Below are positions 1 through 58,592 of a stretch of DNA of 58,592 nucleotides, one piece after another. A program made the position numbers and the translations under genes. The DNA comes from an uncultured Leptolinea sp. (GTDB lineage: Bacteria; Chloroflexota; Anaerolineae; Anaerolineales; Anaerolineaceae). Location of the stretch: positions 1 through 58,592 of the forward strand of contig CAYWGX010000001.1 of assembly GCA_964457635.1 (NCBI GenBank). The letters run 5' to 3'. Each line of letters begins with the position of its first letter. The stretch's first letter is position 1. The notes under the pieces are model-generated. The model searched no databases and had not been told where the DNA came from. It saw nothing but the letters and a program-made list of their open reading frames with translations.

Positions 1-1
1 C

Positions 2-55
2 AACATGTATATTCCGGGCCGCGGCGGCTGGGCCGGTTCACATTACTATGATTAA
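2..55 (+). CDS. 3' end of a gene truncated by the window edge (…NMYIPGRGGWAGSHYYD*), product unknown
   Basis: Open frame from the window edge to TAA at 53-55, followed by AT-rich intergenic DNA. Confidence 0.4.
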   Translation, partial: NMYIPGRGGWAGSHYYD

Positions 56-139
56 ATGAAATATGAATCTTTTGCTGAACTTACACCGGAAATCCGAATT
101 CATGGTATGATAATAGCCAGAATTTGTAAGGAGTAAATT

Positions 140-469
140 ATGATTAATGAACCTATCCATGTGACTGATGCATCTTATGAACAGGCTGTTCTTAAGTCAG
201 CACTTCCTGTTATTGTCGATTTTTGGGCACCCTGGTGCGGTCCCTGTAAGATGATGGGACCTCTGCTTGACCAGGCTGCGCAGCAGTATGCCGGGAAATT
301 GATCGTTGCCAAGGTGAACATTGATGATGACAGCGATACCGCTGAAGCGCTGGGTATCCAGAGCATCCCGACACTGATCTTTGTCAAAAACGGTGAGATC
401 GTGAATCGTCATACCGGGTCTATGCCCGCGGCTGAATTGAACAAAATGATCCAGGGTTTTCTTGCCTGA
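140..469 (+). CDS. trxA: Thioredoxin
   Basis: DFWAPWCGPCK active site, cis-Pro SIPT motif, AAGGAG RBS. Confidence 0.97.
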   Translation: MINEPIHVTDASYEQAVLKSALPVIVDFWAPWCGPCKMMGPLLDQAAQQYAGKLIVAKVNIDDDSDTAEALGIQSIPTLIFVKNGEIVNRHTGSMPAAELNKMIQGFLA

Positions 470-486
470 GCAGAATCATTTGATGG

Positions 487-517
487 AAAAAGCTCAGCCT
501 TCGGACTGAGCTTTTTT
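487..517 (+). terminator. Rho-independent terminator after trxA
   Basis: AAAAAGCTCAG-ccttcgga-CTGAGCTTTTTT hairpin with U-tract. Confidence 0.85.
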
Positions 518-566
518 AAACCGATAGACGGAATCTATAGAATGATATTTTAGGAAGGAGTTCGAA

Positions 567-1094
567 ATGAAAAGATTGATTCTGATGACGAGCATCTGCG
601 TCCTGCTGATCCTTACTGTTCCTGCTGCTGCAGATACCGTCCGCGAAAATCCTTCCCTGTACAGCTTTGCTGATGTAGTGCATAAACTGCCGAAGATGTG
701 GCTGGCCAATCCGATTGAAGTTCGGGAAATGATGAGAGAGTATCCGGATTATGAATGCTGGCGCAGATATGACATAATTGGCTGTAATTCCGTCAATAAC
801 CGCTTCAGTGCGGAGATGTTTGTCAATTTTCAGTTTTCCTCGGAAGATGATTATGGCTCTCTTTCCCGCGTAGTATTTACAACCATGGTAAATGGCCCGG
901 AAGACGTTCAGAAGGTCATCGAGGCCTTTTGGTTCGATGGATTGGAACCGGCAAATATTTCCGGGGCAAAATATCCGGATGATCAGGTGACCCTCTATTT
1001 CAGCACAGAGGATACCATGATGACTTATAACATCAGCTTTGGATCGGAAGGCGTTTGGCTCGTAACGGTCGAGATGGGGATGATCGTCGGATAA
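567..1094 (+). CDS. Secreted hypothetical protein
   Basis: AGGAG RBS; signal peptide MKRLILMTSICVLLILTVPAAA; no recognised domain. Confidence 0.8.
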   Translation: MKRLILMTSICVLLILTVPAAADTVRENPSLYSFADVVHKLPKMWLANPIEVREMMREYPDYECWRRYDIIGCNSVNNRFSAEMFVNFQFSSEDDYGSLSRVVFTTMVNGPEDVQKVIEAFWFDGLEPANISGAKYPDDQVTLYFSTEDTMMTYNISFGSEGVWLVTVEMGMIVG

Positions 1095-1124
1095 ACGGAC
1101 AAAAGAAAACCTTGAGAGTATGTT

Positions 1125-2060
1125 GTGTTTGAGATAATTTATTTGGGTACATCAGCTTCAGCGCCTTCTGTCAGGCGCAGTTTGCCGTCCATGGTTGTGA
1201 TGTGCAACGAACATCGATTTATGGTGGACTGCGGAGAAGGAACCCAGCGCCAGCTGCTGACTTCGGGTATTGGACTGAAACGGCTGAACCGGATCCTGAT
1301 CACGCATTCTCATCTGGATCATATTCTCGGCCTGGCAGGGCTCGTTTCAACGATGGTCCGTTGGGAAACGATGGAAGAAATGCACATCTATGGTGGAAAT
1401 GATGCAATCGAGCGAATCAAAGATCTGCTCTTTTCCGTGGTGCTGCGCGGCAGCCGCACTCCGACACCTCTGGTTTTCCATAAACTTTCTCCCGGTGTGA
1501 TTTTTGAGGAAAAGAACCTGACAGTCAGCTGTTTTCCTGTAACACATCGTGGTACGGATTCATTTGGTTATAAATTTGTCGAAAAAGGCAAGCGTCCTTT
1601 CCTGCCGGAAAAAGCGGCTGAACTGAAAATCCCGGCAGGACCCTGGCGGAAAAATCTGGTAAATGGGGAATCAGTCACTTTGCCCGATGGGCGAACAATT
1701 GATGCTGAATTAGTTCTCGGAGAATATAAACCAGGTACAACGCTGGTGACAGTCGGTGATACCGGAAATGCTATGGAATTGCTGCCTTTTGTTCAGGGCG
1801 CAGATGCTTTGAGCATTGAATCAACCTATCTCGAGGAAGAAGCTGAAATGGCTAAACAGTATTCTCACTTGACAGCTAAAATGGCTGCTGAACTGGCCAG
1901 GGATGCCGGGGTCGGAAAGCTTTATCTGACCCATGTCTCACGCCGTTACCGGGAGAGAGATATCCTCGCAGAGGCGCAGGCTGTGTTCCCGAATACGGAA
2001 GTCGCGCGGGATTTCTCACAGTTTCAGGTCAAACATGAAAAATCGGAAACCAGAAAATGA
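1125..2060 (+). CDS. rnz: Ribonuclease Z (tRNase Z, MBL fold)
   Basis: LGTSA, DCGEGTQ, THSHLDH, GP-type flexible arm, GDT, HLT, THVSRRY motifs. Confidence 0.93.
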   Translation: MFEIIYLGTSASAPSVRRSLPSMVVMCNEHRFMVDCGEGTQRQLLTSGIGLKRLNRILITHSHLDHILGLAGLVSTMVRWETMEEMHIYGGNDAIERIKDLLFSVVLRGSRTPTPLVFHKLSPGVIFEEKNLTVSCFPVTHRGTDSFGYKFVEKGKRPFLPEKAAELKIPAGPWRKNLVNGESVTLPDGRTIDAELVLGEYKPGTTLVTVGDTGNAMELLPFVQGADALSIESTYLEEEAEMAKQYSHLTAKMAAELARDAGVGKLYLTHVSRRYRERDILAEAQAVFPNTEVARDFSQFQVKHEKSETRK

Positions 2061-2290
2061 AGAATTATGAATGAAGAATGAAGAAAAATCAGGAACGGGG
2101 TGCGTGGTGACGGAAGGCCGACCTTGTGCTTATTTGACGATTTTATCGTAAGAACGGTTTTGCAGGATTCGGCCCTGATTTTGATCTCTATCTGAAAAAC
2201 ATTCTCTTCTCTTCTCTTCGATATCCTATATCCTATATCCTATATCCTATTTCTTATTTCTTATTTCTTATCTCTTATCTCTTATTTTGT
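2050..2290. repeat. Heptamer tandem repeats (AATGAAG-type left; TATCCTA/TTTCTTA/TCTCTTA right) around a nested hairpin, between convergent genes
   Basis: 7-nt periodicity at 2057-2085 and 2222-2287; AAAATCAGG/CCTGATTTT and GGCCGA/TCGGCC inverted arms. Confidence 0.8.
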
Positions 2291-3028
2291 TCAGCTCAAA
2301 GGTATATCGATATACGTACCCCAGAAAAATGCGAACAGTGCTGTCAGCAGCAATTCCTTCAGGTCCCGGTCTGCTTCACATCCGAAAAAGCGGATGCGGT
2401 TATTGGTAAGTTCGGATTTCTTGGATGGTGAAAAGATGGCCATGAAGCGGTCTTTATTGTCCACTTCTTCGGCTTCGACGATGTCATAGGAATAAACTTT
2501 GTGAACGCGTCCTGCAGATTCCAAAGATGCAATGGTATCCGGGCTCAGCGGTTCTGAAGGAATTTGGTAGTCAGAGTCACAGGTATAAATATCTTTGCTT
2601 TTCGTTTTTTTGTTGAAGTGGCAGAACCCGACCAGTTTTTTGTTCTTATCATAAACAGGGTTTGCATTGATCCCTTCATAACTGCGGAAAATCCCGCGCT
2701 GTAAAATGATCTCAATCGTACCGAGTTCAGCTCCATCACCTTTAAATACTTTAGTTTCACGGACGGACGCCTTTATTTTGGCATTGGGATGAGGACGCTT
2801 CTCATCACTGTTGATGTAGTATGTGAAGACAGTTTCGGCATTCAGGCTCTTTTTCTTCTGCTGATTGAACCCTGCTAAAAGAAAAGCCTTTTTTTCTTTC
2901 AATTCTGCAGGTTCGTTATAGCAGAACGGGCTTCCGAAAGTGAATGCATAGGTCCCTTTTGTGTCTATGAAGTGTGCTATGTTTTGAACGTTAGCTTCCA
3001 GCGGAAAACTCAGCTCATCGAGATTCAT
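2291..3028 (-). CDS. Hypothetical protein
   Basis: 245-aa ORF with AGGGAG RBS; beta-rich with a C-terminal hydrophobic helix; no confident family. Confidence 0.75.
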   Translation of the reverse strand: MNLDELSFPLEANVQNIAHFIDTKGTYAFTFGSPFCYNEPAELKEKKAFLLAGFNQQKKKSLNAETVFTYYINSDEKRPHPNAKIKASVRETKVFKGDGAELGTIEIILQRGIFRSYEGINANPVYDKNKKLVGFCHFNKKTKSKDIYTCDSDYQIPSEPLSPDTIASLESAGRVHKVYSYDIVEAEEVDNKDRFMAIFSPSKKSELTNNRIRFFGCEADRDLKELLLTALFAFFWGTYIDIPLS

Positions 3029-3184
3029 TTTATTATCTCCCTTATTGAATGAAATGGGTGACCATTCAGAATAATTCTGTATGACCGGCTGGTTTATTTA
3101 CAAATCTAACTGCTGTGAGACATAGATCTGCGTCTGTCAGCAGCGATCGTGAAATAAATTATACATCATGAAACAAGCTTTGAA

Positions 3185-4213
3185 TCATATTTTGTATGGT
3201 TTTCCCATGGCCGGTGCACTGCAGGATGATCTCTCTACCAATTCGGGTTCGATGATTTCATAGGATAATGCTGATGCTTTATTTTCAATTTTCCGAATCA
3301 GCATCTTTACTGCACGGGATGCCATTTCTTCTTTCGGTTGAGCAACTGTGGTCAAATCGATTTGGGGAAGGGAGGTGATCCGGATGTTGTCAAAACCGAG
3401 CAGTGATATATCTTCGGGAATTCGGATGTGTTTTTCACGGGCTGCCTGCATCAGGCCGATAGCGTTTGAATCTGTAGAAGCGAAGACAGCCGTAATTTCC
3501 TCTCCCAGCTCCCAAACTTTATATGACATTTCATAGCCCAGTTCAATTGAGCTTGAGGATGATTCAAAGTAAATGATTTTTGGTTGAATTCCGAGTTCCA
3601 GACAGGCTTCTTTGTATCCTTCCGCCCGCAGTTGATGGGTTGTGCTTCCGGTACGGCAGCCATAATAAAGAACATTCCGATGGCCGAGTTTATACAAATA
3701 TTCTGTTCCCAGCTTAGTACCCTGTTTGTTGTCTACCGAAATATAGCTGCCGTTCTGATCTTTGAGGTTTTCACTCAGATACACCGAAGGAATCAGTTCA
3801 GTATAGCGCTGAAGATTTTCACAGGATTCCGGTTTCTGAGGGATAATCAGAACGCCATCCACCTGATGTCCCACCATCAGCTGCATTGCCTTCTGTTCCT
3901 GACTAAGATCCGGATGGGAATTGCAAAGAATCAGGTTATAGCCAAAACGGCGGGCAGTCACCTCTGCATGGTATGCGAGCTCCGACATGAAAGGATTATC
4001 AATAGACGGAACGATCAGTCCGATCAGTTCCGTCTTTTTCTTGATCATCGAGCGTGCGATGTAATTGGTAGTATAACCCATCTCCTCACAAATCCTGAGA
4101 ATACGGTCCCGGGTATCATTGCTGATTTCAGGATTTCCGGACAATGCCCGGGAGACCGTAGTGAAGGAGACGTTAGCAACTTTTGCTACATCTTTGAGTG
4201 TGACTTTAGCCAT
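3185..4213 (-). CDS. LacI family transcriptional regulator
   Basis: N-terminal TLKDVAKVANVSFTTVSRAL HTH; periplasmic-binding-like effector domain (IPEDISLLGFD, LTTV). Confidence 0.95.
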   Translation of the reverse strand: MAKVTLKDVAKVANVSFTTVSRALSGNPEISNDTRDRILRICEEMGYTTNYIARSMIKKKTELIGLIVPSIDNPFMSELAYHAEVTARRFGYNLILCNSHPDLSQEQKAMQLMVGHQVDGVLIIPQKPESCENLQRYTELIPSVYLSENLKDQNGSYISVDNKQGTKLGTEYLYKLGHRNVLYYGCRTGSTTHQLRAEGYKEACLELGIQPKIIYFESSSSSIELGYEMSYKVWELGEEITAVFASTDSNAIGLMQAAREKHIRIPEDISLLGFDNIRITSLPQIDLTTVAQPKEEMASRAVKMLIRKIENKASALSYEIIEPELVERSSCSAPAMGKPYKI

Positions 4214-4216
4214 TTT

Positions 4217-5287
4217 TTACTGGCTGTCCGCAGCCATCATCGTTTCCGCGGCAGATTTTGTCATTTCAATGACTTCCGGTTCCAGCGTCGGTGTCGGTAG
4301 TGTCCATTCCATCGTTTCTCGTGATATTTCGCCTTCTTTCCAGGGCAGGAGACTGAGAAAATCGCTGTAATTCAGACCACCGGTAATTTCTACCCGTGGG
4401 ATGAAGAAGATGTTATTCATTGAAACTTCATTACCCTGCACTCTGAGCCGGCAGAAGCACGCTTTATATACATTGGAAGCACGCCGAATGATTTCACCTT
4501 CCGGGTCAGTATAGCCGTCCGGGTAGGAGAAGGCAAGTATTTGCGTATTCGGGAACAGTTCTTCCAGCTTTGGCTTTGAAGCGCTGATTTCATTTCCCCA
4601 TGAACCGCGGTCGGCAAGTCCGTTTCCATAGTAACCGGAAGAGCCGATTTCCCAGCCGTCTGCCAGCAGTGTGTTGATCTGTTCAGAAGATAAAGAGTTC
4701 TTTGCGTCAACATGGTTTGCCGGGATAAAAATATTGCCGACAAGTCCGTATTTTTTCATTGTCGGATAAGCATTTTTCCATTGCCCCAGTTTGCTTGAGT
4801 CAAAGGTGACCAAAACCGGTCGTTCGGGCAGTTCTCCTCCTTCATAGATTACTTTTACCATGTCTGAGATGGTGATGGTTGTATAATTCATCTCGCTCAG
4901 AATACGCATCTGCTGTTCGAATTCGACCGGTTTTACGTACCAGGCGTCATTTTCCCATTGATAGTATTTATCATCATTACTGTCTTTGACGACATCGTGA
5001 TAATAAAGAATCAGGATATCCGCACTGCCTTTTTCATGCATGGCCCAGGTGGGACTGGGTTCTATTGTCGGGGTTGGTGTGATCGTCGGTGTAGGAGTTT
5101 CCGTCGGAATTTCCGTATTGGTGGGGGTGGGTGTTGGCGGTGTCAGAGATCCGATCGCATTGACTCTTGCTTCCAGGGTTGACGCAACGATCGTGCGTGC
5201 CATTTCTTCTGTAACCTTTTCCGGAAGGTTGCAGGAAGTTAAAATAAGTACAAAAAGCACAAGACAGATAAGCAGTTTGTTTTTCAT
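4217..5287 (-). CDS. Lipoprotein with Pro/Thr linker and a degenerate polysaccharide deacetylase (NodB) domain
   Basis: Lipobox LTSC; PTPT linker; ILYYHDV, FEQQM, LPERPVLVTFD, FSYPDG motifs. Confidence 0.85.
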   Translation of the reverse strand: MKNKLLICLVLFVLILTSCNLPEKVTEEMARTIVASTLEARVNAIGSLTPPTPTPTNTEIPTETPTPTITPTPTIEPSPTWAMHEKGSADILILYYHDVVKDSNDDKYYQWENDAWYVKPVEFEQQMRILSEMNYTTITISDMVKVIYEGGELPERPVLVTFDSSKLGQWKNAYPTMKKYGLVGNIFIPANHVDAKNSLSSEQINTLLADGWEIGSSGYYGNGLADRGSWGNEISASKPKLEELFPNTQILAFSYPDGYTDPEGEIIRRASNVYKACFCRLRVQGNEVSMNNIFFIPRVEITGGLNYSDFLSLLPWKEGEISRETMEWTLPTPTLEPEVIEMTKSAAETMMAADSQ

Positions 5288-5318
5288 AAGGCTCTCCCCT
5301 CTGAATCGTTACTTAATT

Positions 5319-6056
5319 CTACCCCAGATTCAGAATTTTACTAAACAAATGGACGCCATTGTCAATCATCAATTCGGATCCTGTCATTCCGGGATCCTTC
5401 ATCAGAAAACAGACCCCATTCACGACCTGTTTAACGATATTCTGATTGTCTGTCATCGCCCTCTTTTGACGCTGATTCCATATAGATTCTGACTCACGCT
5501 CTCCCTTTATAGCCAATCCGGGAGAAAGCAGATTGACGGATATTCCCGGAGCATATTCTGCAGCCATTTGTTCTGTGAGAAATTTCAGGGCATGTTTGCT
5601 CAATGCATATACTGCATGCTGCCGCATGCCGCTTGATATGTTCGCATCACCAATCGAGATGATCCGCTTTGCGGAGGGAAAATCGTTGGCAAAATGCCTG
5701 GAAAGGTACCATATTGCCTTTAAATTGGTATTCAGGACTGTGTCCCATTCGTCTGGGTTTGTTTCCTGAAGGGTATTTCTGCAGAATATAGATGCATTGT
5801 TGATCAGTGTGGTCAGCTGATCGTTCTCCGAAGAAGAAATAATGCTGAGCATTTCATCGATCTGGCTGATCTCAGTCAGGTCGCATTTTATGCACTCAGC
5901 GTGTCCGCCGTTTTCAATGATCCTGTCCCGAAGAGAGCTGGCTTCTGCCTGATGTGTCAGATAATGGATCCAGACAAAACAGCCGTCAGCAGCCAGATTT
6001 TCGGCGATCCGGCTGCCAAGTCTGCGTGCTGCTCCGGTGATCAATACGGTTTCCAT
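5319..6056 (-). CDS. SDR family oxidoreductase (pteridine reductase-like)
   Basis: TGAARRLG, NNAS and YALSK motifs. Confidence 0.9.
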   Translation of the reverse strand: METVLITGAARRLGSRIAENLAADGCFVWIHYLTHQAEASSLRDRIIENGGHAECIKCDLTEISQIDEMLSIISSSENDQLTTLINNASIFCRNTLQETNPDEWDTVLNTNLKAIWYLSRHFANDFPSAKRIISIGDANISSGMRQHAVYALSKHALKFLTEQMAAEYAPGISVNLLSPGLAIKGERESESIWNQRQKRAMTDNQNIVKQVVNGVCFLMKDPGMTGSELMIDNGVHLFSKILNLG

Positions 6057-6058
6057 AG

Positions 6059-7243
6059 TCAGCTGTTCAGCGAATTTTCAAGGATTTCTGCCAGGTCGTC
6101 ATCTGTCAGACGGTAACGGTCACGGGTCAGCGGTCCCCCGCCGACCCAATGCGTCATGCGGACCATTTCATCGATTTGATCCGCATCAAACCCGTAATTA
6201 GCGAGCTTCAGATGATCCAGACCGAGTTTTGTTTTCCAGTTATGCAATTCCTGCAGCAGGGCTTCTGCCTTCTCTCTTTCGTCAGCACCTGAAGGTGCGA
6301 TGCCCAGTGCATCTGCTGCTTCCGCGTAGCGATATGGAACATTGGCTGCCAGCTTGGCATGGAATGCGTCGAAGATCATGCCAAGCCCGCCGCCATGAGT
6401 GACCTGTGGATTCATGCCGCTGAGCATGTGTTCCAGGGTGTGAGCTGCAGATGCAGAAGATAGATAGAGTACCATGCCGCCCAGCATGGAGCCGTATGAA
6501 ACATGATAGCGGGCTTCGATATCTGATCCTTTTTCCACTGCGCGCGGGAGCCAATGATAAATCGCTTTCAGCCCGTCGAGGGCAAAAAGATCACTGATCA
6601 GATTTGCTTTGACCGAAAGAAACGCTTCCAGACAATGGCAGAAGGCATCAAAACCCTGTTCGGCAGTGTGCTGAGGCGGGATGGAAAGGGTCAGTTCCGG
6701 GTCAATATAAGCAGAATGGACAAAGTCAGTGCGCACCCCGATTTTTTCTTTCCGCTCAACATCTGTGATGACGGCGGTTTTGTTGCCTTCGCTGCCGGTG
6801 CCTGCTGTGGTAGGAATCGCGATCATGGGCAGCGGTTTCACACTCATCTTTTTCCCGGCCCCGGAACCGGAGCCGGTATAGTCCCATAAGCTGCCTTCAT
6901 TGACTGCCATAGCTGCAATGCCCTTTGCAGTGTCAAGGGCACTTCCGCCGCCCAGGCCGATCACACAATCAATTTGATTTTCGCGGGCTATGACAGCTCC
7001 TTCCATTACAGATGTCAGCGATGGGTTCGCATTGACACCGTCGAACAGGGTGATATGCTCTGCCTTTTGTTGGATCATCGCCATCAGCCGGTCAACGGTG
7101 CCGTTTTGACGGATCGTGCGGCCGCCGGTAACGATCATCACCTGCTTTCCGGGCAGAGATGCTTTCTGCAGTTCATCCATAACACCGCAGCCAAAGCGGA
7201 GATCAGCCGGTATACCAAAGGAGAATTTGTCAAGCCCGCTCAT
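6059..7243 (-). CDS. Iron-containing alcohol dehydrogenase
   Basis: GLGGGSALD, IPTTAGTGSE, DAFCH, AHTLEH and HG metal-ligand motifs. Confidence 0.95.
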   Translation of the reverse strand: MSGLDKFSFGIPADLRFGCGVMDELQKASLPGKQVMIVTGGRTIRQNGTVDRLMAMIQQKAEHITLFDGVNANPSLTSVMEGAVIARENQIDCVIGLGGGSALDTAKGIAAMAVNEGSLWDYTGSGSGAGKKMSVKPLPMIAIPTTAGTGSEGNKTAVITDVERKEKIGVRTDFVHSAYIDPELTLSIPPQHTAEQGFDAFCHCLEAFLSVKANLISDLFALDGLKAIYHWLPRAVEKGSDIEARYHVSYGSMLGGMVLYLSSASAAHTLEHMLSGMNPQVTHGGGLGMIFDAFHAKLAANVPYRYAEAADALGIAPSGADEREKAEALLQELHNWKTKLGLDHLKLANYGFDADQIDEMVRMTHWVGGGPLTRDRYRLTDDDLAEILENSLNS

Positions 7244-7256
7244 ATTTTTAATCCTT

Positions 7257-8753
7257 TCAGACGTTGTTGGCCTTCAGAAATTCAGCTGCATCTGCAATGC
7301 GCTGCAGCACTTTTTCTTTCCCGATCACTTCCATGCAGTCAAAGAGAGGCGGTGTGACCTTTTGCCCTGAGATCGCTCCCCTCAGCAGGCCGAAAACCTG
7401 TCCGGGTTTGTATCCAAGTTCAGCGACCATATCGCGCAGCGGCTGCTCCATGGCTGCTGCGGTGAATTCCGGCAGGGATTCGATCACTTCGTATGACCGC
7501 TCTGCGATCTTTATGCAGTCGCTGATTTCAAGTTTTTTCTGCATCAGCTGATCCATGACCGGCGGAATATTTTCTTCGAAAAGGAATCTCGCGACCTCAG
7601 GACCGTCTGTGAGCCTTACCATCCGTTCCTGAATGCAGGGGATGACTTTATAAACCCCTTCGTAGTCTGTGTCAATGCCTGCTTTTTTGAAAAACGGCAG
7701 CAGACGCTGTGCCAGATCCTCGCGGGAAAGGCTGCGGATGTGAGCACCGTTGAAATGATCCAGCTTCTGGAAGTTCATCGCAGCCGGAGCAGGGTTCAGG
7801 TGATCAAAAGAGAATTTTTCAACCAGGTCGTTCATCGTGAAGAAATCATCATCGCCGTCAAAGCTTGCGCCCATCTGTGCGACCCAGTTGGTGACCGCTT
7901 CCGGAATGTAGCCAAGGTCGGCAAAATCTGTCAGGAACACAGCATATCCCTGTTTCAGCAGCTCTTCCGATTCACGTTTGGACAATTTCCCTTTGCCGCT
8001 GGGACTCAGCAAAACAGAGAGATGGACCCATTCCGGTTCTTCCCAGCCCAATGCCTGATAAATCATATGATGAAGCGGGAGCGAGGGGAGCCATTCCGAA
8101 CTTCGGATCACATGAGTGATGCCCATCATATGGTCATCGACCATGGCTGCCAGGTGGTAGAGCGCCCAGCCATCCGTTTTCAGGATAATGGCGTCTTCCA
8201 GCTGTTTGTTATCGATGGTGATATCTCCGCGCAGCATGTCATGCACAACCGTTGTACCTTCCTGAGGAACCTTGAGACGAACGACATGCGGTTCACCGGC
8301 TGCTACGCGGCGTTTTGCCTCTTCCAGGGGAATATCGCGGCAGTGACCGTCGTAATGCGGGAATTCATTGTTTGCTGCCTGTTGTTTGCGCATCTCTTCC
8401 AGTCGTTCGGGTGTGCAGAAACAATAATAAGCGTCCCCCTGCTCGACAAGCTGTTCGGCGACCTTTTGATAGATTTCTTTTCTTTCTGTTTGGCGGTAAG
8501 GCCCAAAAGGACCGCCGATATCCGGGCCTTCATCCCATTCAATACCCAGCCAGTGAAGTCCGTCAATGATTTCCTGTTCTGCGGTCGGGACATAACGGGT
8601 TCTGTCTGTATCCTCAATACGCAGAATGAACTGACCGCCGGTTTTTTTTGCGATCAGGTAATCATAGAGAGCCGTCCTGGCTCCACCCAAATGCAGCCTT
8701 CCCGTCGGTGAAGGTGCAAAACGGACACGTGCCGGTTTCATTTCATCTGTCAT
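7257..8753 (-). CDS. gltX: Glutamate--tRNA ligase (start placed at ATG 8753)
   Basis: RVRFAPSPTG, HLGG (HIGH), LRIEDTD, KLSKR (KMSKS); AAAGGA RBS before MTDEMK. Confidence 0.97.
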   Translation of the reverse strand: MTDEMKPARVRFAPSPTGRLHLGGARTALYDYLIAKKTGGQFILRIEDTDRTRYVPTAEQEIIDGLHWLGIEWDEGPDIGGPFGPYRQTERKEIYQKVAEQLVEQGDAYYCFCTPERLEEMRKQQAANNEFPHYDGHCRDIPLEEAKRRVAAGEPHVVRLKVPQEGTTVVHDMLRGDITIDNKQLEDAIILKTDGWALYHLAAMVDDHMMGITHVIRSSEWLPSLPLHHMIYQALGWEEPEWVHLSVLLSPSGKGKLSKRESEELLKQGYAVFLTDFADLGYIPEAVTNWVAQMGASFDGDDDFFTMNDLVEKFSFDHLNPAPAAMNFQKLDHFNGAHIRSLSREDLAQRLLPFFKKAGIDTDYEGVYKVIPCIQERMVRLTDGPEVARFLFEENIPPVMDQLMQKKLEISDCIKIAERSYEVIESLPEFTAAAMEQPLRDMVAELGYKPGQVFGLLRGAISGQKVTPPLFDCMEVIGKEKVLQRIADAAEFLKANNV

Positions 8754-8809
8754 TATTATTAATTTCCTTTCATTTTTAGGATCCGAATTCACTAATGGCT
8801 TGTGGAATT

Positions 8810-8880
8810 CCGACTCACTTGATTCTTGTTCCTCGATCTTTTTTCCACCCTTACCCTCCGAATCCTGATTCCTGATTCAT
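8810..8880 (-). repeat. Degenerate heptamer repeats (GAATCAG-type) between rodA and gltX
   Basis: Minus strand reads GAATCAG GAATCAG GATTCGG ... TCGAGGA ACAAGAA TCAAGTG. Confidence 0.55.
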
Positions 8881-8885
8881 AAACC

Positions 8886-10013
8886 CTATACTATTTCAGT
8901 TTTCTTTTCCGAACTGACTGCCACGCATTCTACCAGGCCGATCCCCATCGCCAGTGCCATGGTCGAAGAACCTCCGTAGCTGATGAAAGGCAGGGTCAGA
9001 CCGGTCACAGGCAGAACCTGAAGGTTCACGCCCATGTTCACGACCATCTGGAAGAAGAACAGTGTCGCAATACCGTAACAAATCAACGCTCCGAAAAAAT
9101 CAGGCGCATTTCGGGCTATGTGAATGATCCGCAGGACCATGAATGAGAGTACGATGATCACCAGCATGGCTCCGATAAAACCGAATTCCTGCCCTAACGC
9201 GGAAAAGATAAAGTCCGTGTGCCGCACTTTCAAAAAGCGCAGCTGGACCTGTGTTCCGTTTCCGTAGCCCTGACCGAACAGTCTGCCGGAGCCAAGGGAG
9301 ATCACTGCCTGGTCAATGTTGTAGGAGTCCCCGTAACGGGCGTCCGGATCAGGGGCGATGAAAGTTCGTACACGGTTCAGCTGGTATTCCTGTACAAAAG
9401 GCACAGTCTCCGGTGAGACGAAGATCCAGACCAGCAGACCGATAACGACGAAAATACCTACGATCCCCAGCAGAACCAGACTTTTCATCGGAATGCCGCT
9501 CGCCCAGATCATGGAGAACCATAAAACCACCATCACGATGGACGTTGACATATTCGGCTGCAGCAGAATGAACACGACAATACCGAAGTCCAGCGCAAAG
9601 CTTTTGATGATCCACATCAGGTCATGTTTGTCATTGTCGTGATCGGCAAAGTATTTGGCGAGGCGGACGATCAGAATCAGCTTCGCGAATTCTGACGGCT
9701 GCAGGGAGATGGGACCGATACGGAACCAGCGGGCAGACCCGAATGCGGCAGTACCGAACAGGCGCAGTGCGATAAGCAGCAGGATGATCCCGATGTACAT
9801 GATGTTCGCCAGTGAATCCAGATAGTGGTAATCAAAAAAGGCACAGGCCAATATGAACACTAACCCGATACTGACGTATAGGATCTGACTGTTGATTGAA
9901 ACTTCCAGATTTCCGGCAAGTGCGGATTGGATCATGACAATGCCGAAAAAGCACAGGATGATCACAACACCAAACAGCCAAAAATCAAAATTACGCCAAC
10001 GTTCCCGACGCAT
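8886..10013 (-). CDS. rodA: Rod shape-determining protein RodA (SEDS family)
   Basis: RWF..LQPSEFAK, HTDFIF, PVTGLTLPFISYGGSS motifs; follows mrdA. Confidence 0.95.
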   Translation of the reverse strand: MRRERWRNFDFWLFGVVIILCFFGIVMIQSALAGNLEVSINSQILYVSIGLVFILACAFFDYHYLDSLANIMYIGIILLLIALRLFGTAAFGSARWFRIGPISLQPSEFAKLILIVRLAKYFADHDNDKHDLMWIIKSFALDFGIVVFILLQPNMSTSIVMVVLWFSMIWASGIPMKSLVLLGIVGIFVVIGLLVWIFVSPETVPFVQEYQLNRVRTFIAPDPDARYGDSYNIDQAVISLGSGRLFGQGYGNGTQVQLRFLKVRHTDFIFSALGQEFGFIGAMLVIIVLSFMVLRIIHIARNAPDFFGALICYGIATLFFFQMVVNMGVNLQVLPVTGLTLPFISYGGSSTMALAMGIGLVECVAVSSEKKTEIV

Positions 10014-10037
10014 CTCTACTTCCAGTTATTCATTACA

Positions 10038-10199
10038 GAGGGCCCTTAGAGACTCCAATAATCAGAACCTCATTCACTACATATCTACTATGGCGCGGGA
10101 TTCAGAATTCTTTTTCTTCGGGAAAAAACTTCCCCGCGCCATGAGCTCCGGGGGCTATGCAGCCCCCATACCCCCGCTGAAAAGTTTTCAGAGGCCCCC
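10038..10199. mobile_element. Degenerate non-autonomous MITE-like element, 162 bp
   Basis: Imperfect 17-bp terminal inverted repeats (11/17 by eye); TACA direct repeats at 10034-10037 and 10200-10203; internal hairpins ATGGCGCGGG/CCCGCGCCAT and GGGGGCT/AGCCCCC. Confidence 0.55.
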
Positions 10200-10231
10200 T
10201 ACAATTATATACTGATTTTCTGTAATATGGA

Positions 10232-12313
10232 TTATAAATCAGTACCTGCCCGTTCTGCGTCATATTCTTTCAGCAGGAAATAGTTGTCGATCACGCGTCT
10301 CACCGGATAGGCTGCCAGATACGCACCTTCTTTTCCATTATAGACAAATACTACGACAACGATCTCCGGGTCACTGTAGGGCGCGAACCCTGCCGTCCAG
10401 GCATGGGCCGGCCAGGAGCCGAATTGGCATAAGCCCTTGGCGTTGGCAATGTCGTCGCAGTATTCCGCCGTTCCCGTTTTTGCCGAGGACTCGTGAGTGT
10501 CGCCTGCAAAAGCTTCTTCGGCAGTTCCGCCCGGCTGGGGAACACGCCGCAGGCCCTTTCTCGTTTCCTCAATGACCCAGGGCTCAACGGTTTTGTACTC
10601 GTCGGTCTCTCTGCCGTTTTCGTCATAGATCATGATCTTCGGATCCTTTGTGATATCCCAGTGCATTTGCGGGGTAAATGGAAGGACTGTGTTGCCGCGT
10701 TCGTCCAGAATTTCCCGGATCAGCGTGGGTTTGACATGAACACCGCCTGCGGCAACCGTAGCAAAGGAACCCAGCACCTGGATCGGTGTGGCTGTCACAT
10801 AACCCTGACCCATGGAGGCAAGATAAGTATCACCGGTGGCCCAGGCTTCCCCCTGATTCACACGCTTCCAGGTCGTGGTAGGGATCAGGCCGTCTTCTTC
10901 ACCGTCGAGCTCGATACCGGAATATTGATCATAACCCAGTGCCCTTGCATACTGCCCGAGGCGGTCAATGCCAAGGCCCTCGGGAACCTCTGTCCCGTAA
11001 CCGCCACCGACTTTGTTGAAATAAATATTGCAGGACCATGCCAGCGCGTGCTGGTAGTCCACATTCCCGTGGCCTGTGCGCAGGTGGCAGACGTATTCCT
11101 GGACTGACCCCGGATCGTTCGGGGAATAACGCTGTTCCATGTAAATGCTGCCGGGGTCAAACACATACTGGTCCGGGGCGACGACATGTTCATTCATGGC
11201 TCCGATCCCGGTGACGATCTTGAATACCGAGCCGGGAGGCTGGGCTACCTGGGTGGCATGGTTCATCAGTGGTCTTGATTGATCGACCGAAAGCTGCTGG
11301 TAGTAATAAGCCGGAATATAACGGGTCATGCGGTTGTTTTCGTAGGAAGGTTCGCTGACCATGGCCAGGACTTCCCCCGTTTTCGGATTCATGGCGATGC
11401 CGGCTGCGTCTTCAGTGATAATGCCTGTGACGCTCACCCGGTTATAAAAGTCCATGGTGTCGATCATAGCAGCGCGCATCACATTCTGCAGCCTGACATC
11501 GATCGTCAGCATGATGTTATATCCGGGGACAGGTTCCCTTGGTGTTTCCAGATCGCGGGTCTGCAGTCCGCCGACGTCAACTTCCACGACTCTGCGCCCG
11601 TTTTTGCCCGAAAGAATATCCTGCAGTGAGGATTCCACACCCGCATAACCATATTGGTCGGACTCGATCAGGAAGCCCTTCTCCCGCATTTCATCCTGCA
11701 TCATTTCCGGGATCGGTCCCAAAAAACCGACGATCTCAGCAGTGGAATAGCCGGTGGGATATTCGCGGATCGAATTCATGCGTACACCGACTCCCGGCAT
11801 TTCCGCTGCTTTTTCCTGTACGGTCATCGCCAATTCTTTGCTGACATCACAGCGTATTCCCGTTGCGTCATAAGGCGACAGGGAACTGGCGATATATACC
11901 ACCTGGGAAATCCCGAAATCCGTATTGCATTCACTGTACAGACGGACGGTTTCGTCATTGATTTCTCCGTTGTTCACCGGAATATCGATCAGCTTTGACA
12001 GCTTTCGATATACTTCCTGGGTATCACCATCGTCTTCCGGCAGGTCCGCAGGGGTGATGGTGATATCATATGTTGCTGTATTTCTTGCCAGCACGACCCC
12101 GTTCCGGTCATAGATGATCCCTCTTTTGGTTTGATCCTGCACGATGGAAATGCGGTTTTCATCGGCAAGATCCAGGTAGTAATCTCCGTCAATGATCTGA
12201 ATGGTGAACAGCCGGTAAACATAAAAGATCATAACCCCAAAAAACACGATCAGGAATCCGATCAGTCTCGGGCTTCGTCCGGCTAATTTATTTTCACTTT
12301 GACTGCCGTTCAT
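10232..12313 (-). CDS. mrdA: Penicillin-binding protein 2 (class B transpeptidase)
   Basis: RGIIYDRNG, SVFK (SxxK), SCN (SxN), KTG motifs; N-terminal TM; mre operon context. Confidence 0.95.
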   Translation of the reverse strand: MNGSQSENKLAGRSPRLIGFLIVFFGVMIFYVYRLFTIQIIDGDYYLDLADENRISIVQDQTKRGIIYDRNGVVLARNTATYDITITPADLPEDDGDTQEVYRKLSKLIDIPVNNGEINDETVRLYSECNTDFGISQVVYIASSLSPYDATGIRCDVSKELAMTVQEKAAEMPGVGVRMNSIREYPTGYSTAEIVGFLGPIPEMMQDEMREKGFLIESDQYGYAGVESSLQDILSGKNGRRVVEVDVGGLQTRDLETPREPVPGYNIMLTIDVRLQNVMRAAMIDTMDFYNRVSVTGIITEDAAGIAMNPKTGEVLAMVSEPSYENNRMTRYIPAYYYQQLSVDQSRPLMNHATQVAQPPGSVFKIVTGIGAMNEHVVAPDQYVFDPGSIYMEQRYSPNDPGSVQEYVCHLRTGHGNVDYQHALAWSCNIYFNKVGGGYGTEVPEGLGIDRLGQYARALGYDQYSGIELDGEEDGLIPTTTWKRVNQGEAWATGDTYLASMGQGYVTATPIQVLGSFATVAAGGVHVKPTLIREILDERGNTVLPFTPQMHWDITKDPKIMIYDENGRETDEYKTVEPWVIEETRKGLRRVPQPGGTAEEAFAGDTHESSAKTGTAEYCDDIANAKGLCQFGSWPAHAWTAGFAPYSDPEIVVVVFVYNGKEGAYLAAYPVRRVIDNYFLLKEYDAERAGTDL

Positions 12314-12813
12314 TCAATCTCCTCGTTCATGTAAATCGTGTTGATGACGTCATTCAAAAAAGCGTAGGTCGGTATCGAAAACAGGACATTCATCACCAAA
12401 GAGGGAATGATGATTTGCTGGAATGCGTCCAGGTAATTGACTGATGCATTCTGCAGGAACAGCAGAGCCAGTGTCCCGACGGAAATGAGCAGTGTGCTGA
12501 GGATCGTGACAAACAGCATCAGCATCAGAGGCATTTGCCATACCCGCATCTTGATAAAGCGAATGATAAACCAGATCATCAGATACATCCACAGGTAGCC
12601 ATTCATCGGCATGGCGCTGACGTAAGACATGATCAAGCCTCCGGCTATTACAAGGATCCAGGAATATTTGGAGCGATCATTGATGCTCCATGCGGCTATG
12701 CAGAGCATGATCAGATCGGAAGTTCCGCCCATCAAACGGACCTGTCCGAAAAAGCCGACCTGTAAAAAACCGGCAATGCTGAGAATCAAAAGTCCTGCAG
12801 TTACTTCCAGCAT
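12310..12813 (-). CDS. mreD: Rod shape-determining protein MreD
   Basis: Hydrophobic 167-aa membrane protein between mreC and mrdA. Confidence 0.8.
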   Translation of the reverse strand: MLEVTAGLLILSIAGFLQVGFFGQVRLMGGTSDLIMLCIAAWSINDRSKYSWILVIAGGLIMSYVSAMPMNGYLWMYLMIWFIIRFIKMRVWQMPLMLMLFVTILSTLLISVGTLALLFLQNASVNYLDAFQQIIIPSLVMNVLFSIPTYAFLNDVINTIYMNEEIE

Positions 12814-12819
12814 TTTATT

Positions 12820-13653
12820 TTATTCCAGCGGAGCGGTGTTTGCCGGTGAGAAATTGGAGACCACCAGCACAGCCTGCAGCGAGTTGAAATCTTCCGCAGG
12901 CAGGATGGATGCGGACTGAAAGATCTCATTGTTGATCTGGTTTACGTTGAGAACCTGCCCGATGATGAAATCTGCCGGGAAATCACCGCCCAGCCCGGAG
13001 GTTTGTACGACCTGACCGGGTTCCAGGTCTACATCCTGAGAGACCATCTCGATCGTTATGTCTCCCGTAATGGAGCCCTGGACCATGCATTCCGCATCTG
13101 CTTCCACGACCACCGCGTTGATCATGGAAGTCGAATCCGTGATCAGACGAATTCTGGCTGCGGAAGCGGTGACGGCATCAATACGCCCGACCAGCCCTTT
13201 GTTGGTGACAACAGGCATGCCGGCGCGGATCCCTGCGTCGCTGCCCTGGTCGATCAGGATATATTTCAGGAAGGGGCTCGGGTCTTTGCCGATAACTTTC
13301 GCCGGGATATATTGTTCATCCGGGCTGCTGCGGGCAAAACCAAGCAGTGCGTATAAAATATCTGCTTCGTTCAGGTTCTGCTGCAGTTGGATGATCCGGC
13401 TCTGCAGTTCGGCGACCTGATTTTTCAGGTTCTCATTTTCAGCGACCAGTGCGACCTGATCTTCCGAAACGGAAAACAGGCTGATGATGAAATTCAGCCG
13501 TTCCATTAATGTGGATTGAACCTTGATCGCCGGTGATAATACGCGGTCAATCGCTTTCGCCATATAACCGCTCAGGGCAAAAAAAGCAATGCCCAGAACT
13601 ATCAAAACCAAAACGATTTTTTTCCAGTTGCGGAAATTTATTCTTTTGCGCAT
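12820..13653 (-). CDS. mreC: Rod shape-determining protein MreC
   Basis: TM plus coiled coil, then AKVIG, IDQGSDAGI, GLVGRI, TSGLGG motifs. Confidence 0.95.
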   Translation of the reverse strand: MRKRINFRNWKKIVLVLIVLGIAFFALSGYMAKAIDRVLSPAIKVQSTLMERLNFIISLFSVSEDQVALVAENENLKNQVAELQSRIIQLQQNLNEADILYALLGFARSSPDEQYIPAKVIGKDPSPFLKYILIDQGSDAGIRAGMPVVTNKGLVGRIDAVTASAARIRLITDSTSMINAVVVEADAECMVQGSITGDITIEMVSQDVDLEPGQVVQTSGLGGDFPADFIIGQVLNVNQINNEIFQSASILPAEDFNSLQAVLVVSNFSPANTAPLE

Positions 13654-13678
13654 AGTTTAGTTGAAGCAAGGCCTCATA

Positions 13679-14743
13679 TCAGCGGGGATTGCTGAACCGG
13701 TCGACACTTGCGCGGAACTGTTCCAGCGCCTCTTCACTTTCGAGAATGGCGCCGGCTCCTCTGGCAACACTGGTCATCGGGTCATCCGCGACCCATACAC
13801 GGATCCCCAGCTCATCATTCAGCCTGTCTGCCATCCCGAGGATCTGTGCACCACCGCCGGAAAGACAAATGCCGGTCTCGATCAGGTCCGCAGCCAATTC
13901 AGGCGGGGCTTCATCAATGGCATCTTTGATGGTGTCGACCATGACCTGGATGGAACCGGAAATCGCCTCACGGATCTCAACCGATGAGACTTCAATCGCT
14001 TCAGGCAGACCGGTCACCAGGTTTCTGCCTCTGATGATCATCGTTTTTTCTGTCGGCAGCGGGAATGCAGAGGCGATCGATATCTTAGTCTGCTCTGCCA
14101 TCCGTTCCCCGATATAAAGGTTATACCGGTTCCTGACATATGTGATGATATCCTGCTCAAGCTCATCGCCTGCCACACGGAGAGAACGGAACACGACGAT
14201 CTCATTCAGCGAAAGAATGGCGACCTCTGTGGTGCCACCGCCGATATCAACCACCATCGTTCCGCGGATCTCATTGATGGGGAGACCGATGCCGATAGCA
14301 GTGGCTTTCGGTTCCTCGATCAGGTAAATTTCCCGTGCACCGGCTGCCATAGCTGCATCATAAACAGCCCTGCGTTCAACATCCGTGGCTCCGCAGGGTA
14401 TGCCGATCACGACCCGCGGCCGGGGAAAAGGAGCGATCGACTGCTGATGTGCGCGCCCGATAAAATAGCCGAGCATAGCCTGTGTGATTTCAAATTCGGA
14501 AATAACACCATCGCGAAGCGGGCGGACAACGGTCAGGTTTGCGGGCGTACGTCCGACCATCTCTTTTGCCTGCATACCAATGGCTACCGGACGTTTGGTA
14601 CGTTTTTCGACAGCAACCCAGGATGGCTCATTGATCACGATACCCTTTCCGCGTACGTAAACCAATGTGTTTGCAGTCCCGAGATCGATCCCGATATCGA
14701 GTGAGAACAAACCTAACAGCCAATTCAGTGGATTGAATGCCAA
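13679..14743 (-). CDS. mreB: Rod shape-determining protein MreB
   Basis: IGIDLGTANT, RPLRDGVI, VDIGGGTTEVA, SGGGA actin-fold motifs. Confidence 0.97.
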   Translation of the reverse strand: MAFNPLNWLLGLFSLDIGIDLGTANTLVYVRGKGIVINEPSWVAVEKRTKRPVAIGMQAKEMVGRTPANLTVVRPLRDGVISEFEITQAMLGYFIGRAHQQSIAPFPRPRVVIGIPCGATDVERRAVYDAAMAAGAREIYLIEEPKATAIGIGLPINEIRGTMVVDIGGGTTEVAILSLNEIVVFRSLRVAGDELEQDIITYVRNRYNLYIGERMAEQTKISIASAFPLPTEKTMIIRGRNLVTGLPEAIEVSSVEIREAISGSIQVMVDTIKDAIDEAPPELAADLIETGICLSGGGAQILGMADRLNDELGIRVWVADDPMTSVARGAGAILESEEALEQFRASVDRFSNPR

Positions 14744-14796
14744 AACGCTACTCCAGGATGAAAGAAATTTTCATACAAAAAAAACTACTTTATCTA

Positions 14797-15525
14797 TTAT
14801 ACCAAATCTTTCGATTTTTGAGCATTTTTGCCGCTTTCGTTTTTGGGGAATTTTTCCTGATCATTCGCCTCAAGAATTCCCGGAAGTTCGTTCACGGAGT
14901 TCAGCAGAAAATCGGGTTTGTGAGCCTTCAGTAATTTAACTGTATCGAAACCGGTCTTGACGGCAGCCGCATACCCGCCTGCCCGTTTTGCGCACAAAAT
15001 GTCGAAAATCGTATCTCCGACCAAAAGACAATTCTCCGGTAAAACGTTCGCTGCTTCTGCTATTTTCAACAGCGGCATGGGATGCGGCTTGATGAACTGA
15101 CAATCTTCTGCGGAAATCACATAGGAAACAATTTCCTTCAGCTCGTATTTTTTCAGGAAAGCCTGTGTGCTGTGATAGCCGCCGGAGGTGATGATGCCGA
15201 TTTTATATTTTCCGGAAAGGGCCCGAAGGGTTTGCTGCATACCTTCCACCTCCCGGTAATTATAGTCACCTTTTACGGAGATTTTACTGTGTGCTTTGCT
15301 GAGCACTTTGTCCAGGCCCAGCATGTCCAGGAAACGGTATATCCCGTGAACAACGGTTTCACCGGCCATGATCGGCGGACGCACGAATTTTTCCATCGAA
15401 TCCCGGCTTACAAAGGGGAGCAGCTTCCTCAGCAAAACAGCCGCTTTTTCGACATAATAATCGTCGGTTTCTGCCAGTGTTCCGTCTATGTCAAATACGA
15501 TCAGCCTGATTTTTGTTGTGTCCAT
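14797..15525 (-). CDS. HAD-family hydrolase (phosphoglycolate phosphatase-like); start placed at ATG 15525
   Basis: FDIDGTL, KPHP and VGDTIFD motifs. Confidence 0.9.
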   Translation of the reverse strand: MDTTKIRLIVFDIDGTLAETDDYYVEKAAVLLRKLLPFVSRDSMEKFVRPPIMAGETVVHGIYRFLDMLGLDKVLSKAHSKISVKGDYNYREVEGMQQTLRALSGKYKIGIITSGGYHSTQAFLKKYELKEIVSYVISAEDCQFIKPHPMPLLKIAEAANVLPENCLLVGDTIFDILCAKRAGGYAAAVKTGFDTVKLLKAHKPDFLLNSVNELPGILEANDQEKFPKNESGKNAQKSKDLV

Positions 15526-15743
15526 AACAATTATTATACACAATGAAAAAAATATTTTTTGAGAAAATGTATGATTTTCAGAATCAATGAATTTTTATGT
15601 ATCATTATAATATTTTTATTCTTATTTATCATAATAAAGGCATTATAATAAAAATAGCTTTGGTTAAATCATGCCTGCTGCACCGGGATTTTGAATCAGC
15701 ACGGACAGCAGGAGAGAATAATATAAAAATTGAGGTGATCAGT

Positions 15744-16391
15744 ATGCGGAATAAAGAAAAAGATGCAAGAGAAATGGGTGAGCGGAGAGAGCGGATCCTG
15801 AAGGAGGGACTGCGATTATTTGCCGAAAAGACAATTGAGAAGGTCCCAATGATCGAAGTTGCCAACGCGGCAGGGCTCGGTATCGCCACATTGTATCGTT
15901 ACTATCTTACAAAGTCCGATCTGGTGATGGGAATCAGCACGGATGTCTGGACAAAGTATCTCGATGAAAGTCATCAGCGTCTTGAAGAACTGAAGGAAAA
16001 GAATCTGACTGCCGCTCAGGAATATGAATATATGCTTGATGCCTTTATTGATTTGTATCGGAATCATAAAGATATCCTGCGCTTCAACCAGTTCTTCAAT
16101 GTCTATGTCCAGAATGGAGAGATACCGGATGAGCAAATGAAGCCATATCTGGATATTGTCGATATGCTGAAGAAGCAGTTTCACGATGTTTATGCCAGGG
16201 CTCTTGAAGACGGTACGTTGAAAACCTCCTATACAGAACAATGCATTTTTTCGACCACCATGCATATCATGCTGGCAGCCGTGACCCGATATGCAGTCGG
16301 ACTTGTCTATGTGATGGAAGATGCCCCGGATCCTGAAAATGAATTGCTGCTTCTGAAAGAAATGATGATGGACAAATTCACGGTAAAGTGA
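15744..16391 (+). CDS. TetR/AcrR family regulator (start placed at ATG 15744)
   Basis: VANAAGLGIATLYRYY HTH; GAGGTG RBS. Confidence 0.9.
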   Translation: MRNKEKDAREMGERRERILKEGLRLFAEKTIEKVPMIEVANAAGLGIATLYRYYLTKSDLVMGISTDVWTKYLDESHQRLEELKEKNLTAAQEYEYMLDAFIDLYRNHKDILRFNQFFNVYVQNGEIPDEQMKPYLDIVDMLKKQFHDVYARALEDGTLKTSYTEQCIFSTTMHIMLAAVTRYAVGLVYVMEDAPDPENELLLLKEMMMDKFTVK

Positions 16392-16416
16392 GATTCGGGT
16401 TCTGAGTTACGATCTC

Positions 16417-17640
16417 TCAAAATTTTACAGTGAAGCGTATCCTTCCCTCTGAGGGATACGCTGCACTGAGTTTTGCCCCGAGCGCTTCACAGATGGAACG
16501 GGCAGCAGAAAGACCGATCCCGTAGCCGGAATGCCGGTCCGTCTGCGTACGGGCGCTGTCTGCCCGGTAAAAGCGCTCAAAAAGCTTTTCCGGGTCGTTG
16601 TCTGTTTCCATTTCACAGCTGTTTTCTTCTGTGAGAAAAACATGCCCGGATTCTTTGACAAGTGAAAAATCGATATCTCCCCCGGGCGTGGTATATTTGA
16701 CCGCATTATCCATCAGAATGCCCAGCAGCTGAGTGAAAGCCTCGCTGTTTGTATTCATATGCAGGTCCGGCATGACAGAGGCGGTGAAGGCCAATCCGGC
16801 AGCGTCCGCGGTATCTTTGTATGGCAGCAGAAAGGATGCTGTCAGTTCGCTGATGTCGACAGATTCTTTTTTCAGTTCGATTTCTTCATCGAGCTTTGCC
16901 TGCAGCAGCAGGTTGGCAGTCAGCTGACTCAGCCGGGTCACCTGCTCTTTGATATTGCGGTTATATTTATTCTCTCCATAGATGAGAGACATGGCGTCAT
17001 TGTTGGATTGAATGATTGCCAAAGGCGTTTTGAGCTCGTGGCCTGCGTTGGTGATAAATTGCTTCTGTTTTTCGATCCCGGCAACGATGGGGTGGACGAC
17101 GGTGCCGGAAAGCAGTACAACAAAAGCAAAAACGATGATCCAGCTGATCGCGGCGATAATCGCTGAAACACGCAGCAAAGTCCGCATGGTCAGCGTTTCC
17201 CGGGTTATATCCAGAAAATAGACCTTCTTTCCTTCGTTGATCTCTTCGATTGCATACTTATAGCGGTCGATCCTGCCGGATGATGTGCCTTTTTTGATCG
17301 CCTGGTTTGCATATTCAATCGCTTCATCGATGTCAACAAAAAAGATTTCATCCACATTGGCAAACAAGGCAGCGCCGTTTTCATCCATAAATACCGTGAA
17401 GAAGCGGGCTGAGCGCATCATATCACGATCGGGAAGCGGGATTTGCGGTCCTTCATTTTCCGGGGGCTCCATTCTCATGAAATTTCCCCCGGAAGCAATG
17501 AGCATGGACATCATCTCATCCGACTGACGCTCAAATGTGAGCCAGGCAAGTCCGTTGATCGACAGCATCAGCACCAGCAGCAGAACGGTGACAGCTGCCA
17601 TTGCGAAAAGGATGAACTTTTTGCGAAGGGTCCGCCTCAT
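16417..17640 (-). CDS. Sensor histidine kinase
   Basis: Two TMs; HELKTPL H-box, DNAVKY N-box, FERFYR, GIGL G-box. Confidence 0.95.
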   Translation of the reverse strand: MRRTLRKKFILFAMAAVTVLLLVLMLSINGLAWLTFERQSDEMMSMLIASGGNFMRMEPPENEGPQIPLPDRDMMRSARFFTVFMDENGAALFANVDEIFFVDIDEAIEYANQAIKKGTSSGRIDRYKYAIEEINEGKKVYFLDITRETLTMRTLLRVSAIIAAISWIIVFAFVVLLSGTVVHPIVAGIEKQKQFITNAGHELKTPLAIIQSNNDAMSLIYGENKYNRNIKEQVTRLSQLTANLLLQAKLDEEIELKKESVDISELTASFLLPYKDTADAAGLAFTASVMPDLHMNTNSEAFTQLLGILMDNAVKYTTPGGDIDFSLVKESGHVFLTEENSCEMETDNDPEKLFERFYRADSARTQTDRHSGYGIGLSAARSICEALGAKLSAAYPSEGRIRFTVKF

Positions 17641-18311
17641 GAAACCTGTTCCAGCTTGTAACCGAAATTTCTGCGGGAAACTATCTCTGTCTGAGATTCT
17701 ATGGAAGCCAGCCGTTTGCGGAGATAGGAAATGTAGAGCCAGACACTGTTGATGTCGGCCTCCGAGTTGAATCCCCAGGCCTTTTCCAGCAGGTCTTCGG
17801 AATTCATATACATGTTGTGATTGAGCATCAGCTGTTCCATCAGACGGTATTCCTGTTTGGGAAGGACTACGGATTTGCCGCCGCAGGAGAGCGTACCGCT
17901 TTCCACATCCAGTGTCAGGTCACCGTATTGCAGCTGATTGGAGTGAAATTCTTCTCTCCTGCGCAGCATGGCGCGAACGCGGGCCAGCAGCTCTCCCATG
18001 TCAAACGGCTTGGGCAGATAATCATCGGCACCGGCATCCAGTCCTTTGATGCGGTCTTCAACCTGACTTTTGGCGGTCAGCAGCATGATCGGTTTTTTGT
18101 ACCCGTTTTCCCGGAGCTCACGGAGGACGGTCATCCCATCCTTTTTCGGCATCATCACATCCAGAATAATGCCGTCATAGTCTCCGTACATCGCATAGTC
18201 GTATGCATCTTCTCCGTTATAAACTGGTTCGACGATATATTTGTGGTAGGTCAGAATGTCGACAACGGCTTCTGACAGTGCTTTTTCATCTTCAGCGTAA
18301 AGGATCTTCAT
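17637..18311 (-). CDS. OmpR-family response regulator
   Basis: Receiver LDVMMP, LLTAK, GADDYLPKPF; winged-helix C-terminus; overlaps the kinase start. Confidence 0.96.
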   Translation of the reverse strand: MKILYAEDEKALSEAVVDILTYHKYIVEPVYNGEDAYDYAMYGDYDGIILDVMMPKKDGMTVLRELRENGYKKPIMLLTAKSQVEDRIKGLDAGADDYLPKPFDMGELLARVRAMLRRREEFHSNQLQYGDLTLDVESGTLSCGGKSVVLPKQEYRLMEQLMLNHNMYMNSEDLLEKAWGFNSEADINSVWLYISYLRKRLASIESQTEIVSRRNFGYKLEQVS

Positions 18312-18358
18312 ACCTGCAGCTCATTACCTTTCGGAGCAACCGGCTCCAATGACACAGC

Positions 18359-19165
18359 TTAAAAACGGGTCAGGATCGCTTCAAGAACACCACCGCCGAG
18401 TGCAGAAGCTTTGTCTGAAACGGTAAAGCAGTGCTCTCTGTTGCCGCGGGGGTCGATGTCCATGATCTTCAGTCCGTTATCAACAAAAATTCCCGGGTAG
18501 ATGATGCCGCGAACGATGCCGTCCAGCTGCCCTCTGACCTCTGTATCACCGATTTTTGCGATCACTTGTCCCTCTTTGACGGCATCTCCGATTTCAACCA
18601 GCGGGCGGAAGACACCCGGGCAGGGCGCTTTGATGACACGTTTGATCCCTTCGCCTTTGATGCTGCCCGGTACGCCGGTGTTCGGCTCTGCGGAGCCGCT
18701 CCAGAAAACACGTCCCAGGTTGTGCCCGCGGTTGGTCTCGATGACGCAGTGGGCATTGCTTCCGGCTGTAAACCCGGGCCCCAGCCCGATCACCAGTGAG
18801 GCATCCCAAAGATGGGTGTCTTCGCGAAAGCTTTTGATGATCCGGGCATCGATCAGCACGTCAGGTGCGAGTGAAAGTATTTTCTCAGACGTTTCATCAA
18901 CGATCACCGGCATTTTCCGTTTTTCCCAAATTGCAGCGGCTTCACTGACATCCCGGATCAGAACGCCTTCTGCCTCTTCAACTTTGGCACTGCCCTCAAA
19001 GACAGCACCGGCAAAAGCAACCGTGCGGCGGATACACAGGGGAATGGGAAGCTCCGAAAAAATGACCCGGTAGCCGCTGCGCCATAAACGCAGGGCGATC
19101 CCGGATGCAAGATCTCCGGCTCCTTTGATGGCGATCAATTGTTCTCGTTTCATAAGGTTCTCCAT
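18359..19165 (-). CDS. yqeB: Selenium-dependent molybdenum cofactor biosynthesis protein YqeB
   Basis: IKGAGDLASG, IRRTVAF, IGLGPGF, ETNRGHNLGR, DIDPR, SDKA..LGGGVLEA motifs. Confidence 0.93.
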   Translation of the reverse strand: MENLMKREQLIAIKGAGDLASGIALRLWRSGYRVIFSELPIPLCIRRTVAFAGAVFEGSAKVEEAEGVLIRDVSEAAAIWEKRKMPVIVDETSEKILSLAPDVLIDARIIKSFREDTHLWDASLVIGLGPGFTAGSNAHCVIETNRGHNLGRVFWSGSAEPNTGVPGSIKGEGIKRVIKAPCPGVFRPLVEIGDAVKEGQVIAKIGDTEVRGQLDGIVRGIIYPGIFVDNGLKIMDIDPRGNREHCFTVSDKASALGGGVLEAILTRF

Positions 19166-19170
19166 TGCAT

Positions 19171-19872
19171 TTATACGATCAGATAATCGTAAGTACTCAG
19201 CTTTGACTTGATATATTCAGCGGCCTGCCGTTTCTCCCGGCTCTCAGTATGCGTCAGGTAAACGATTTTTTTGGCCTGTTCCGGGATGTTTTTCAGCCCT
19301 CCTAGCGGGTGTTCCAGCAGGCGCACGATGTTGTCTGCTTCTATTATATCCCCTTCAGCCAATCCGGTAAGTTTTGAAAATATTTCAGGACGATGGACGT
19401 TTTCGCTGTTTACGGGCTTCCCAAGCACATCCAGGCCTGTGACATAGATGCAGATATTCGATTCCGGTGGGATAACGGGCTCATGGGCTGCCGGTGCTTT
19501 GATGTGCCTGCGAGCAGCTCCGTCAGCTTCATTGATGAGGGGAAGGTTATTTTTACGGCAAATCGCTGAAAGAATTCGAAATTCTTCCAAAGAGCAGCCT
19601 GCTATTTTCCCGTTATGGGATTCCAGTGAGGGTGAGACCCACATGGAACTGCGCATTACCTTAGGCGGAAAAGAGGACAATTCCATACTCAGATCTGCTG
19701 AACGGATCTGGTCTGCACCGACTTTGGTCGTTGTCGTCAAAACGGCGGGTCCCGGGAATAATTTGGTCAGTTCAAACATCAGGGTCGTTTTCCCGCCGGC
19801 CCCCGCGATGGAAATCACCGGAATTTCGGAACTCAGGGAGAAAATATCAATTTTCCGGATCAAGACCGTCAT
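19171..19872 (-). CDS. yqeC: Selenium cofactor biosynthesis protein YqeC (start placed at ATG 19872)
   Basis: GAGGKTT, TTTTK, EADGA, KAPAAHEPVIP, VHRPE motifs; adjacent to yqeB. Confidence 0.9.
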   Translation of the reverse strand: MTVLIRKIDIFSLSSEIPVISIAGAGGKTTLMFELTKLFPGPAVLTTTTKVGADQIRSADLSMELSSFPPKVMRSSMWVSPSLESHNGKIAGCSLEEFRILSAICRKNNLPLINEADGAARRHIKAPAAHEPVIPPESNICIYVTGLDVLGKPVNSENVHRPEIFSKLTGLAEGDIIEADNIVRLLEHPLGGLKNIPEQAKKIVYLTHTESREKRQAAEYIKSKLSTYDYLIV

Positions 19873-20089
19873 CGCTGATGATTCCCTGTATTTCAAATGG
19901 CAGCGTCTCTGTGAATAAACGTACCGTTTCGAGGTTTTCCGGTGCAAAGCGTACGCAGATCCCGCAGTCGGAACTGACTTTGCGGGGAATGGGCGTCAGT
20001 CGGCAGCTGATCCCGCGTTTTTTCAATGCTTTCTCGATGGCAAAAGCATGTCCGGAGGTATGGACCAGCAGGATCATTTCTCTTTCCAT
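19847..20089 (-). CDS. DUF3343 family protein (putative Se/S carrier)
   Basis: A.AIEK.LK..G....PIPRKVSSDCG motif; GGAGG RBS; selenium cluster context. Confidence 0.85.
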   Translation of the reverse strand: MEREMILLVHTSGHAFAIEKALKKRGISCRLTPIPRKVSSDCGICVRFAPENLETVRLFTETLPFEIQGIISDDGLDPEN

Positions 20090-21219
20090 GATTCCTCCGC
20101 AAGGGTTCTGCAGGCACGGATGCAGCATTCGATCTCGTCAGCTGTGTTGAACGGTGAGACGGCAAAGCGGATCGTCCCGTTAGGAAAGGTACCCAGTGTC
20201 CGGTGAGCCAGAGGGGCGCAGTGCAGACCGATGCGCGTCATGATGCCCCAGCGTCTTTCGAGTTCAGCCCCGGCAATGCCGTTGTCGCAGTTATCAATGG
20301 AAATGGAAAGGACCTGTCCTCCCCCATAATAGCAGTGTAATCCCGGAATTGCAGTTAAACCTTCGTGTAGTTGAGTGATTAAGCGCTTTGATTTTTCAGC
20401 CAGCGCTTCCAGTCCCTGTTCTTCGATCCATTGCAGCCCGGCATTCAGCCCGGCAAGTCCGGCGACATTCTGGGTACCGCTTTCAAAGCGGTCGGGAAGG
20501 AATTCCGGTTGTTCAAAGCTTTCGGAAAGGCTCCCGGTACCGCCCTGAAGCAGCGGTGTGACCTGCCGCAAATCAATTCGGGAGCCGAACAGGACTCCTC
20601 CTGTACCGGTCGGCCCAAACAGACCTTTGTGCCCGGTGAAACAGAGAAAGTCAATACAGTCTTTTTCGATATCCAGCCGGGTATGCCCCGCAGACTGTGC
20701 ACAGTCCGCCAGCAGAAAAAGACCGTGCTCTCTTGCAATCTCCCCGATTTCCTTCAGCGGCTGAACAACACCGTTCACATTTGATTCATGGCAGATGAGG
20801 ATGAGCCGCGTATTCTCCCGAATCAATGATGAAATTTCGGATAGTTTTACTTTTCCGTCTGATTCTCCCGGAATAACGCTGAAATCGATCCCCATAGCGC
20901 ACAGCGGACGCATAACGGCGTTGTGCTCCATGGGACTGACGAGAACATGGTCTCCCGGGTGCAGAAATCCCTTTAAAACCAGGTTGATCGCCATAGTGAT
21001 GTTCTGCGTAAAACATACACGAAAAACATCGCTGCATCCGAAAAATTCAGCGGTGCGGTCACGGACTTCGTATAGAGTTTCACCTGCTGCGAGGGCGAGA
21101 CGATGACCTCCGCGTCCCGGATTCCCGCCGGAATTTCTGATCGCATCAGCGATCGCGTTCGGTACACAATCGGGTTTCGGCCAGCTGGTTGCTGCATTGT
21201 CAAGATAGATCATATCCAC
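20074..21219 (-). CDS. Class V aminotransferase, cysteine desulfurase/selenocysteine lyase-like
   Basis: YLDNAATSWPKP, MEHNAV, TGHKGL (PLP Lys), RIGLHCAP catalytic Cys. Confidence 0.93.
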   Translation of the reverse strand: MDMIYLDNAATSWPKPDCVPNAIADAIRNSGGNPGRGGHRLALAAGETLYEVRDRTAEFFGCSDVFRVCFTQNITMAINLVLKGFLHPGDHVLVSPMEHNAVMRPLCAMGIDFSVIPGESDGKVKLSEISSLIRENTRLILICHESNVNGVVQPLKEIGEIAREHGLFLLADCAQSAGHTRLDIEKDCIDFLCFTGHKGLFGPTGTGGVLFGSRIDLRQVTPLLQGGTGSLSESFEQPEFLPDRFESGTQNVAGLAGLNAGLQWIEEQGLEALAEKSKRLITQLHEGLTAIPGLHCYYGGGQVLSISIDNCDNGIAGAELERRWGIMTRIGLHCAPLAHRTLGTFPNGTIRFAVSPFNTADEIECCIRACRTLAEESWKEK

Positions 21220-21293
21220 TGATTATACCAAAAATAAAGCGCCCTCCCCAATGATCAGGAATTCTGAATATGGAAAGCTATTCGCATCTTATC

Positions 21294-21361
21294 AGCGCAG
21301 CATGGGGACGGTTCCGCAGTGCCGGCTGCGCGGCAGGAGCGAACCCGTCCCCGTGTGCTTC
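21294..21361. repeat. REP-like palindromic repeat, copy 1
   Basis: GGGGACGGTTC...CCGTCCCC arms with a GTGCCGGCTGCGCGGCA core; 5-6 copies in the window. Confidence 0.9.
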
Positions 21362-21408
21362 ATATTCAGAATTGCTGCCCAATGATTCGGAGAGGGCTGA
21401 TCGGAAAT

Positions 21409-21627
21409 TTATTTTGAAATGGTCAAAATAATGTCTTCACCCTTTTCCTCGATGGCAACATTGTATTTTTTCCCCTGTGCCATGCGGCGGATGTTGGCTT
21501 TTGCGGTGGCGTTATCTACCGTAACCTGAATCGGGAATTTTCCTTCATCGATCGCCTTCAGGGTCAGGTAGACCGGCTGCGGGCAGGACAGTCCGCGGGC
21601 ATCAACTTCTTTTGCTGCTTTTGCCAT
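21409..21627 (-). CDS. TusA/SirA-family sulfur (selenium) carrier
   Basis: VDARGLSCPQP motif; AGGAG RBS. Confidence 0.93.
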   Translation of the reverse strand: MAKAAKEVDARGLSCPQPVYLTLKAIDEGKFPIQVTVDNATAKANIRRMAQGKKYNVAIEEKGEDIILTISK

Positions 21628-21639
21628 AATGAATTCTCC

Positions 21640-22767
21640 TTAGTCAACTTTGTCGCGGTTGGTGAGACCGATGATGACACAAATGACCAGACCGAGGCAG
21701 ACTGCGATCATGGTTTGGGTGTTCGGCTGCCAGACTTTGATGGTTCCGTCTTCCAGAACGCTGTTGGCTGCGCCTGCCAGCCCGAAGTTGTGGCTGAATG
21801 CGGCACCGGTGATCATGCCCAGGACAAAGATGCCGGCATCCATGTCACCCTCACCGCCGAGGAACAGCTGACGTCCGGCACAGCCGCCGGCCAGGGTATA
21901 GGCAAGCCCGGAGAGGATCATGCCCAGCAGGTTCCACAGCAGGTTGCTGTGAGCAATCGGCATGTTGTCGTAACCGAATTTGAACTGACCGTAAACCAGG
22001 TTGGTCAGGAAGGCGAAAACACCGAGTGCCAAAACGCCGGAAATCAGGTGGGAATCCTTGAACATGGCTGCATCACGAATGGCTCCGACTGTGCAGAAGC
22101 GGGTCCGCTGGCAGATAAAGCCAATGATGAGCCCGGCACACAGGGAGATGATCAGCGGAGCATGCATGGAGCCCGGGCCGGATTCACTGTTGAAGATCGG
22201 ACCGGTACCGTCTGCACCGAAGCGCGGCTGGAGCAAAGCCAGAATCAAAAGGGCGATCATGATGCCCGGGAAAGCCCAGCCGGCAGCCTTTTTGCAGCTG
22301 TGGGAACGTCCAAGGTTATAACCGTTTTTCAGGAAAACAATGCCGATCAGGATACCGATGGCCAGTCCGATCAGGCCGACCAGACCGTTCATATCACCGC
22401 CGGCAAAGCGGAACCAGGCACGCCAGGGGCAGCCGAGGAAAACCAGGGCACCGACCATGGCGAAGAAGCCGAGAATGAAACGGACGATCGGGGCGGAACC
22501 TCCGCGGGCTTTGAACTCATTGAAGAGCAAAGCGGCAATCAGAGACCCCAGCACGAAGCCGATGATTTCCGGGCGGATATATTGAACAGGGGCAGCGCGG
22601 TGCAAACCCAGGGCACCGGCGATGTCACGTTCAAAACAGGCAACACAAACGCCCATATTCTTCGGGTTGCCGAATTTCTGAAGCGTAGGACCAAGGATAC
22701 CGATCACAGCACCGGTGATGATGATACCGAGCCGTGAGCTGAAGAAATCAGTCATTTTATCTTTCAT
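21640..22767 (-). CDS. yedE: YedE/YeeE-family putative selenium transporter
   Basis: GNP.NMG.C.ACF.RD, LGCP, RFCT, GGC motifs; multi-TM; selenium cluster. Confidence 0.9.
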   Translation of the reverse strand: MKDKMTDFFSSRLGIIITGAVIGILGPTLQKFGNPKNMGVCVACFERDIAGALGLHRAAPVQYIRPEIIGFVLGSLIAALLFNEFKARGGSAPIVRFILGFFAMVGALVFLGCPWRAWFRFAGGDMNGLVGLIGLAIGILIGIVFLKNGYNLGRSHSCKKAAGWAFPGIMIALLILALLQPRFGADGTGPIFNSESGPGSMHAPLIISLCAGLIIGFICQRTRFCTVGAIRDAAMFKDSHLISGVLALGVFAFLTNLVYGQFKFGYDNMPIAHSNLLWNLLGMILSGLAYTLAGGCAGRQLFLGGEGDMDAGIFVLGMITGAAFSHNFGLAGAANSVLEDGTIKVWQPNTQTMIAVCLGLVICVIIGLTNRDKVD

Positions 22768-22786
22768 GAGACAATCCTTTCTGATT

Positions 22787-22804
22787 TTGTATTTATAAAT
22801 ACAA
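22787..22804. promoter_or_regulatory. Perfect 18-bp palindrome, candidate operator in the yedE/selD divergent region
   Basis: TTGTATTTA|TAAATACAA, about 20 nt upstream of the yedE ATG. Confidence 0.55.
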
Positions 22805-22919
22805 TATTTATTTTATGAATATTCGCGTATTTTGCAAGTATTTGATATAATCTTTTCAGATAAAGTTGAGAATTGAATGTTGATCGATGAAATTTGAAGA
22901 CTGAAAGAGAGAAGGCGAT

Positions 22920-23957
22920 ATGGCGATGAAACTTACGGAATTGGCATTTTGTGCGGGATGTGCCGCAAAACTCAGGGCGGAAGTTCTAATGGATGTGATC
23001 AACCCGTTTGGCAATGTGTTCAATCAGGCAGATTACCCGGATCTGCTGATCGGTCTGGAAAAGGCGGACGATGCCGCAGTCCTGAAGCTGAACGATGAGC
23101 AGGCGCTGGTGTTTACCACGGATTTCTTCCCGCCTCCGGTCGACGATCCCTATGATTACGGGGCCGTGGCTGCTGCCAACAGCATCTCGGATATCTTTGC
23201 TATGGGCGGAAAACCGCTGATGGCGCTGAATGTTACGGCACTTCCGGCGGACCTGCCGAAAGATGTTATCTCGGAAATTTTCCGGGGCGGCGCAGAGAAG
23301 GCCAAAGAAGCCGGTTGTCCGATCGTCGGAGGTCACACCATACGCGATAATGAACCGAAGTACGGACTGGCTGTGGTCGGCATGGTCCATCCGGACAAGA
23401 TCCTCTATAAAGGGCATCTCAGCGTCGGAGATAAGATGGTACTGACCAAGCCCATCGGCTTCGGTGTGACGGTGACAGCTTCCAAAGTCGGACTGGCAGA
23501 TGAAGAAGATCTGAATTCGGTGATCAACTGGATGAAGACGCTGAACAAGACCGCCTCTGAATTGGCGGTGGAATTCGGCAGTCATTCCGGTACGGATGTG
23601 ACCGGGTTCAGCCTGATGGGCCACAGCTGGGAAATGATACGGGGCACGGATCTCGGACTGCGTTATAACTATGATGACATTCCCTTTGTCCCCCATTATG
23701 AAAAATATATGGAAATGGGCATGTTCTCTGCCGGAGCAAACGAAAATTACAATTTCTACATCGATAAAGTCCGTTTCGCTGAAAGGATCGACGAAAACCA
23801 TCAGATGATGCTCTTTGACCCGCAGACCAGCGGCGGGCTGCTGTTGGGCATTCATCCGGATAAAATTGATGCTTTCCTTGCAAAAGCAGCCTCGCTCGGT
23901 CAGTTCGCCCGCGTGATCGGAGAAGTCGTCCCGGAAGCAGGCATTGAGGTGCTTTGA
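22920..23957 (+). CDS. selD: Selenide, water dikinase (Cys-type)
   Basis: GCAAK active-site loop, DDAAV, TTDFFPP, ANSISDIFAMGG, GGHT, DVTGF, DPQTSGGLL. Confidence 0.97.
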   Translation: MAMKLTELAFCAGCAAKLRAEVLMDVINPFGNVFNQADYPDLLIGLEKADDAAVLKLNDEQALVFTTDFFPPPVDDPYDYGAVAAANSISDIFAMGGKPLMALNVTALPADLPKDVISEIFRGGAEKAKEAGCPIVGGHTIRDNEPKYGLAVVGMVHPDKILYKGHLSVGDKMVLTKPIGFGVTVTASKVGLADEEDLNSVINWMKTLNKTASELAVEFGSHSGTDVTGFSLMGHSWEMIRGTDLGLRYNYDDIPFVPHYEKYMEMGMFSAGANENYNFYIDKVRFAERIDENHQMMLFDPQTSGGLLLGIHPDKIDAFLAKAASLGQFARVIGEVVPEAGIEVL

Positions 23958-23992
23958 TTTGTTAATATTGTGGTATCCGATACAGAAGTTTT

Positions 23993-24060
23993 GAAGCACA
24001 TAGGGACGGTTCCGCAGTGCCGGCTTCGCGGCATCAACGGAACCGTCCCCATGTTGCGCT
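23993..24060. repeat. REP-like palindromic repeat, copy 2
   Basis: GAAGCACATAGGGACGGTTCC...GGAACCGTCCCCATG. Confidence 0.9.
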
Positions 24061-24178
24061 AATAATGTTGGGATAATTTTCTATATTCAAAATTACGTTA
24101 TCCGGAAAACTGTCGACGCTTTGAAACATAAAATGTGTTATACTGGAATCAGCGTATTGATTTTCAGGGAGGTTGAAT

Positions 24179-24733
24179 ATGAAAAAAATCATGCTCGTGG
24201 TTTTGGCAGTTTTGATGCTTACATTCGCAGCCGCATCTGCACAGGAAATTGCTGCTGGTGAACAAACACTGAATTTTGTCACAATTGGCGATATGTTTTC
24301 CTGGGATACATCGGCTGAGGATATCTACAATCAGTTGAACGCGTACGAAAACTTCGAAATCGAAGTCAGCACAGATGAAAAGTACGGCAATATCATTACT
24401 GCCATCTCGCAGACTGATGAGGAATACTTTGTTTATGTTTTCTATTTTGACGAAAACACTGAAAAGCTCTGGGAAATAGAATGTGTGGCAGTATTGTTTG
24501 ACGGAAATCAGGTGATCCCGGCGTTTCAGGCTCTATATGAAGCTTACAGATTGGATCAGGCTGATCCTTATGAAAATAATACTGCCCTGAACAATTATGC
24601 TGCTGATTACGATTCAGCTTATATTGCTGCCGGAGATTACACCATTGCGCTGCTTGCAGGCAGTGAGGAAACAGAGCTCTCTTATGGAAAAATTGCCCTC
24701 CTGCTGATCGATCGGGAATATTTCGAGAGTTAA
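24179..24733 (+). CDS. Secreted acidic hypothetical protein
   Basis: GGAGG RBS before ATG 24179; signal peptide ending ASA; extended -10 TGTTATACT upstream. Confidence 0.8.
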   Translation: MKKIMLVVLAVLMLTFAAASAQEIAAGEQTLNFVTIGDMFSWDTSAEDIYNQLNAYENFEIEVSTDEKYGNIITAISQTDEEYFVYVFYFDENTEKLWEIECVAVLFDGNQVIPAFQALYEAYRLDQADPYENNTALNNYAADYDSAYIAAGDYTIALLAGSEETELSYGKIALLLIDREYFES

Positions 24734-24774
24734 AGAAACACTAATTAATATGTGCAGTGTTTCCATAAAGAAAT

Positions 24775-24802
24775 AGAGGGACTCTTTTGCGGGTCCTTTT
24801 TT
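24775..24802. terminator. Probable bidirectional terminator between convergent genes
   Basis: AGAGGGACTC...GGGTCCTTTTTT hairpin. Confidence 0.6.
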
Positions 24803-25354
24803 CTATTCCTTTCCTTCAAGATGCACCATCACAGGCGTGATCCCGAGAGCCGGAAGGATGATATCTGTCAAATCTTTTGTGGCAAGTCGGAGCGAACTTG
24901 TGTTTTCGCAGGGGTGGCAGCCGAAATATTCTTCCTTCAGCACGTCTTCATCAATGATGAGCGTCACCCGGTGATTTTTGTCATTCATCAATCCCAGGAC
25001 CGATACGCTGCCCGGGTGGATATCAAGGAATTCTTCCATGTATCTCTCTTCCGCAAAAGACAGTCGGCTGATCCCCATCTGCCCGGAAAGCTCTTTGGTT
25101 TTGAAGATTTTGTCACCGGGCATGACAAGAAGGTAAAATTTTGTCTTCTGACGGTTGCAGAGAAACAGATTTTTGCAAATTCGGACATCCAGAACAGCAT
25201 CCACTTCATCACAGACCTCCATGGATGTTGCGGGGCGGTCCGGATGATCGGTACGGGTGAACGGAATGCCAAGATTATCGAGAAACTGATACGTTCTGAT
25301 TTCTCTTTCGCTGCGGCCTGTCATATCTGCCGGTGATCCGTGAAGTAGTTCCAT
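24803..25354 (-). CDS. Prolyl-tRNA synthetase-associated (YbaK/ProXp-ala type) editing protein
   Basis: ICKNLFL, RLSFA, PGSVSVLGL, CHPCENT motifs. Confidence 0.9.
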   Translation of the reverse strand: MELLHGSPADMTGRSEREIRTYQFLDNLGIPFTRTDHPDRPATSMEVCDEVDAVLDVRICKNLFLCNRQKTKFYLLVMPGDKIFKTKELSGQMGISRLSFAEERYMEEFLDIHPGSVSVLGLMNDKNHRVTLIIDEDVLKEEYFGCHPCENTSSLRLATKDLTDIILPALGITPVMVHLEGKE

Positions 25355-25450
25355 ATTTTTCCTATCCTTTCGTTCGGTAATTAATGCCGGATATGAATCA
25401 TACCATAATCCTTTTTATTTGCAGATATTTATCGATTATTAAACATTTGA

Positions 25451-25517
25451 GTAACTGTTCAGTACCCGGCAGCTCTCAGTATTGAGCCAGAGGGGACTGT
25501 CCCTTCTGAACAGTTAC
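25451..25517. mobile_element. 67-bp MITE with perfect 12-bp TIRs and 8-bp target-site duplication
   Basis: ACATTTGA|GTAACTGTTCAG...CTGAACAGTTAC|ACATTTGA. Confidence 0.85.
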
Positions 25518-25632
25518 ACATTTGACAGATTCTCATGGCTGACCATACCAATTCGACCGGTGTTGTCGATTCATGAGGTATAATTTTATTTATAGAGAAG
25601 TACGATAATGATACGGAAAAGATAGAGGTGTT

Positions 25633-26928
25633 ATGGGCGGTCTGTTTCAAAAGTTAAATCGATCAAAAATCTTTCGGGATTTAAACGAACAGGAATTTTC
25701 CTGGGTGCTTTATGATGTCGGAAACTCGGCATATACCATGCTGGCCTGTTCCCTGATCCCGATTTGGTTCAAGAATATTGCGATCGGGACAAACCCGGGG
25801 CAGATCAGCGGTGATAATGCAACAGCTTATTATTCCCTGGCGATTTCGATCACGACAGTCATTGTTGCCCTGATCGGGCCGGTCATCGGCACATTGGCCG
25901 ATCATAAAGACCGTCGAAAAGTCATGTTCAATACGGTTGTTGCATGCGGTGTCATGTTGTGTGTTGCCAACGGATTTGTCAATGCCTGGCTTCCGTTTTT
26001 GATCATCTTTGTGCTGACAAGGATCTTTTATACCTCAGCCAACATGATCTATGACTCCATGCTGAACGATGTAACAACGGAAGAACGTGCGGACCAGGTT
26101 TCCTCCTATGGCTATGCCTGGGGCTATATCGGTTCCTGTATTCCTTTCCTTGTGGCATTGATCGCTTATGTGATGGGACCGGACATGCTGGGAAAGATTT
26201 CCGAGAGCCTGAGCAAGATCATCGGATTCGGTGTGACCGCCTTATGGTGGGCTTTTGTGACCATTCCGCTGCTGAATAATTACCGCCAGAAGAATTATGT
26301 GGATGACAAAAGCATCACGGTCGGTTCCGTCTTTAAGAAGATTTTTAACACCTTTGCGAACATTTTCCGGAAAGACAAAAAAGTGCTCTTCTTCCTGATC
26401 GCGTTCTTCCTTTACATCGACGGGGTCGGTACGATCATCGACAACTGCATCAATATCGGTACAGACCTTGGCCTGCCTACTGTCGGACAGGTCGTCTTCC
26501 TGCTGGCTACACAGGTCGTCGCCTGGATCGGATCCCTGGTGTTTGCCCGCTTGTCTAAAAAACATGATACCGTGCGCTTGATCCTGGTCTGTATTTTCGG
26601 CTATTTCTGTGTTTGTCTTTATGCCTTGACATTGAAGACGCTGCTGCATTTTGGCATTCTTGCCTTTGGCGTGGGGTGTTTCCAGGGCTCCATCCAGTCT
26701 CTGAGCCGCTCTTATTATGCGAAAATTATCCCGGTCGAGAATTCTTCCGAATATTTCGGGATCTATGATATCTTCAGCAAAGGAGCTTCCTTCCTGGGTT
26801 CTGCTTTGATCGCAGCAGTGAAATTGGCAGGCGGCACGATCAATGTGGCTGTAGCCTCCATGGCGATTTTCTTCGCTCTGGGGTTCGTGTTCCTTATCAT
26901 TGCCGACAAACAGCCTGCGATTCGCTGA
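25633..26928 (+). CDS. MFS transporter (UMF1/Atg22-like)
   Basis: SWVLYDVGNSAY, YDSML.DV, SSYGYAWGYIG, QSLSRSY, EYFGIY motifs; about 12 TMs. Confidence 0.92.
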   Translation: MGGLFQKLNRSKIFRDLNEQEFSWVLYDVGNSAYTMLACSLIPIWFKNIAIGTNPGQISGDNATAYYSLAISITTVIVALIGPVIGTLADHKDRRKVMFNTVVACGVMLCVANGFVNAWLPFLIIFVLTRIFYTSANMIYDSMLNDVTTEERADQVSSYGYAWGYIGSCIPFLVALIAYVMGPDMLGKISESLSKIIGFGVTALWWAFVTIPLLNNYRQKNYVDDKSITVGSVFKKIFNTFANIFRKDKKVLFFLIAFFLYIDGVGTIIDNCINIGTDLGLPTVGQVVFLLATQVVAWIGSLVFARLSKKHDTVRLILVCIFGYFCVCLYALTLKTLLHFGILAFGVGCFQGSIQSLSRSYYAKIIPVENSSEYFGIYDIFSKGASFLGSALIAAVKLAGGTINVAVASMAIFFALGFVFLIIADKQPAIR

Positions 26929-26978
26929 TGGTCACAGTACTGTGAAAGTCAGCCTCTACCTGGACTGACCGCACACGT

Positions 26979-27046
26979 GAAGCACATTGGGGACGGTTTT
27001 TCTGCTGCCGTGCAGCCGGCACTGAAGAACCGTCCCCATGTGCGCT
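26979..27046. repeat. REP-like palindromic repeat, copy 3
   Basis: GAAGCACATTGGGGACGGTT...GAACCGTCCCCATGTGCGC. Confidence 0.9.
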
Positions 27047-27250
27047 CATTATTTCAAGTCAGGAATCAGATTCCCAAGATGGGGCTGAATCTCCACCAAC
27101 AATGCTTCTAATAACGACATGCAGTCCCATTGCCAGATCATTCAGCCCGGGAAAAGAACATAGAAAAAAGTGATGAACGTACTTTATCATGTATAATTAT
27201 AACAAACAGTCCTGTACGGACTGATAATGTCGAGAATGGAGTGTATCGTT

Positions 27251-27625
27251 ATGGAAATGAAATTTTATCGCTGTGCTCATTGCGGTCAGATGGTCGCCAT
27301 GGTGAAGAAAGCCGCTTGCCCGATCATGTGCTGCGGTGAACCAATGAAGGAAATCGTCCCGGGAACGACTGAAGCTGCAACCGAAAAGCACATTCCTGTC
27401 GTGGAAGTTGAAGGAAACAAGGTTATCGTGAAAGTCGGTTCCGTCGCTCATCCGATGCTGCCCGAGCATTACATCGAATGGGTCGCTATTCAGACCAAAC
27501 AGGGAAATCAGCGTAAGGCGTTGAACCCCGGTGATGAACCGAAAGCCTGCTTTATGCTTTGTGAAGGCGATGAAGTGGAAGCTGCTTACGCTTACTGCAA
27601 TCTCCACAGCCTGTGGAAGTGCTGA
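27251..27625 (+). CDS. Desulfoferrodoxin (2Fe superoxide reductase)
   Basis: CAHC...CC desulforedoxin domain; EKH, HPM, HYI, CNLH active site; GGAG RBS before ATG 27251. Confidence 0.95.
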   Translation: MEMKFYRCAHCGQMVAMVKKAACPIMCCGEPMKEIVPGTTEAATEKHIPVVEVEGNKVIVKVGSVAHPMLPEHYIEWVAIQTKQGNQRKALNPGDEPKACFMLCEGDEVEAAYAYCNLHSLWKC

Positions 27626-27627
27626 GG

Positions 27628-27662
27628 TTCAGTTGTCAGTGATCAGTGTTCAGTGATCAGTT
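27628..27662 (+). repeat. Heptamer repeats (TCAGTGA/TCAGTTG type)
   Basis: TTCAGTT GTCAGTG ATCAGTG TTCAGTG ATCAGTT. Confidence 0.75.
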
Positions 27663-27710
27663 AAAGTCGGATACGCTGTGCGCGTCACAATTTTATAAAG
27701 GAGTTTTGAA

Positions 27711-27845
27711 ATGAAGTACGTTTGCCAGATTTGCGGTCATGTTTATGACGAAGAAGTCGAAGGCGTAAAATTCGCCGACCTGCCGGAAGATTGGGTCTGC
27801 CCTCTCTGCGGCGTTGACAAGAGCAACTTCGAACCCGAAGCATAA
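27711..27845 (+). CDS. Rubredoxin, 44 aa (not in the ORF track)
   Basis: Manual translation [44 protein letters not shown]; two CxxCG knuckles; AAGGAG RBS. Confidence 0.96.
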
Positions 27846-27865
27846 TTTTTTTATAATTATTCGGT

Positions 27866-28015
27866 AAGCACATAGGGGACGGTTTTCTTGCTGCCGCGCA
27901 GCCGGCACAAGAGAACCGTCCCCTTGTGCGCCTTATCTTTTGTAATTGAACGCACATAGGGACGGTTCCGCAGTGCCGGCTGAACGGCAACAGCGAAACC
28001 GTCCCTATGTGCTTC
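27866..28015. repeat. Inverted doublet of REP-like repeats (copies 4 and 5: 27866-27931 and 27949-28015)
   Basis: Cores TGCCGCGCAGCCGGCAC and GTGCCGGCTGAACGGCA in opposite orientation, about 17 nt apart. Confidence 0.9.
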
Positions 28016-28028
28016 GTCTTCATGTGTC

Positions 28029-28101
28029 CATTACCACAAAATCGAACGTTTGTCAAGTGTCAACCTTGTCTGTTGCAAAATGTTCAATTATGCTGTAAAC
28101 T
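28029..28101 (+). promoter_or_regulatory. Promoter/dyad element of orphan gene A
   Basis: TTGCAA (28073)-17 bp-TAAACT (28096); imperfect dyad 28044-28085; colinear with 50488-50559 on the minus strand. Confidence 0.6.
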
Positions 28102-28176
28102 GATTGAAAATGAAGAAGTAAGAATGAAGAAATTAACTCTTACCTCTTAACTCTTAACTTTTACGGGAGGATAACG

Positions 28177-29331
28177 GTGAACCAACGCGATGATGAAAAA
28201 GTTCTGATCATGCTGGACCAAACCCTGGCTGACGCCGGGAACGCGTCCGCGTCAGGCGCAGACCGTGCTCCGGATGACTACAGCACCGAGAGCATGGATT
28301 TCTGCGGCATCACCGCATTGATCCTTGACCACACGGAAGATGTCTTCGCGCTCACCCGTGTCCTGGACAAAAACTCCTCCCAATATCTCAAAACCTGCAA
28401 AGTACTGGTGAAAGCCGTTGACCATCTGGGCAGCGCCTTTCTCACCAAGACCGCCATGATCCAGCGGGGTTTTGATGTGAGCGGTCTTGAGCCGCTTACC
28501 GCGGAACGTCTGAATCAGATGATCTCCTGCAATGCCCGGAAGGTGGATGATGCCCTGCGGATCAAAAAACAGAAAGATCATGAACTGGACACGGACCTGT
28601 TCGAGCTGCTGCTGACCTTCGCCAACACGATGGGAAGGCTGCGTTCCACACAGTACCGTTCCTACAGTCTGAATCTCTGCCTGGCCAATCCCGATAAATT
28701 GGCAGAAAAGGCTCTCTCCTTCACGAAAGAAGACGGCAACCGCAAGCATGCAGCCAAGCACAGCACAAATGCACCTTTCCGCGATTTTCCATCTTATCCG
28801 GTGCGCGTGGATGCAATCATGGGAAATCAGAAATCAGAAATAAGAAATCAGAAATCTGATGAGAATGAAGAAGTAAGAATGAAGAATGAAGAAATGGCGG
28901 GTGAGAATGAAGAAGTCGTCACGGCGGAAATGAATGAAAAAGGGCCGGAAGATTCGGCAGCTTCAGCTTCCGCTGATCAGCATTCTTCCTGCCACAGGGA
29001 ACAGCTCAGCAAAAAGGCTTCCAACCGCAGGGTAGCTGAAGAAATAGCGGAATATGAAGTGAGTGATCCACCGGGAGAGATGGAGACAGCGATGCCGGAA
29101 GATGACGAGATTGAAAAATATCTCAATTGGACGGATGAGCAGGAGCAGAAAATTTTCGAACTGACAGAACCGGAGCAGGATCTGTTCATGGATACGATCT
29201 CTTCTCAAGGCAAGATCAGTCAGCTGAGAAATTGTATCAATGATCCTATGTACAGTCAATTTTATCCGGACCGGGTCGTCATGTGCCGCCATGTGCTGGA
29301 AACCCTGGCTCTCTGGAATCGCGAAAAATAA
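28177..29331 (+). CDS. Hypothetical protein (orphan family member A; paralogue of 49335-50393)
   Basis: GGGAGG RBS with GTG start; 384 aa; own promoter and terminator; aligns with ORF B. Confidence 0.85.
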   Translation: MNQRDDEKVLIMLDQTLADAGNASASGADRAPDDYSTESMDFCGITALILDHTEDVFALTRVLDKNSSQYLKTCKVLVKAVDHLGSAFLTKTAMIQRGFDVSGLEPLTAERLNQMISCNARKVDDALRIKKQKDHELDTDLFELLLTFANTMGRLRSTQYRSYSLNLCLANPDKLAEKALSFTKEDGNRKHAAKHSTNAPFRDFPSYPVRVDAIMGNQKSEIRNQKSDENEEVRMKNEEMAGENEEVVTAEMNEKGPEDSAASASADQHSSCHREQLSKKASNRRVAEEIAEYEVSDPPGEMETAMPEDDEIEKYLNWTDEQEQKIFELTEPEQDLFMDTISSQGKISQLRNCINDPMYSQFYPDRVVMCRHVLETLALWNREK

Positions 29332-29338
29332 AAGTATA

Positions 29339-29396
29339 AAAGCACCTGATATTCGTGTACCGGTTTTGCGTCGGTACACGGATATCAGGCGTTTTT
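29339..29396 (+). terminator. Long-stem terminator after orphan gene A
   Basis: CCTGATATTCGTGTACCG/CGGTACACGGATATCAGG stem followed by TTTTT. Confidence 0.85.
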
Positions 29397-29430
29397 GTGT
29401 TGCAAATCGCTGCCATAACGTTTGAATTTG

Positions 29431-29460
29431 TTGACAGAATCATTTTATTTGAATTAGAAT
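29431..29460 (+). promoter_or_regulatory. Sigma70-type promoter of the T-box leader
   Basis: TTGACA-18 bp-TAGAAT immediately upstream of stem I. Confidence 0.65.
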
Positions 29461-29469
29461 AGAATCTTA

Positions 29470-29737
29470 ATTGCAGTGAAGGAAACCCAGTAGCCTGCCG
29501 AAACGGGACTGCAGAGAATCAGCGGTTGGTGAAAGCTGATGCCCGGCCTCAGGTGAAATACATTCCGGAGCAGCCGGCTGAACCCGTTCTGCGGCAGTAG
29601 GCCTGAGCCGGGTTCGCCCGTTATCGCGAAAGGGATCATATAATTATCCTGCTGAGGCTGTGAATGTGAGTTCACGGTAAACTGAGGTGGTACCACGGGA
29701 ATTCTCGTCCTCTGATGTGTTGTCAGAGGATTTTTTT
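29470..29737 (+). ncRNA. T-box riboswitch, Tyr (UAC) specifier, transcriptional attenuator
   Basis: Stem I with AGTA, AGAGA and GGTGAAAGCTGA; specifier loop GAAA-TAC-A (29559-29561); T-box AAACTGAGGTGGTACCACG; terminator TCCTCTGA/TCAGAGGA plus T7. Confidence 0.93.
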
Positions 29738-29753
29738 ATGGAGGAGATGCTTT

Positions 29754-31391
29754 ATGGTTATTACGGACTTTCTGGAGAGAAATGCCAGGCTTTACGGCAG
29801 CGAAGTTGCCCTTGTTGAAATCAACCCGTCTGAAGACCGGGATCGGGCTTCTACCTGGCGGGAAGCAAATCTGGTTGAAGCTGCCAGCCCCGATGCCCCA
29901 TATCGACGGGAGCTGAATTGGGCTGAATTCGACCGGCGGGCGAACCGTTTTGCGAATCTGCTGCTGAGCCGCGGTACAAAACGCGGTACCAAGGTCGGGA
30001 TCCTGATGATGAACTGCCTGGAATACCTGCCGATCTATTTCGGTATCCTGAAAGCCGGCTGTCTGGCGGTACCGATGAACTTCCGTTACTCGTCCGACGA
30101 GATCCAGTATTGTCTGGACCTGGCTGATGTGGAAATTCTCGTTTTCGGACCGGAATTTGTGAGCCGTATGAATGAGATCGTCCACGATATTCCAAAGACA
30201 AAAACACTGTTCTTTGTGGGAAAAAACGGTCCTGATTACACCGAAGACTGCATTCATTTGATGGGCTTTTGCTCGACCCAGCTGCCGCCGGTTTCTCTGG
30301 ATGAAAACGACTTTGCCGCAATCTATTTCTCATCCGGGACTACAGGCTTCCCGAAAGCGATCCTGCATCGTCATAAGGCGCTGGTCTGTTCCTGCATGAC
30401 GGAACAGAAACATCACGGACAGACCCGGGATGATGTCTTCCTCTGCATACCGCCGCTTTATCATACCGGAGCAAAAATGCACTGGTTCGGCAGTCTGATC
30501 TCCGGCAGCAAAGCGGTTCTGCTGCGCGGTAATAAACCGAAATGGATCCTGCGGGCGGTAACGGAAGAAAAATGCACCATCGTCTGGCTGCTGGTCCCCT
30601 GGGCACAGGACATTCTGGATGCCATTGACCGCGGTGATGTGGACCTGAACCATTACATGCTGGAGCAGTGGCGGCTGATGCACATCGGTGCCCAGCCGGT
30701 GCCGCCCAGCCTCATCAACCGCTGGAAAAAGGTCTTCCCCCACCATGAATATGATACCAACTATGGCCTTTCCGAATCATTGGGTCCGGGCTGCGTGCAT
30801 CTGGGTGTGGAAAACATCCACAAGGTCGGTGCCATCGGCAAACCGGGATACCTGTGGGAGGCCAAAGTCGTCAACGGACATGGCGAAGAGGTGCAGGGCG
30901 ATGAAGTCGGCGAACTGGCTGTTCACGGTCCCGGCGTGATGGAGTGTTATTACAAGAATCCGGAAGCCACGGATGAGATTTTGAAGGACGGCTGGCTCTA
31001 TACCGGTGATATGGCGAAGGTGGATGAGGATGGCTTTATATATCTGGTTGACCGGAAGAAGGATGTGATCATCACCGGTGGTGAGAACCTTTATCCGGTG
31101 CAGATCGAAGATTTCCTGCGAGCTTATGACAAGATCAAGGATGTGGCAGTCATCGGTCTGCCGGACCAGCGTCTGGGTGAAATCGCGGCTGCGATCATCG
31201 AAATCAAACCGGACATGACCTGTACCGAAGAAGATATCACAAATTTCTGCATGAATCTGCCTCGTTACAAAAGACCGCGTAAAATTATATTCGATAAAGT
31301 ACCCCGCAATCCAACGGGGAAAATCGAAAAACCCGCACTGAGAGAAAAGTACTGCAAAGGCCGTTTGGTGGAAGTCCAGATCAACAGCTGA
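29754..31391 (+). CDS. Acyl-CoA synthetase (AMP-binding, class I adenylate-forming); start placed at ATG 29754
   Basis: YFSSGTTGFPK, YGLSE, GWLYTGD, DRKKD, GKI motifs; GGAGGA RBS. Confidence 0.93.
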   Translation: MVITDFLERNARLYGSEVALVEINPSEDRDRASTWREANLVEAASPDAPYRRELNWAEFDRRANRFANLLLSRGTKRGTKVGILMMNCLEYLPIYFGILKAGCLAVPMNFRYSSDEIQYCLDLADVEILVFGPEFVSRMNEIVHDIPKTKTLFFVGKNGPDYTEDCIHLMGFCSTQLPPVSLDENDFAAIYFSSGTTGFPKAILHRHKALVCSCMTEQKHHGQTRDDVFLCIPPLYHTGAKMHWFGSLISGSKAVLLRGNKPKWILRAVTEEKCTIVWLLVPWAQDILDAIDRGDVDLNHYMLEQWRLMHIGAQPVPPSLINRWKKVFPHHEYDTNYGLSESLGPGCVHLGVENIHKVGAIGKPGYLWEAKVVNGHGEEVQGDEVGELAVHGPGVMECYYKNPEATDEILKDGWLYTGDMAKVDEDGFIYLVDRKKDVIITGGENLYPVQIEDFLRAYDKIKDVAVIGLPDQRLGEIAAAIIEIKPDMTCTEEDITNFCMNLPRYKRPRKIIFDKVPRNPTGKIEKPALREKYCKGRLVEVQINS

Positions 31392-31427
31392 GACAGAAAT
31401 ATTCGGTTACTTTGAAAAGAGGTTGTG

Positions 31428-33155
31428 ATGAAGAAATTACTTTTGGGCAATGAAGCCGTGGCAAGGGGCCTGTATGAGGCGGGCTGCGGTTTTGTGTCCT
31501 CTTATCCCGGAACCCCGAGCACGGAAATCACGGAAGAAGCCGCGAAATATGAGGAAATTTATGCGGAATGGGCTCCGAATGAAAAAGTGGCGATGGAAGC
31601 AGCCTTTGGCGCCAGCCTTTCCGGTATCCGCAGTTTCTGCGGTATGAAACATGTTGGCCTGAATGTGGCTGCCGACCCGCTCTTTACCCTGTCCTATACC
31701 GGCGTCAATGCCGGGATGATCATCGCGGTTGCGGATGATGCGGGGATGCATTCCTCACAGAATGAACAGGATTCCCGTCATTATGCTATCGCTGCCAAGC
31801 TGCCGATGTTTGAGCCCGCTGATTCTGCGGAAGCACTGGAATTCACAAAACTGGCATATGAGATCTCCGAAAAGTATGATACCCCGGTCCTGATGAAAAT
31901 GTGCACCCGTGTGGCCCATTCACAAAGCGTTGTGGAATTGAACGAACGTGAGAATGTTGCCCGCAAACCCTACGCCAAAGACGTCACGAAATGGGTCATG
32001 ATGCCTGCCATGGCAAAAAGGCGCCATCCGGTCGTGGAAGAGCGGACCCGCAAACTCGTCGAATTCGCTGAAACTTCTGCGGTGAACCGTGTGGAAGACG
32101 GCAGTGATAACAGCATTGGGATCATCACTTCCTCAACATCTTATCAATATGTCAAGGAAGCCTGCGGTGACCGCTATCCGGTCCTCAAGCTCGGCATGAT
32201 CAACCCGCTGCCGGAACAGAAGATCCGTGAATTTGCAGCTTTGGTGGATCAACTGGTCGTTGTGGAGGAGCTTGATAACATTGTCGAGACACATTGCCGT
32301 TCATTAGGTCTGGATGTCTGCGGAAAAGAGATCTTCCCCCTGATCGATGAATTCAGCCAGAACCTGGTGGCAGAAAAACTGGGACAGAAAAAACATGAAG
32401 GCAAAAAGCTGGATGAGGCTCTGCCCGCCCGTCCGCCTGTGATGTGCGCCGGCTGTCCGCATCGCGGTCTGTTTTATACACTGAAAAAGCTGAAGCTGAC
32501 TGTGTTGGGCGATATCGGCTGCTATACCCTGGGAGCGGCGGCTCCCTTATCCGCGATCGATACCACGATCTGCATGGGGGCTTCAGTCTCCGGGATCCAT
32601 GGCTATAATAAAGCCTCTAATGAAGAAAATGCCGGCAGGACGGTAGCTGTGATCGGTGATTCCACCTTCATGCATTCCGGTGTTACCGGTTTGATCAACA
32701 TCGCCTATAACGAATCCAATTCGACTGTGATCATCCTGGATAACTCCATCACCGGCATGACCGGTCACCAGCAGAATCCTACCACCGGCATCAACCTGAA
32801 AGGCGATCCTGCCGGGAAGATCAACCTGGAAAAGCTTTGCGAGTCCATCGGGATCCAATCGATTCGGGTGGTCGATCCTTATAACCTGAAGCAATGCGAA
32901 GAGACAATCAAAGAAGAACTGGCAAAGGACTGTGCCTCGGTGATCATCTCCCGGCGTCCCTGTGCACTGCTGAAATATGTCAAGCATCCGGGACCGATCG
33001 CGGTGAACCGCGATAAATGTGTGGGCTGCAAATCCTGCATGAAGGTCGGCTGTCCGGCCATCAGCATGAAAGACGGCAAGGCGCTCATTGATAACACGCT
33101 GTGCACCGGCTGCCGTGTCTGCACGCAGATGTGTAAAGTTAACGCTATCGGCTGA
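31428..33155 (+). CDS. iorA: Indolepyruvate (arylpyruvate):ferredoxin oxidoreductase alpha subunit
   Basis: GNEAVARG, YPGTPSTE, KHVGLNVAAD, CAGCPHR, GDIGCY, GDSTF TPP motif; C-terminal 2x[4Fe-4S]. Confidence 0.96.
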   Translation: MKKLLLGNEAVARGLYEAGCGFVSSYPGTPSTEITEEAAKYEEIYAEWAPNEKVAMEAAFGASLSGIRSFCGMKHVGLNVAADPLFTLSYTGVNAGMIIAVADDAGMHSSQNEQDSRHYAIAAKLPMFEPADSAEALEFTKLAYEISEKYDTPVLMKMCTRVAHSQSVVELNERENVARKPYAKDVTKWVMMPAMAKRRHPVVEERTRKLVEFAETSAVNRVEDGSDNSIGIITSSTSYQYVKEACGDRYPVLKLGMINPLPEQKIREFAALVDQLVVVEELDNIVETHCRSLGLDVCGKEIFPLIDEFSQNLVAEKLGQKKHEGKKLDEALPARPPVMCAGCPHRGLFYTLKKLKLTVLGDIGCYTLGAAAPLSAIDTTICMGASVSGIHGYNKASNEENAGRTVAVIGDSTFMHSGVTGLINIAYNESNSTVIILDNSITGMTGHQQNPTTGINLKGDPAGKINLEKLCESIGIQSIRVVDPYNLKQCEETIKEELAKDCASVIISRRPCALLKYVKHPGPIAVNRDKCVGCKSCMKVGCPAISMKDGKALIDNTLCTGCRVCTQMCKVNAIG

Positions 33156-33169
33156 AAAGGAGTTTGGAC

Positions 33170-33745
33170 ATGGAAACGAAAAACATCATGATCGTTGGTG
33201 TCGGCGGGCAGGGAACGCTGCTTGCCAGCAAGCTTCTCGGCCGTTTGCTGCTGACACGGAATTATGACATCAAAGTCAGTGAAGTGCATGGCATGAGCCA
33301 GCGCGGCGGCTCTGTTGTGACGTATGTACGCTATGGGGACAAAGTCTATTCGCCCATTATTGACAAAGGGGAAGCAGACTTTATCCTTTCCTTTGAACTG
33401 CTGGAAGCTGCCCGTGCAGCGGAATGGCTGCGCCCTGAAGGGACGCTGATTACCAATACCCAGCAGATCAATCCGATGCCGGTCATCACCGGCGCGGTGT
33501 CCTATCCGGAAGACCTTTTGGGAAAACTGAAAAATTTGGGGTTGAAGGTCGATGAATTGGACGCTCTTTCGCTTGCACAGCAGGCGGGCTCATCCAAAGC
33601 GGTGAACCTGGTTCTGCTGGGCCGGCTGTCAAATTATTTCCATGACTTCACGGAAAAGGAATGGATGACGGCCATCGAACAGAGCGTTCCGGAAAAATTC
33701 CTGGAAATGAATAAAAAAGCGTTCCATTTGGGACGGATCGCTTAG
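33170..33745 (+). CDS. iorB: Indolepyruvate oxidoreductase beta subunit
   Basis: GVGGQG and SEVHGMSQRGGSV motifs; follows iorA. Confidence 0.96.
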   Translation: METKNIMIVGVGGQGTLLASKLLGRLLLTRNYDIKVSEVHGMSQRGGSVVTYVRYGDKVYSPIIDKGEADFILSFELLEAARAAEWLRPEGTLITNTQQINPMPVITGAVSYPEDLLGKLKNLGLKVDELDALSLAQQAGSSKAVNLVLLGRLSNYFHDFTEKEWMTAIEQSVPEKFLEMNKKAFHLGRIA

Positions 33746-33762
33746 GAGTTATTTTTATTTTT

Positions 33763-35064
33763 ATGAGTGGTAAGTATTTTCAACCCGAAATTGAATGTGC
33801 CGATCCTGCGGAGCTGAAGCGGATCCAGAGTGAAAAACTGGTGAAGCAGGTTTGGCATGTGTGGAACAATGTTCCCTACTATCGTGCCAAGATGGAAGCC
33901 AAAGGTGTCACACCCGAGGATATCCATGGCGTTGAAGACCTTCACAAGCTGCCTTTCCTTTCGAAGGCGGACCTGAAGGAAGCCTATCCTTATGGCCTGA
34001 TGGGCTGTCCCCGCAAGGATGTGGTGCGTATCCAGTCCACATCCGGGACGACCGGCAAACGGGTCATTGCTTTTTACACCAAAGAAGACCTGGACATGTG
34101 GTCCGATTGTACGGCCCGTGCCATTGTGGCTGCCGGCGGTGATGAGAACGATGTGGTGCAGGTCTGTTATGGCTACGGTCTTTTCACCGGCGGCGCGGGA
34201 CTGAATGACGGTTCCCACAAAGTCGGCTGCATGACACTGCCGATGTCTTCGGGAAATACCGAGCGTCAGCTGCAGTTCATGGTCGACCTGGGTGCCACGA
34301 TCCTCTGCTGTACGCCTTCCTATGCTGCTTATCTGGGGGAATCCATCAAAGAAGCCGGCATACGGGATCAGATCCAGCTGAAAGCCGGTATCTTCGGTGC
34401 GGAAGCCTGGAGTGAGGAAATGCGGCACGATATCGAAAAGTCGCTCGGCATCAAGGCTTATGACATTTACGGTCTGACTGAACTGACCGGCCCGGGCGTC
34501 TCTTTTGAGTGTGAAGAACAGAGCGGCATGCACATCAATGAAGATCATTTCATCGCTGAGATCATCGATCCGGAAACGGAAGAAGTTCTTCCAGAAGGAT
34601 CTGTTGGCGAATTGGTGTTCACAGCGATCGATAAGGTCGGTTTCCCGATGATCCGTTACCGCACGCGGGATATCTGCGTTCTCAAGCGGGAAAAATGCTC
34701 CTGCGGGCGCACGTTCATCAAGATGGGCAAACCGATGGGCCGCTCTGATGTCATGCTGATCATCAAGGGCGTGAACGTCTTCCCGTCTCAAATCGAAGCT
34801 GTTCTGCTTGAGGAAGGCTTCCCTGCCAACTATCAGATCATCGTGGACCGTGTCAATAATTCCGATACACTGGAAGTCCAGGTCGAAATGACACCGGAAT
34901 TGTTCTCGGATAATCTGGGTAAGATCAGTGAAGTCGAGAAACAGCTCATCGGTTCTCTGAAGGCTATGCTGGGAATTTATGCGAAAGTTCGTCTGGTTGC
35001 GCCGAAATCCATCACACGCAGTGAAGGCAAGGCCGTCCGGGTGATCGACAAGCGTAAGATCTGA
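33763..35064 (+). CDS. paaK: Phenylacetate--CoA ligase family protein
   Basis: STSGTTGK, YGYGLFTGG, TPSYA, GAEAWSE, YGLTE, RYRTRD, GKAVRVIDKR. Confidence 0.93.
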   Translation: MSGKYFQPEIECADPAELKRIQSEKLVKQVWHVWNNVPYYRAKMEAKGVTPEDIHGVEDLHKLPFLSKADLKEAYPYGLMGCPRKDVVRIQSTSGTTGKRVIAFYTKEDLDMWSDCTARAIVAAGGDENDVVQVCYGYGLFTGGAGLNDGSHKVGCMTLPMSSGNTERQLQFMVDLGATILCCTPSYAAYLGESIKEAGIRDQIQLKAGIFGAEAWSEEMRHDIEKSLGIKAYDIYGLTELTGPGVSFECEEQSGMHINEDHFIAEIIDPETEEVLPEGSVGELVFTAIDKVGFPMIRYRTRDICVLKREKCSCGRTFIKMGKPMGRSDVMLIIKGVNVFPSQIEAVLLEEGFPANYQIIVDRVNNSDTLEVQVEMTPELFSDNLGKISEVEKQLIGSLKAMLGIYAKVRLVAPKSITRSEGKAVRVIDKRKI

Positions 35065-35077
35065 CTGGAGGAATCTC

Positions 35078-35509
35078 ATGGAAATTTATCAGGTTTCAGT
35101 ATTTTTGGAAAACCAGGCAGGGAAATTGTCTGAGGTGACGAACCTGCTGGCTGAAAACGGGATCGACCTTCGTGCCATCAACATTGCAGAATCTTCCGAT
35201 TACGGTGTGCTTCGCATCATCACCAGTGATGCGGAGAAGGCTGTTGAGGTTCTGCGCGAACACGGTTTTATCGTGAACTGCACGGCAGTCCTCGGTGTCA
35301 GTGTCCCGGACCGTCCGGGCGGACTGGCACACCTTCTGCGTCAGCTGGCGGAAGAGAACTTTGATGTGGAGTATATGTATTCTGTCTTCGGTCAGCCGAA
35401 CGGTCTCGCATACATGATTTTGCGTGTAGATAATATCGAAGAAGTTCGTGCATCGCTCGAAAGAGATGGCATCCATACTGCCGATTGTGCAGAATTGGGA
35501 ATAAAATAG
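35078..35509 (+). CDS. Tandem ACT-domain protein
   Basis: QVSVFLEN..GKL, DRPGGLA, VEYMY; typical neighbour of paaK/ior. Confidence 0.92.
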   Translation: MEIYQVSVFLENQAGKLSEVTNLLAENGIDLRAINIAESSDYGVLRIITSDAEKAVEVLREHGFIVNCTAVLGVSVPDRPGGLAHLLRQLAEENFDVEYMYSVFGQPNGLAYMILRVDNIEEVRASLERDGIHTADCAELGIK

Positions 35510-35583
35510 ATGTCAGTTGCCAGTTGCCAGTTGTAATAGGTGGGCGCTTTGCGCCTTTAATTTGAGAAAGAGGTACCTAAAAG

Positions 35584-36750
35584 ATGAAAGAAATGAGCAG
35601 GCGCAATGCCTTGTTTACGGATTCTATTATCCGACGTATGACCAGAATTTCCATCGCCAACAACGCGATCAACCTTTCCCAGGGTTTCCCGGATTTTGAT
35701 CCCCCGAAGGAAATGACCGACAGGCTGAAGGAAGTCAGTGCACTTGGCCCGCATCAGTATCCGATCACGATGGGTGCCCCGAATTTCCGTCAGGCACTTT
35801 GCGAAAAATGCGGCCGTTTTATGGGAATGACCTTTGACCCGGACAAGGAAGTTGTTGTGACCATCGGTTCTACCGAGGCCATGGTGGACACCATTTTTGC
35901 GCTCACCAACCCGGGTGACAAGATCATCATCTTCTCTCCTTATTTCGAGAACTATAAGGCCCAGACGATTTTCGCTGACTGTGAACCGATTTTCGTCCCG
36001 CTGATTCCGCCGACCTATCATTTTGATCCGGCGGTGCTGGAGGATGCGTTCAAGCAGGACCCGAAGGCGATTTTGATCTGCAATCCGTCCAATCCCTCCG
36101 GCAAGGTCTTCACTATGGAAGAGCTGACCTTTATTGCGGATCTGTGCAAGAAGTATGATGTCTATGCCATCATGGACGAACCTTACGAACATATCGTTTA
36201 TGATGACAACAAACATATCTATATGGCCAGTCTGCCGGGTATGTACGAGCGGACTGTTTCCTGCTCCAGCCTTTCCAAGACCTATTCCATCACCGGCTGG
36301 CGTCTGGGCTATGCAATCGCTCCGGAACCGATCATGGAACGCATCAAACAGTATCATGACTTCAACACCGTCGGTGCCGCATCCCCGCTGATGGAAGCTG
36401 CCTGCGTCGGTCTTCGCTTCCCGGACAGCTATTATGTGGAATTCCAGGCACATTACGCCCACATGAAGGATATCTTCTGCGGCGGTATGCGTAATATCGG
36501 TATTCCCTTCACGGAACCGCAGGGTACCTATTTCGTGCTGGCGGACATTCGTCCTTACATGAAACCGGGGCAGAATGATGTGGATTTCTGTGTTGAAATG
36601 ACAAAGAAGATCGGTGTGGCGGCTGTACCGGGCAGTTCTTTCTTCAAGGAAGGTGGAGAGGGGATCATCCGGCTGCATTATGCCAAGAAGGATGAAACCC
36701 TTTACGAGGCACTGGACAGACTCTCCAACATCAAAAAGATGCTTGATTAA
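35584..36750 (+). CDS. PLP-dependent class I/II aminotransferase
   Basis: INLSQGFPDF, NPSNPSG, DEPYEH, SLSKTYSITGWRLG. Confidence 0.95.
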   Translation: MKEMSRRNALFTDSIIRRMTRISIANNAINLSQGFPDFDPPKEMTDRLKEVSALGPHQYPITMGAPNFRQALCEKCGRFMGMTFDPDKEVVVTIGSTEAMVDTIFALTNPGDKIIIFSPYFENYKAQTIFADCEPIFVPLIPPTYHFDPAVLEDAFKQDPKAILICNPSNPSGKVFTMEELTFIADLCKKYDVYAIMDEPYEHIVYDDNKHIYMASLPGMYERTVSCSSLSKTYSITGWRLGYAIAPEPIMERIKQYHDFNTVGAASPLMEAACVGLRFPDSYYVEFQAHYAHMKDIFCGGMRNIGIPFTEPQGTYFVLADIRPYMKPGQNDVDFCVEMTKKIGVAAVPGSSFFKEGGEGIIRLHYAKKDETLYEALDRLSNIKKMLD

Positions 36751-36779
36751 AGAACATCATTGTAATCAAATGGGAATTG

Positions 36780-36811
36780 CAGCAGGAAGACCGTTTCCGG
36801 TTTCCTGCTGT
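36780..36811. terminator. Hairpin between convergent genes
   Basis: CAGCAGGAA-gACCG-tttc-CGGT-TTCCTGCTG. Confidence 0.65.
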
Positions 36812-36816
36812 TTGTT

Positions 36817-37872
36817 TCAGCCGGTAAAATAGTTGAAGCAGAAATCCGCGAGATTTTTTCCATCCGGTGCGGCAAGATACCAGCAGGTGAACCAGCGGTC
36901 ATTGTCCTCATAAATTTCCATCGGCATGTTGAAAACAGCCGTTTCTCCCGGTGCGACGTTCCCGGAAAGCGGGAAGGAATTGACGTGCATCCAGTTATAG
37001 CCGGAGTAAAACACCAGTGAGAAGGAACTGTCCCAGCTTGAAGTCCCGTTGTTAATGAAGGCTGCGCTGAGACTCTCATAGTGATCATATGCCTGAAAGC
37101 TGTGCCCGGAGGCAGGATCCAAAGAAACCAGCTCTGCAGAAAGCTCTGCGCTGGAAAACCGTGCCGGTGCGCTGCCTTCGGTCTTGTGGAAGGGATGCGA
37201 AGCGTCAAATCCGGAGCTGCTTCCTGAATTGTTCGTTTGCGCGCTTTGCGCTGCATTGACCCCGCTGCCGTGGTTGTAACAAAAATCGTAAAAAGATTCG
37301 CCTGCAGGGTTTTTCAGCAGCCAGCAGGCCTTCCAGGAGCTATCGGTTTTTGTGATCGGAATTTCAAAGGAAGCCTGGTCCCCGGGATAGACAATTTTGG
37401 AAAGCTCTGTTCTGTCTTTTCCGGTGGGATTCATTCCCGCGTAGAATTCGAGATAATACGCTTCTGTCCAGGTGGAATCGCCGGTATTGCGGAATGCGGC
37501 ATAGAGTGTGTCGAACGCATTTGTTGTATATTCCTGCGGGGAGAAATAAAGCCATTCGGCGCGGTCGCTTCCGCTGCTGAGAGGCCGGGAAATCTGTGAG
37601 GCAGCCGTATCCGAGGATGGCTGTGCATGGGAAAAGGCTTCTTCAAAATTTACTGCTTTTATCAGCTGCGGAGTGGCGGTCGGGTTCTCCGCTGTGTTCG
37701 TAATTTGATCGCGGTCAGTTTTTGCTGCAGTTGCTGCTGAAATGTTCAGGTTCCACAGGACTGCATTGGTTGCTGCCGGTTCAATTCCGATATCTTTCCG
37801 GGCTGAGGGAACATTACAGGAAACAAGAAAAAAACACAAGAACAGAACGACAAAACAGTGATTACTTCGCAT
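36817..37872 (-). CDS. Lipoprotein with two NBR1-Ig-like domains (start placed at ATG 37872)
   Basis: Lipobox LVSC; two repeats of AAF.N.G...W...Y/F.L.FY.G.N......V.PG..A.F...W.L..P.G...DFC. Confidence 0.75.
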   Translation of the reverse strand: MRSNHCFVVLFLCFFLVSCNVPSARKDIGIEPAATNAVLWNLNISAATAAKTDRDQITNTAENPTATPQLIKAVNFEEAFSHAQPSSDTAASQISRPLSSGSDRAEWLYFSPQEYTTNAFDTLYAAFRNTGDSTWTEAYYLEFYAGMNPTGKDRTELSKIVYPGDQASFEIPITKTDSSWKACWLLKNPAGESFYDFCYNHGSGVNAAQSAQTNNSGSSSGFDASHPFHKTEGSAPARFSSAELSAELVSLDPASGHSFQAYDHYESLSAAFINNGTSSWDSSFSLVFYSGYNWMHVNSFPLSGNVAPGETAVFNMPMEIYEDNDRWFTCWYLAAPDGKNLADFCFNYFTG

Positions 37873-40300
37873 AGAGTTGATTGTAAATCTTTGTGTTCCG
37901 GTAAACATTTTGAACATAGTTCCTGGTTTCCTGAAAGCGGATGATCTCGAAGAGCAGGTCCGGATCATTTGTGGAAAGATTCAGCCATTTTTGAGTGTTT
38001 CCTGAGCCGCCGTTATAGGCTGCGAGCATGGCGGCTGCATTATAATTGAAATATGTGAAGACCCGTTTCAGGTATTGTGCACCGAAGTTTACGGCAACCG
38101 GTACGCGATTCAGGTCCGATTCTCTGTAATTGGGCGGCCAATGGAGTGTTTTGGCAATCTCCGCCCCCGTTTCAGGCATGATCTGCATCAGGCCTCTTGC
38201 CCCGGCTGCTGATGTCACCCACGGGTTGTACATGCTTTCCTGTTTCATCAGCGCATAGAGGATAAAAGGCGATATGTCGTAGATATTGTATGCGTCACGT
38301 ACATAGTCCTGATACCATGTTCCGAATCGGATGTGATTGAAGTAATTTGGGACGTCCAGTGTGCGGTCATCTTCATAGAGGCCGGCTGCGGTAAGGATCT
38401 GACGGCTGGTATAGGCACAGACGTTATACATTTTCAGGTCCAGCATTTCATCCAGAAAAACATAAGATGCTTTTGGCTGCTCCATCAGTTTTTCCTGGAC
38501 GGTTTCAAAGCTGACCGAAGCACGGTAATAATCACCAAGTGCATAATATTCCAGACCTTCCAAATAGTCCGGATCATATTTATAATCTGAATTGTCCTTG
38601 AGGTCGTTGGTATCCAATCCGAAAGTCAGTATCATCCACTGGTCTGCAACCTGCCGTTCGGATTCAAGATCGACATTGAGGTCGTAATCATCAGAGCAGC
38701 TCAGGTAAGAATTCCCGGCTGAGAGCTCGGCAGCACGAAGTGAATAATAACCGGTTCGGGATTGTTCGGCTGCTCGGTCCAGATATTTTTGCTTGTTGTA
38801 GGAATCACCGCGTTTCTGATAGATCTTTGCCATCCAGAAGTTTGCCTGCGCCTGATCTTCCGGTATTCCGCTGACCAGCAGCAGACGGTTCAGGTAAACG
38901 AGTGATGCTTCGTAATCGCCGGTTCGATAAGTGCAGATCGCCGCGTTGAAAAGAGCTTTTTTGCTGTTCTCATACAGCGGATATTCGTCGATCAGTCTCG
39001 CCCAGGTTTTTGCGGCATCGGTCAGGTAATTGCCCCGTTCGAGGATCCGTCCCGCTTCGTATAAAAAGGAAGCTGAATCTGCCTGGTCCGGATGCCTTCT
39101 GACATAGTCGGTCAGCGTGTTGGCAGCGGGTCTGTAGCGTTCCAGGTATGTCCATTGTACGTAAGCCTTTTCATCCCAGGCAGAGACATAATAACGGTTG
39201 TCCGGGTACTCATCGATCAGTCTGCTGAAGGATGTGATAGCACCTTCGTAATCTGCCAGGTTCATTTGGCACAGACCGATGAAATACCAGGAGGAGCCGT
39301 CATTCCCCGGTTCATTCTTGACATATCTGCGAAATGCGTCATTGGCAAGGGCATATTGTCCGACATAATAATTGATCAATCCGCGCTGATATTCATTGAC
39401 ATTCTGCGAGTTGTCAATGAGCCATAACAGCATCAGATAGCTGTAGTAGCTGCGCGGAAAGCTGTTGACGCCATCCTGGTAGCGGGCTATGGCCTGATCT
39501 CTGAGCCCCATTGCTTCGTAAGCGCTGCCGAGATAGTAGTCCGATGCAGCCTTTATGTTCTCATCTGTGGAAAGGTTATATAAGTCTATCAGCCGGCTGA
39601 CCGCTTCATCATAGTTACCTTCAGAGACAAAGGACGCGGCATAATCCAGTTTTACATATTCACTCAGGCTGCTTTGATTGTACGCTTCTGCCCGGTTGAT
39701 ATATCTGCGGAACATTTCAAAGTCTTCGAGTTCCTGATAAGCATAGGCGGTTTGCAGGTAGACTTTTGAAAGCAGTGGTGTGTCGGGTTTATAGGCTATA
39801 TACTTATCCAAACTGTCGATTACTTTGTCCGTAATGCCTGCTTCCGAGGCGCATTGCGCATGGATGTAATTTGCCTTTGCCAGAATGGCGGCAGGCCGTT
39901 CCCGTGTGCTGCCGAGAATTTCATAAAGCTCATCCATCACAGACATACATTTGTCATAATCTTCCCGGAGATAGCTAAGTTCCAGCATATCGGTTTGAGC
40001 ACGGATTAGCTCAACATCATTTGCAGCGCTGCTGATTCTTGCTTTGATGTTGTAATCCGCCAGGTCGTAATCTCCAAACATCAGCATGTCCAGACTTTCG
40101 ATGGAGACAAAAGGTGTCGGTGTTAATGTGGGCGCGGGTGTCGGTGTGAGGGTAGGGGTTGCAGTGGGCGGCTCAGGGGTATCGGTCATCGTCGGAGATA
40201 CCAGTATATGAGAAAGAATCTCGTTGCGCCTTGCATCACAGGCACAGAGAAGAAATATCGAAAGAATGAGTGAAAAAAATAATTTAGACCGGTTTCTCAT
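37862..40300 (-). CDS. TPR-repeat lipoprotein with a C-terminal SLT lytic transglycosylase domain
   Basis: Cys lipobox; TPRs; KQES, GARGLMQIMP, AAYNGG, ETRNYV motifs. Confidence 0.92.
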   Translation of the reverse strand: MRNRSKLFFSLILSIFLLCACDARRNEILSHILVSPTMTDTPEPPTATPTLTPTPAPTLTPTPFVSIESLDMLMFGDYDLADYNIKARISSAANDVELIRAQTDMLELSYLREDYDKCMSVMDELYEILGSTRERPAAILAKANYIHAQCASEAGITDKVIDSLDKYIAYKPDTPLLSKVYLQTAYAYQELEDFEMFRRYINRAEAYNQSSLSEYVKLDYAASFVSEGNYDEAVSRLIDLYNLSTDENIKAASDYYLGSAYEAMGLRDQAIARYQDGVNSFPRSYYSYLMLLWLIDNSQNVNEYQRGLINYYVGQYALANDAFRRYVKNEPGNDGSSWYFIGLCQMNLADYEGAITSFSRLIDEYPDNRYYVSAWDEKAYVQWTYLERYRPAANTLTDYVRRHPDQADSASFLYEAGRILERGNYLTDAAKTWARLIDEYPLYENSKKALFNAAICTYRTGDYEASLVYLNRLLLVSGIPEDQAQANFWMAKIYQKRGDSYNKQKYLDRAAEQSRTGYYSLRAAELSAGNSYLSCSDDYDLNVDLESERQVADQWMILTFGLDTNDLKDNSDYKYDPDYLEGLEYYALGDYYRASVSFETVQEKLMEQPKASYVFLDEMLDLKMYNVCAYTSRQILTAAGLYEDDRTLDVPNYFNHIRFGTWYQDYVRDAYNIYDISPFILYALMKQESMYNPWVTSAAGARGLMQIMPETGAEIAKTLHWPPNYRESDLNRVPVAVNFGAQYLKRVFTYFNYNAAAMLAAYNGGSGNTQKWLNLSTNDPDLLFEIIRFQETRNYVQNVYRNTKIYNQLYAK

Positions 40301-40408
40301 TTTTACTGCGCTTTTTTACATTATGAACATACAGATAAACTGCGGCTTCATCAAATCAACACAACCCATATTTTCATTATATTCTATCTTTTCTGAATAT
40401 AACATAAT

Positions 40409-41152
40409 TTACAGAATTTGATCAAAGGGTAAAAAGCGCAGATGTAAATAACCTGTGAGTGTAATATGAAATAGGGAACATGTCAGTCCTGAAATGATCA
40501 AATCTTTGTTGTCCTTCGGGCGTTCCCGCCATAATGCATAACATTTCAAAAGAATCGCATATAAGCTGCCGAGAAAAAAGATTGCTGTGCAACCGAGAAA
40601 TATTCGGGAGATGACAGAAAGAAAGTGATTTTCATTGAAAATCATCACCCATGAGATTCCTGCAGTGACGATCAATATCGGGATATTAAAGAGAAAATTT
40701 ATCCCTTTATTGCCTGGTTTGGGAAGCAGAATCGTTTTGATGATCGATGCGATCAATTGAGCCGTAAAATATCCCAGTGGATAGGCTGAGAGAAAGCGAT
40801 AACTGACACTTTCCGGGTAGATTTGAAACCCGGGAAACTTGGCTGAATTCAAAATGTCCAGAATATAAATGATGATTGACGCTGCAAATGCCGTCAGAAT
40901 TTGTACGGAAAACAGTTTTCTTTCGGTTTTGATAAGACAGCTTGTCAGAATACCGAAGAATAATCCAAAAAACAGGCCGCTGCAGCGGTAGCAGAAAGGG
41001 AATCCGAATGCCGGAGAGCGTGCCGGAATCTGATGGCAGAACGCAGCTCCTGTTAAATGGTCAGGTCTGACTTTCAGCATGCAGCAGCACAAACAGAACA
41101 GGAGTATAGCAGCTGTAAGAAACCATACGGAAGATTCGGCGTTTTTTTTCAT
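40409..41152 (-). CDS. DUF2085-like membrane protein
   Basis: FCHQIPARS...PFCYRCSG motif; multiple TMs; start uncertain. Confidence 0.75.
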   Translation of the reverse strand: MKKNAESSVWFLTAAILLFCLCCCMLKVRPDHLTGAAFCHQIPARSPAFGFPFCYRCSGLFFGLFFGILTSCLIKTERKLFSVQILTAFAASIIIYILDILNSAKFPGFQIYPESVSYRFLSAYPLGYFTAQLIASIIKTILLPKPGNKGINFLFNIPILIVTAGISWVMIFNENHFLSVISRIFLGCTAIFFLGSLYAILLKCYALWRERPKDNKDLIISGLTCSLFHITLTGYLHLRFLPFDQIL

Positions 41153-41160
41153 TTGGGATA

Positions 41161-42102
41161 TCAGCCTTTTGCTGCGTAAATCGGATTCGACAGGATCCAG
41201 GTGTAAAGTGTTCTGCGAATGGTCAGCGCACATTCAACACGATAATAGCCGGGTTCGTATATCGTGTAAGGGACCCGTTTGCACTGATACCATTCTTTCA
41301 GTAGCTTACCGTTTCTGATCAATCTGCAGGTGCAGCTTTCCGGACATATAATTTTCAGTGTAATGCTGTTTTTCAGATGGATGCTGTCACCCGGGTAGGC
41401 GATAGCATCTGAATTGTCTCCTTCGGCACTGAATCGAAACCCGTGGGCGTCATTCAATCCGTCCAGCGCGAGATATAAATTGCCGTTTTTGATTTTTTTC
41501 AGCAGCAGGAGTTTATCATGAATAAAATCACCATTCAGCGGTTCGTCTGAGATGATATGATTGCATGCGGTTGAAAACAGCTCCTGATAAGTGTATTTCG
41601 ACGCTGTGAAATGAGAACATGTTCCGGCAATGGCAGTGAATTGCTTATCAGACAGAAGAAGACTGTCAAAAAAGTCAATATTTTTCTGAATGTCATTCAT
41701 TCCTGCTGACAGCCCTTTGTTCAACAAATCCTGTGCATTAATCATTTCGATATGTCTGAACTGTCCGGTTTCAGGATTATTATCCAAAAGAATCCGGATC
41801 TCGTTCTGAAAATTTTGTATATTTCGGTTGAATTGCTCCCGTTCAGTTCCAAGGGATAAATAAGACGGAATCTGATCTGAGACAGGGTCAGACAACTCTT
41901 CTCCGCAAATCAGCAGCATCCTTTTCCCCGCACGGTAATAGTATTGATCATGCCCTTCAGCATATACATTTCTATCAGTGCAGAATACTGCGTCCAGTCC
42001 GCAGTCAAGTGCAGCCTGAGCTATATCAAAAAAAGATCCGGGAAAGGATGATAATTTTGTGTAATTGTGGATGCTGCAGAGAAATTCTTCCATTTTTATC
42101 AC
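41161..42102 (-). CDS. PHP/CehA-McbA-like metallohydrolase fold, degenerate
   Basis: GLDAVFCTD, GEE, LK.IKNG, PGYYRVE and WILSNPIY C-terminus; metal ligands altered. Confidence 0.7.
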   Translation of the reverse strand: MIKMEEFLCSIHNYTKLSSFPGSFFDIAQAALDCGLDAVFCTDRNVYAEGHDQYYYRAGKRMLLICGEELSDPVSDQIPSYLSLGTEREQFNRNIQNFQNEIRILLDNNPETGQFRHIEMINAQDLLNKGLSAGMNDIQKNIDFFDSLLLSDKQFTAIAGTCSHFTASKYTYQELFSTACNHIISDEPLNGDFIHDKLLLLKKIKNGNLYLALDGLNDAHGFRFSAEGDNSDAIAYPGDSIHLKNSITLKIICPESCTCRLIRNGKLLKEWYQCKRVPYTIYEPGYYRVECALTIRRTLYTWILSNPIYAAKG

Positions 42103-42180
42103 ATTCAGTCACTATTTTATTGACGAAATCCTTTGTAATCATTATAATTACGAAGTTGATTTTGGTTAAGGAGAAACGAA

Positions 42181-42408
42181 ATGAAAACATTCTTTGACAT
42201 TGCTCTTATTATAACTTCGATTGCGGTAGTTGTTCTGGTTGTGCTTCAGAATCGTGGCGTAGGAATGGGCAGCATTGCCGGCGGCAGTGATCCCAGCAGC
42301 ATTTTCACCCAGCGCCGCGGTGTTGAAAAAGTGATTTTCAACCTGACAATGGTCTTCAGCATTCTGCTTGTGATCCTGGTTGTTCTGAGCATCCTGCTTT
42401 TCAAATAA
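42181..42408 (+). CDS. secG: Preprotein translocase subunit SecG
   Basis: Two TMs; VLQ..G.GMG...GG, RRGVEK; AAGGAG RBS. Confidence 0.93.
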   Translation: MKTFFDIALIITSIAVVVLVVLQNRGVGMGSIAGGSDPSSIFTQRRGVEKVIFNLTMVFSILLVILVVLSILLFK

Positions 42409-42421
42409 TCTGAAATGATTG

Positions 42422-42453
42422 AAAGAGCGGCAATGATTCAGCTGCTCTTTTTT
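42422..42453 (+). terminator. Terminator after secG
   Basis: AAAGAGCGGC/GCTGCTCTTT hairpin plus U-tract. Confidence 0.75.
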
Positions 42454-42503
42454 GTTTTAAATTTATTATTATCATTTATAATAAGCAGATAAGTCGAAAT
42501 ATT

Positions 42504-44201
42504 ATGAAAAGATTACGTTGGCAGCTTATTACAATATTTCTGGCCGGTCTTGTAGTTGGCATACTGTTGCTGACAGACTCAAGCACCGGTCCTATTCAGG
42601 TTTTCGAAAGTCACCCGACGACCGGCGGTATATATCGTGAAGGCCTTGTCGGTGAAATTCAGCGTCTGAATCCTCTGCTCAGTTGGTACAATGATGTGGA
42701 TGATGATATTTGCCGATTGCTTTTCAGCAGCCTGGTTACTTATGACACAAGAGGGAATCCTGTAGGCGATCTGGCAATCGACTGGGGAATATCTATTGAT
42801 GGTATGACCTATAATTTTGCGATCAATCCGAATGCACAGTGGCATGACGGTCAGCCTGTTACCGCAGATGATGTTATTTTCACCTATGAATTACTGAAGT
42901 CCGGTAAAGGATATGTACCTGATGACATCATTAATTTTTGGAACAATGTAACAATCAATCCGGTCGAGACGAAATCATTACAATTTGTTCTTGACGAAGC
43001 ATTTTCACCATTTCTTGATTATCTGAATGTCGGTATCCTTCCCAGGCATATCTATGGCGGTATGTCTTTTGAAGAAATGGTAGATTCCAAAATCAATATC
43101 CAGCCTATCGGCTCCGGGCCATTCCGCTTGAAAGAACTCGTGCAGGATAACGGGAAAATTACAGGGGTAACGATAGAGAACAATTCTGCTTATTACGGGA
43201 AAAGGCCCTACCTTGACGAGATCGAATTCACTTATTATTTAGACAGCAGCCTGGCTTATCAAGCTTACCAACAGGGATTGATCGATGGGATCAGTTACGT
43301 CTCCGGAGATATACTTTCCCGGGTTCTTGCAGATGAAGATATGAATTTGTACACTGCAAGGCGTCCTGTTTTGAGCATGGTGTTTTTTAATCTCGACAAC
43401 CGGCAGGTCGAATTCCTGCAGTCAAAAGGAATCAGAAATGCATTGATGACCGGCTTGAACCGTGAAAAAATCATCAATCAAATCATATCCGGTCAGGCGA
43501 TTATTGCGAACAGTCCGATTCTGTATGGAAATTGGGCTTATACAGCGGAAGGCGCAATTCCTGAGTACAATTCGGAAAAGGCCATTGAAATGCTTGTCAA
43601 GGAAGGCTTTATTATTGCCAGTGAACAGGAACGTGTTCGGACGAAGGAAATTACCTCCGTTGATGGAAACACCGAAAGAAAGGCATTGTCCTTCACGATG
43701 GTTTATCCGGACGATGATCTGCACAGAAGAATTGCGGAATCGATTCAGCAGGATTGGGGAAAAATCAACGTTATGCTGAATCTTGAAGCGGTCAGTTACG
43801 ATGATCTGGTCAATCATGTGTTGCCTGACCGGGAATATGAGGCGGCCCTGGTGGACCTGAACCTTTCCGAATACCCAGATCCAGATCCTTATCCGTTCTG
43901 GGATCAAACCCAGATATCATCGGGTCAGAATTATACACAATGGAATAATCGGACTATCAGTCAATATCTGGAAACAGCCAGGGTGGAAATTGACCGTGGT
44001 GAGCGAGCACGGTTATATAAAAATTTCCAGATTCTTTTTATGGAAGAACTACCCGCACTGCCTCTTTATAATCCGGTTTATAACTACCCGGTTTCGCAAA
44101 AAGTCTCCGGTGTGAGTATTGGCCCGATTTATAAACCCTCTGACAGATTCCTCAATATCACGGATTGGTATATGGTTTCGCGATCATCTGTGGTTGAATA
44201 A
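42504..44201 (+). CDS. Peptide/nickel ABC transporter substrate-binding protein (SBP family 5), standalone
   Basis: LNPL, DLA..W, WHDGQPVTADDVIFT, IGSGPF, DPDP motifs. Confidence 0.92.
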   Translation: MKRLRWQLITIFLAGLVVGILLLTDSSTGPIQVFESHPTTGGIYREGLVGEIQRLNPLLSWYNDVDDDICRLLFSSLVTYDTRGNPVGDLAIDWGISIDGMTYNFAINPNAQWHDGQPVTADDVIFTYELLKSGKGYVPDDIINFWNNVTINPVETKSLQFVLDEAFSPFLDYLNVGILPRHIYGGMSFEEMVDSKINIQPIGSGPFRLKELVQDNGKITGVTIENNSAYYGKRPYLDEIEFTYYLDSSLAYQAYQQGLIDGISYVSGDILSRVLADEDMNLYTARRPVLSMVFFNLDNRQVEFLQSKGIRNALMTGLNREKIINQIISGQAIIANSPILYGNWAYTAEGAIPEYNSEKAIEMLVKEGFIIASEQERVRTKEITSVDGNTERKALSFTMVYPDDDLHRRIAESIQQDWGKINVMLNLEAVSYDDLVNHVLPDREYEAALVDLNLSEYPDPDPYPFWDQTQISSGQNYTQWNNRTISQYLETARVEIDRGERARLYKNFQILFMEELPALPLYNPVYNYPVSQKVSGVSIGPIYKPSDRFLNITDWYMVSRSSVVE

Positions 44202-44226
44202 ACAGGGATTGTAATGAGTGATATAA

Positions 44227-44256
44227 GCAAGGGCAGCATCTGCTGCTCTTGTGTTT
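44227..44256. terminator. Terminator between convergent genes
   Basis: GCAAGGGCAGCA-tc-TGCTGCTCTTGT hairpin. Confidence 0.65.
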
Positions 44257-45065
44257 TAAATATAACGGTAATAGACGGGATACTGTTTACCCTGAATACG
44301 GAAGTTCAGCTGTTCATAAAAATGGACTGCATTTGAATTGTTCCGGTTGGTATTTACACTGAAACTCCTCACCCCGTTTTCTTTGGCATCTGAGACCATT
44401 TTTCTGATCATGGCTGTGGCTGCACCTCTGTTTTGGAATTCAGGAGAAACCACTAATCGCTGAATATGGCAGTTATCATCGGCATAGTCAGCTAAAAGAC
44501 AACCAATGATTTGGTGATTTTCCATTATTGCCAGCTTGTAGGAGGATGTTCTCAAGGCGCAATTTGATTCCGCTGGATTCAAGCGCCATATAGGGGGAAA
44601 GATGGTTTCATACTGCAAAATGATCTCTTCAGACAAATCTTCACAAAATTCGAACGTTTGATCAGATGCGTTGTGCGCCGGAATATTTAATGCGGTGGAT
44701 TCCATCTCAATGATCTCGTCATAGCTGTGAAAATTGTTTTTTTCTAATAATTTGTTATACCAACTGTGTGATGAGATCGTGTAGACCGAATGCCTGCCCG
44801 GTGAAAGCAGTTCTCTTATTTTTTGGGCTAAAGGATACTCGCCGGGGGCAATATCTGAATAAAATGAGTGGAGCCAAATTATCGAATTGTTGACAGGCTG
44901 TAATCCGATTAAATAGTTACTTTTCCTCCTGGTGTCGAGCCAAACGGAGCCATTGGCTTCATGCAGATCCCACAATTCGAGCCATCCGAGGTGGGTGTTT
45001 TGATAAATTGAGCCACGGAATAATGACTCAACTGATTCTTTTTCGGTAAAATTTACAGATCTCAA
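44256..45065 (-). CDS. GNAT family N-acetyltransferase
   Basis: C-terminal LVVSPEFQNRGAA, N..AVHFYEQLNF. Confidence 0.85.
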   Translation of the reverse strand: MRSVNFTEKESVESLFRGSIYQNTHLGWLELWDLHEANGSVWLDTRRKSNYLIGLQPVNNSIIWLHSFYSDIAPGEYPLAQKIRELLSPGRHSVYTISSHSWYNKLLEKNNFHSYDEIIEMESTALNIPAHNASDQTFEFCEDLSEEIILQYETIFPPIWRLNPAESNCALRTSSYKLAIMENHQIIGCLLADYADDNCHIQRLVVSPEFQNRGAATAMIRKMVSDAKENGVRSFSVNTNRNNSNAVHFYEQLNFRIQGKQYPVYYRYI

Positions 45066-45925
45066 AGAGAACTCAGTTTATCGATGATAGCTTCCAGCTC
45101 TTCATCGGAATAATAGTGAATATTGATAGATCCGGTACCGTTTTTTGCAGGACGGAGGGACACCTTCGTCCCCATGGATTGGCGTAGCTTGTTCTCTATT
45201 TCTTTATATTCTGGCGTGAGCTCATTTTTGACCCTTTTCGCCTTTTTGCTGCTTTCCCCCAGCAGACTGCGTATATATTCTTCAGTTTGACGAACACTAA
45301 GCTCATTTCTGATAATATGGTTCATTGCATTGATCTGTGCCTGCGGTGTAGGAAGAGATAGTAGTACTCTTGCATGTCCTTCTGTTATGGCCTTTTCAAG
45401 AAGTGCCTTCTGAACCTCTCCGGGAAGCTTCAGTAAACGCATCGTGTTGGTGACGGAAGCGCGGTTTTTTCCGACACGTTTGGAAATCTCTTCGTGTGTG
45501 AGATTGAAATTTTCTTCAAGACTTTTATAGGCTTCGGCAGCTTCCAAAGGGGATAAATCTTCCCGCTGAATGTTTTCGATCAGAGCCAGTTCCAGTAATT
45601 CGCGGTCGTCAGCCTGACGGGTAATTACCGGTACAGTATTCAATCCGGCGATTTGGGATGCGCGAAGCCGTCTTTCTCCGGCGATCAGTGTATATGTGCC
45701 ATCAGCCTGTTCACTGACAACCAGCGGTTGGATGACCCCATGCTCGCGTATTGAATCCGCAAGTTCAGAAAGTTCATTATCCGTAAAGCGAGTCCGGGGC
45801 TGGCGGGGATTTGGGACGATTGACGAAATCGAAACCATTTTTACGGAATCGTTTGTGTCCATCAGAGAATTGGAAAATAATGCATCCAGGCCCCGTCCTA
45901 ATCCTGATTTTTTCTGAGCTGCCAT
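45062..45925 (-). CDS. parB: ParB/Spo0J partition protein
   Basis: GLGRGLDAL, PNPRQPR, AGERRLRA, ENIQREDL, HTH. Confidence 0.97.
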   Translation of the reverse strand: MAAQKKSGLGRGLDALFSNSLMDTNDSVKMVSISSIVPNPRQPRTRFTDNELSELADSIREHGVIQPLVVSEQADGTYTLIAGERRLRASQIAGLNTVPVITRQADDRELLELALIENIQREDLSPLEAAEAYKSLEENFNLTHEEISKRVGKNRASVTNTMRLLKLPGEVQKALLEKAITEGHARVLLSLPTPQAQINAMNHIIRNELSVRQTEEYIRSLLGESSKKAKRVKNELTPEYKEIENKLRQSMGTKVSLRPAKNGTGSINIHYYSDEELEAIIDKLSSL

Positions 45926-45943
45926 ATTTGTCCCCCGATTCTT

Positions 45944-46705
45944 TTATTTATCCTGATTCAGAATTTCCATAGCAAGTGATTCATATGCTTTTGCTGCATT
46001 GCTGTCTTTCGCATAATAATTAATAGGTTGTCCGTAGGAAGGTGCTTCCGCCAGGCGTACACTGCGCGGTATGATGCTCTGAAAAACTTTGTCCGGAAAA
46101 TATCGGCGGACCTCCCGGACAACATCCATCGCGAGACGCGTTCTGCCATCAAACATCGTGAGAACTACCCCCCTGACATTCACCTGCGGGTAGGAGCGTT
46201 TGACACGATAGATCGTCTGTGTAAGCTGACCAAGACCTTCCAGCGCCAGGTATTCACACTGAACAGGAATGATAACACCGTTTTTTGCTGCGATCAATGC
46301 GTTGATGGTGAGCTGGTTCAGGGATGGCGGGCAATCGATCATCACATAATCAAATTGATCATTCACCTCATTCAAGGCATTCATCAGCCGTTTTTCTCTG
46401 TCGGAAAATTCAATCAATTCGATTTCAGCGCCGGCAAGTGAAGGTGAAGATGGTAAAAGGGAAAGATTAAAATTATCATTTTTTATGACTTCGTCTTTGA
46501 TGGAAGCTGTACCGATCAACACGCCATAGGTGCCATATTTGATTTCGTTTTTATCATATCCGAGTGAGGATGTCGCATTGGCCTGCGGATCCATATCAAC
46601 GATTAGCACACGTTTTCCATGCTTAGCCAGACATGATCCGAGATTGATCGCGGTTGTGGTTTTTCCTACTCCGCCCTTTTGATTGATTAATGTATATATT
46701 TTCAA
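45944..46705 (-). CDS. parA: ParA/Soj ATPase (start placed at TTG 46705)
   Basis: NQKGGVGKTT, DMDPQAN, DCPP, PVQCEYLALEG, RLAEAPS. Confidence 0.96.
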   Translation of the reverse strand: MKIYTLINQKGGVGKTTTAINLGSCLAKHGKRVLIVDMDPQANATSSLGYDKNEIKYGTYGVLIGTASIKDEVIKNDNFNLSLLPSSPSLAGAEIELIEFSDREKRLMNALNEVNDQFDYVMIDCPPSLNQLTINALIAAKNGVIIPVQCEYLALEGLGQLTQTIYRVKRSYPQVNVRGVVLTMFDGRTRLAMDVVREVRRYFPDKVFQSIIPRSVRLAEAPSYGQPINYYAKDSNAAKAYESLAMEILNQDK

Positions 46706-46727
46706 GATGATAACGATCCTTTCAATT

Positions 46728-47207
46728 TCAGGACGATTTTTCATCGATAAATGGTTTTTGCTGCTGCTCTCCGCAATAAGGGCAAAGATTCCAGGGAAGT
46801 TCAATAGATTTCCCGCAGCTGACACATTTCTTTTTGATTTTTGTATGACAATAGGGACAGAGTATCCAGTCATTTTGGATGCTGTGCCCGCAGCTTGGAC
46901 ATTTTTCAGATATTCCGATTTCACGAAGCAAAGCTTCTTCTTCGATTGCATCCTGGTATTTTTGCTCGAAGGTTTTCCTGGGGCGGATGAATAAATAAAT
47001 AAACACGCCGGGCAGGAACAAAACGATCACAAAAAAAACGCTGAGGATGATCATAAAAGGGTCTCTGGTCCGTGACCGGATATCCCGCAGCACCCAGAGG
47101 ATCAAACCGATCCACAGCGCTGCAATAAATGCGATGCCGAATGCTATCGCATAGGTCATCAGGTTCTTCAGCGTGAATGAATCCAAAAAAGCTAAGCTAT
47201 TATTCAT
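46728..47207 (-). CDS. Membrane protein with a double zinc ribbon
   Basis: Two N-terminal TMs; CPSC/CPYC/CVSC/CPYC. Confidence 0.85.
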   Translation of the reverse strand: MNNSLAFLDSFTLKNLMTYAIAFGIAFIAALWIGLILWVLRDIRSRTRDPFMIILSVFFVIVLFLPGVFIYLFIRPRKTFEQKYQDAIEEEALLREIGISEKCPSCGHSIQNDWILCPYCHTKIKKKCVSCGKSIELPWNLCPYCGEQQQKPFIDEKSS

Positions 47208-47266
47208 AACTTTGCAATTATAGCACAAAAAGTTATAATGGAGGTGCGGAACGGGGGAGAAAATAC

Positions 47267-47872
47267 GTGGATAGTATGATGGATGCAATTTTTTACAGTT
47301 TTTCAGCTTTGATCATCTCGCTGCTGTATTTACCGATATACATTCGTACGCGGAATGAAGATGATCTGAAGAATACTGTAAAAAGAAAATTACCCATAAA
47401 ACTTGTGTTATGCTTCGGCTTCGGACTTCTGATCGGGGCTGATTTCATGGCCGATATGCCGGAAATACCGAAAATTTTGGCGGCATTCTCACTGATGCTG
47501 ATTACAAATTATGATTTATTGCTCTGCAGAATACCGACAGAATTCCTGCTTTTTTTTTATGCTGCGGCAATAACGGAGGCCATACAGCACACAACCATAG
47601 CGTATGGAAGCTTCTGTATGATGATCTGGGCTGTCTGGTGGATCTTCAGGCAGAAAAAAATTATCGCCGATTATGATCTGTGGATGATCCTTCCGCTCAT
47701 GATCTTCCTGAATGAAAAGAAAAAAGCATTGCTGTTCAATGCTCTCTTTCTTATCTTATGGGGAATTGCCGGCTTAATTCTGCGCAAGCTCTTCAGGAAA
47801 AAACCTGAGACAAAAATTCCGCTTGTTCCCTTAATGGTTCTTGCGTATCTGCTTATGCGTCGGTTTTTGTAA
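47267..47872 (+). CDS. Membrane protein resembling a divergent prepilin peptidase (A24)
   Basis: YD....RIP, ADYD and C-terminal KIPLVP resemble A24 motifs; multi-TM. Confidence 0.55.
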   Translation: MDSMMDAIFYSFSALIISLLYLPIYIRTRNEDDLKNTVKRKLPIKLVLCFGFGLLIGADFMADMPEIPKILAAFSLMLITNYDLLLCRIPTEFLLFFYAAAITEAIQHTTIAYGSFCMMIWAVWWIFRQKKIIADYDLWMILPLMIFLNEKKKALLFNALFLILWGIAGLILRKLFRKKPETKIPLVPLMVLAYLLMRRFL

Positions 47873-48281
47873 GATTGTCAGCGATTGAACCGAGAACACC
47901 GTTAACAAATTTCGGCGCTGTTTCAGATCCGAAAGTCTTTGCCAGTTCCACGGATTCATTGATCGCAACGCGGTCCGGCGTTTCTTTTGCAACGGCAAAT
48001 TCATAAGCAGCAATGCGGATAATGTTGCGGTCGATCGCGGCGATCTGCTCGATAGGCCAGTCTGAGGCATATTTCCGGATCATATCATCGATCTCGTTCT
48101 TGTTATTGATAACACCGACAACAAGATCAATGACAAACTTCTTGGCATCGTCATCAGGTACATTTTCGGAATCAAAACGATTCGTTAATATATCCGTGAT
48201 GCTGTGATCGGAAAGATCATACTCATATAGAGCCTGCAGCGCTATTCCGCGTAAAAAGGTGCGTTCTTTTAATTCTGCCAT
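47853..48281 (-). CDS. nusB: Transcription antitermination factor NusB
   Basis: ALQALYE, IDRNIIR, VAINESVELAKTFG, FVNGVLG. Confidence 0.97.
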   Translation of the reverse strand: MAELKERTFLRGIALQALYEYDLSDHSITDILTNRFDSENVPDDDAKKFVIDLVVGVINNKNEIDDMIRKYASDWPIEQIAAIDRNIIRIAAYEFAVAKETPDRVAINESVELAKTFGSETAPKFVNGVLGSIADNLTKTDA

Positions 48282-48285
48282 AAGC

Positions 48286-48609
48286 TTAATTTGTTTTTGG
48301 ATAATTAAAATCTTCGATATGAATGTTTACATAACCGATATTCATGCCGACCATTTCCTTGATGGCACGTGCAATCTTTTTTTGCAGACGCTTGCAGACG
48401 TCCATTGTGCTGCAGTCTGCCTCCAATACAATATAGACATCCGCATTGACAGTCCCATCGCTGATCTTCATCTTAACGCCGTTTTGAGCATTATTGCTGC
48501 TGTAAAGACGTGCTACGCCTACAGTATCATCGGCAGTCATTTGGACGATGGTCTCAATGACTTCAGGTGCTACGGTTGTGTTTCCCGGTACTCGTTCTTT
48601 TTCTTTCAT
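48286..48609 (-). CDS. Asp23/Gls24 family protein (start placed at ATG 48609)
   Basis: G.T.VAPEVIE, GVK, Q..I...I.EM.G.....VNIHI; canonical position upstream of nusB. Confidence 0.9.
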   Translation of the reverse strand: MKEKERVPGNTTVAPEVIETIVQMTADDTVGVARLYSSNNAQNGVKMKISDGTVNADVYIVLEADCSTMDVCKRLQKKIARAIKEMVGMNIGYVNIHIEDFNYPKTN

Positions 48610-48744
48610 ATTTATATATATGTCCTTTTGCTCATCAATTTGGTTGAAAATTACGCCCCGGCCTCTGAGAGCCGGCCCCGGCTGCTTTTTCAAACTTTTC
48701 CTCAATGATGATAATTATAAAGGATTTTTTGATATTTTCAATAA

Positions 48745-49167
48745 TTAGCTGTCCCTTATTTCAAAAATATCATCGAAACTGATTTTTACGCCGTTTGTAA
48801 ATTCGATGCAATTGTCATAAATATCGATTTTCCTTAGATTTCCACTGATTTCGTGATAGCTTCCGCCCGTTTTCCTGGTATCGGGAACGAAGAACTTTAC
48901 GCGGATAAAAGGCTTTTCTTTTATTTTTGATTTTAGAATGACCAGTTTCCTGTTGATGATCTCCTTTTCACGTTCATCCAGAATTTTTTTTTCTTCTGTT
49001 GTTCTTCCGATTTCACGGATCACTTCTGAATAACCGGTGAGTGCTGCAAAGGGAGCAAATTGCGCTGCCCGGGCAGACAGCGGCATGCGCTGATGGAATT
49101 GTGGTTCGGGCCTCTCTATTAAAAGAATATCATCGTAATCATGAATACTGGATAAATTTTTCTGCAT
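48745..49167 (-). CDS. YolD-like protein
   Basis: YDDI....P.....RM....RAAQFAPFAALTGY, FVPD..K.GG.Y motifs. Confidence 0.8.
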   Translation of the reverse strand: MQKNLSSIHDYDDILLIERPEPQFHQRMPLSARAAQFAPFAALTGYSEVIREIGRTTEEKKILDEREKEIINRKLVILKSKIKEKPFIRVKFFVPDTRKTGGSYHEISGNLRKIDIYDNCIEFTNGVKISFDDIFEIRDS

Positions 49168-49187
49168 ATAGATCTTTGTTCCACTTA

Positions 49188-49254
49188 ATGTGCCATTGGG
49201 GATGGTTCTCTCTGCACTATACGGTGCGCCGTGCAACCGGCCCTGTTGGCACAT
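49188..49254. repeat. Divergent REP-like repeat (copy 6)
   Basis: ATGTGCCA/TGGCACAT ends; CATTGGGGATGGTTCTCTCTGC resembles copy 3; AACCGGCCC resembles AACCGTCCC. Confidence 0.65.
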
Positions 49255-49334
49255 ATTTAATCAATGTTTCCTTAACTGATTATAACCGAAAATGTGCATT
49301 TTCGGCTTAGAAAACAGGTGTTTCTGGCTTTTCG

Positions 49335-50393
49335 TTACCCGTCCGGACGGGCGTATTCATAATGCGGGAAGATCCATTCCAGAAATTCCTCATCGCTCAT
49401 GCGTTCGAGTCTGGTTGTCCGCTCCTCATCTTCATCGAAGAAGGAGAGATCGTCCTCTCCGGAATCGTATCCTTCGAACGGATCGGGCTCTTCATCTGGC
49501 TCTTCGTCAACGGGTTTCGGAGGAAAGTCCTCTGCCGTGTCCGGTTCCGGGAGATGCTCTTGAGAGATCTCTTCCGGAGCCGGTGCCGGGCTTAGCTCGT
49601 CTTCGATGAGCAGCTCTTCTCTTACGGCAGCTTTGGCTTCCCGATAGCTTTCTTCCGGCTCACCCTGTGGGGCATACGCCTTTTCCCATTCGCGGAGTGC
49701 GCCTTTGTCGATTGACAGCGCCCTCCCGGACTCCATCAGGGAACCGCTTGGTTCGGATTCGGCATGATCCGCGGACTTTTCCGCTTTCTGAAGTTCGGAC
49801 AGCTTTTCTTCTCTGTCCGGAAGCTCCACTTTGATTTTCCCGGCTTTGATCTTCTCGATTTTTTCCTCAGTGGCCCGGAGGCGCTTGTCCAGCGCCGCCC
49901 AGCGGATGGAGAGGGAAAAGGCTTCCTGATTATAGCGCTGTTCTTCCTGGCTTTCCATGAAGGAATCAAAACACTTCCGGAAATTTACGGCAGCCATTTC
50001 CCGCAGGTTGCGGATGGTAATGTTCCGCAGATAATAATCAAATTCAAAGCTGTTCTCTTCCCGCTGTTCGATTACCGCTTTGGTGATGCAGATGCTGCCC
50101 AGTTGTTTGAGCATTTTTCCGAAATGCGCGGAGATTTTCAGGAACATGGGAGAATGACGGTTCAGCAGGCGAACGAGTTTAAAGGCCTCATTTGCCTCGG
50201 CTTCCAGCATTCTGGCGGTTTCTACGAATTCGAGAGGTTCCGTGCTGTAGAAGTCGATCGGTTCAAAGGGTAAGCCATAGGCATCCTGCCCGTTTTCCAT
50301 GAAACCGGCAGAATTATCTTCATTATGCGGCGGCTCTTTTCCGTAGATGATATCCATGAAATTGGAATTAAAGTCGATATCCTGAATGTTCAT
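49335..50393 (-). CDS. Hypothetical protein (orphan family member B; paralogue of 28177-29331)
   Basis: GGGAGG RBS 10 nt before ATG 50393; 352 aa; aligns with ORF A; acidic Pro-rich tail. Confidence 0.85.
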   Translation of the reverse strand: MNIQDIDFNSNFMDIIYGKEPPHNEDNSAGFMENGQDAYGLPFEPIDFYSTEPLEFVETARMLEAEANEAFKLVRLLNRHSPMFLKISAHFGKMLKQLGSICITKAVIEQREENSFEFDYYLRNITIRNLREMAAVNFRKCFDSFMESQEEQRYNQEAFSLSIRWAALDKRLRATEEKIEKIKAGKIKVELPDREEKLSELQKAEKSADHAESEPSGSLMESGRALSIDKGALREWEKAYAPQGEPEESYREAKAAVREELLIEDELSPAPAPEEISQEHLPEPDTAEDFPPKPVDEEPDEEPDPFEGYDSGEDDLSFFDEDEERTTRLERMSDEEFLEWIFPHYEYARPDG

Positions 50394-50487
50394 TCCGCAC
50401 ATACCTCCCTTCGTAAGATTCAAGCTAAAAGTGTTTTTTTCTCCCGCACCGGATGTCTGATATCCGCTTTCAAACTTGTTGATTAGG

Positions 50488-50559
50488 AGTATACACAGAT
50501 TTAAAAAAATTGGAAGTGTCAATATTGACAGTTCCAATTTTTTCATTTATGTGGTAATG
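50488..50559 (-). promoter_or_regulatory. Promoter/dyad element of orphan gene B, with a 40-bp near-perfect palindrome (50504-50543)
   Basis: AAAAAATTGGAAGTGTCAAT|ATTGACAGTTCCAATTTTTT (one mismatched pair); TTCCAA-16 bp-TATACT on the minus strand. Confidence 0.65.
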
Positions 50560-50626
50560 CAGGACATCATAGTTTCGGTCAAAACGTAAAATATCTTATC
50601 CAAAATCCTTATCCACGAGGTCTTTT

Positions 50627-51277
50627 TTATTTTAATCGTCTGAAAGCACAGTCGATTTTGCCGCAGGCTTCACATCCCTGGTGGTGACAGCCGGTGTGAA
50701 CTTTGCTGATGCCGATGATGGCAGTGACGGATTTGATGGGGACCATCAGGCCGGAATCGGTAACGGTCAGACCAATGTTCTTCTGGGCTTTGAGCAGGTA
50801 GAGAAAATCGCGCTGACAGTCCAGAGAAAGATCGCCATAACCGGGGCTGAAACGGGGACGAAGGTAAAGTCCTTCTGATTCCGCTTCCTGGCGCAGTTTT
50901 TCATTTTCCGCATCGCAAAAAGCCTCAATAACAGCGGCTGCGGCAGCCTGCATCACAGTCCCTTTGGCTGTATCCATCACCGCTGCCCGCTTTATCAGGG
51001 TATCAACTGCAATACCGAGCGTGGCTGCGAATAAGTATACTTCTTCACAGCCTGCCAGATTTCGTTCCAGAGAGCGGCTCTCCAAATGCAAAGAAGCAAC
51101 CTGAAACTTTCCTTCTCCGCTAAAGGTCAGCGGGAACCGCTCATGGATCGATTTCGGAACAGCGGCTTGTTTGACCTCTTCGATACACGCTTCGATCAGA
51201 GATTTCACTGCCGGGTCCGGCTGTGTTCCGTGATATCCCAGATAACGGGCCGCTTCCCGCGGATCTGCATTCTGCAT
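50627..51277 (-). CDS. Standalone B12-dependent methionine synthase activation-domain protein
   Basis: EAARYLGY, FAATLG, RPRFSPGYGDL, P.KSVTAIIG, C-terminal C..C.K.DC.FR. Confidence 0.9.
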   Translation of the reverse strand: MQNADPREAARYLGYHGTQPDPAVKSLIEACIEEVKQAAVPKSIHERFPLTFSGEGKFQVASLHLESRSLERNLAGCEEVYLFAATLGIAVDTLIKRAAVMDTAKGTVMQAAAAAVIEAFCDAENEKLRQEAESEGLYLRPRFSPGYGDLSLDCQRDFLYLLKAQKNIGLTVTDSGLMVPIKSVTAIIGISKVHTGCHHQGCEACGKIDCAFRRLK

Positions 51278-51300
51278 ACGGCACTCAATATCCTGTGTGA

Positions 51301-52164
51301 TTACAGGATCTCTGACAGATTCTCCATGATCTTTGCGGCAACATCCGGTTTGTTCATGGAATAAACATGAATGCCTTTCACGCCGTTAGCCACCAGGTCG
51401 ATGATCTGTTCGGTGGCATAGGCGATGCCGGCCTGTTTCATGGCCTTCGGGTTGTCACCGAACTTGTCGGCGATGGAAAGAAACCGTGCCGGGAAGACTG
51501 TCCCTGAAAGCTTGATCGCTTTTTCGATCTGGCTTCTCTGTGTGATGGGCATGATACCCGCTAAAACCGGGATGGTGATGCCGATCTCACGGATGCGGTA
51601 GAGGAAAGAGTACAGGATACTGTTGTCAAAAAACATCTGGGTCGTCAGGAATTCACAGCCGGCTTCCTGCTTCAGTTTCAGATTCTCCATGTCCTTCTGC
51701 TTGGACGGTGCTTCCGGATGTCCTTCCGGATAGCAGGCGGCACCGACACAGAAATCACCGTAGGCTTTGATGTCTGCTGCAAGCTCATTAGCGTGGCGGT
51801 ATCCGTTCTTCATCGGGAATTCATAGCCTTCCGGGATGTCGCCGCGCAGGGCGAGCACATTTTCGATCCCTTTCGACTTGAGGTCATCCAGCCGATCATG
51901 GATCCCGTCCCGGTCGGTGGTGACGCAGGTGATATGAGCCAGTGCTGTTACATTCTGTTCATTCTGAATGTCAGAAGCCATCTGGAAGGTGAATTTCCGC
52001 GTACCGCCGTTCGCGCCATAGGTCACGGACATGAAATCCGGGCGCAGCGCGGCAATTTTCATGGTCGCTTCGCGGTGTTTCGGAAAAAGGTCATCACTTT
52101 TCGGCGGATAGACTTCAAAAGAAATGGTCGGTTTTCCCTGTTTCAAGATATCACTGATTTTCAT
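51301..52164 (-). CDS. metF: Methylenetetrahydrofolate reductase
   Basis: SFEVYPPK, SVTYGA, AHITC, LALRGD, YPEGH, TQMFFD, GIMPI motifs. Confidence 0.96.
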   Translation of the reverse strand: MKISDILKQGKPTISFEVYPPKSDDLFPKHREATMKIAALRPDFMSVTYGANGGTRKFTFQMASDIQNEQNVTALAHITCVTTDRDGIHDRLDDLKSKGIENVLALRGDIPEGYEFPMKNGYRHANELAADIKAYGDFCVGAACYPEGHPEAPSKQKDMENLKLKQEAGCEFLTTQMFFDNSILYSFLYRIREIGITIPVLAGIMPITQRSQIEKAIKLSGTVFPARFLSIADKFGDNPKAMKQAGIAYATEQIIDLVANGVKGIHVYSMNKPDVAAKIMENLSEIL

Positions 52165-52282
52165 GGCTGTCCTCCTCTAACGAAGATTCATGTTCAATTA
52201 TATCGTTATCAGAAATAAATCACAAAATTCTATTCAAAGATTTCTGTCTGATTCTGCGATTTGTGCTGTTTTTATCCATAAT

Positions 52283-54034
52283 CTATTCCGTAAATTGTGC
52301 ATTATAGATCTGAGCATAAAAACCGTTCTGTTTAAGCAGCTGCTCATGATTTCCCTGTTCCACGATATGACCGTCCCGCATGACCAGGATGATATCTGCA
52401 CTCTGAATGGTAGACAGCCGATGCGCAACGATAAAGCTGGTTCGGCCTTCCATCATCCTGACAAAAGCATTCTGGATCAGGATCTCGGTGCGGGTGTCGA
52501 TTGAGGATGTCGCTTCATCCAAGATCAGCATCGGCGGCAAACAGAGCATCACGCGGGCAATACACAACAATTGCTTCTGGCCTTGTGAGAGACCTCCGCC
52601 GGATTCTGTGATGGGTGTGTCATATCCTTGCGGCAAACGACGGATGAAGTTATGTGCGTGAGCGGCTTTGGCAGCTGCAATTATTTCTTCTTCTGCTGCA
52701 TCCGGCTTCCCCATGCAGAGGTTTTCCCGAATGGTACCGTTCTTCAGCCAGGTTTCCTGCAAAACCATTCCGTAATTGGCTCGCAGGCTTTTGCGGGTTA
52801 CGTCTCGAATATCATGTCCGTCTACCCGGATCGTACCCTTGTTCACGTCATAAAAGCGCATCAGCAGATTGATGATGGTTGTTTTGCCGCAGCCGGTGGG
52901 GCCGACGATGGCTACACGCTGACCGGGCCGGACATTGATCGAGAAGTTCTCGATGAGTTTTTGTTCCGGAACATAGGAGAACCATACGTTGTCAATTTCC
53001 ACGGACCCTTTTGCTGTATCCAGTACAACTGCGTTATCCGGTTCAGGAACCTGTGGCTCGGCTTCGATCAATTCAAAGATGCGTCCCGCGCAAGCGAGTG
53101 CATTTTGAAATTCTGTGATCACACCGGAAATTTCATTGAAAGGTTTCGTGTATTGGTTCGCATAGCTCAGAAATGCGGTCAGCTGACCTACACTCAAGCG
53201 TCCGCGAAGTGCCGAAAGTGCACCTGCTAAGGCAACTGCCGCGTAAACCAGATTATTGACAAATCTTGTTCCCGGATTGGTGATGGATGAGTAAAAGGTA
53301 GCGCGCAGAGAATATTTTTTCACCCGTTCATTGATTTCATCAAATTGCTTAAGCGATTCTTTCTCGCAGGAAAATGCCTGGACGACTTCACTGTTTCCGA
53401 TCATTTCTTCCATGTATGCTGTCTGTTCTCCGCGGATCTCGGACTGCAGCTTGAACATGTCAAAGGTATGTTTTGCAATAAACGATGCGACAAACAGCGA
53501 AAGCGGTGTGATGGCAACCACCAGCAGGGCTATCTGCCAGTTTACGGAAAACATTACGCCCAGCGTCCCGAGAATGGTGAGCAAGCCGCTGAAAAGCTGT
53601 GTGAAGCCCATCAGCAAGCCATCAGCAAACTGATCCACATCCGCAATGACCCGGCTGACGATATCGCCATGGGGATGAGAATCCAGATAACGCAGCGGTA
53701 GAATCTCGATTTTGCGCATTGCGTCATTACGCAGGTCCCGCACGATTTCAAAGGTCATGCGGTTGCTGCAGATGTTCATCAGCCATTGAGCGGCAGCAGC
53801 CAGTCCGGCACAGACAAGAACGACCTTCAGTGTCTCAAGCACCGCAGCCAAATCCACATTGTCTTTCCCGATGATGAAATCGATTGCTCTGCCATTGACA
53901 ACCGGAATGTAAAGGGTAAGAAACACATTGGCAGCAGCGCAGAGAATGGAAGTCAGCAGCAGCGGCCAGTGGTTTCGGACGCGCTTTATCACTTTTGAGA
54001 AGGTTCCCGGTGCTGCTTTGGTTTTATTTTTCAT
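52283..54034 (-). CDS. ABC exporter, fused TMD-NBD (heterodimer subunit B; start placed at ATG 54034)
   Basis: GPTGCGKT, LSQGQKQ, LILDEATSSID, AHRLST. Confidence 0.95.
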   Translation of the reverse strand: MKNKTKAAPGTFSKVIKRVRNHWPLLLTSILCAAANVFLTLYIPVVNGRAIDFIIGKDNVDLAAVLETLKVVLVCAGLAAAAQWLMNICSNRMTFEIVRDLRNDAMRKIEILPLRYLDSHPHGDIVSRVIADVDQFADGLLMGFTQLFSGLLTILGTLGVMFSVNWQIALLVVAITPLSLFVASFIAKHTFDMFKLQSEIRGEQTAYMEEMIGNSEVVQAFSCEKESLKQFDEINERVKKYSLRATFYSSITNPGTRFVNNLVYAAVALAGALSALRGRLSVGQLTAFLSYANQYTKPFNEISGVITEFQNALACAGRIFELIEAEPQVPEPDNAVVLDTAKGSVEIDNVWFSYVPEQKLIENFSINVRPGQRVAIVGPTGCGKTTIINLLMRFYDVNKGTIRVDGHDIRDVTRKSLRANYGMVLQETWLKNGTIRENLCMGKPDAAEEEIIAAAKAAHAHNFIRRLPQGYDTPITESGGGLSQGQKQLLCIARVMLCLPPMLILDEATSSIDTRTEILIQNAFVRMMEGRTSFIVAHRLSTIQSADIILVMRDGHIVEQGNHEQLLKQNGFYAQIYNAQFTE

Positions 54035-55769
54035 CACCTGTTCCCTCCTTCTTTGCAGTTTCTTTTCTAAACTGAGAATCATAGATTTCCCGGTAAACCG
54101 GACAGGATTCCAGTAATTCATCATGGGTTCCAAGTCCGCAGATTTGTCCATCATCCAAAACGATGATTTGGTCTGCAAAGCGCACAGAAGCTGTGCGCTG
54201 AGAGACGATGATGACGGTCATGTTCGGGTCGGCCTGACGGATGGCTTTGCGCAGGTTCGCGTCAGTCATATAGTCCAGTGCAGAGGCACTGTCATCCAGA
54301 ATCAGAATTTCCGGTTTGCGGGTTAGTGCACGGGCAATGGTAAGCCGCTGACGCTGCCCGCCGGAGAAATTGCGCCCTTCCTGGGCAACTTCTGCGTCCA
54401 GTCCGCCATCTTTACCTTTTACAAATTCTTCTGCCTGGGCAATACGCAGTGCTTCCCACATATCTGATTCATTTGCTTCCGGATTTGCCATCAGCAGGTT
54501 GGAGCGGATCGTCCCTTTAAACAGGACTGCTTTTTGCGGAACGATACCGATTTTTCCGCGGAGATTTTCCGGTTGATAAGAACGGACATCCCGCCCGTCA
54601 ATGCGGACCGTGCCGCCGGTGGCATCATAGAAACGCGGAATCAGATTAATAACTGAGCTTTTCCCGGACCCCGTACCGCCGATGATGCCCAGCGTCTGAC
54701 CATGACCGAGCGTAAAATGAATGTCAGTCAGCGCTTCTGCACCTGCATCCGGATACGTCAGGCAGACATGATCGAATTCAAGACAATTGTCATCTGTCGT
54801 TGTTTCTGTTGGCAGAATGTCCATTCCGGCTTCGATTTTGAGAATGTCTTGAATGCGGTCGGCTGATGCAATGGCTTTGGAGATGGTGACGATCAGGTTT
54901 GCAAATTTGATGAGCTCTATCAGGATTTGTGACATGTAATTGACCAGCGCGACCACCTGCCCCCGCGTTAACTCGCCGACGTTCACGCGCAGTGCCCCGT
55001 AATAGATCAAAGCAGCGGTTGCGCCATTGACGATCGCATAAGTCAGCGGGTTCATCAGCGCGGAGATGCGTCCCACATGCTGCTGCATTTGCGTAAGGGT
55101 TTCGCTGCTGTTTTTAAAATCAGCGAGTTCTTTCTCTTCATTGTTGAAGGCGCGGATGACCCGAACGCCGGTCAGGTTCTGCCGCGTCATTCCCAGCAGT
55201 CCGTCGAGTTTTGTCTGTACCTTTTTGTAAAGCGGTGTTGTGATTTTCATAAGCCCAAAAATCACAATCGCCAGCAGCGGGATAGTGATGACAAAGATAA
55301 GAGCAGCCCGTACGTTGACGGTGAAGGCCATGATCATGGCACCGAAGACGATAAATGGCGAACGCAGCAGCAACCGTAAAGCCAGATTGATCCCGGTCTG
55401 AACCTGATTGATATCGCTGGTGATGCGTGTCAGGAGCTTGGAGGTGCCAATGTTTTGCGCTTTGCTGTAAGACAGGGATTGAATATGATCAAACAGGTCA
55501 TGCCGCAGGTCAGCGGAAAGACTGACAGCTGCTTTTGCTGAAAAATATTGTGCCGTGATGGAAAAAAGCATCCCGACCAATCCTAATGCGGCCATGAGAA
55601 TTGCATCGCGGATGATGATGCTTTGATTCCCATCAGCGATCCCGACGTCGATAATATCGGCGACTGCCAGCGGAATAAGCAGCTCAAAAGAAGCCTCCAG
55701 GAGTTTGAACAGCGGCCCGAGGATTGCTTCTTTGCGATTTTTTTTCAGATAAGATAATAAAGTCTTCAC
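54024..55769 (-). CDS. ABC exporter, fused TMD-NBD (heterodimer subunit A with degenerate site)
   Basis: GGTGSGKS, FSGGQRQR, LILDD (E to D), SQR (H to Q). Confidence 0.95.
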   Translation of the reverse strand: MKTLLSYLKKNRKEAILGPLFKLLEASFELLIPLAVADIIDVGIADGNQSIIIRDAILMAALGLVGMLFSITAQYFSAKAAVSLSADLRHDLFDHIQSLSYSKAQNIGTSKLLTRITSDINQVQTGINLALRLLLRSPFIVFGAMIMAFTVNVRAALIFVITIPLLAIVIFGLMKITTPLYKKVQTKLDGLLGMTRQNLTGVRVIRAFNNEEKELADFKNSSETLTQMQQHVGRISALMNPLTYAIVNGATAALIYYGALRVNVGELTRGQVVALVNYMSQILIELIKFANLIVTISKAIASADRIQDILKIEAGMDILPTETTTDDNCLEFDHVCLTYPDAGAEALTDIHFTLGHGQTLGIIGGTGSGKSSVINLIPRFYDATGGTVRIDGRDVRSYQPENLRGKIGIVPQKAVLFKGTIRSNLLMANPEANESDMWEALRIAQAEEFVKGKDGGLDAEVAQEGRNFSGGQRQRLTIARALTRKPEILILDDSASALDYMTDANLRKAIRQADPNMTVIIVSQRTASVRFADQIIVLDDGQICGLGTHDELLESCPVYREIYDSQFRKETAKKEGTGDEK

Positions 55770-55831
55770 GAGTTTATTCAGAATCTTGATTTACCAATAT
55801 AATATTAATTACACCTGTCTGCTTTTTCTTT

Positions 55832-57226
55832 TCACTGTCCACTGACAATTGACAACTGTTCACTGATATAACGAGCAACATGGACACCACTGACGGAGGC
55901 GTGAGAAAGCGAATGGGTGATGCCGCTGCAGTCACCAATCACGAACAACCCCTTATGACGGGTTTCCAGATGTTCATCCAGTGCGACCTCCATGTTGTAG
56001 AATTTAACTTCGACGCCATAGAGCAGTGTATCGATGTTAGCGGTACCCGGAGCGATTTTATCAAGCGCATAGATCATCTCGATAATGCCATCGAGGATCC
56101 GCTTCGGGATGACCAGGCTCAGGTCACCGGGTGTGGCGGCCAGTGTCGGGACCGTGAAACATTCACGCATGCGGCTGGGGGTACTGCGCCGTCCGCGGAT
56201 CAAGTCACCGAAGCGCTGCACCAAAACCCCTCCGCCCAGCATGTTGGAAAGACGGGCAATGCTTTCGCCATAATCGTTGCTGTCCTTGAAGGGTTCGGAA
56301 AAATGTTTGGTGACCAGCAGTGCAAAATTGGTGTTCTGCGTCCATTTTGCTGGGTCTTCAAAGCTGTGACCGTTAACGGTGACGATGCCGTTGGTGTTTT
56401 CATTGACGACCGCGCCGTGCGGGTTCATGCAGAAGGTACGGACCAAGTCGCCGGTTTTTTCGGTCCGGTAAAGAATTTTGCTCTCATACAGCGAATCGGT
56501 AATGTGAGAAAAAACTTCCGCAGGCAGTTCCACTCGGACGCCGATGTCGACCCGGTTGGATTTTGTCGGAATCTTGAGATCGCGGCAGACCTGCTCCATC
56601 CATTTGGAGCCGCTGCGTCCGCCGGAAATAATGCAAACCGGCGCTTCAAACGTCCCTTTGGAAGTATGGACGAGATATTTTTCATCTGCGATTTCCACTT
56701 TTTCGGCAGTGCTGTAGAAGTGGATGTCTACTTTATTTTTCAGTTCGGCATAGATATTCTGGAGTACGATGTAATTTTTATCCGTTCCGAGATGTCGGAC
56801 GGAAGCGTCCAGCAAGTGCAGTCCGTTCTGAATGCAGATCTTCTTGAATTCGGAATTGGCAGTTGAATAGAGTTTGGTACCTGCACCACCATGAGACATG
56901 TTGATATCGTCAACATAATGCATCAGGTCCAGCGCGGTCACCTTGCCGATATATTCATGCAGCGTACCGCCGAAATCATTGGTGATGTTATATTTTCCGT
57001 CGGAAAATGCGCCGGCACCGCCGAATCCGTTCATAATGGAGCAGTGTTCGCAGTTGATGCAGTTTTTGATTTTCACCCCGTCAATGGGACACTTGCGTTT
57101 TTCCAGCGGTCCACCGCTTTCCAATATGGCGATCTTCAGCTCCGGCCGCAGACGGATCAATTCAAAAGCGGAGAAGATCCCTCCGGGACCGGCTCCGATA
57201 ATCAGCACATCATATTTGTTGTCCAT
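55832..57226 (-). CDS. NAD(P)/FAD-dependent oxidoreductase (uncharacterised family)
   Basis: IIGAGPGG, GFGGAGAFSDGK, RHLGTD, DIGVRVE, RTFCMNP, YGVEVKFY, GDCSG. Confidence 0.9.
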   Translation of the reverse strand: MDNKYDVLIIGAGPGGIFSAFELIRLRPELKIAILESGGPLEKRKCPIDGVKIKNCINCEHCSIMNGFGGAGAFSDGKYNITNDFGGTLHEYIGKVTALDLMHYVDDINMSHGGAGTKLYSTANSEFKKICIQNGLHLLDASVRHLGTDKNYIVLQNIYAELKNKVDIHFYSTAEKVEIADEKYLVHTSKGTFEAPVCIISGGRSGSKWMEQVCRDLKIPTKSNRVDIGVRVELPAEVFSHITDSLYESKILYRTEKTGDLVRTFCMNPHGAVVNENTNGIVTVNGHSFEDPAKWTQNTNFALLVTKHFSEPFKDSNDYGESIARLSNMLGGGVLVQRFGDLIRGRRSTPSRMRECFTVPTLAATPGDLSLVIPKRILDGIIEMIYALDKIAPGTANIDTLLYGVEVKFYNMEVALDEHLETRHKGLFVIGDCSGITHSLSHASVSGVHVARYISEQLSIVSGQ

Positions 57227-57282
57227 AATTGTCTCTCCTCATAAAATACGCTCTTATTATACCTTGTGAAAGTGAGAAAATA

Positions 57283-57316
57283 AAAAAAAAAAACACAGGA
57301 GATTTCCTGTGTTTTT
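57283..57316 (-). terminator. Terminator after the GGDEF gene
   Basis: A-run then AACACAGGA-gatt-TCCTGTGTT (U-tract on the minus strand). Confidence 0.8.
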
Positions 57317-57342
57317 ATAGGAGTTGAATAGTTCAGGACGGA

Positions 57343-58419
57343 TTACATGACGACCCGGTTGCGGCCAGCGACTTTGCCCATGTAAAGTTTTTTGTCAGCT
57401 TTGTCCAGAATGGTTTCGATCGGAGACTTGAAATCATTCTCTTCGATCCCGATGGTGATGGTGATGGAAAAGTCGTTGCCTTCAAAGCTCAGCGGCATTT
57501 TCCGAACGGCTTCACAGAGATCGAACATCACATTCCAGGCCTGATCCAGGTTCTGATTGGGCAGGAAAAAGCAAAATTCTTCACCTCCCCAGCGGCAAAT
57601 TTCATATATTGTTTCCGAACGTTCGCGGAACAGCTTTGCCAATTGCTGCAGCGTATAGTCACCGCAGTTATGCCCATACGTATCATTGACCTTTTTAAAG
57701 AAGTCGATATCACCTATGGCGACACAGAAGGGTAAGTCCGGGGATACTTCACGGTAGAAGCTGATGATATCCAGCATGGCTCTGCGGTTGGCGAGTCCGG
57801 TGAGCGGATCGGTGTCGGCCTCTTTATGAAGCTCCTGGTTGTTGATCCGAAGCTCCCGTTCGGTTTCCTGAATGCTGGAACTGAAGATGATAAAGTCTAT
57901 TGCCAGCGTCAGGAAAAGCGTTACGCTGTTGATCGTCTGATAAAAGACATTTGTCACAGAATCCAGCATATATACCGGCGTATGATGCAGGGAAAAATCG
58001 AACAATACCATCCGGTATGCGAGCAAACCGAGCAGGTTTGCCAGCTTTACCCAGGGTGGTTGGAAAATATTGAAGAAGGAGATCACCAGCAGCGGGATCA
58101 GCATGTGCTGGCCGCCTGACCCCCATCCGAATGAATAGATATACCATCCGGTCCAGACTACTGTAAGAAAGGTGTATGCGATGATGTTTGTGCGCATACT
58201 CATTTTGTTGCTGTACGCAAAACAGGCTGTCATCAGGACCAGAAGAATAATGGGGACTATTACAAAACGCTGGGTTTTCCGGATAAAAACGAGCAGACTG
58301 AGCAGGAAATAAAAAGCCATTATTTCCTCATTCATGACCAGAGCGCTTTTATAATATTTCGGCATTTCGGTCACGCTTTTGGGAACTTTTTTATGGAAGA
58401 AATCAAGAATATACTTCAT
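57343..58419 (-). CDS. Membrane-bound diguanylate cyclase
   Basis: About 6 TMs; DPLTGLANRR, DIDFFKKVNDTYGH, RWGGEEF, ADKKLY..K..GRN. Confidence 0.95.
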   Translation of the reverse strand: MKYILDFFHKKVPKSVTEMPKYYKSALVMNEEIMAFYFLLSLLVFIRKTQRFVIVPIILLVLMTACFAYSNKMSMRTNIIAYTFLTVVWTGWYIYSFGWGSGGQHMLIPLLVISFFNIFQPPWVKLANLLGLLAYRMVLFDFSLHHTPVYMLDSVTNVFYQTINSVTLFLTLAIDFIIFSSSIQETERELRINNQELHKEADTDPLTGLANRRAMLDIISFYREVSPDLPFCVAIGDIDFFKKVNDTYGHNCGDYTLQQLAKLFRERSETIYEICRWGGEEFCFFLPNQNLDQAWNVMFDLCEAVRKMPLSFEGNDFSITITIGIEENDFKSPIETILDKADKKLYMGKVAGRNRVVM

Positions 58420-58592
58420 GCCTCTGCCTTTTAGATTTTCCTGTATTATTCTTCAATTTTATTATACTATGATAATTTTTGATTTTGGTATAAAAGAATC
58501 TATTTTGGGTTATTACTTTATTAGTTACTGTTCAGGGTCAATGTCATTTACTTAGGAATATTCCAATAAAAAAGAAAGAAAATACAAGTAAA

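What the first reader, a model, noticed from the sequence alone, without database searches (positions are those of the whole stretch)
28177..50393. Two dispersed orphan genes (28177-29331 + and 49335-50393 -) are paralogues of an unrecognised protein family
Seen: the N-terminal domains align without gaps over 65 aa with 21 identities by hand count: DDYSTESMDF...FALTRVLDKNSSQYLK...K...LGSAFLTKTAMIQR versus DFYSTEPLEF...FKLVRLLNRHSPMFLK...K...LGSICITKAVIEQR. Two further blocks align: L...T...L..M...N.RK..D (8/24) and F.L....A....RLR.T (7/17). Both proteins then have a long acidic low-complexity region and a short, apparently structured C-terminus. Each gene has its own promoter-like element, a TTACG..GGAGG RBS region and a downstream hairpin, and sits among unrelated housekeeping genes with REP-like repeats next to it. 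I do not recognise the domain. Inference: two copies within 59 kb suggest a lineage-specific expanded, possibly mobile or selfish, cassette family. Possible roles include a helical nucleic-acid-binding protein, a DNA mimic, or a mobility-associated factor. This is the best candidate for an undescribed system here.
Basis: partly seen in the sequence, partly recalled or inferred. Interest (0 to 1): 0.85.

Follow-up and report, generated by a model that had tools for sequence, protein, structure and literature searches.

The report
Spreading orphan-gene cassettes of gut Chloroflexi
These two genes belong to a large, unnamed family of helical proteins, each packaged between a shared promoter piece and usually a hairpin end and scattered in 4 to 41 copies through one group of animal-gut bacteria; they are likely a mobile element without its own transposase, predicted to switch on with DNA damage or with a domesticated phage-head operon.

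Summary
Confirmed and extended. A (28177-29331+) and B (50393-49335-) are true paralogues (BLASTP E 3e-14; 0 of 2000 shuffles). The family (F1) has 14 copies in this genome, 4-41 in 8 of 25 genus genomes, and none in 150 family or 400 phylum genomes. No Pfam, NCBIfam, PHROG or specific fold match; the domain is a predicted four-helix bundle under purifying selection (dN/dS 0.09). Copies behave as cassettes: near-identical copies at unrelated sites share a sharp left edge (TACCACA promoter module, or a second promoter type with LexA-like boxes) and often a right edge 10 nt past a conserved hairpin. A's site is empty in two relatives and holds an inverted copy of another subfamily in a third. 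A second orphan family (F2) uses the same ends, and the left module is also the promoter of a single-copy phage capsid gene in 8 of 8 carriers. No transposase, target duplication or terminal inverted repeat. The mover is not shown; a TIRYT-type HUH transposase, found in 7 of 8 carriers, is the best candidate. Protein function is unproven.

The parts
27868..28007 (.). Two inverted-repeat units (GGGACGG...CCGTCCC, TIR/REP-like) just outside the left edge of cassette A
   Evidence: the same repeat type flanks the Y1 genes
28032..28101 (+). Left-end / promoter module of A: TACCACA, 12 nt, TGTCAA, palindrome (degenerate here), TTGCAA, 17 nt, TAAACT
   Evidence: palindrome does not fold better than shuffles in A (z -0.3)
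28105..28159 (+). Heptamer tandem repeats in the 5' leader
   Evidence: TRF
28177..29331 (+). F1 gene A, 384 aa: conserved helical domain at about 28273-28716, heptamer repeats inside the linker (28823-28893), acidic linker, short C-terminal helical region
29338..29396 (+). Long terminator-like hairpin after A; not the family hairpin
   Evidence: -19.1 kcal/mol, 0 of 200 shuffles
50488..50556 (-). Left-end / promoter module variant of B: TACCACA, 42-nt palindrome centred on CAATATTG, TATACT
   Evidence: z -5.4
49335..50393 (-). F1 gene B, 352 aa; conserved domain at 49803-50288
   Evidence: model pLDDT 89 for residues 30-250
49274..49307 (-). Family right end: hairpin AGCCG...CGGTT (49307-49284) plus 10 nt ending GTT at 49274
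49168..49271 (.). 104-nt repeat-bearing segment just outside B's right end; skipped by one contig of run X8, breakpoint 2 nt past the conserved GTT
   Evidence: table 5 (one contig, depth 6.5, 187 letters on the shorter side)

Best explanation
A and B are two of 14 copies in this genome of a promoter-gene-hairpin cassette that is likely a non-autonomous mobile element, probably cut and joined as single-stranded DNA by the host's TIRYT-type HUH (Y1) transposase, and its conserved helical protein likely serves the cassette's own copying when DNA damage or the phage-head programme would switch it on. Shown: the family, its confinement to one clade, sharp shared ends, independent insertion sites, purifying selection, and a promoter module shared with a second orphan family and with the chromosomal capsid gene. 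Inferred: (1) that the ends are cut sites rather than only footprints of selection (about 0.75); (2) that the Y1 enzyme is the mover (about 0.5 given 1); (3) that LexA and a palindrome-binding regulator control expression (about 0.65); (4) that the protein works as a non-enzymatic, cis-acting adaptor for spread rather than as a host effector (about 0.45).
For: Copies: 14 in G000; 4-41 matches in 8 of 25 genus genomes. Site A empty in G180 and G001, and filled by an inverted B-type copy in G008. Only 8 cross-genome pairs among 116 loci share a flank gene, none with both flanks in the same orientation. F2 copies C32 and C57 are 99% identical from 2 nt before TACCACA and 96% identical up to 10 nt past the hairpin, with unrelated flanks and an internal deletion in one; F1 pairs show the same edges. 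T at +9 after the hairpin in 96% of 60 ends, conservation near zero beyond +12; 45 of 45 in the class-assigned set. A hairpin with a fixed end about 10 nt away and no target duplication (13 elements) is the geometry of IS200/IS605 right ends (recalled). Long Y1 genes with a Y---NP motif, C-terminal HTH-like tail and GGGGWSAS-type flanks occur in 7 of 8 carriers, matching TIRYT / subclass 2.1.2 (PMC3733652, PMC6006769, passages); 3 of 17 such genes lie next to a cassette. dN/dS median 0.09 over 31 disjoint pairs; 84 of 97 closed ORFs intact. LexA-like boxes at 32 of 45 class-2 promoters against 7 of 64 AT-rich control promoters. Module at the capsid gene in 8 of 8 carriers.
Against: No guide-to-cleavage base pairing of the IS608 kind was found at the right end. 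None of 22 Y1 loci carries the cassette ends. No Y1 gene was found in carrier G183 (94% complete). The carriers look like one clade that has also expanded unrelated dispersed genes (PF05635), so co-occurrence with Y1 is one event. The family hairpin is missing from 40 of 95 closed copies, A among them. Repeat units lie within 100 nt of only 25 of 99 left and 25 of 61 right ends (control 12-13%, from G000 alone). A and B are in place in the strains laid wherever contigs covered them, with no excised or empty form among the joints shown. The left module is also a fixed promoter of a non-mobile gene, so part of its sharpness is selection. A and B have class-1 promoters, so the LexA count does not apply to them directly.
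Confidence: 0.42

Rival explanations
1. Mobile cassette as above, but the protein is kept because it helps the host: a DNA-damage-induced effector family (for example anti-phage or toxin-like) whose variable tails give different specificities.
For: At least 8 old subfamilies span several species, with distinct C-terminal regions; LexA-like boxes; strong purifying selection; F2 is a single-copy, apparently fixed gene in the two closest non-carriers G014 and G182.
Against: No Pfam, NCBIfam or PHROG family (PADLOC was not run). Bursts of 5-9 near-equivalent copies in one species are more than a host function usually needs. No invariant acidic, His, Tyr or Ser residue in the 59-sequence alignment.
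Confidence: 0.25
2. Not an element: genes were duplicated by recombination among the abundant inverted and heptamer repeats, and the 'ends' are just the promoter and terminator that selection kept, homogenised by gene conversion.
For: The module is a working promoter at the capsid gene and evolves in step with same-genome cassette modules in 5 of 7 genomes. Promoter types are swapped across the protein tree (B lies in a class-2 clade). Heptamer and inverted repeats lie in leaders, linkers and trailers.
Against: Edges are exact even between 96-99% identical copies, too young for selection to trim flanks. The 10 nt after the hairpin are a poor U-tract, yet position +9 is fixed. Module-only and internally deleted copies keep the same left edge.
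Confidence: 0.17
3. The cassettes hitchhike on the domesticated phage-head (gene-transfer-agent-like) particle: they share its promoter so as to be expressed in producing cells and bias packaging of their own DNA or protein.
For: The module precedes the protease-capsid gene in 8 of 8 carriers and the peptidase-portal unit in G009; the capsid gene is single-copy in most of 24 of 25 genus genomes. In G014 and G182 the lone F2 gene has the TGCCGGTTTAC motif also seen at the G014 capsid promoter.
Against: More than half of class-assigned F1 copies (56 of 103) use the other promoter type. Packaging does not explain insertion at new chromosomal sites. No particle has been shown; I did not look for a terminase.
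Confidence: 0.11
4. RNA-mediated copying by a reverse transcriptase, the right edge being the transcript's 3' end.
For: The right edge follows a terminator-like hairpin at a fixed distance.
Against: The copied unit includes the -35 region and 30-45 nt upstream. No RVT_1 match in G009 or G181, which hold 29 and 40 copies.
Confidence: 0.05

Closest known systems
Non-autonomous IS200/IS605 derivatives and REPINs moved in trans by HUH Y1 enzymes (RAYT; TIRYT / subclass 2.1.2 in PMC3733652 and PMC6006769)
   Same: No own transposase, no terminal inverted repeats, no target duplication; a subterminal hairpin with a fixed end about 10 nt away; intergenic sites often beside inverted repeats; a Y1 enzyme of this type in 7 of 8 carriers.
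   Different: Carries a 1-1.8 kb expressed gene under strong selection; one end is a promoter module shared with a chromosomal operon; no guide/cleavage pairing found; the Y1 genes do not share these ends.
Four-helix-bundle / 23S rRNA IVP genes (PF05635) and DGR Avd
   Same: Small helical bundle, dispersed intergenic copies, expanded in the same clade (5-8 matches in 7 carriers).
   Different: Profile comparison not convincing (29 columns, E 0.037, probability 1.4%); not among the top 50 fold matches; 0 of 16 loci carry the module or hairpin; F1 is three times longer.
Rpn / YhgA-like dispersed paralogue families (recalled)
   Same: Conserved N-terminal domain, highly variable repeat-rich tail, many scattered copies in particular lineages.
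   Different: No PD-(D/E)XK domain, all-helical model, no conserved acidic residues; internal start sites were not tested.
Gene transfer agents and phage satellites that share a helper's late promoter (recalled)
   Same: A single-copy, conserved protease-capsid and portal cluster beside dnaA whose promoter is shared with the cassettes.
   Different: The cassettes have no integrase or replication gene and are 1-2 kb; no F1 match in 50,697 phage records.

Membership tests
IS200/IS605 family incl. non-autonomous derivatives | Encodes or derives from TnpA(Y1)/TnpB | tested here: not met
   No Pfam/NCBIfam match in 59 members; Y1 loci lack the ends
IS200/IS605 family incl. non-autonomous derivatives | Subterminal hairpins at both ends | tested here: inconclusive
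   Right hairpin in 55 of 95 closed copies; left palindrome with compensatory arms in class 1 (79 and 56 paired against 42 and 25 shuffled at two positions, 90 related sites), weak in A, none defined for class 2
IS200/IS605 family incl. non-autonomous derivatives | Guide tetranucleotide pairs with the cleavage site | tested here: not met
   No clear covariation at 68 right ends, best z 3.0 at an unexpected pair; left end checked by eye only against recalled rules
IS200/IS605 family incl. non-autonomous derivatives | No target-site duplication | tested here: met
   13 complete class-1 elements, longest shared word 2-5 nt, none at the junctions
REPIN / TIRtron | Element bounded by a pair of REP/TIR repeats | tested here: not met
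   Repeat motif within 100 nt outside 25 of 99 left and 25 of 61 right ends; shared identity starts inside the repeats
REPIN / TIRtron | Cognate Y1 enzyme cleaves the ends | not testable with these tools
   needs biochemistry
DDE IS / MITE | Terminal inverted repeats and target duplication | tested here: not met
   Left and right ends are unrelated sequences; no duplication
IS110/IS1111 | DEDD recombinase in the genome; circle-junction promoter | tested here: inconclusive
   PF02371 not found in G000 (70% complete), found in G009 and G010; joining the ends would complete a TAAAnT -10 in 6 of 13 class-1 and 5 of 32 class-2 ends
PF05635 four-helix bundle / Avd | Sequence-profile homology | tested here: not met
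PF05635 four-helix bundle / Avd | Same fold | tested here: inconclusive
   Only generic helical bundles, best Z 11.5, rmsd 3.1, 115 aligned, a designed protein
Rpn/YhgA-like | PD-(D/E)XK nuclease domain | tested here: not met
   All-helical model; invariant residues only K111 and T146
LexA (SOS) regulon | LexA box overlapping the promoter | tested here: met
   Class-2 promoters 32 of 45 at 7 bits or more; controls 7 of 64; shuffles 35 of 450. Motif inferred, copies related; not scored for class 1
LexA (SOS) regulon | Induction by DNA damage, LexA binding | not testable with these tools
   no RNA holder listed

The most novel reading that the evidence does not exclude
A new class of transposase-free mobile element: interchangeable promoter modules and two orphan helical proteins (F1, F2, possibly one superfamily) ride on a common hairpin end, the protein acts in cis to get its own cassette copied, and the cassette has wired itself into the SOS response and the promoter of a domesticated phage-head operon so that it multiplies, and perhaps is packaged, when the cell's DNA is damaged.
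Probability: 0.22. Interest if true: 0.9.

Novelty: new variant of a known kind. Interest (0 to 1): 0.72.

Why it matters
It is a clean case of an orphan family going from none to dozens of copies in one clade, with defined ends, selection on the protein and a candidate trigger. It gives testable substrates for TIRYT-type HUH enzymes, whose activity the cited papers leave untested, and it points to an apparently undescribed, conserved phage-head cluster beside dnaA in this genus and to its promoter. If the protein acts in cis, it would be a new mobility factor with no catalytic signature.

Tried and rejected
Known families: Pfam, NCBIfam (59 members) and PHROGs (12 members) gave no family shared by more than 3 members; PDB sequence search only coiled-coil noise; ESM Atlas no usable hit; Foldseek PDB and viral no match at E 0.001 or better; VIA-align only generic bundles; F2 likewise. 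These blanks do not show that the fold is new. F1-F2 homology: in-register alignment of RK and R..T motifs but E 0.26; both models start with four long helices; left open. F1 domain with capsid domain, one complex job: no answer, no evidence either way. DnaA box: 0 of 90 left edges match TTWTNCACA. Phages: no F1 match in 50,697 records; 12 IMG/VR matches to the module pattern, none with F1, F2 or capsid within 1.5 kb. Strain-level empty sites: none among the joints shown for 4 runs; run X8 has no cover over part of A, which proves nothing. No RNA holder listed. Site B: no F1 copy follows the Met-synthase activation gene in 7 other carriers, but the next gene differs there, so this is not a strict empty site. 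Earlier scan findings: three look-ups, nothing. Literature: searches listed nothing that describes this family or cluster; the library lacks most subscription journals and I read no supplements.
Full report
Observation. ORFs A (28177-29331 +, 384 aa) and B (50393-49335 -, 352 aa) are present. BLASTP gives 39/132 identities, E 3e-14, with the 65-residue ungapped block and 21 identities as described; the local alignment score of 168 exceeds all 2000 shuffles (maximum 87).

Family and range. A profile finds 14 copies in G000, which is 70% complete; a further N-terminal piece ends contig C20. At E 1e-30 or better 8 of 25 genus genomes match: G000 14, G001 16, G008 23, G009 29, G010 41, G180 12, G181 40, G183 4 (matches, not exact copy numbers). 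None was found in 150 family genomes, 400 phylum genomes (only up to 7 candidates scored per genome) or five non-carriers at E 0.1. By identity of three marker proteins the carriers are each other's closest relatives, so this is probably one clade and one origin. Against 1.84 billion representatives the profile hits 361 proteins, 328 at 1e-10 or better: a large, closed, unnamed family. A record with two members is titled 'uncultured Chloroflexi bacterium'; laid runs holding the window are labelled gut and goat gut.

Protein. The model of B residues 30-250 (59 sequences) has pLDDT 89 and is all-helical: four long helices with a short one inserted. No family or specific fold matched. Invariant residues are K111 and T146, nearly invariant T75, L101, R142, L143, with no conserved acidic, His, Tyr or Ser residue, so an enzyme is unlikely (inference). 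The domain is near neutral; tails vary from -37 to +23 net charge and end in subfamily-specific motifs. Among 31 disjoint pairs with dS 0.03-1, 28 within one genome, median dN/dS is 0.09, and 84 of 97 closed ORFs are full length; several of the other 13 are repeats of one locus or cut by contig ends. The tree shows old subfamilies shared across species plus species-specific bursts (FastTree, midpoint root, partial domains left out).

Positions. At A's site G180 and G001 have desulfoferrodoxin, rubredoxin, T-box leader and acyl-CoA ligase with no cassette; G008 has a B-type copy in the opposite orientation; G009, G010 and G181 differ in gene order and G183's contig ends. Of 116 loci with a usable flank (70 with both; at most 1.5 kb each), 8 cross-genome pairs share a flank gene, and only A/L038 shares both, inverted.

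Ends. Class 1 (47 of 116 loci) starts at TACCACA, then 12 nt, WGTCAA, a palindrome centred on CAAYRTTG, and a -35/-10 pair. Class 2 (56 loci) starts about 40 nt before a TTGACA-17-TAnnnT promoter; 13 were unassigned. The class-1 pattern, derived from carrier sequences, occurs 7-39 times in each of the 8 carriers, in 0 of 17 non-carriers and 0 times reversed. Palindrome arms show compensatory change (sites are related). The right end is a GCCG...CGGCT hairpin plus 10 nt: T at +9 in 96% of 60 ends, little conservation after +12. It was found in 13 of 34 class-1, 32 of 50 class-2 and 10 of 11 unassigned closed copies; A lacks it, B has it. Near-identical copies diverge at these edges, in G010 and G001 some 10-14 nt further left. 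No target duplication in 13 complete elements. One X8 contig skips 49168-49271, starting 2 nt beyond B's conserved GTT.

Second family. Of 26 module sites in G009, 13 precede F1 by profile, 1 an F1 fragment, 5 a second orphan family F2, 2 phage-like genes, and 5 run off contig ends. F2 has 39 homologues without Pfam, 4-27 matches in the same 8 carriers and a single copy in G014 and G182, and uses the same module and hairpin. F1-F2 homology is unproven (E 0.26).

Shared promoter. The phage-like genes are a protease-capsid fusion (PF25209) and a peptidase-portal unit lying beside dnaA and a LuxR-type gene in G009. The capsid gene is found in 24 of 25 genus genomes, mostly once. Its promoter is the module in 8 of 8 carriers; of 16 non-carriers read (2 cut short) none has the whole module, G014 has its right half and G012 a CAATATTG palindrome. 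The capsid module is closest to same-genome cassette modules in 5 of 7 genomes; G009's is closer to G180's and G008's to others. The direction of borrowing is not established.

Regulation. lexA, recA and capsid promoters hold TAGAA-n6-TTCTA-like boxes, akin to the GAAC-N4-GTTC LexA motif of Gram-positives (PMC3323433, passage seen; its use in Chloroflexi is recalled). A matrix from 28 such sites (18 capsid, 10 lexA/recA, three of them poor picks) scores 7 bits or more at 32 of 45 class-2 promoters, 7 of 64 AT-rich G000 promoters (one itself an F1 promoter; controls less AT-rich, 0.72 against 0.78) and 35 of 450 shuffles.

Mover. Y1 matches occur in 11 of 25 genomes. The long type flanked by GGGAC-type inverted repeats, with Y---NP and an HTH-like tail judged by eye, is in 7 of 8 carriers and fits TIRYT / subclass 2.1.2 (passages of PMC3733652 and PMC6006769; no supplements read); two weak non-carrier matches were not inspected. 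Against: these genes lack the cassette ends, guide pairing was not found, repeat adjacency is modest, G183 lacks a match. IS110 was not found in G000, nor reverse transcriptase in G009 or G181. Other recombinase families were not surveyed.

Verdict. A real, apparently undescribed cassette family with good evidence of past mobility and of a selected protein; mover, trigger and protein role are inferred. It works most like a non-autonomous HUH-moved element but fails membership tests for IS200/IS605, REPIN and MITE. Interest 0.72.

Noticed in passing
L247-L248 (G009:C9:99690-116200); G000 C222 and C216; L339: Conserved phage-head cluster (protease-capsid fusion, collagen-bearing fibre-like protein, M23 peptidase, portal) beside dnaA and a LuxR-type gene; capsid in 24 of 25 genus genomes with LexA-like boxes. 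Looks like a domesticated gene-transfer-agent-like operon; no paper found.
   Followed up: partly
L237:1221-2165 - (G000:C32), C57, C271, C143; L301, L302: Second orphan family F2 (helical N-terminus plus small beta-rich C-terminal domain, pLDDT 87) on the same ends; single copy upstream of an Asp23 gene in G014 and G182.
   Followed up: partly
G000 C10:143-, C73:5056-, C98:249-: Left module with no long ORF behind it (C73) or running off a contig end.
   Followed up: no
window 2056-2287, 27636-27661, 28105-28159, 28823-28893, 35514-35533: Heptamer tandem repeats, often a purine-rich run followed by a pyrimidine-rich run, in intergenic DNA and inside F1 linkers; abundant in all carriers read.
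   Followed up: no
window 21305, 24003-24042, 25496, 26990-27029, 27876-27998, 37027, 51497, 52370; L187, L198: GGGAC-type inverted repeats; 431 matches to GGGGWSAS in G000; two TIRYT-like Y1 genes in G000 and up to five per carrier.
   Followed up: partly
L323-L338: PF05635 four-helix-bundle genes expanded to 5-8 matches in 7 carriers, 0-2 in non-carriers, none found in G000.
   Followed up: partly
L250:3018 and 4736 (G001:C71): The module also precedes a C39-like peptidase gene and two small unknown ORFs beside phage-like DNA; other captured passengers are possible.
   Followed up: no
   Followed up: no
L011 (G000:C80), L090, L094, L097: A different conserved downstream hairpin (AGCG(T/C)TGAAA...TTTCAGCGC) ends some copies that lack the family hairpin.
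   Followed up: no
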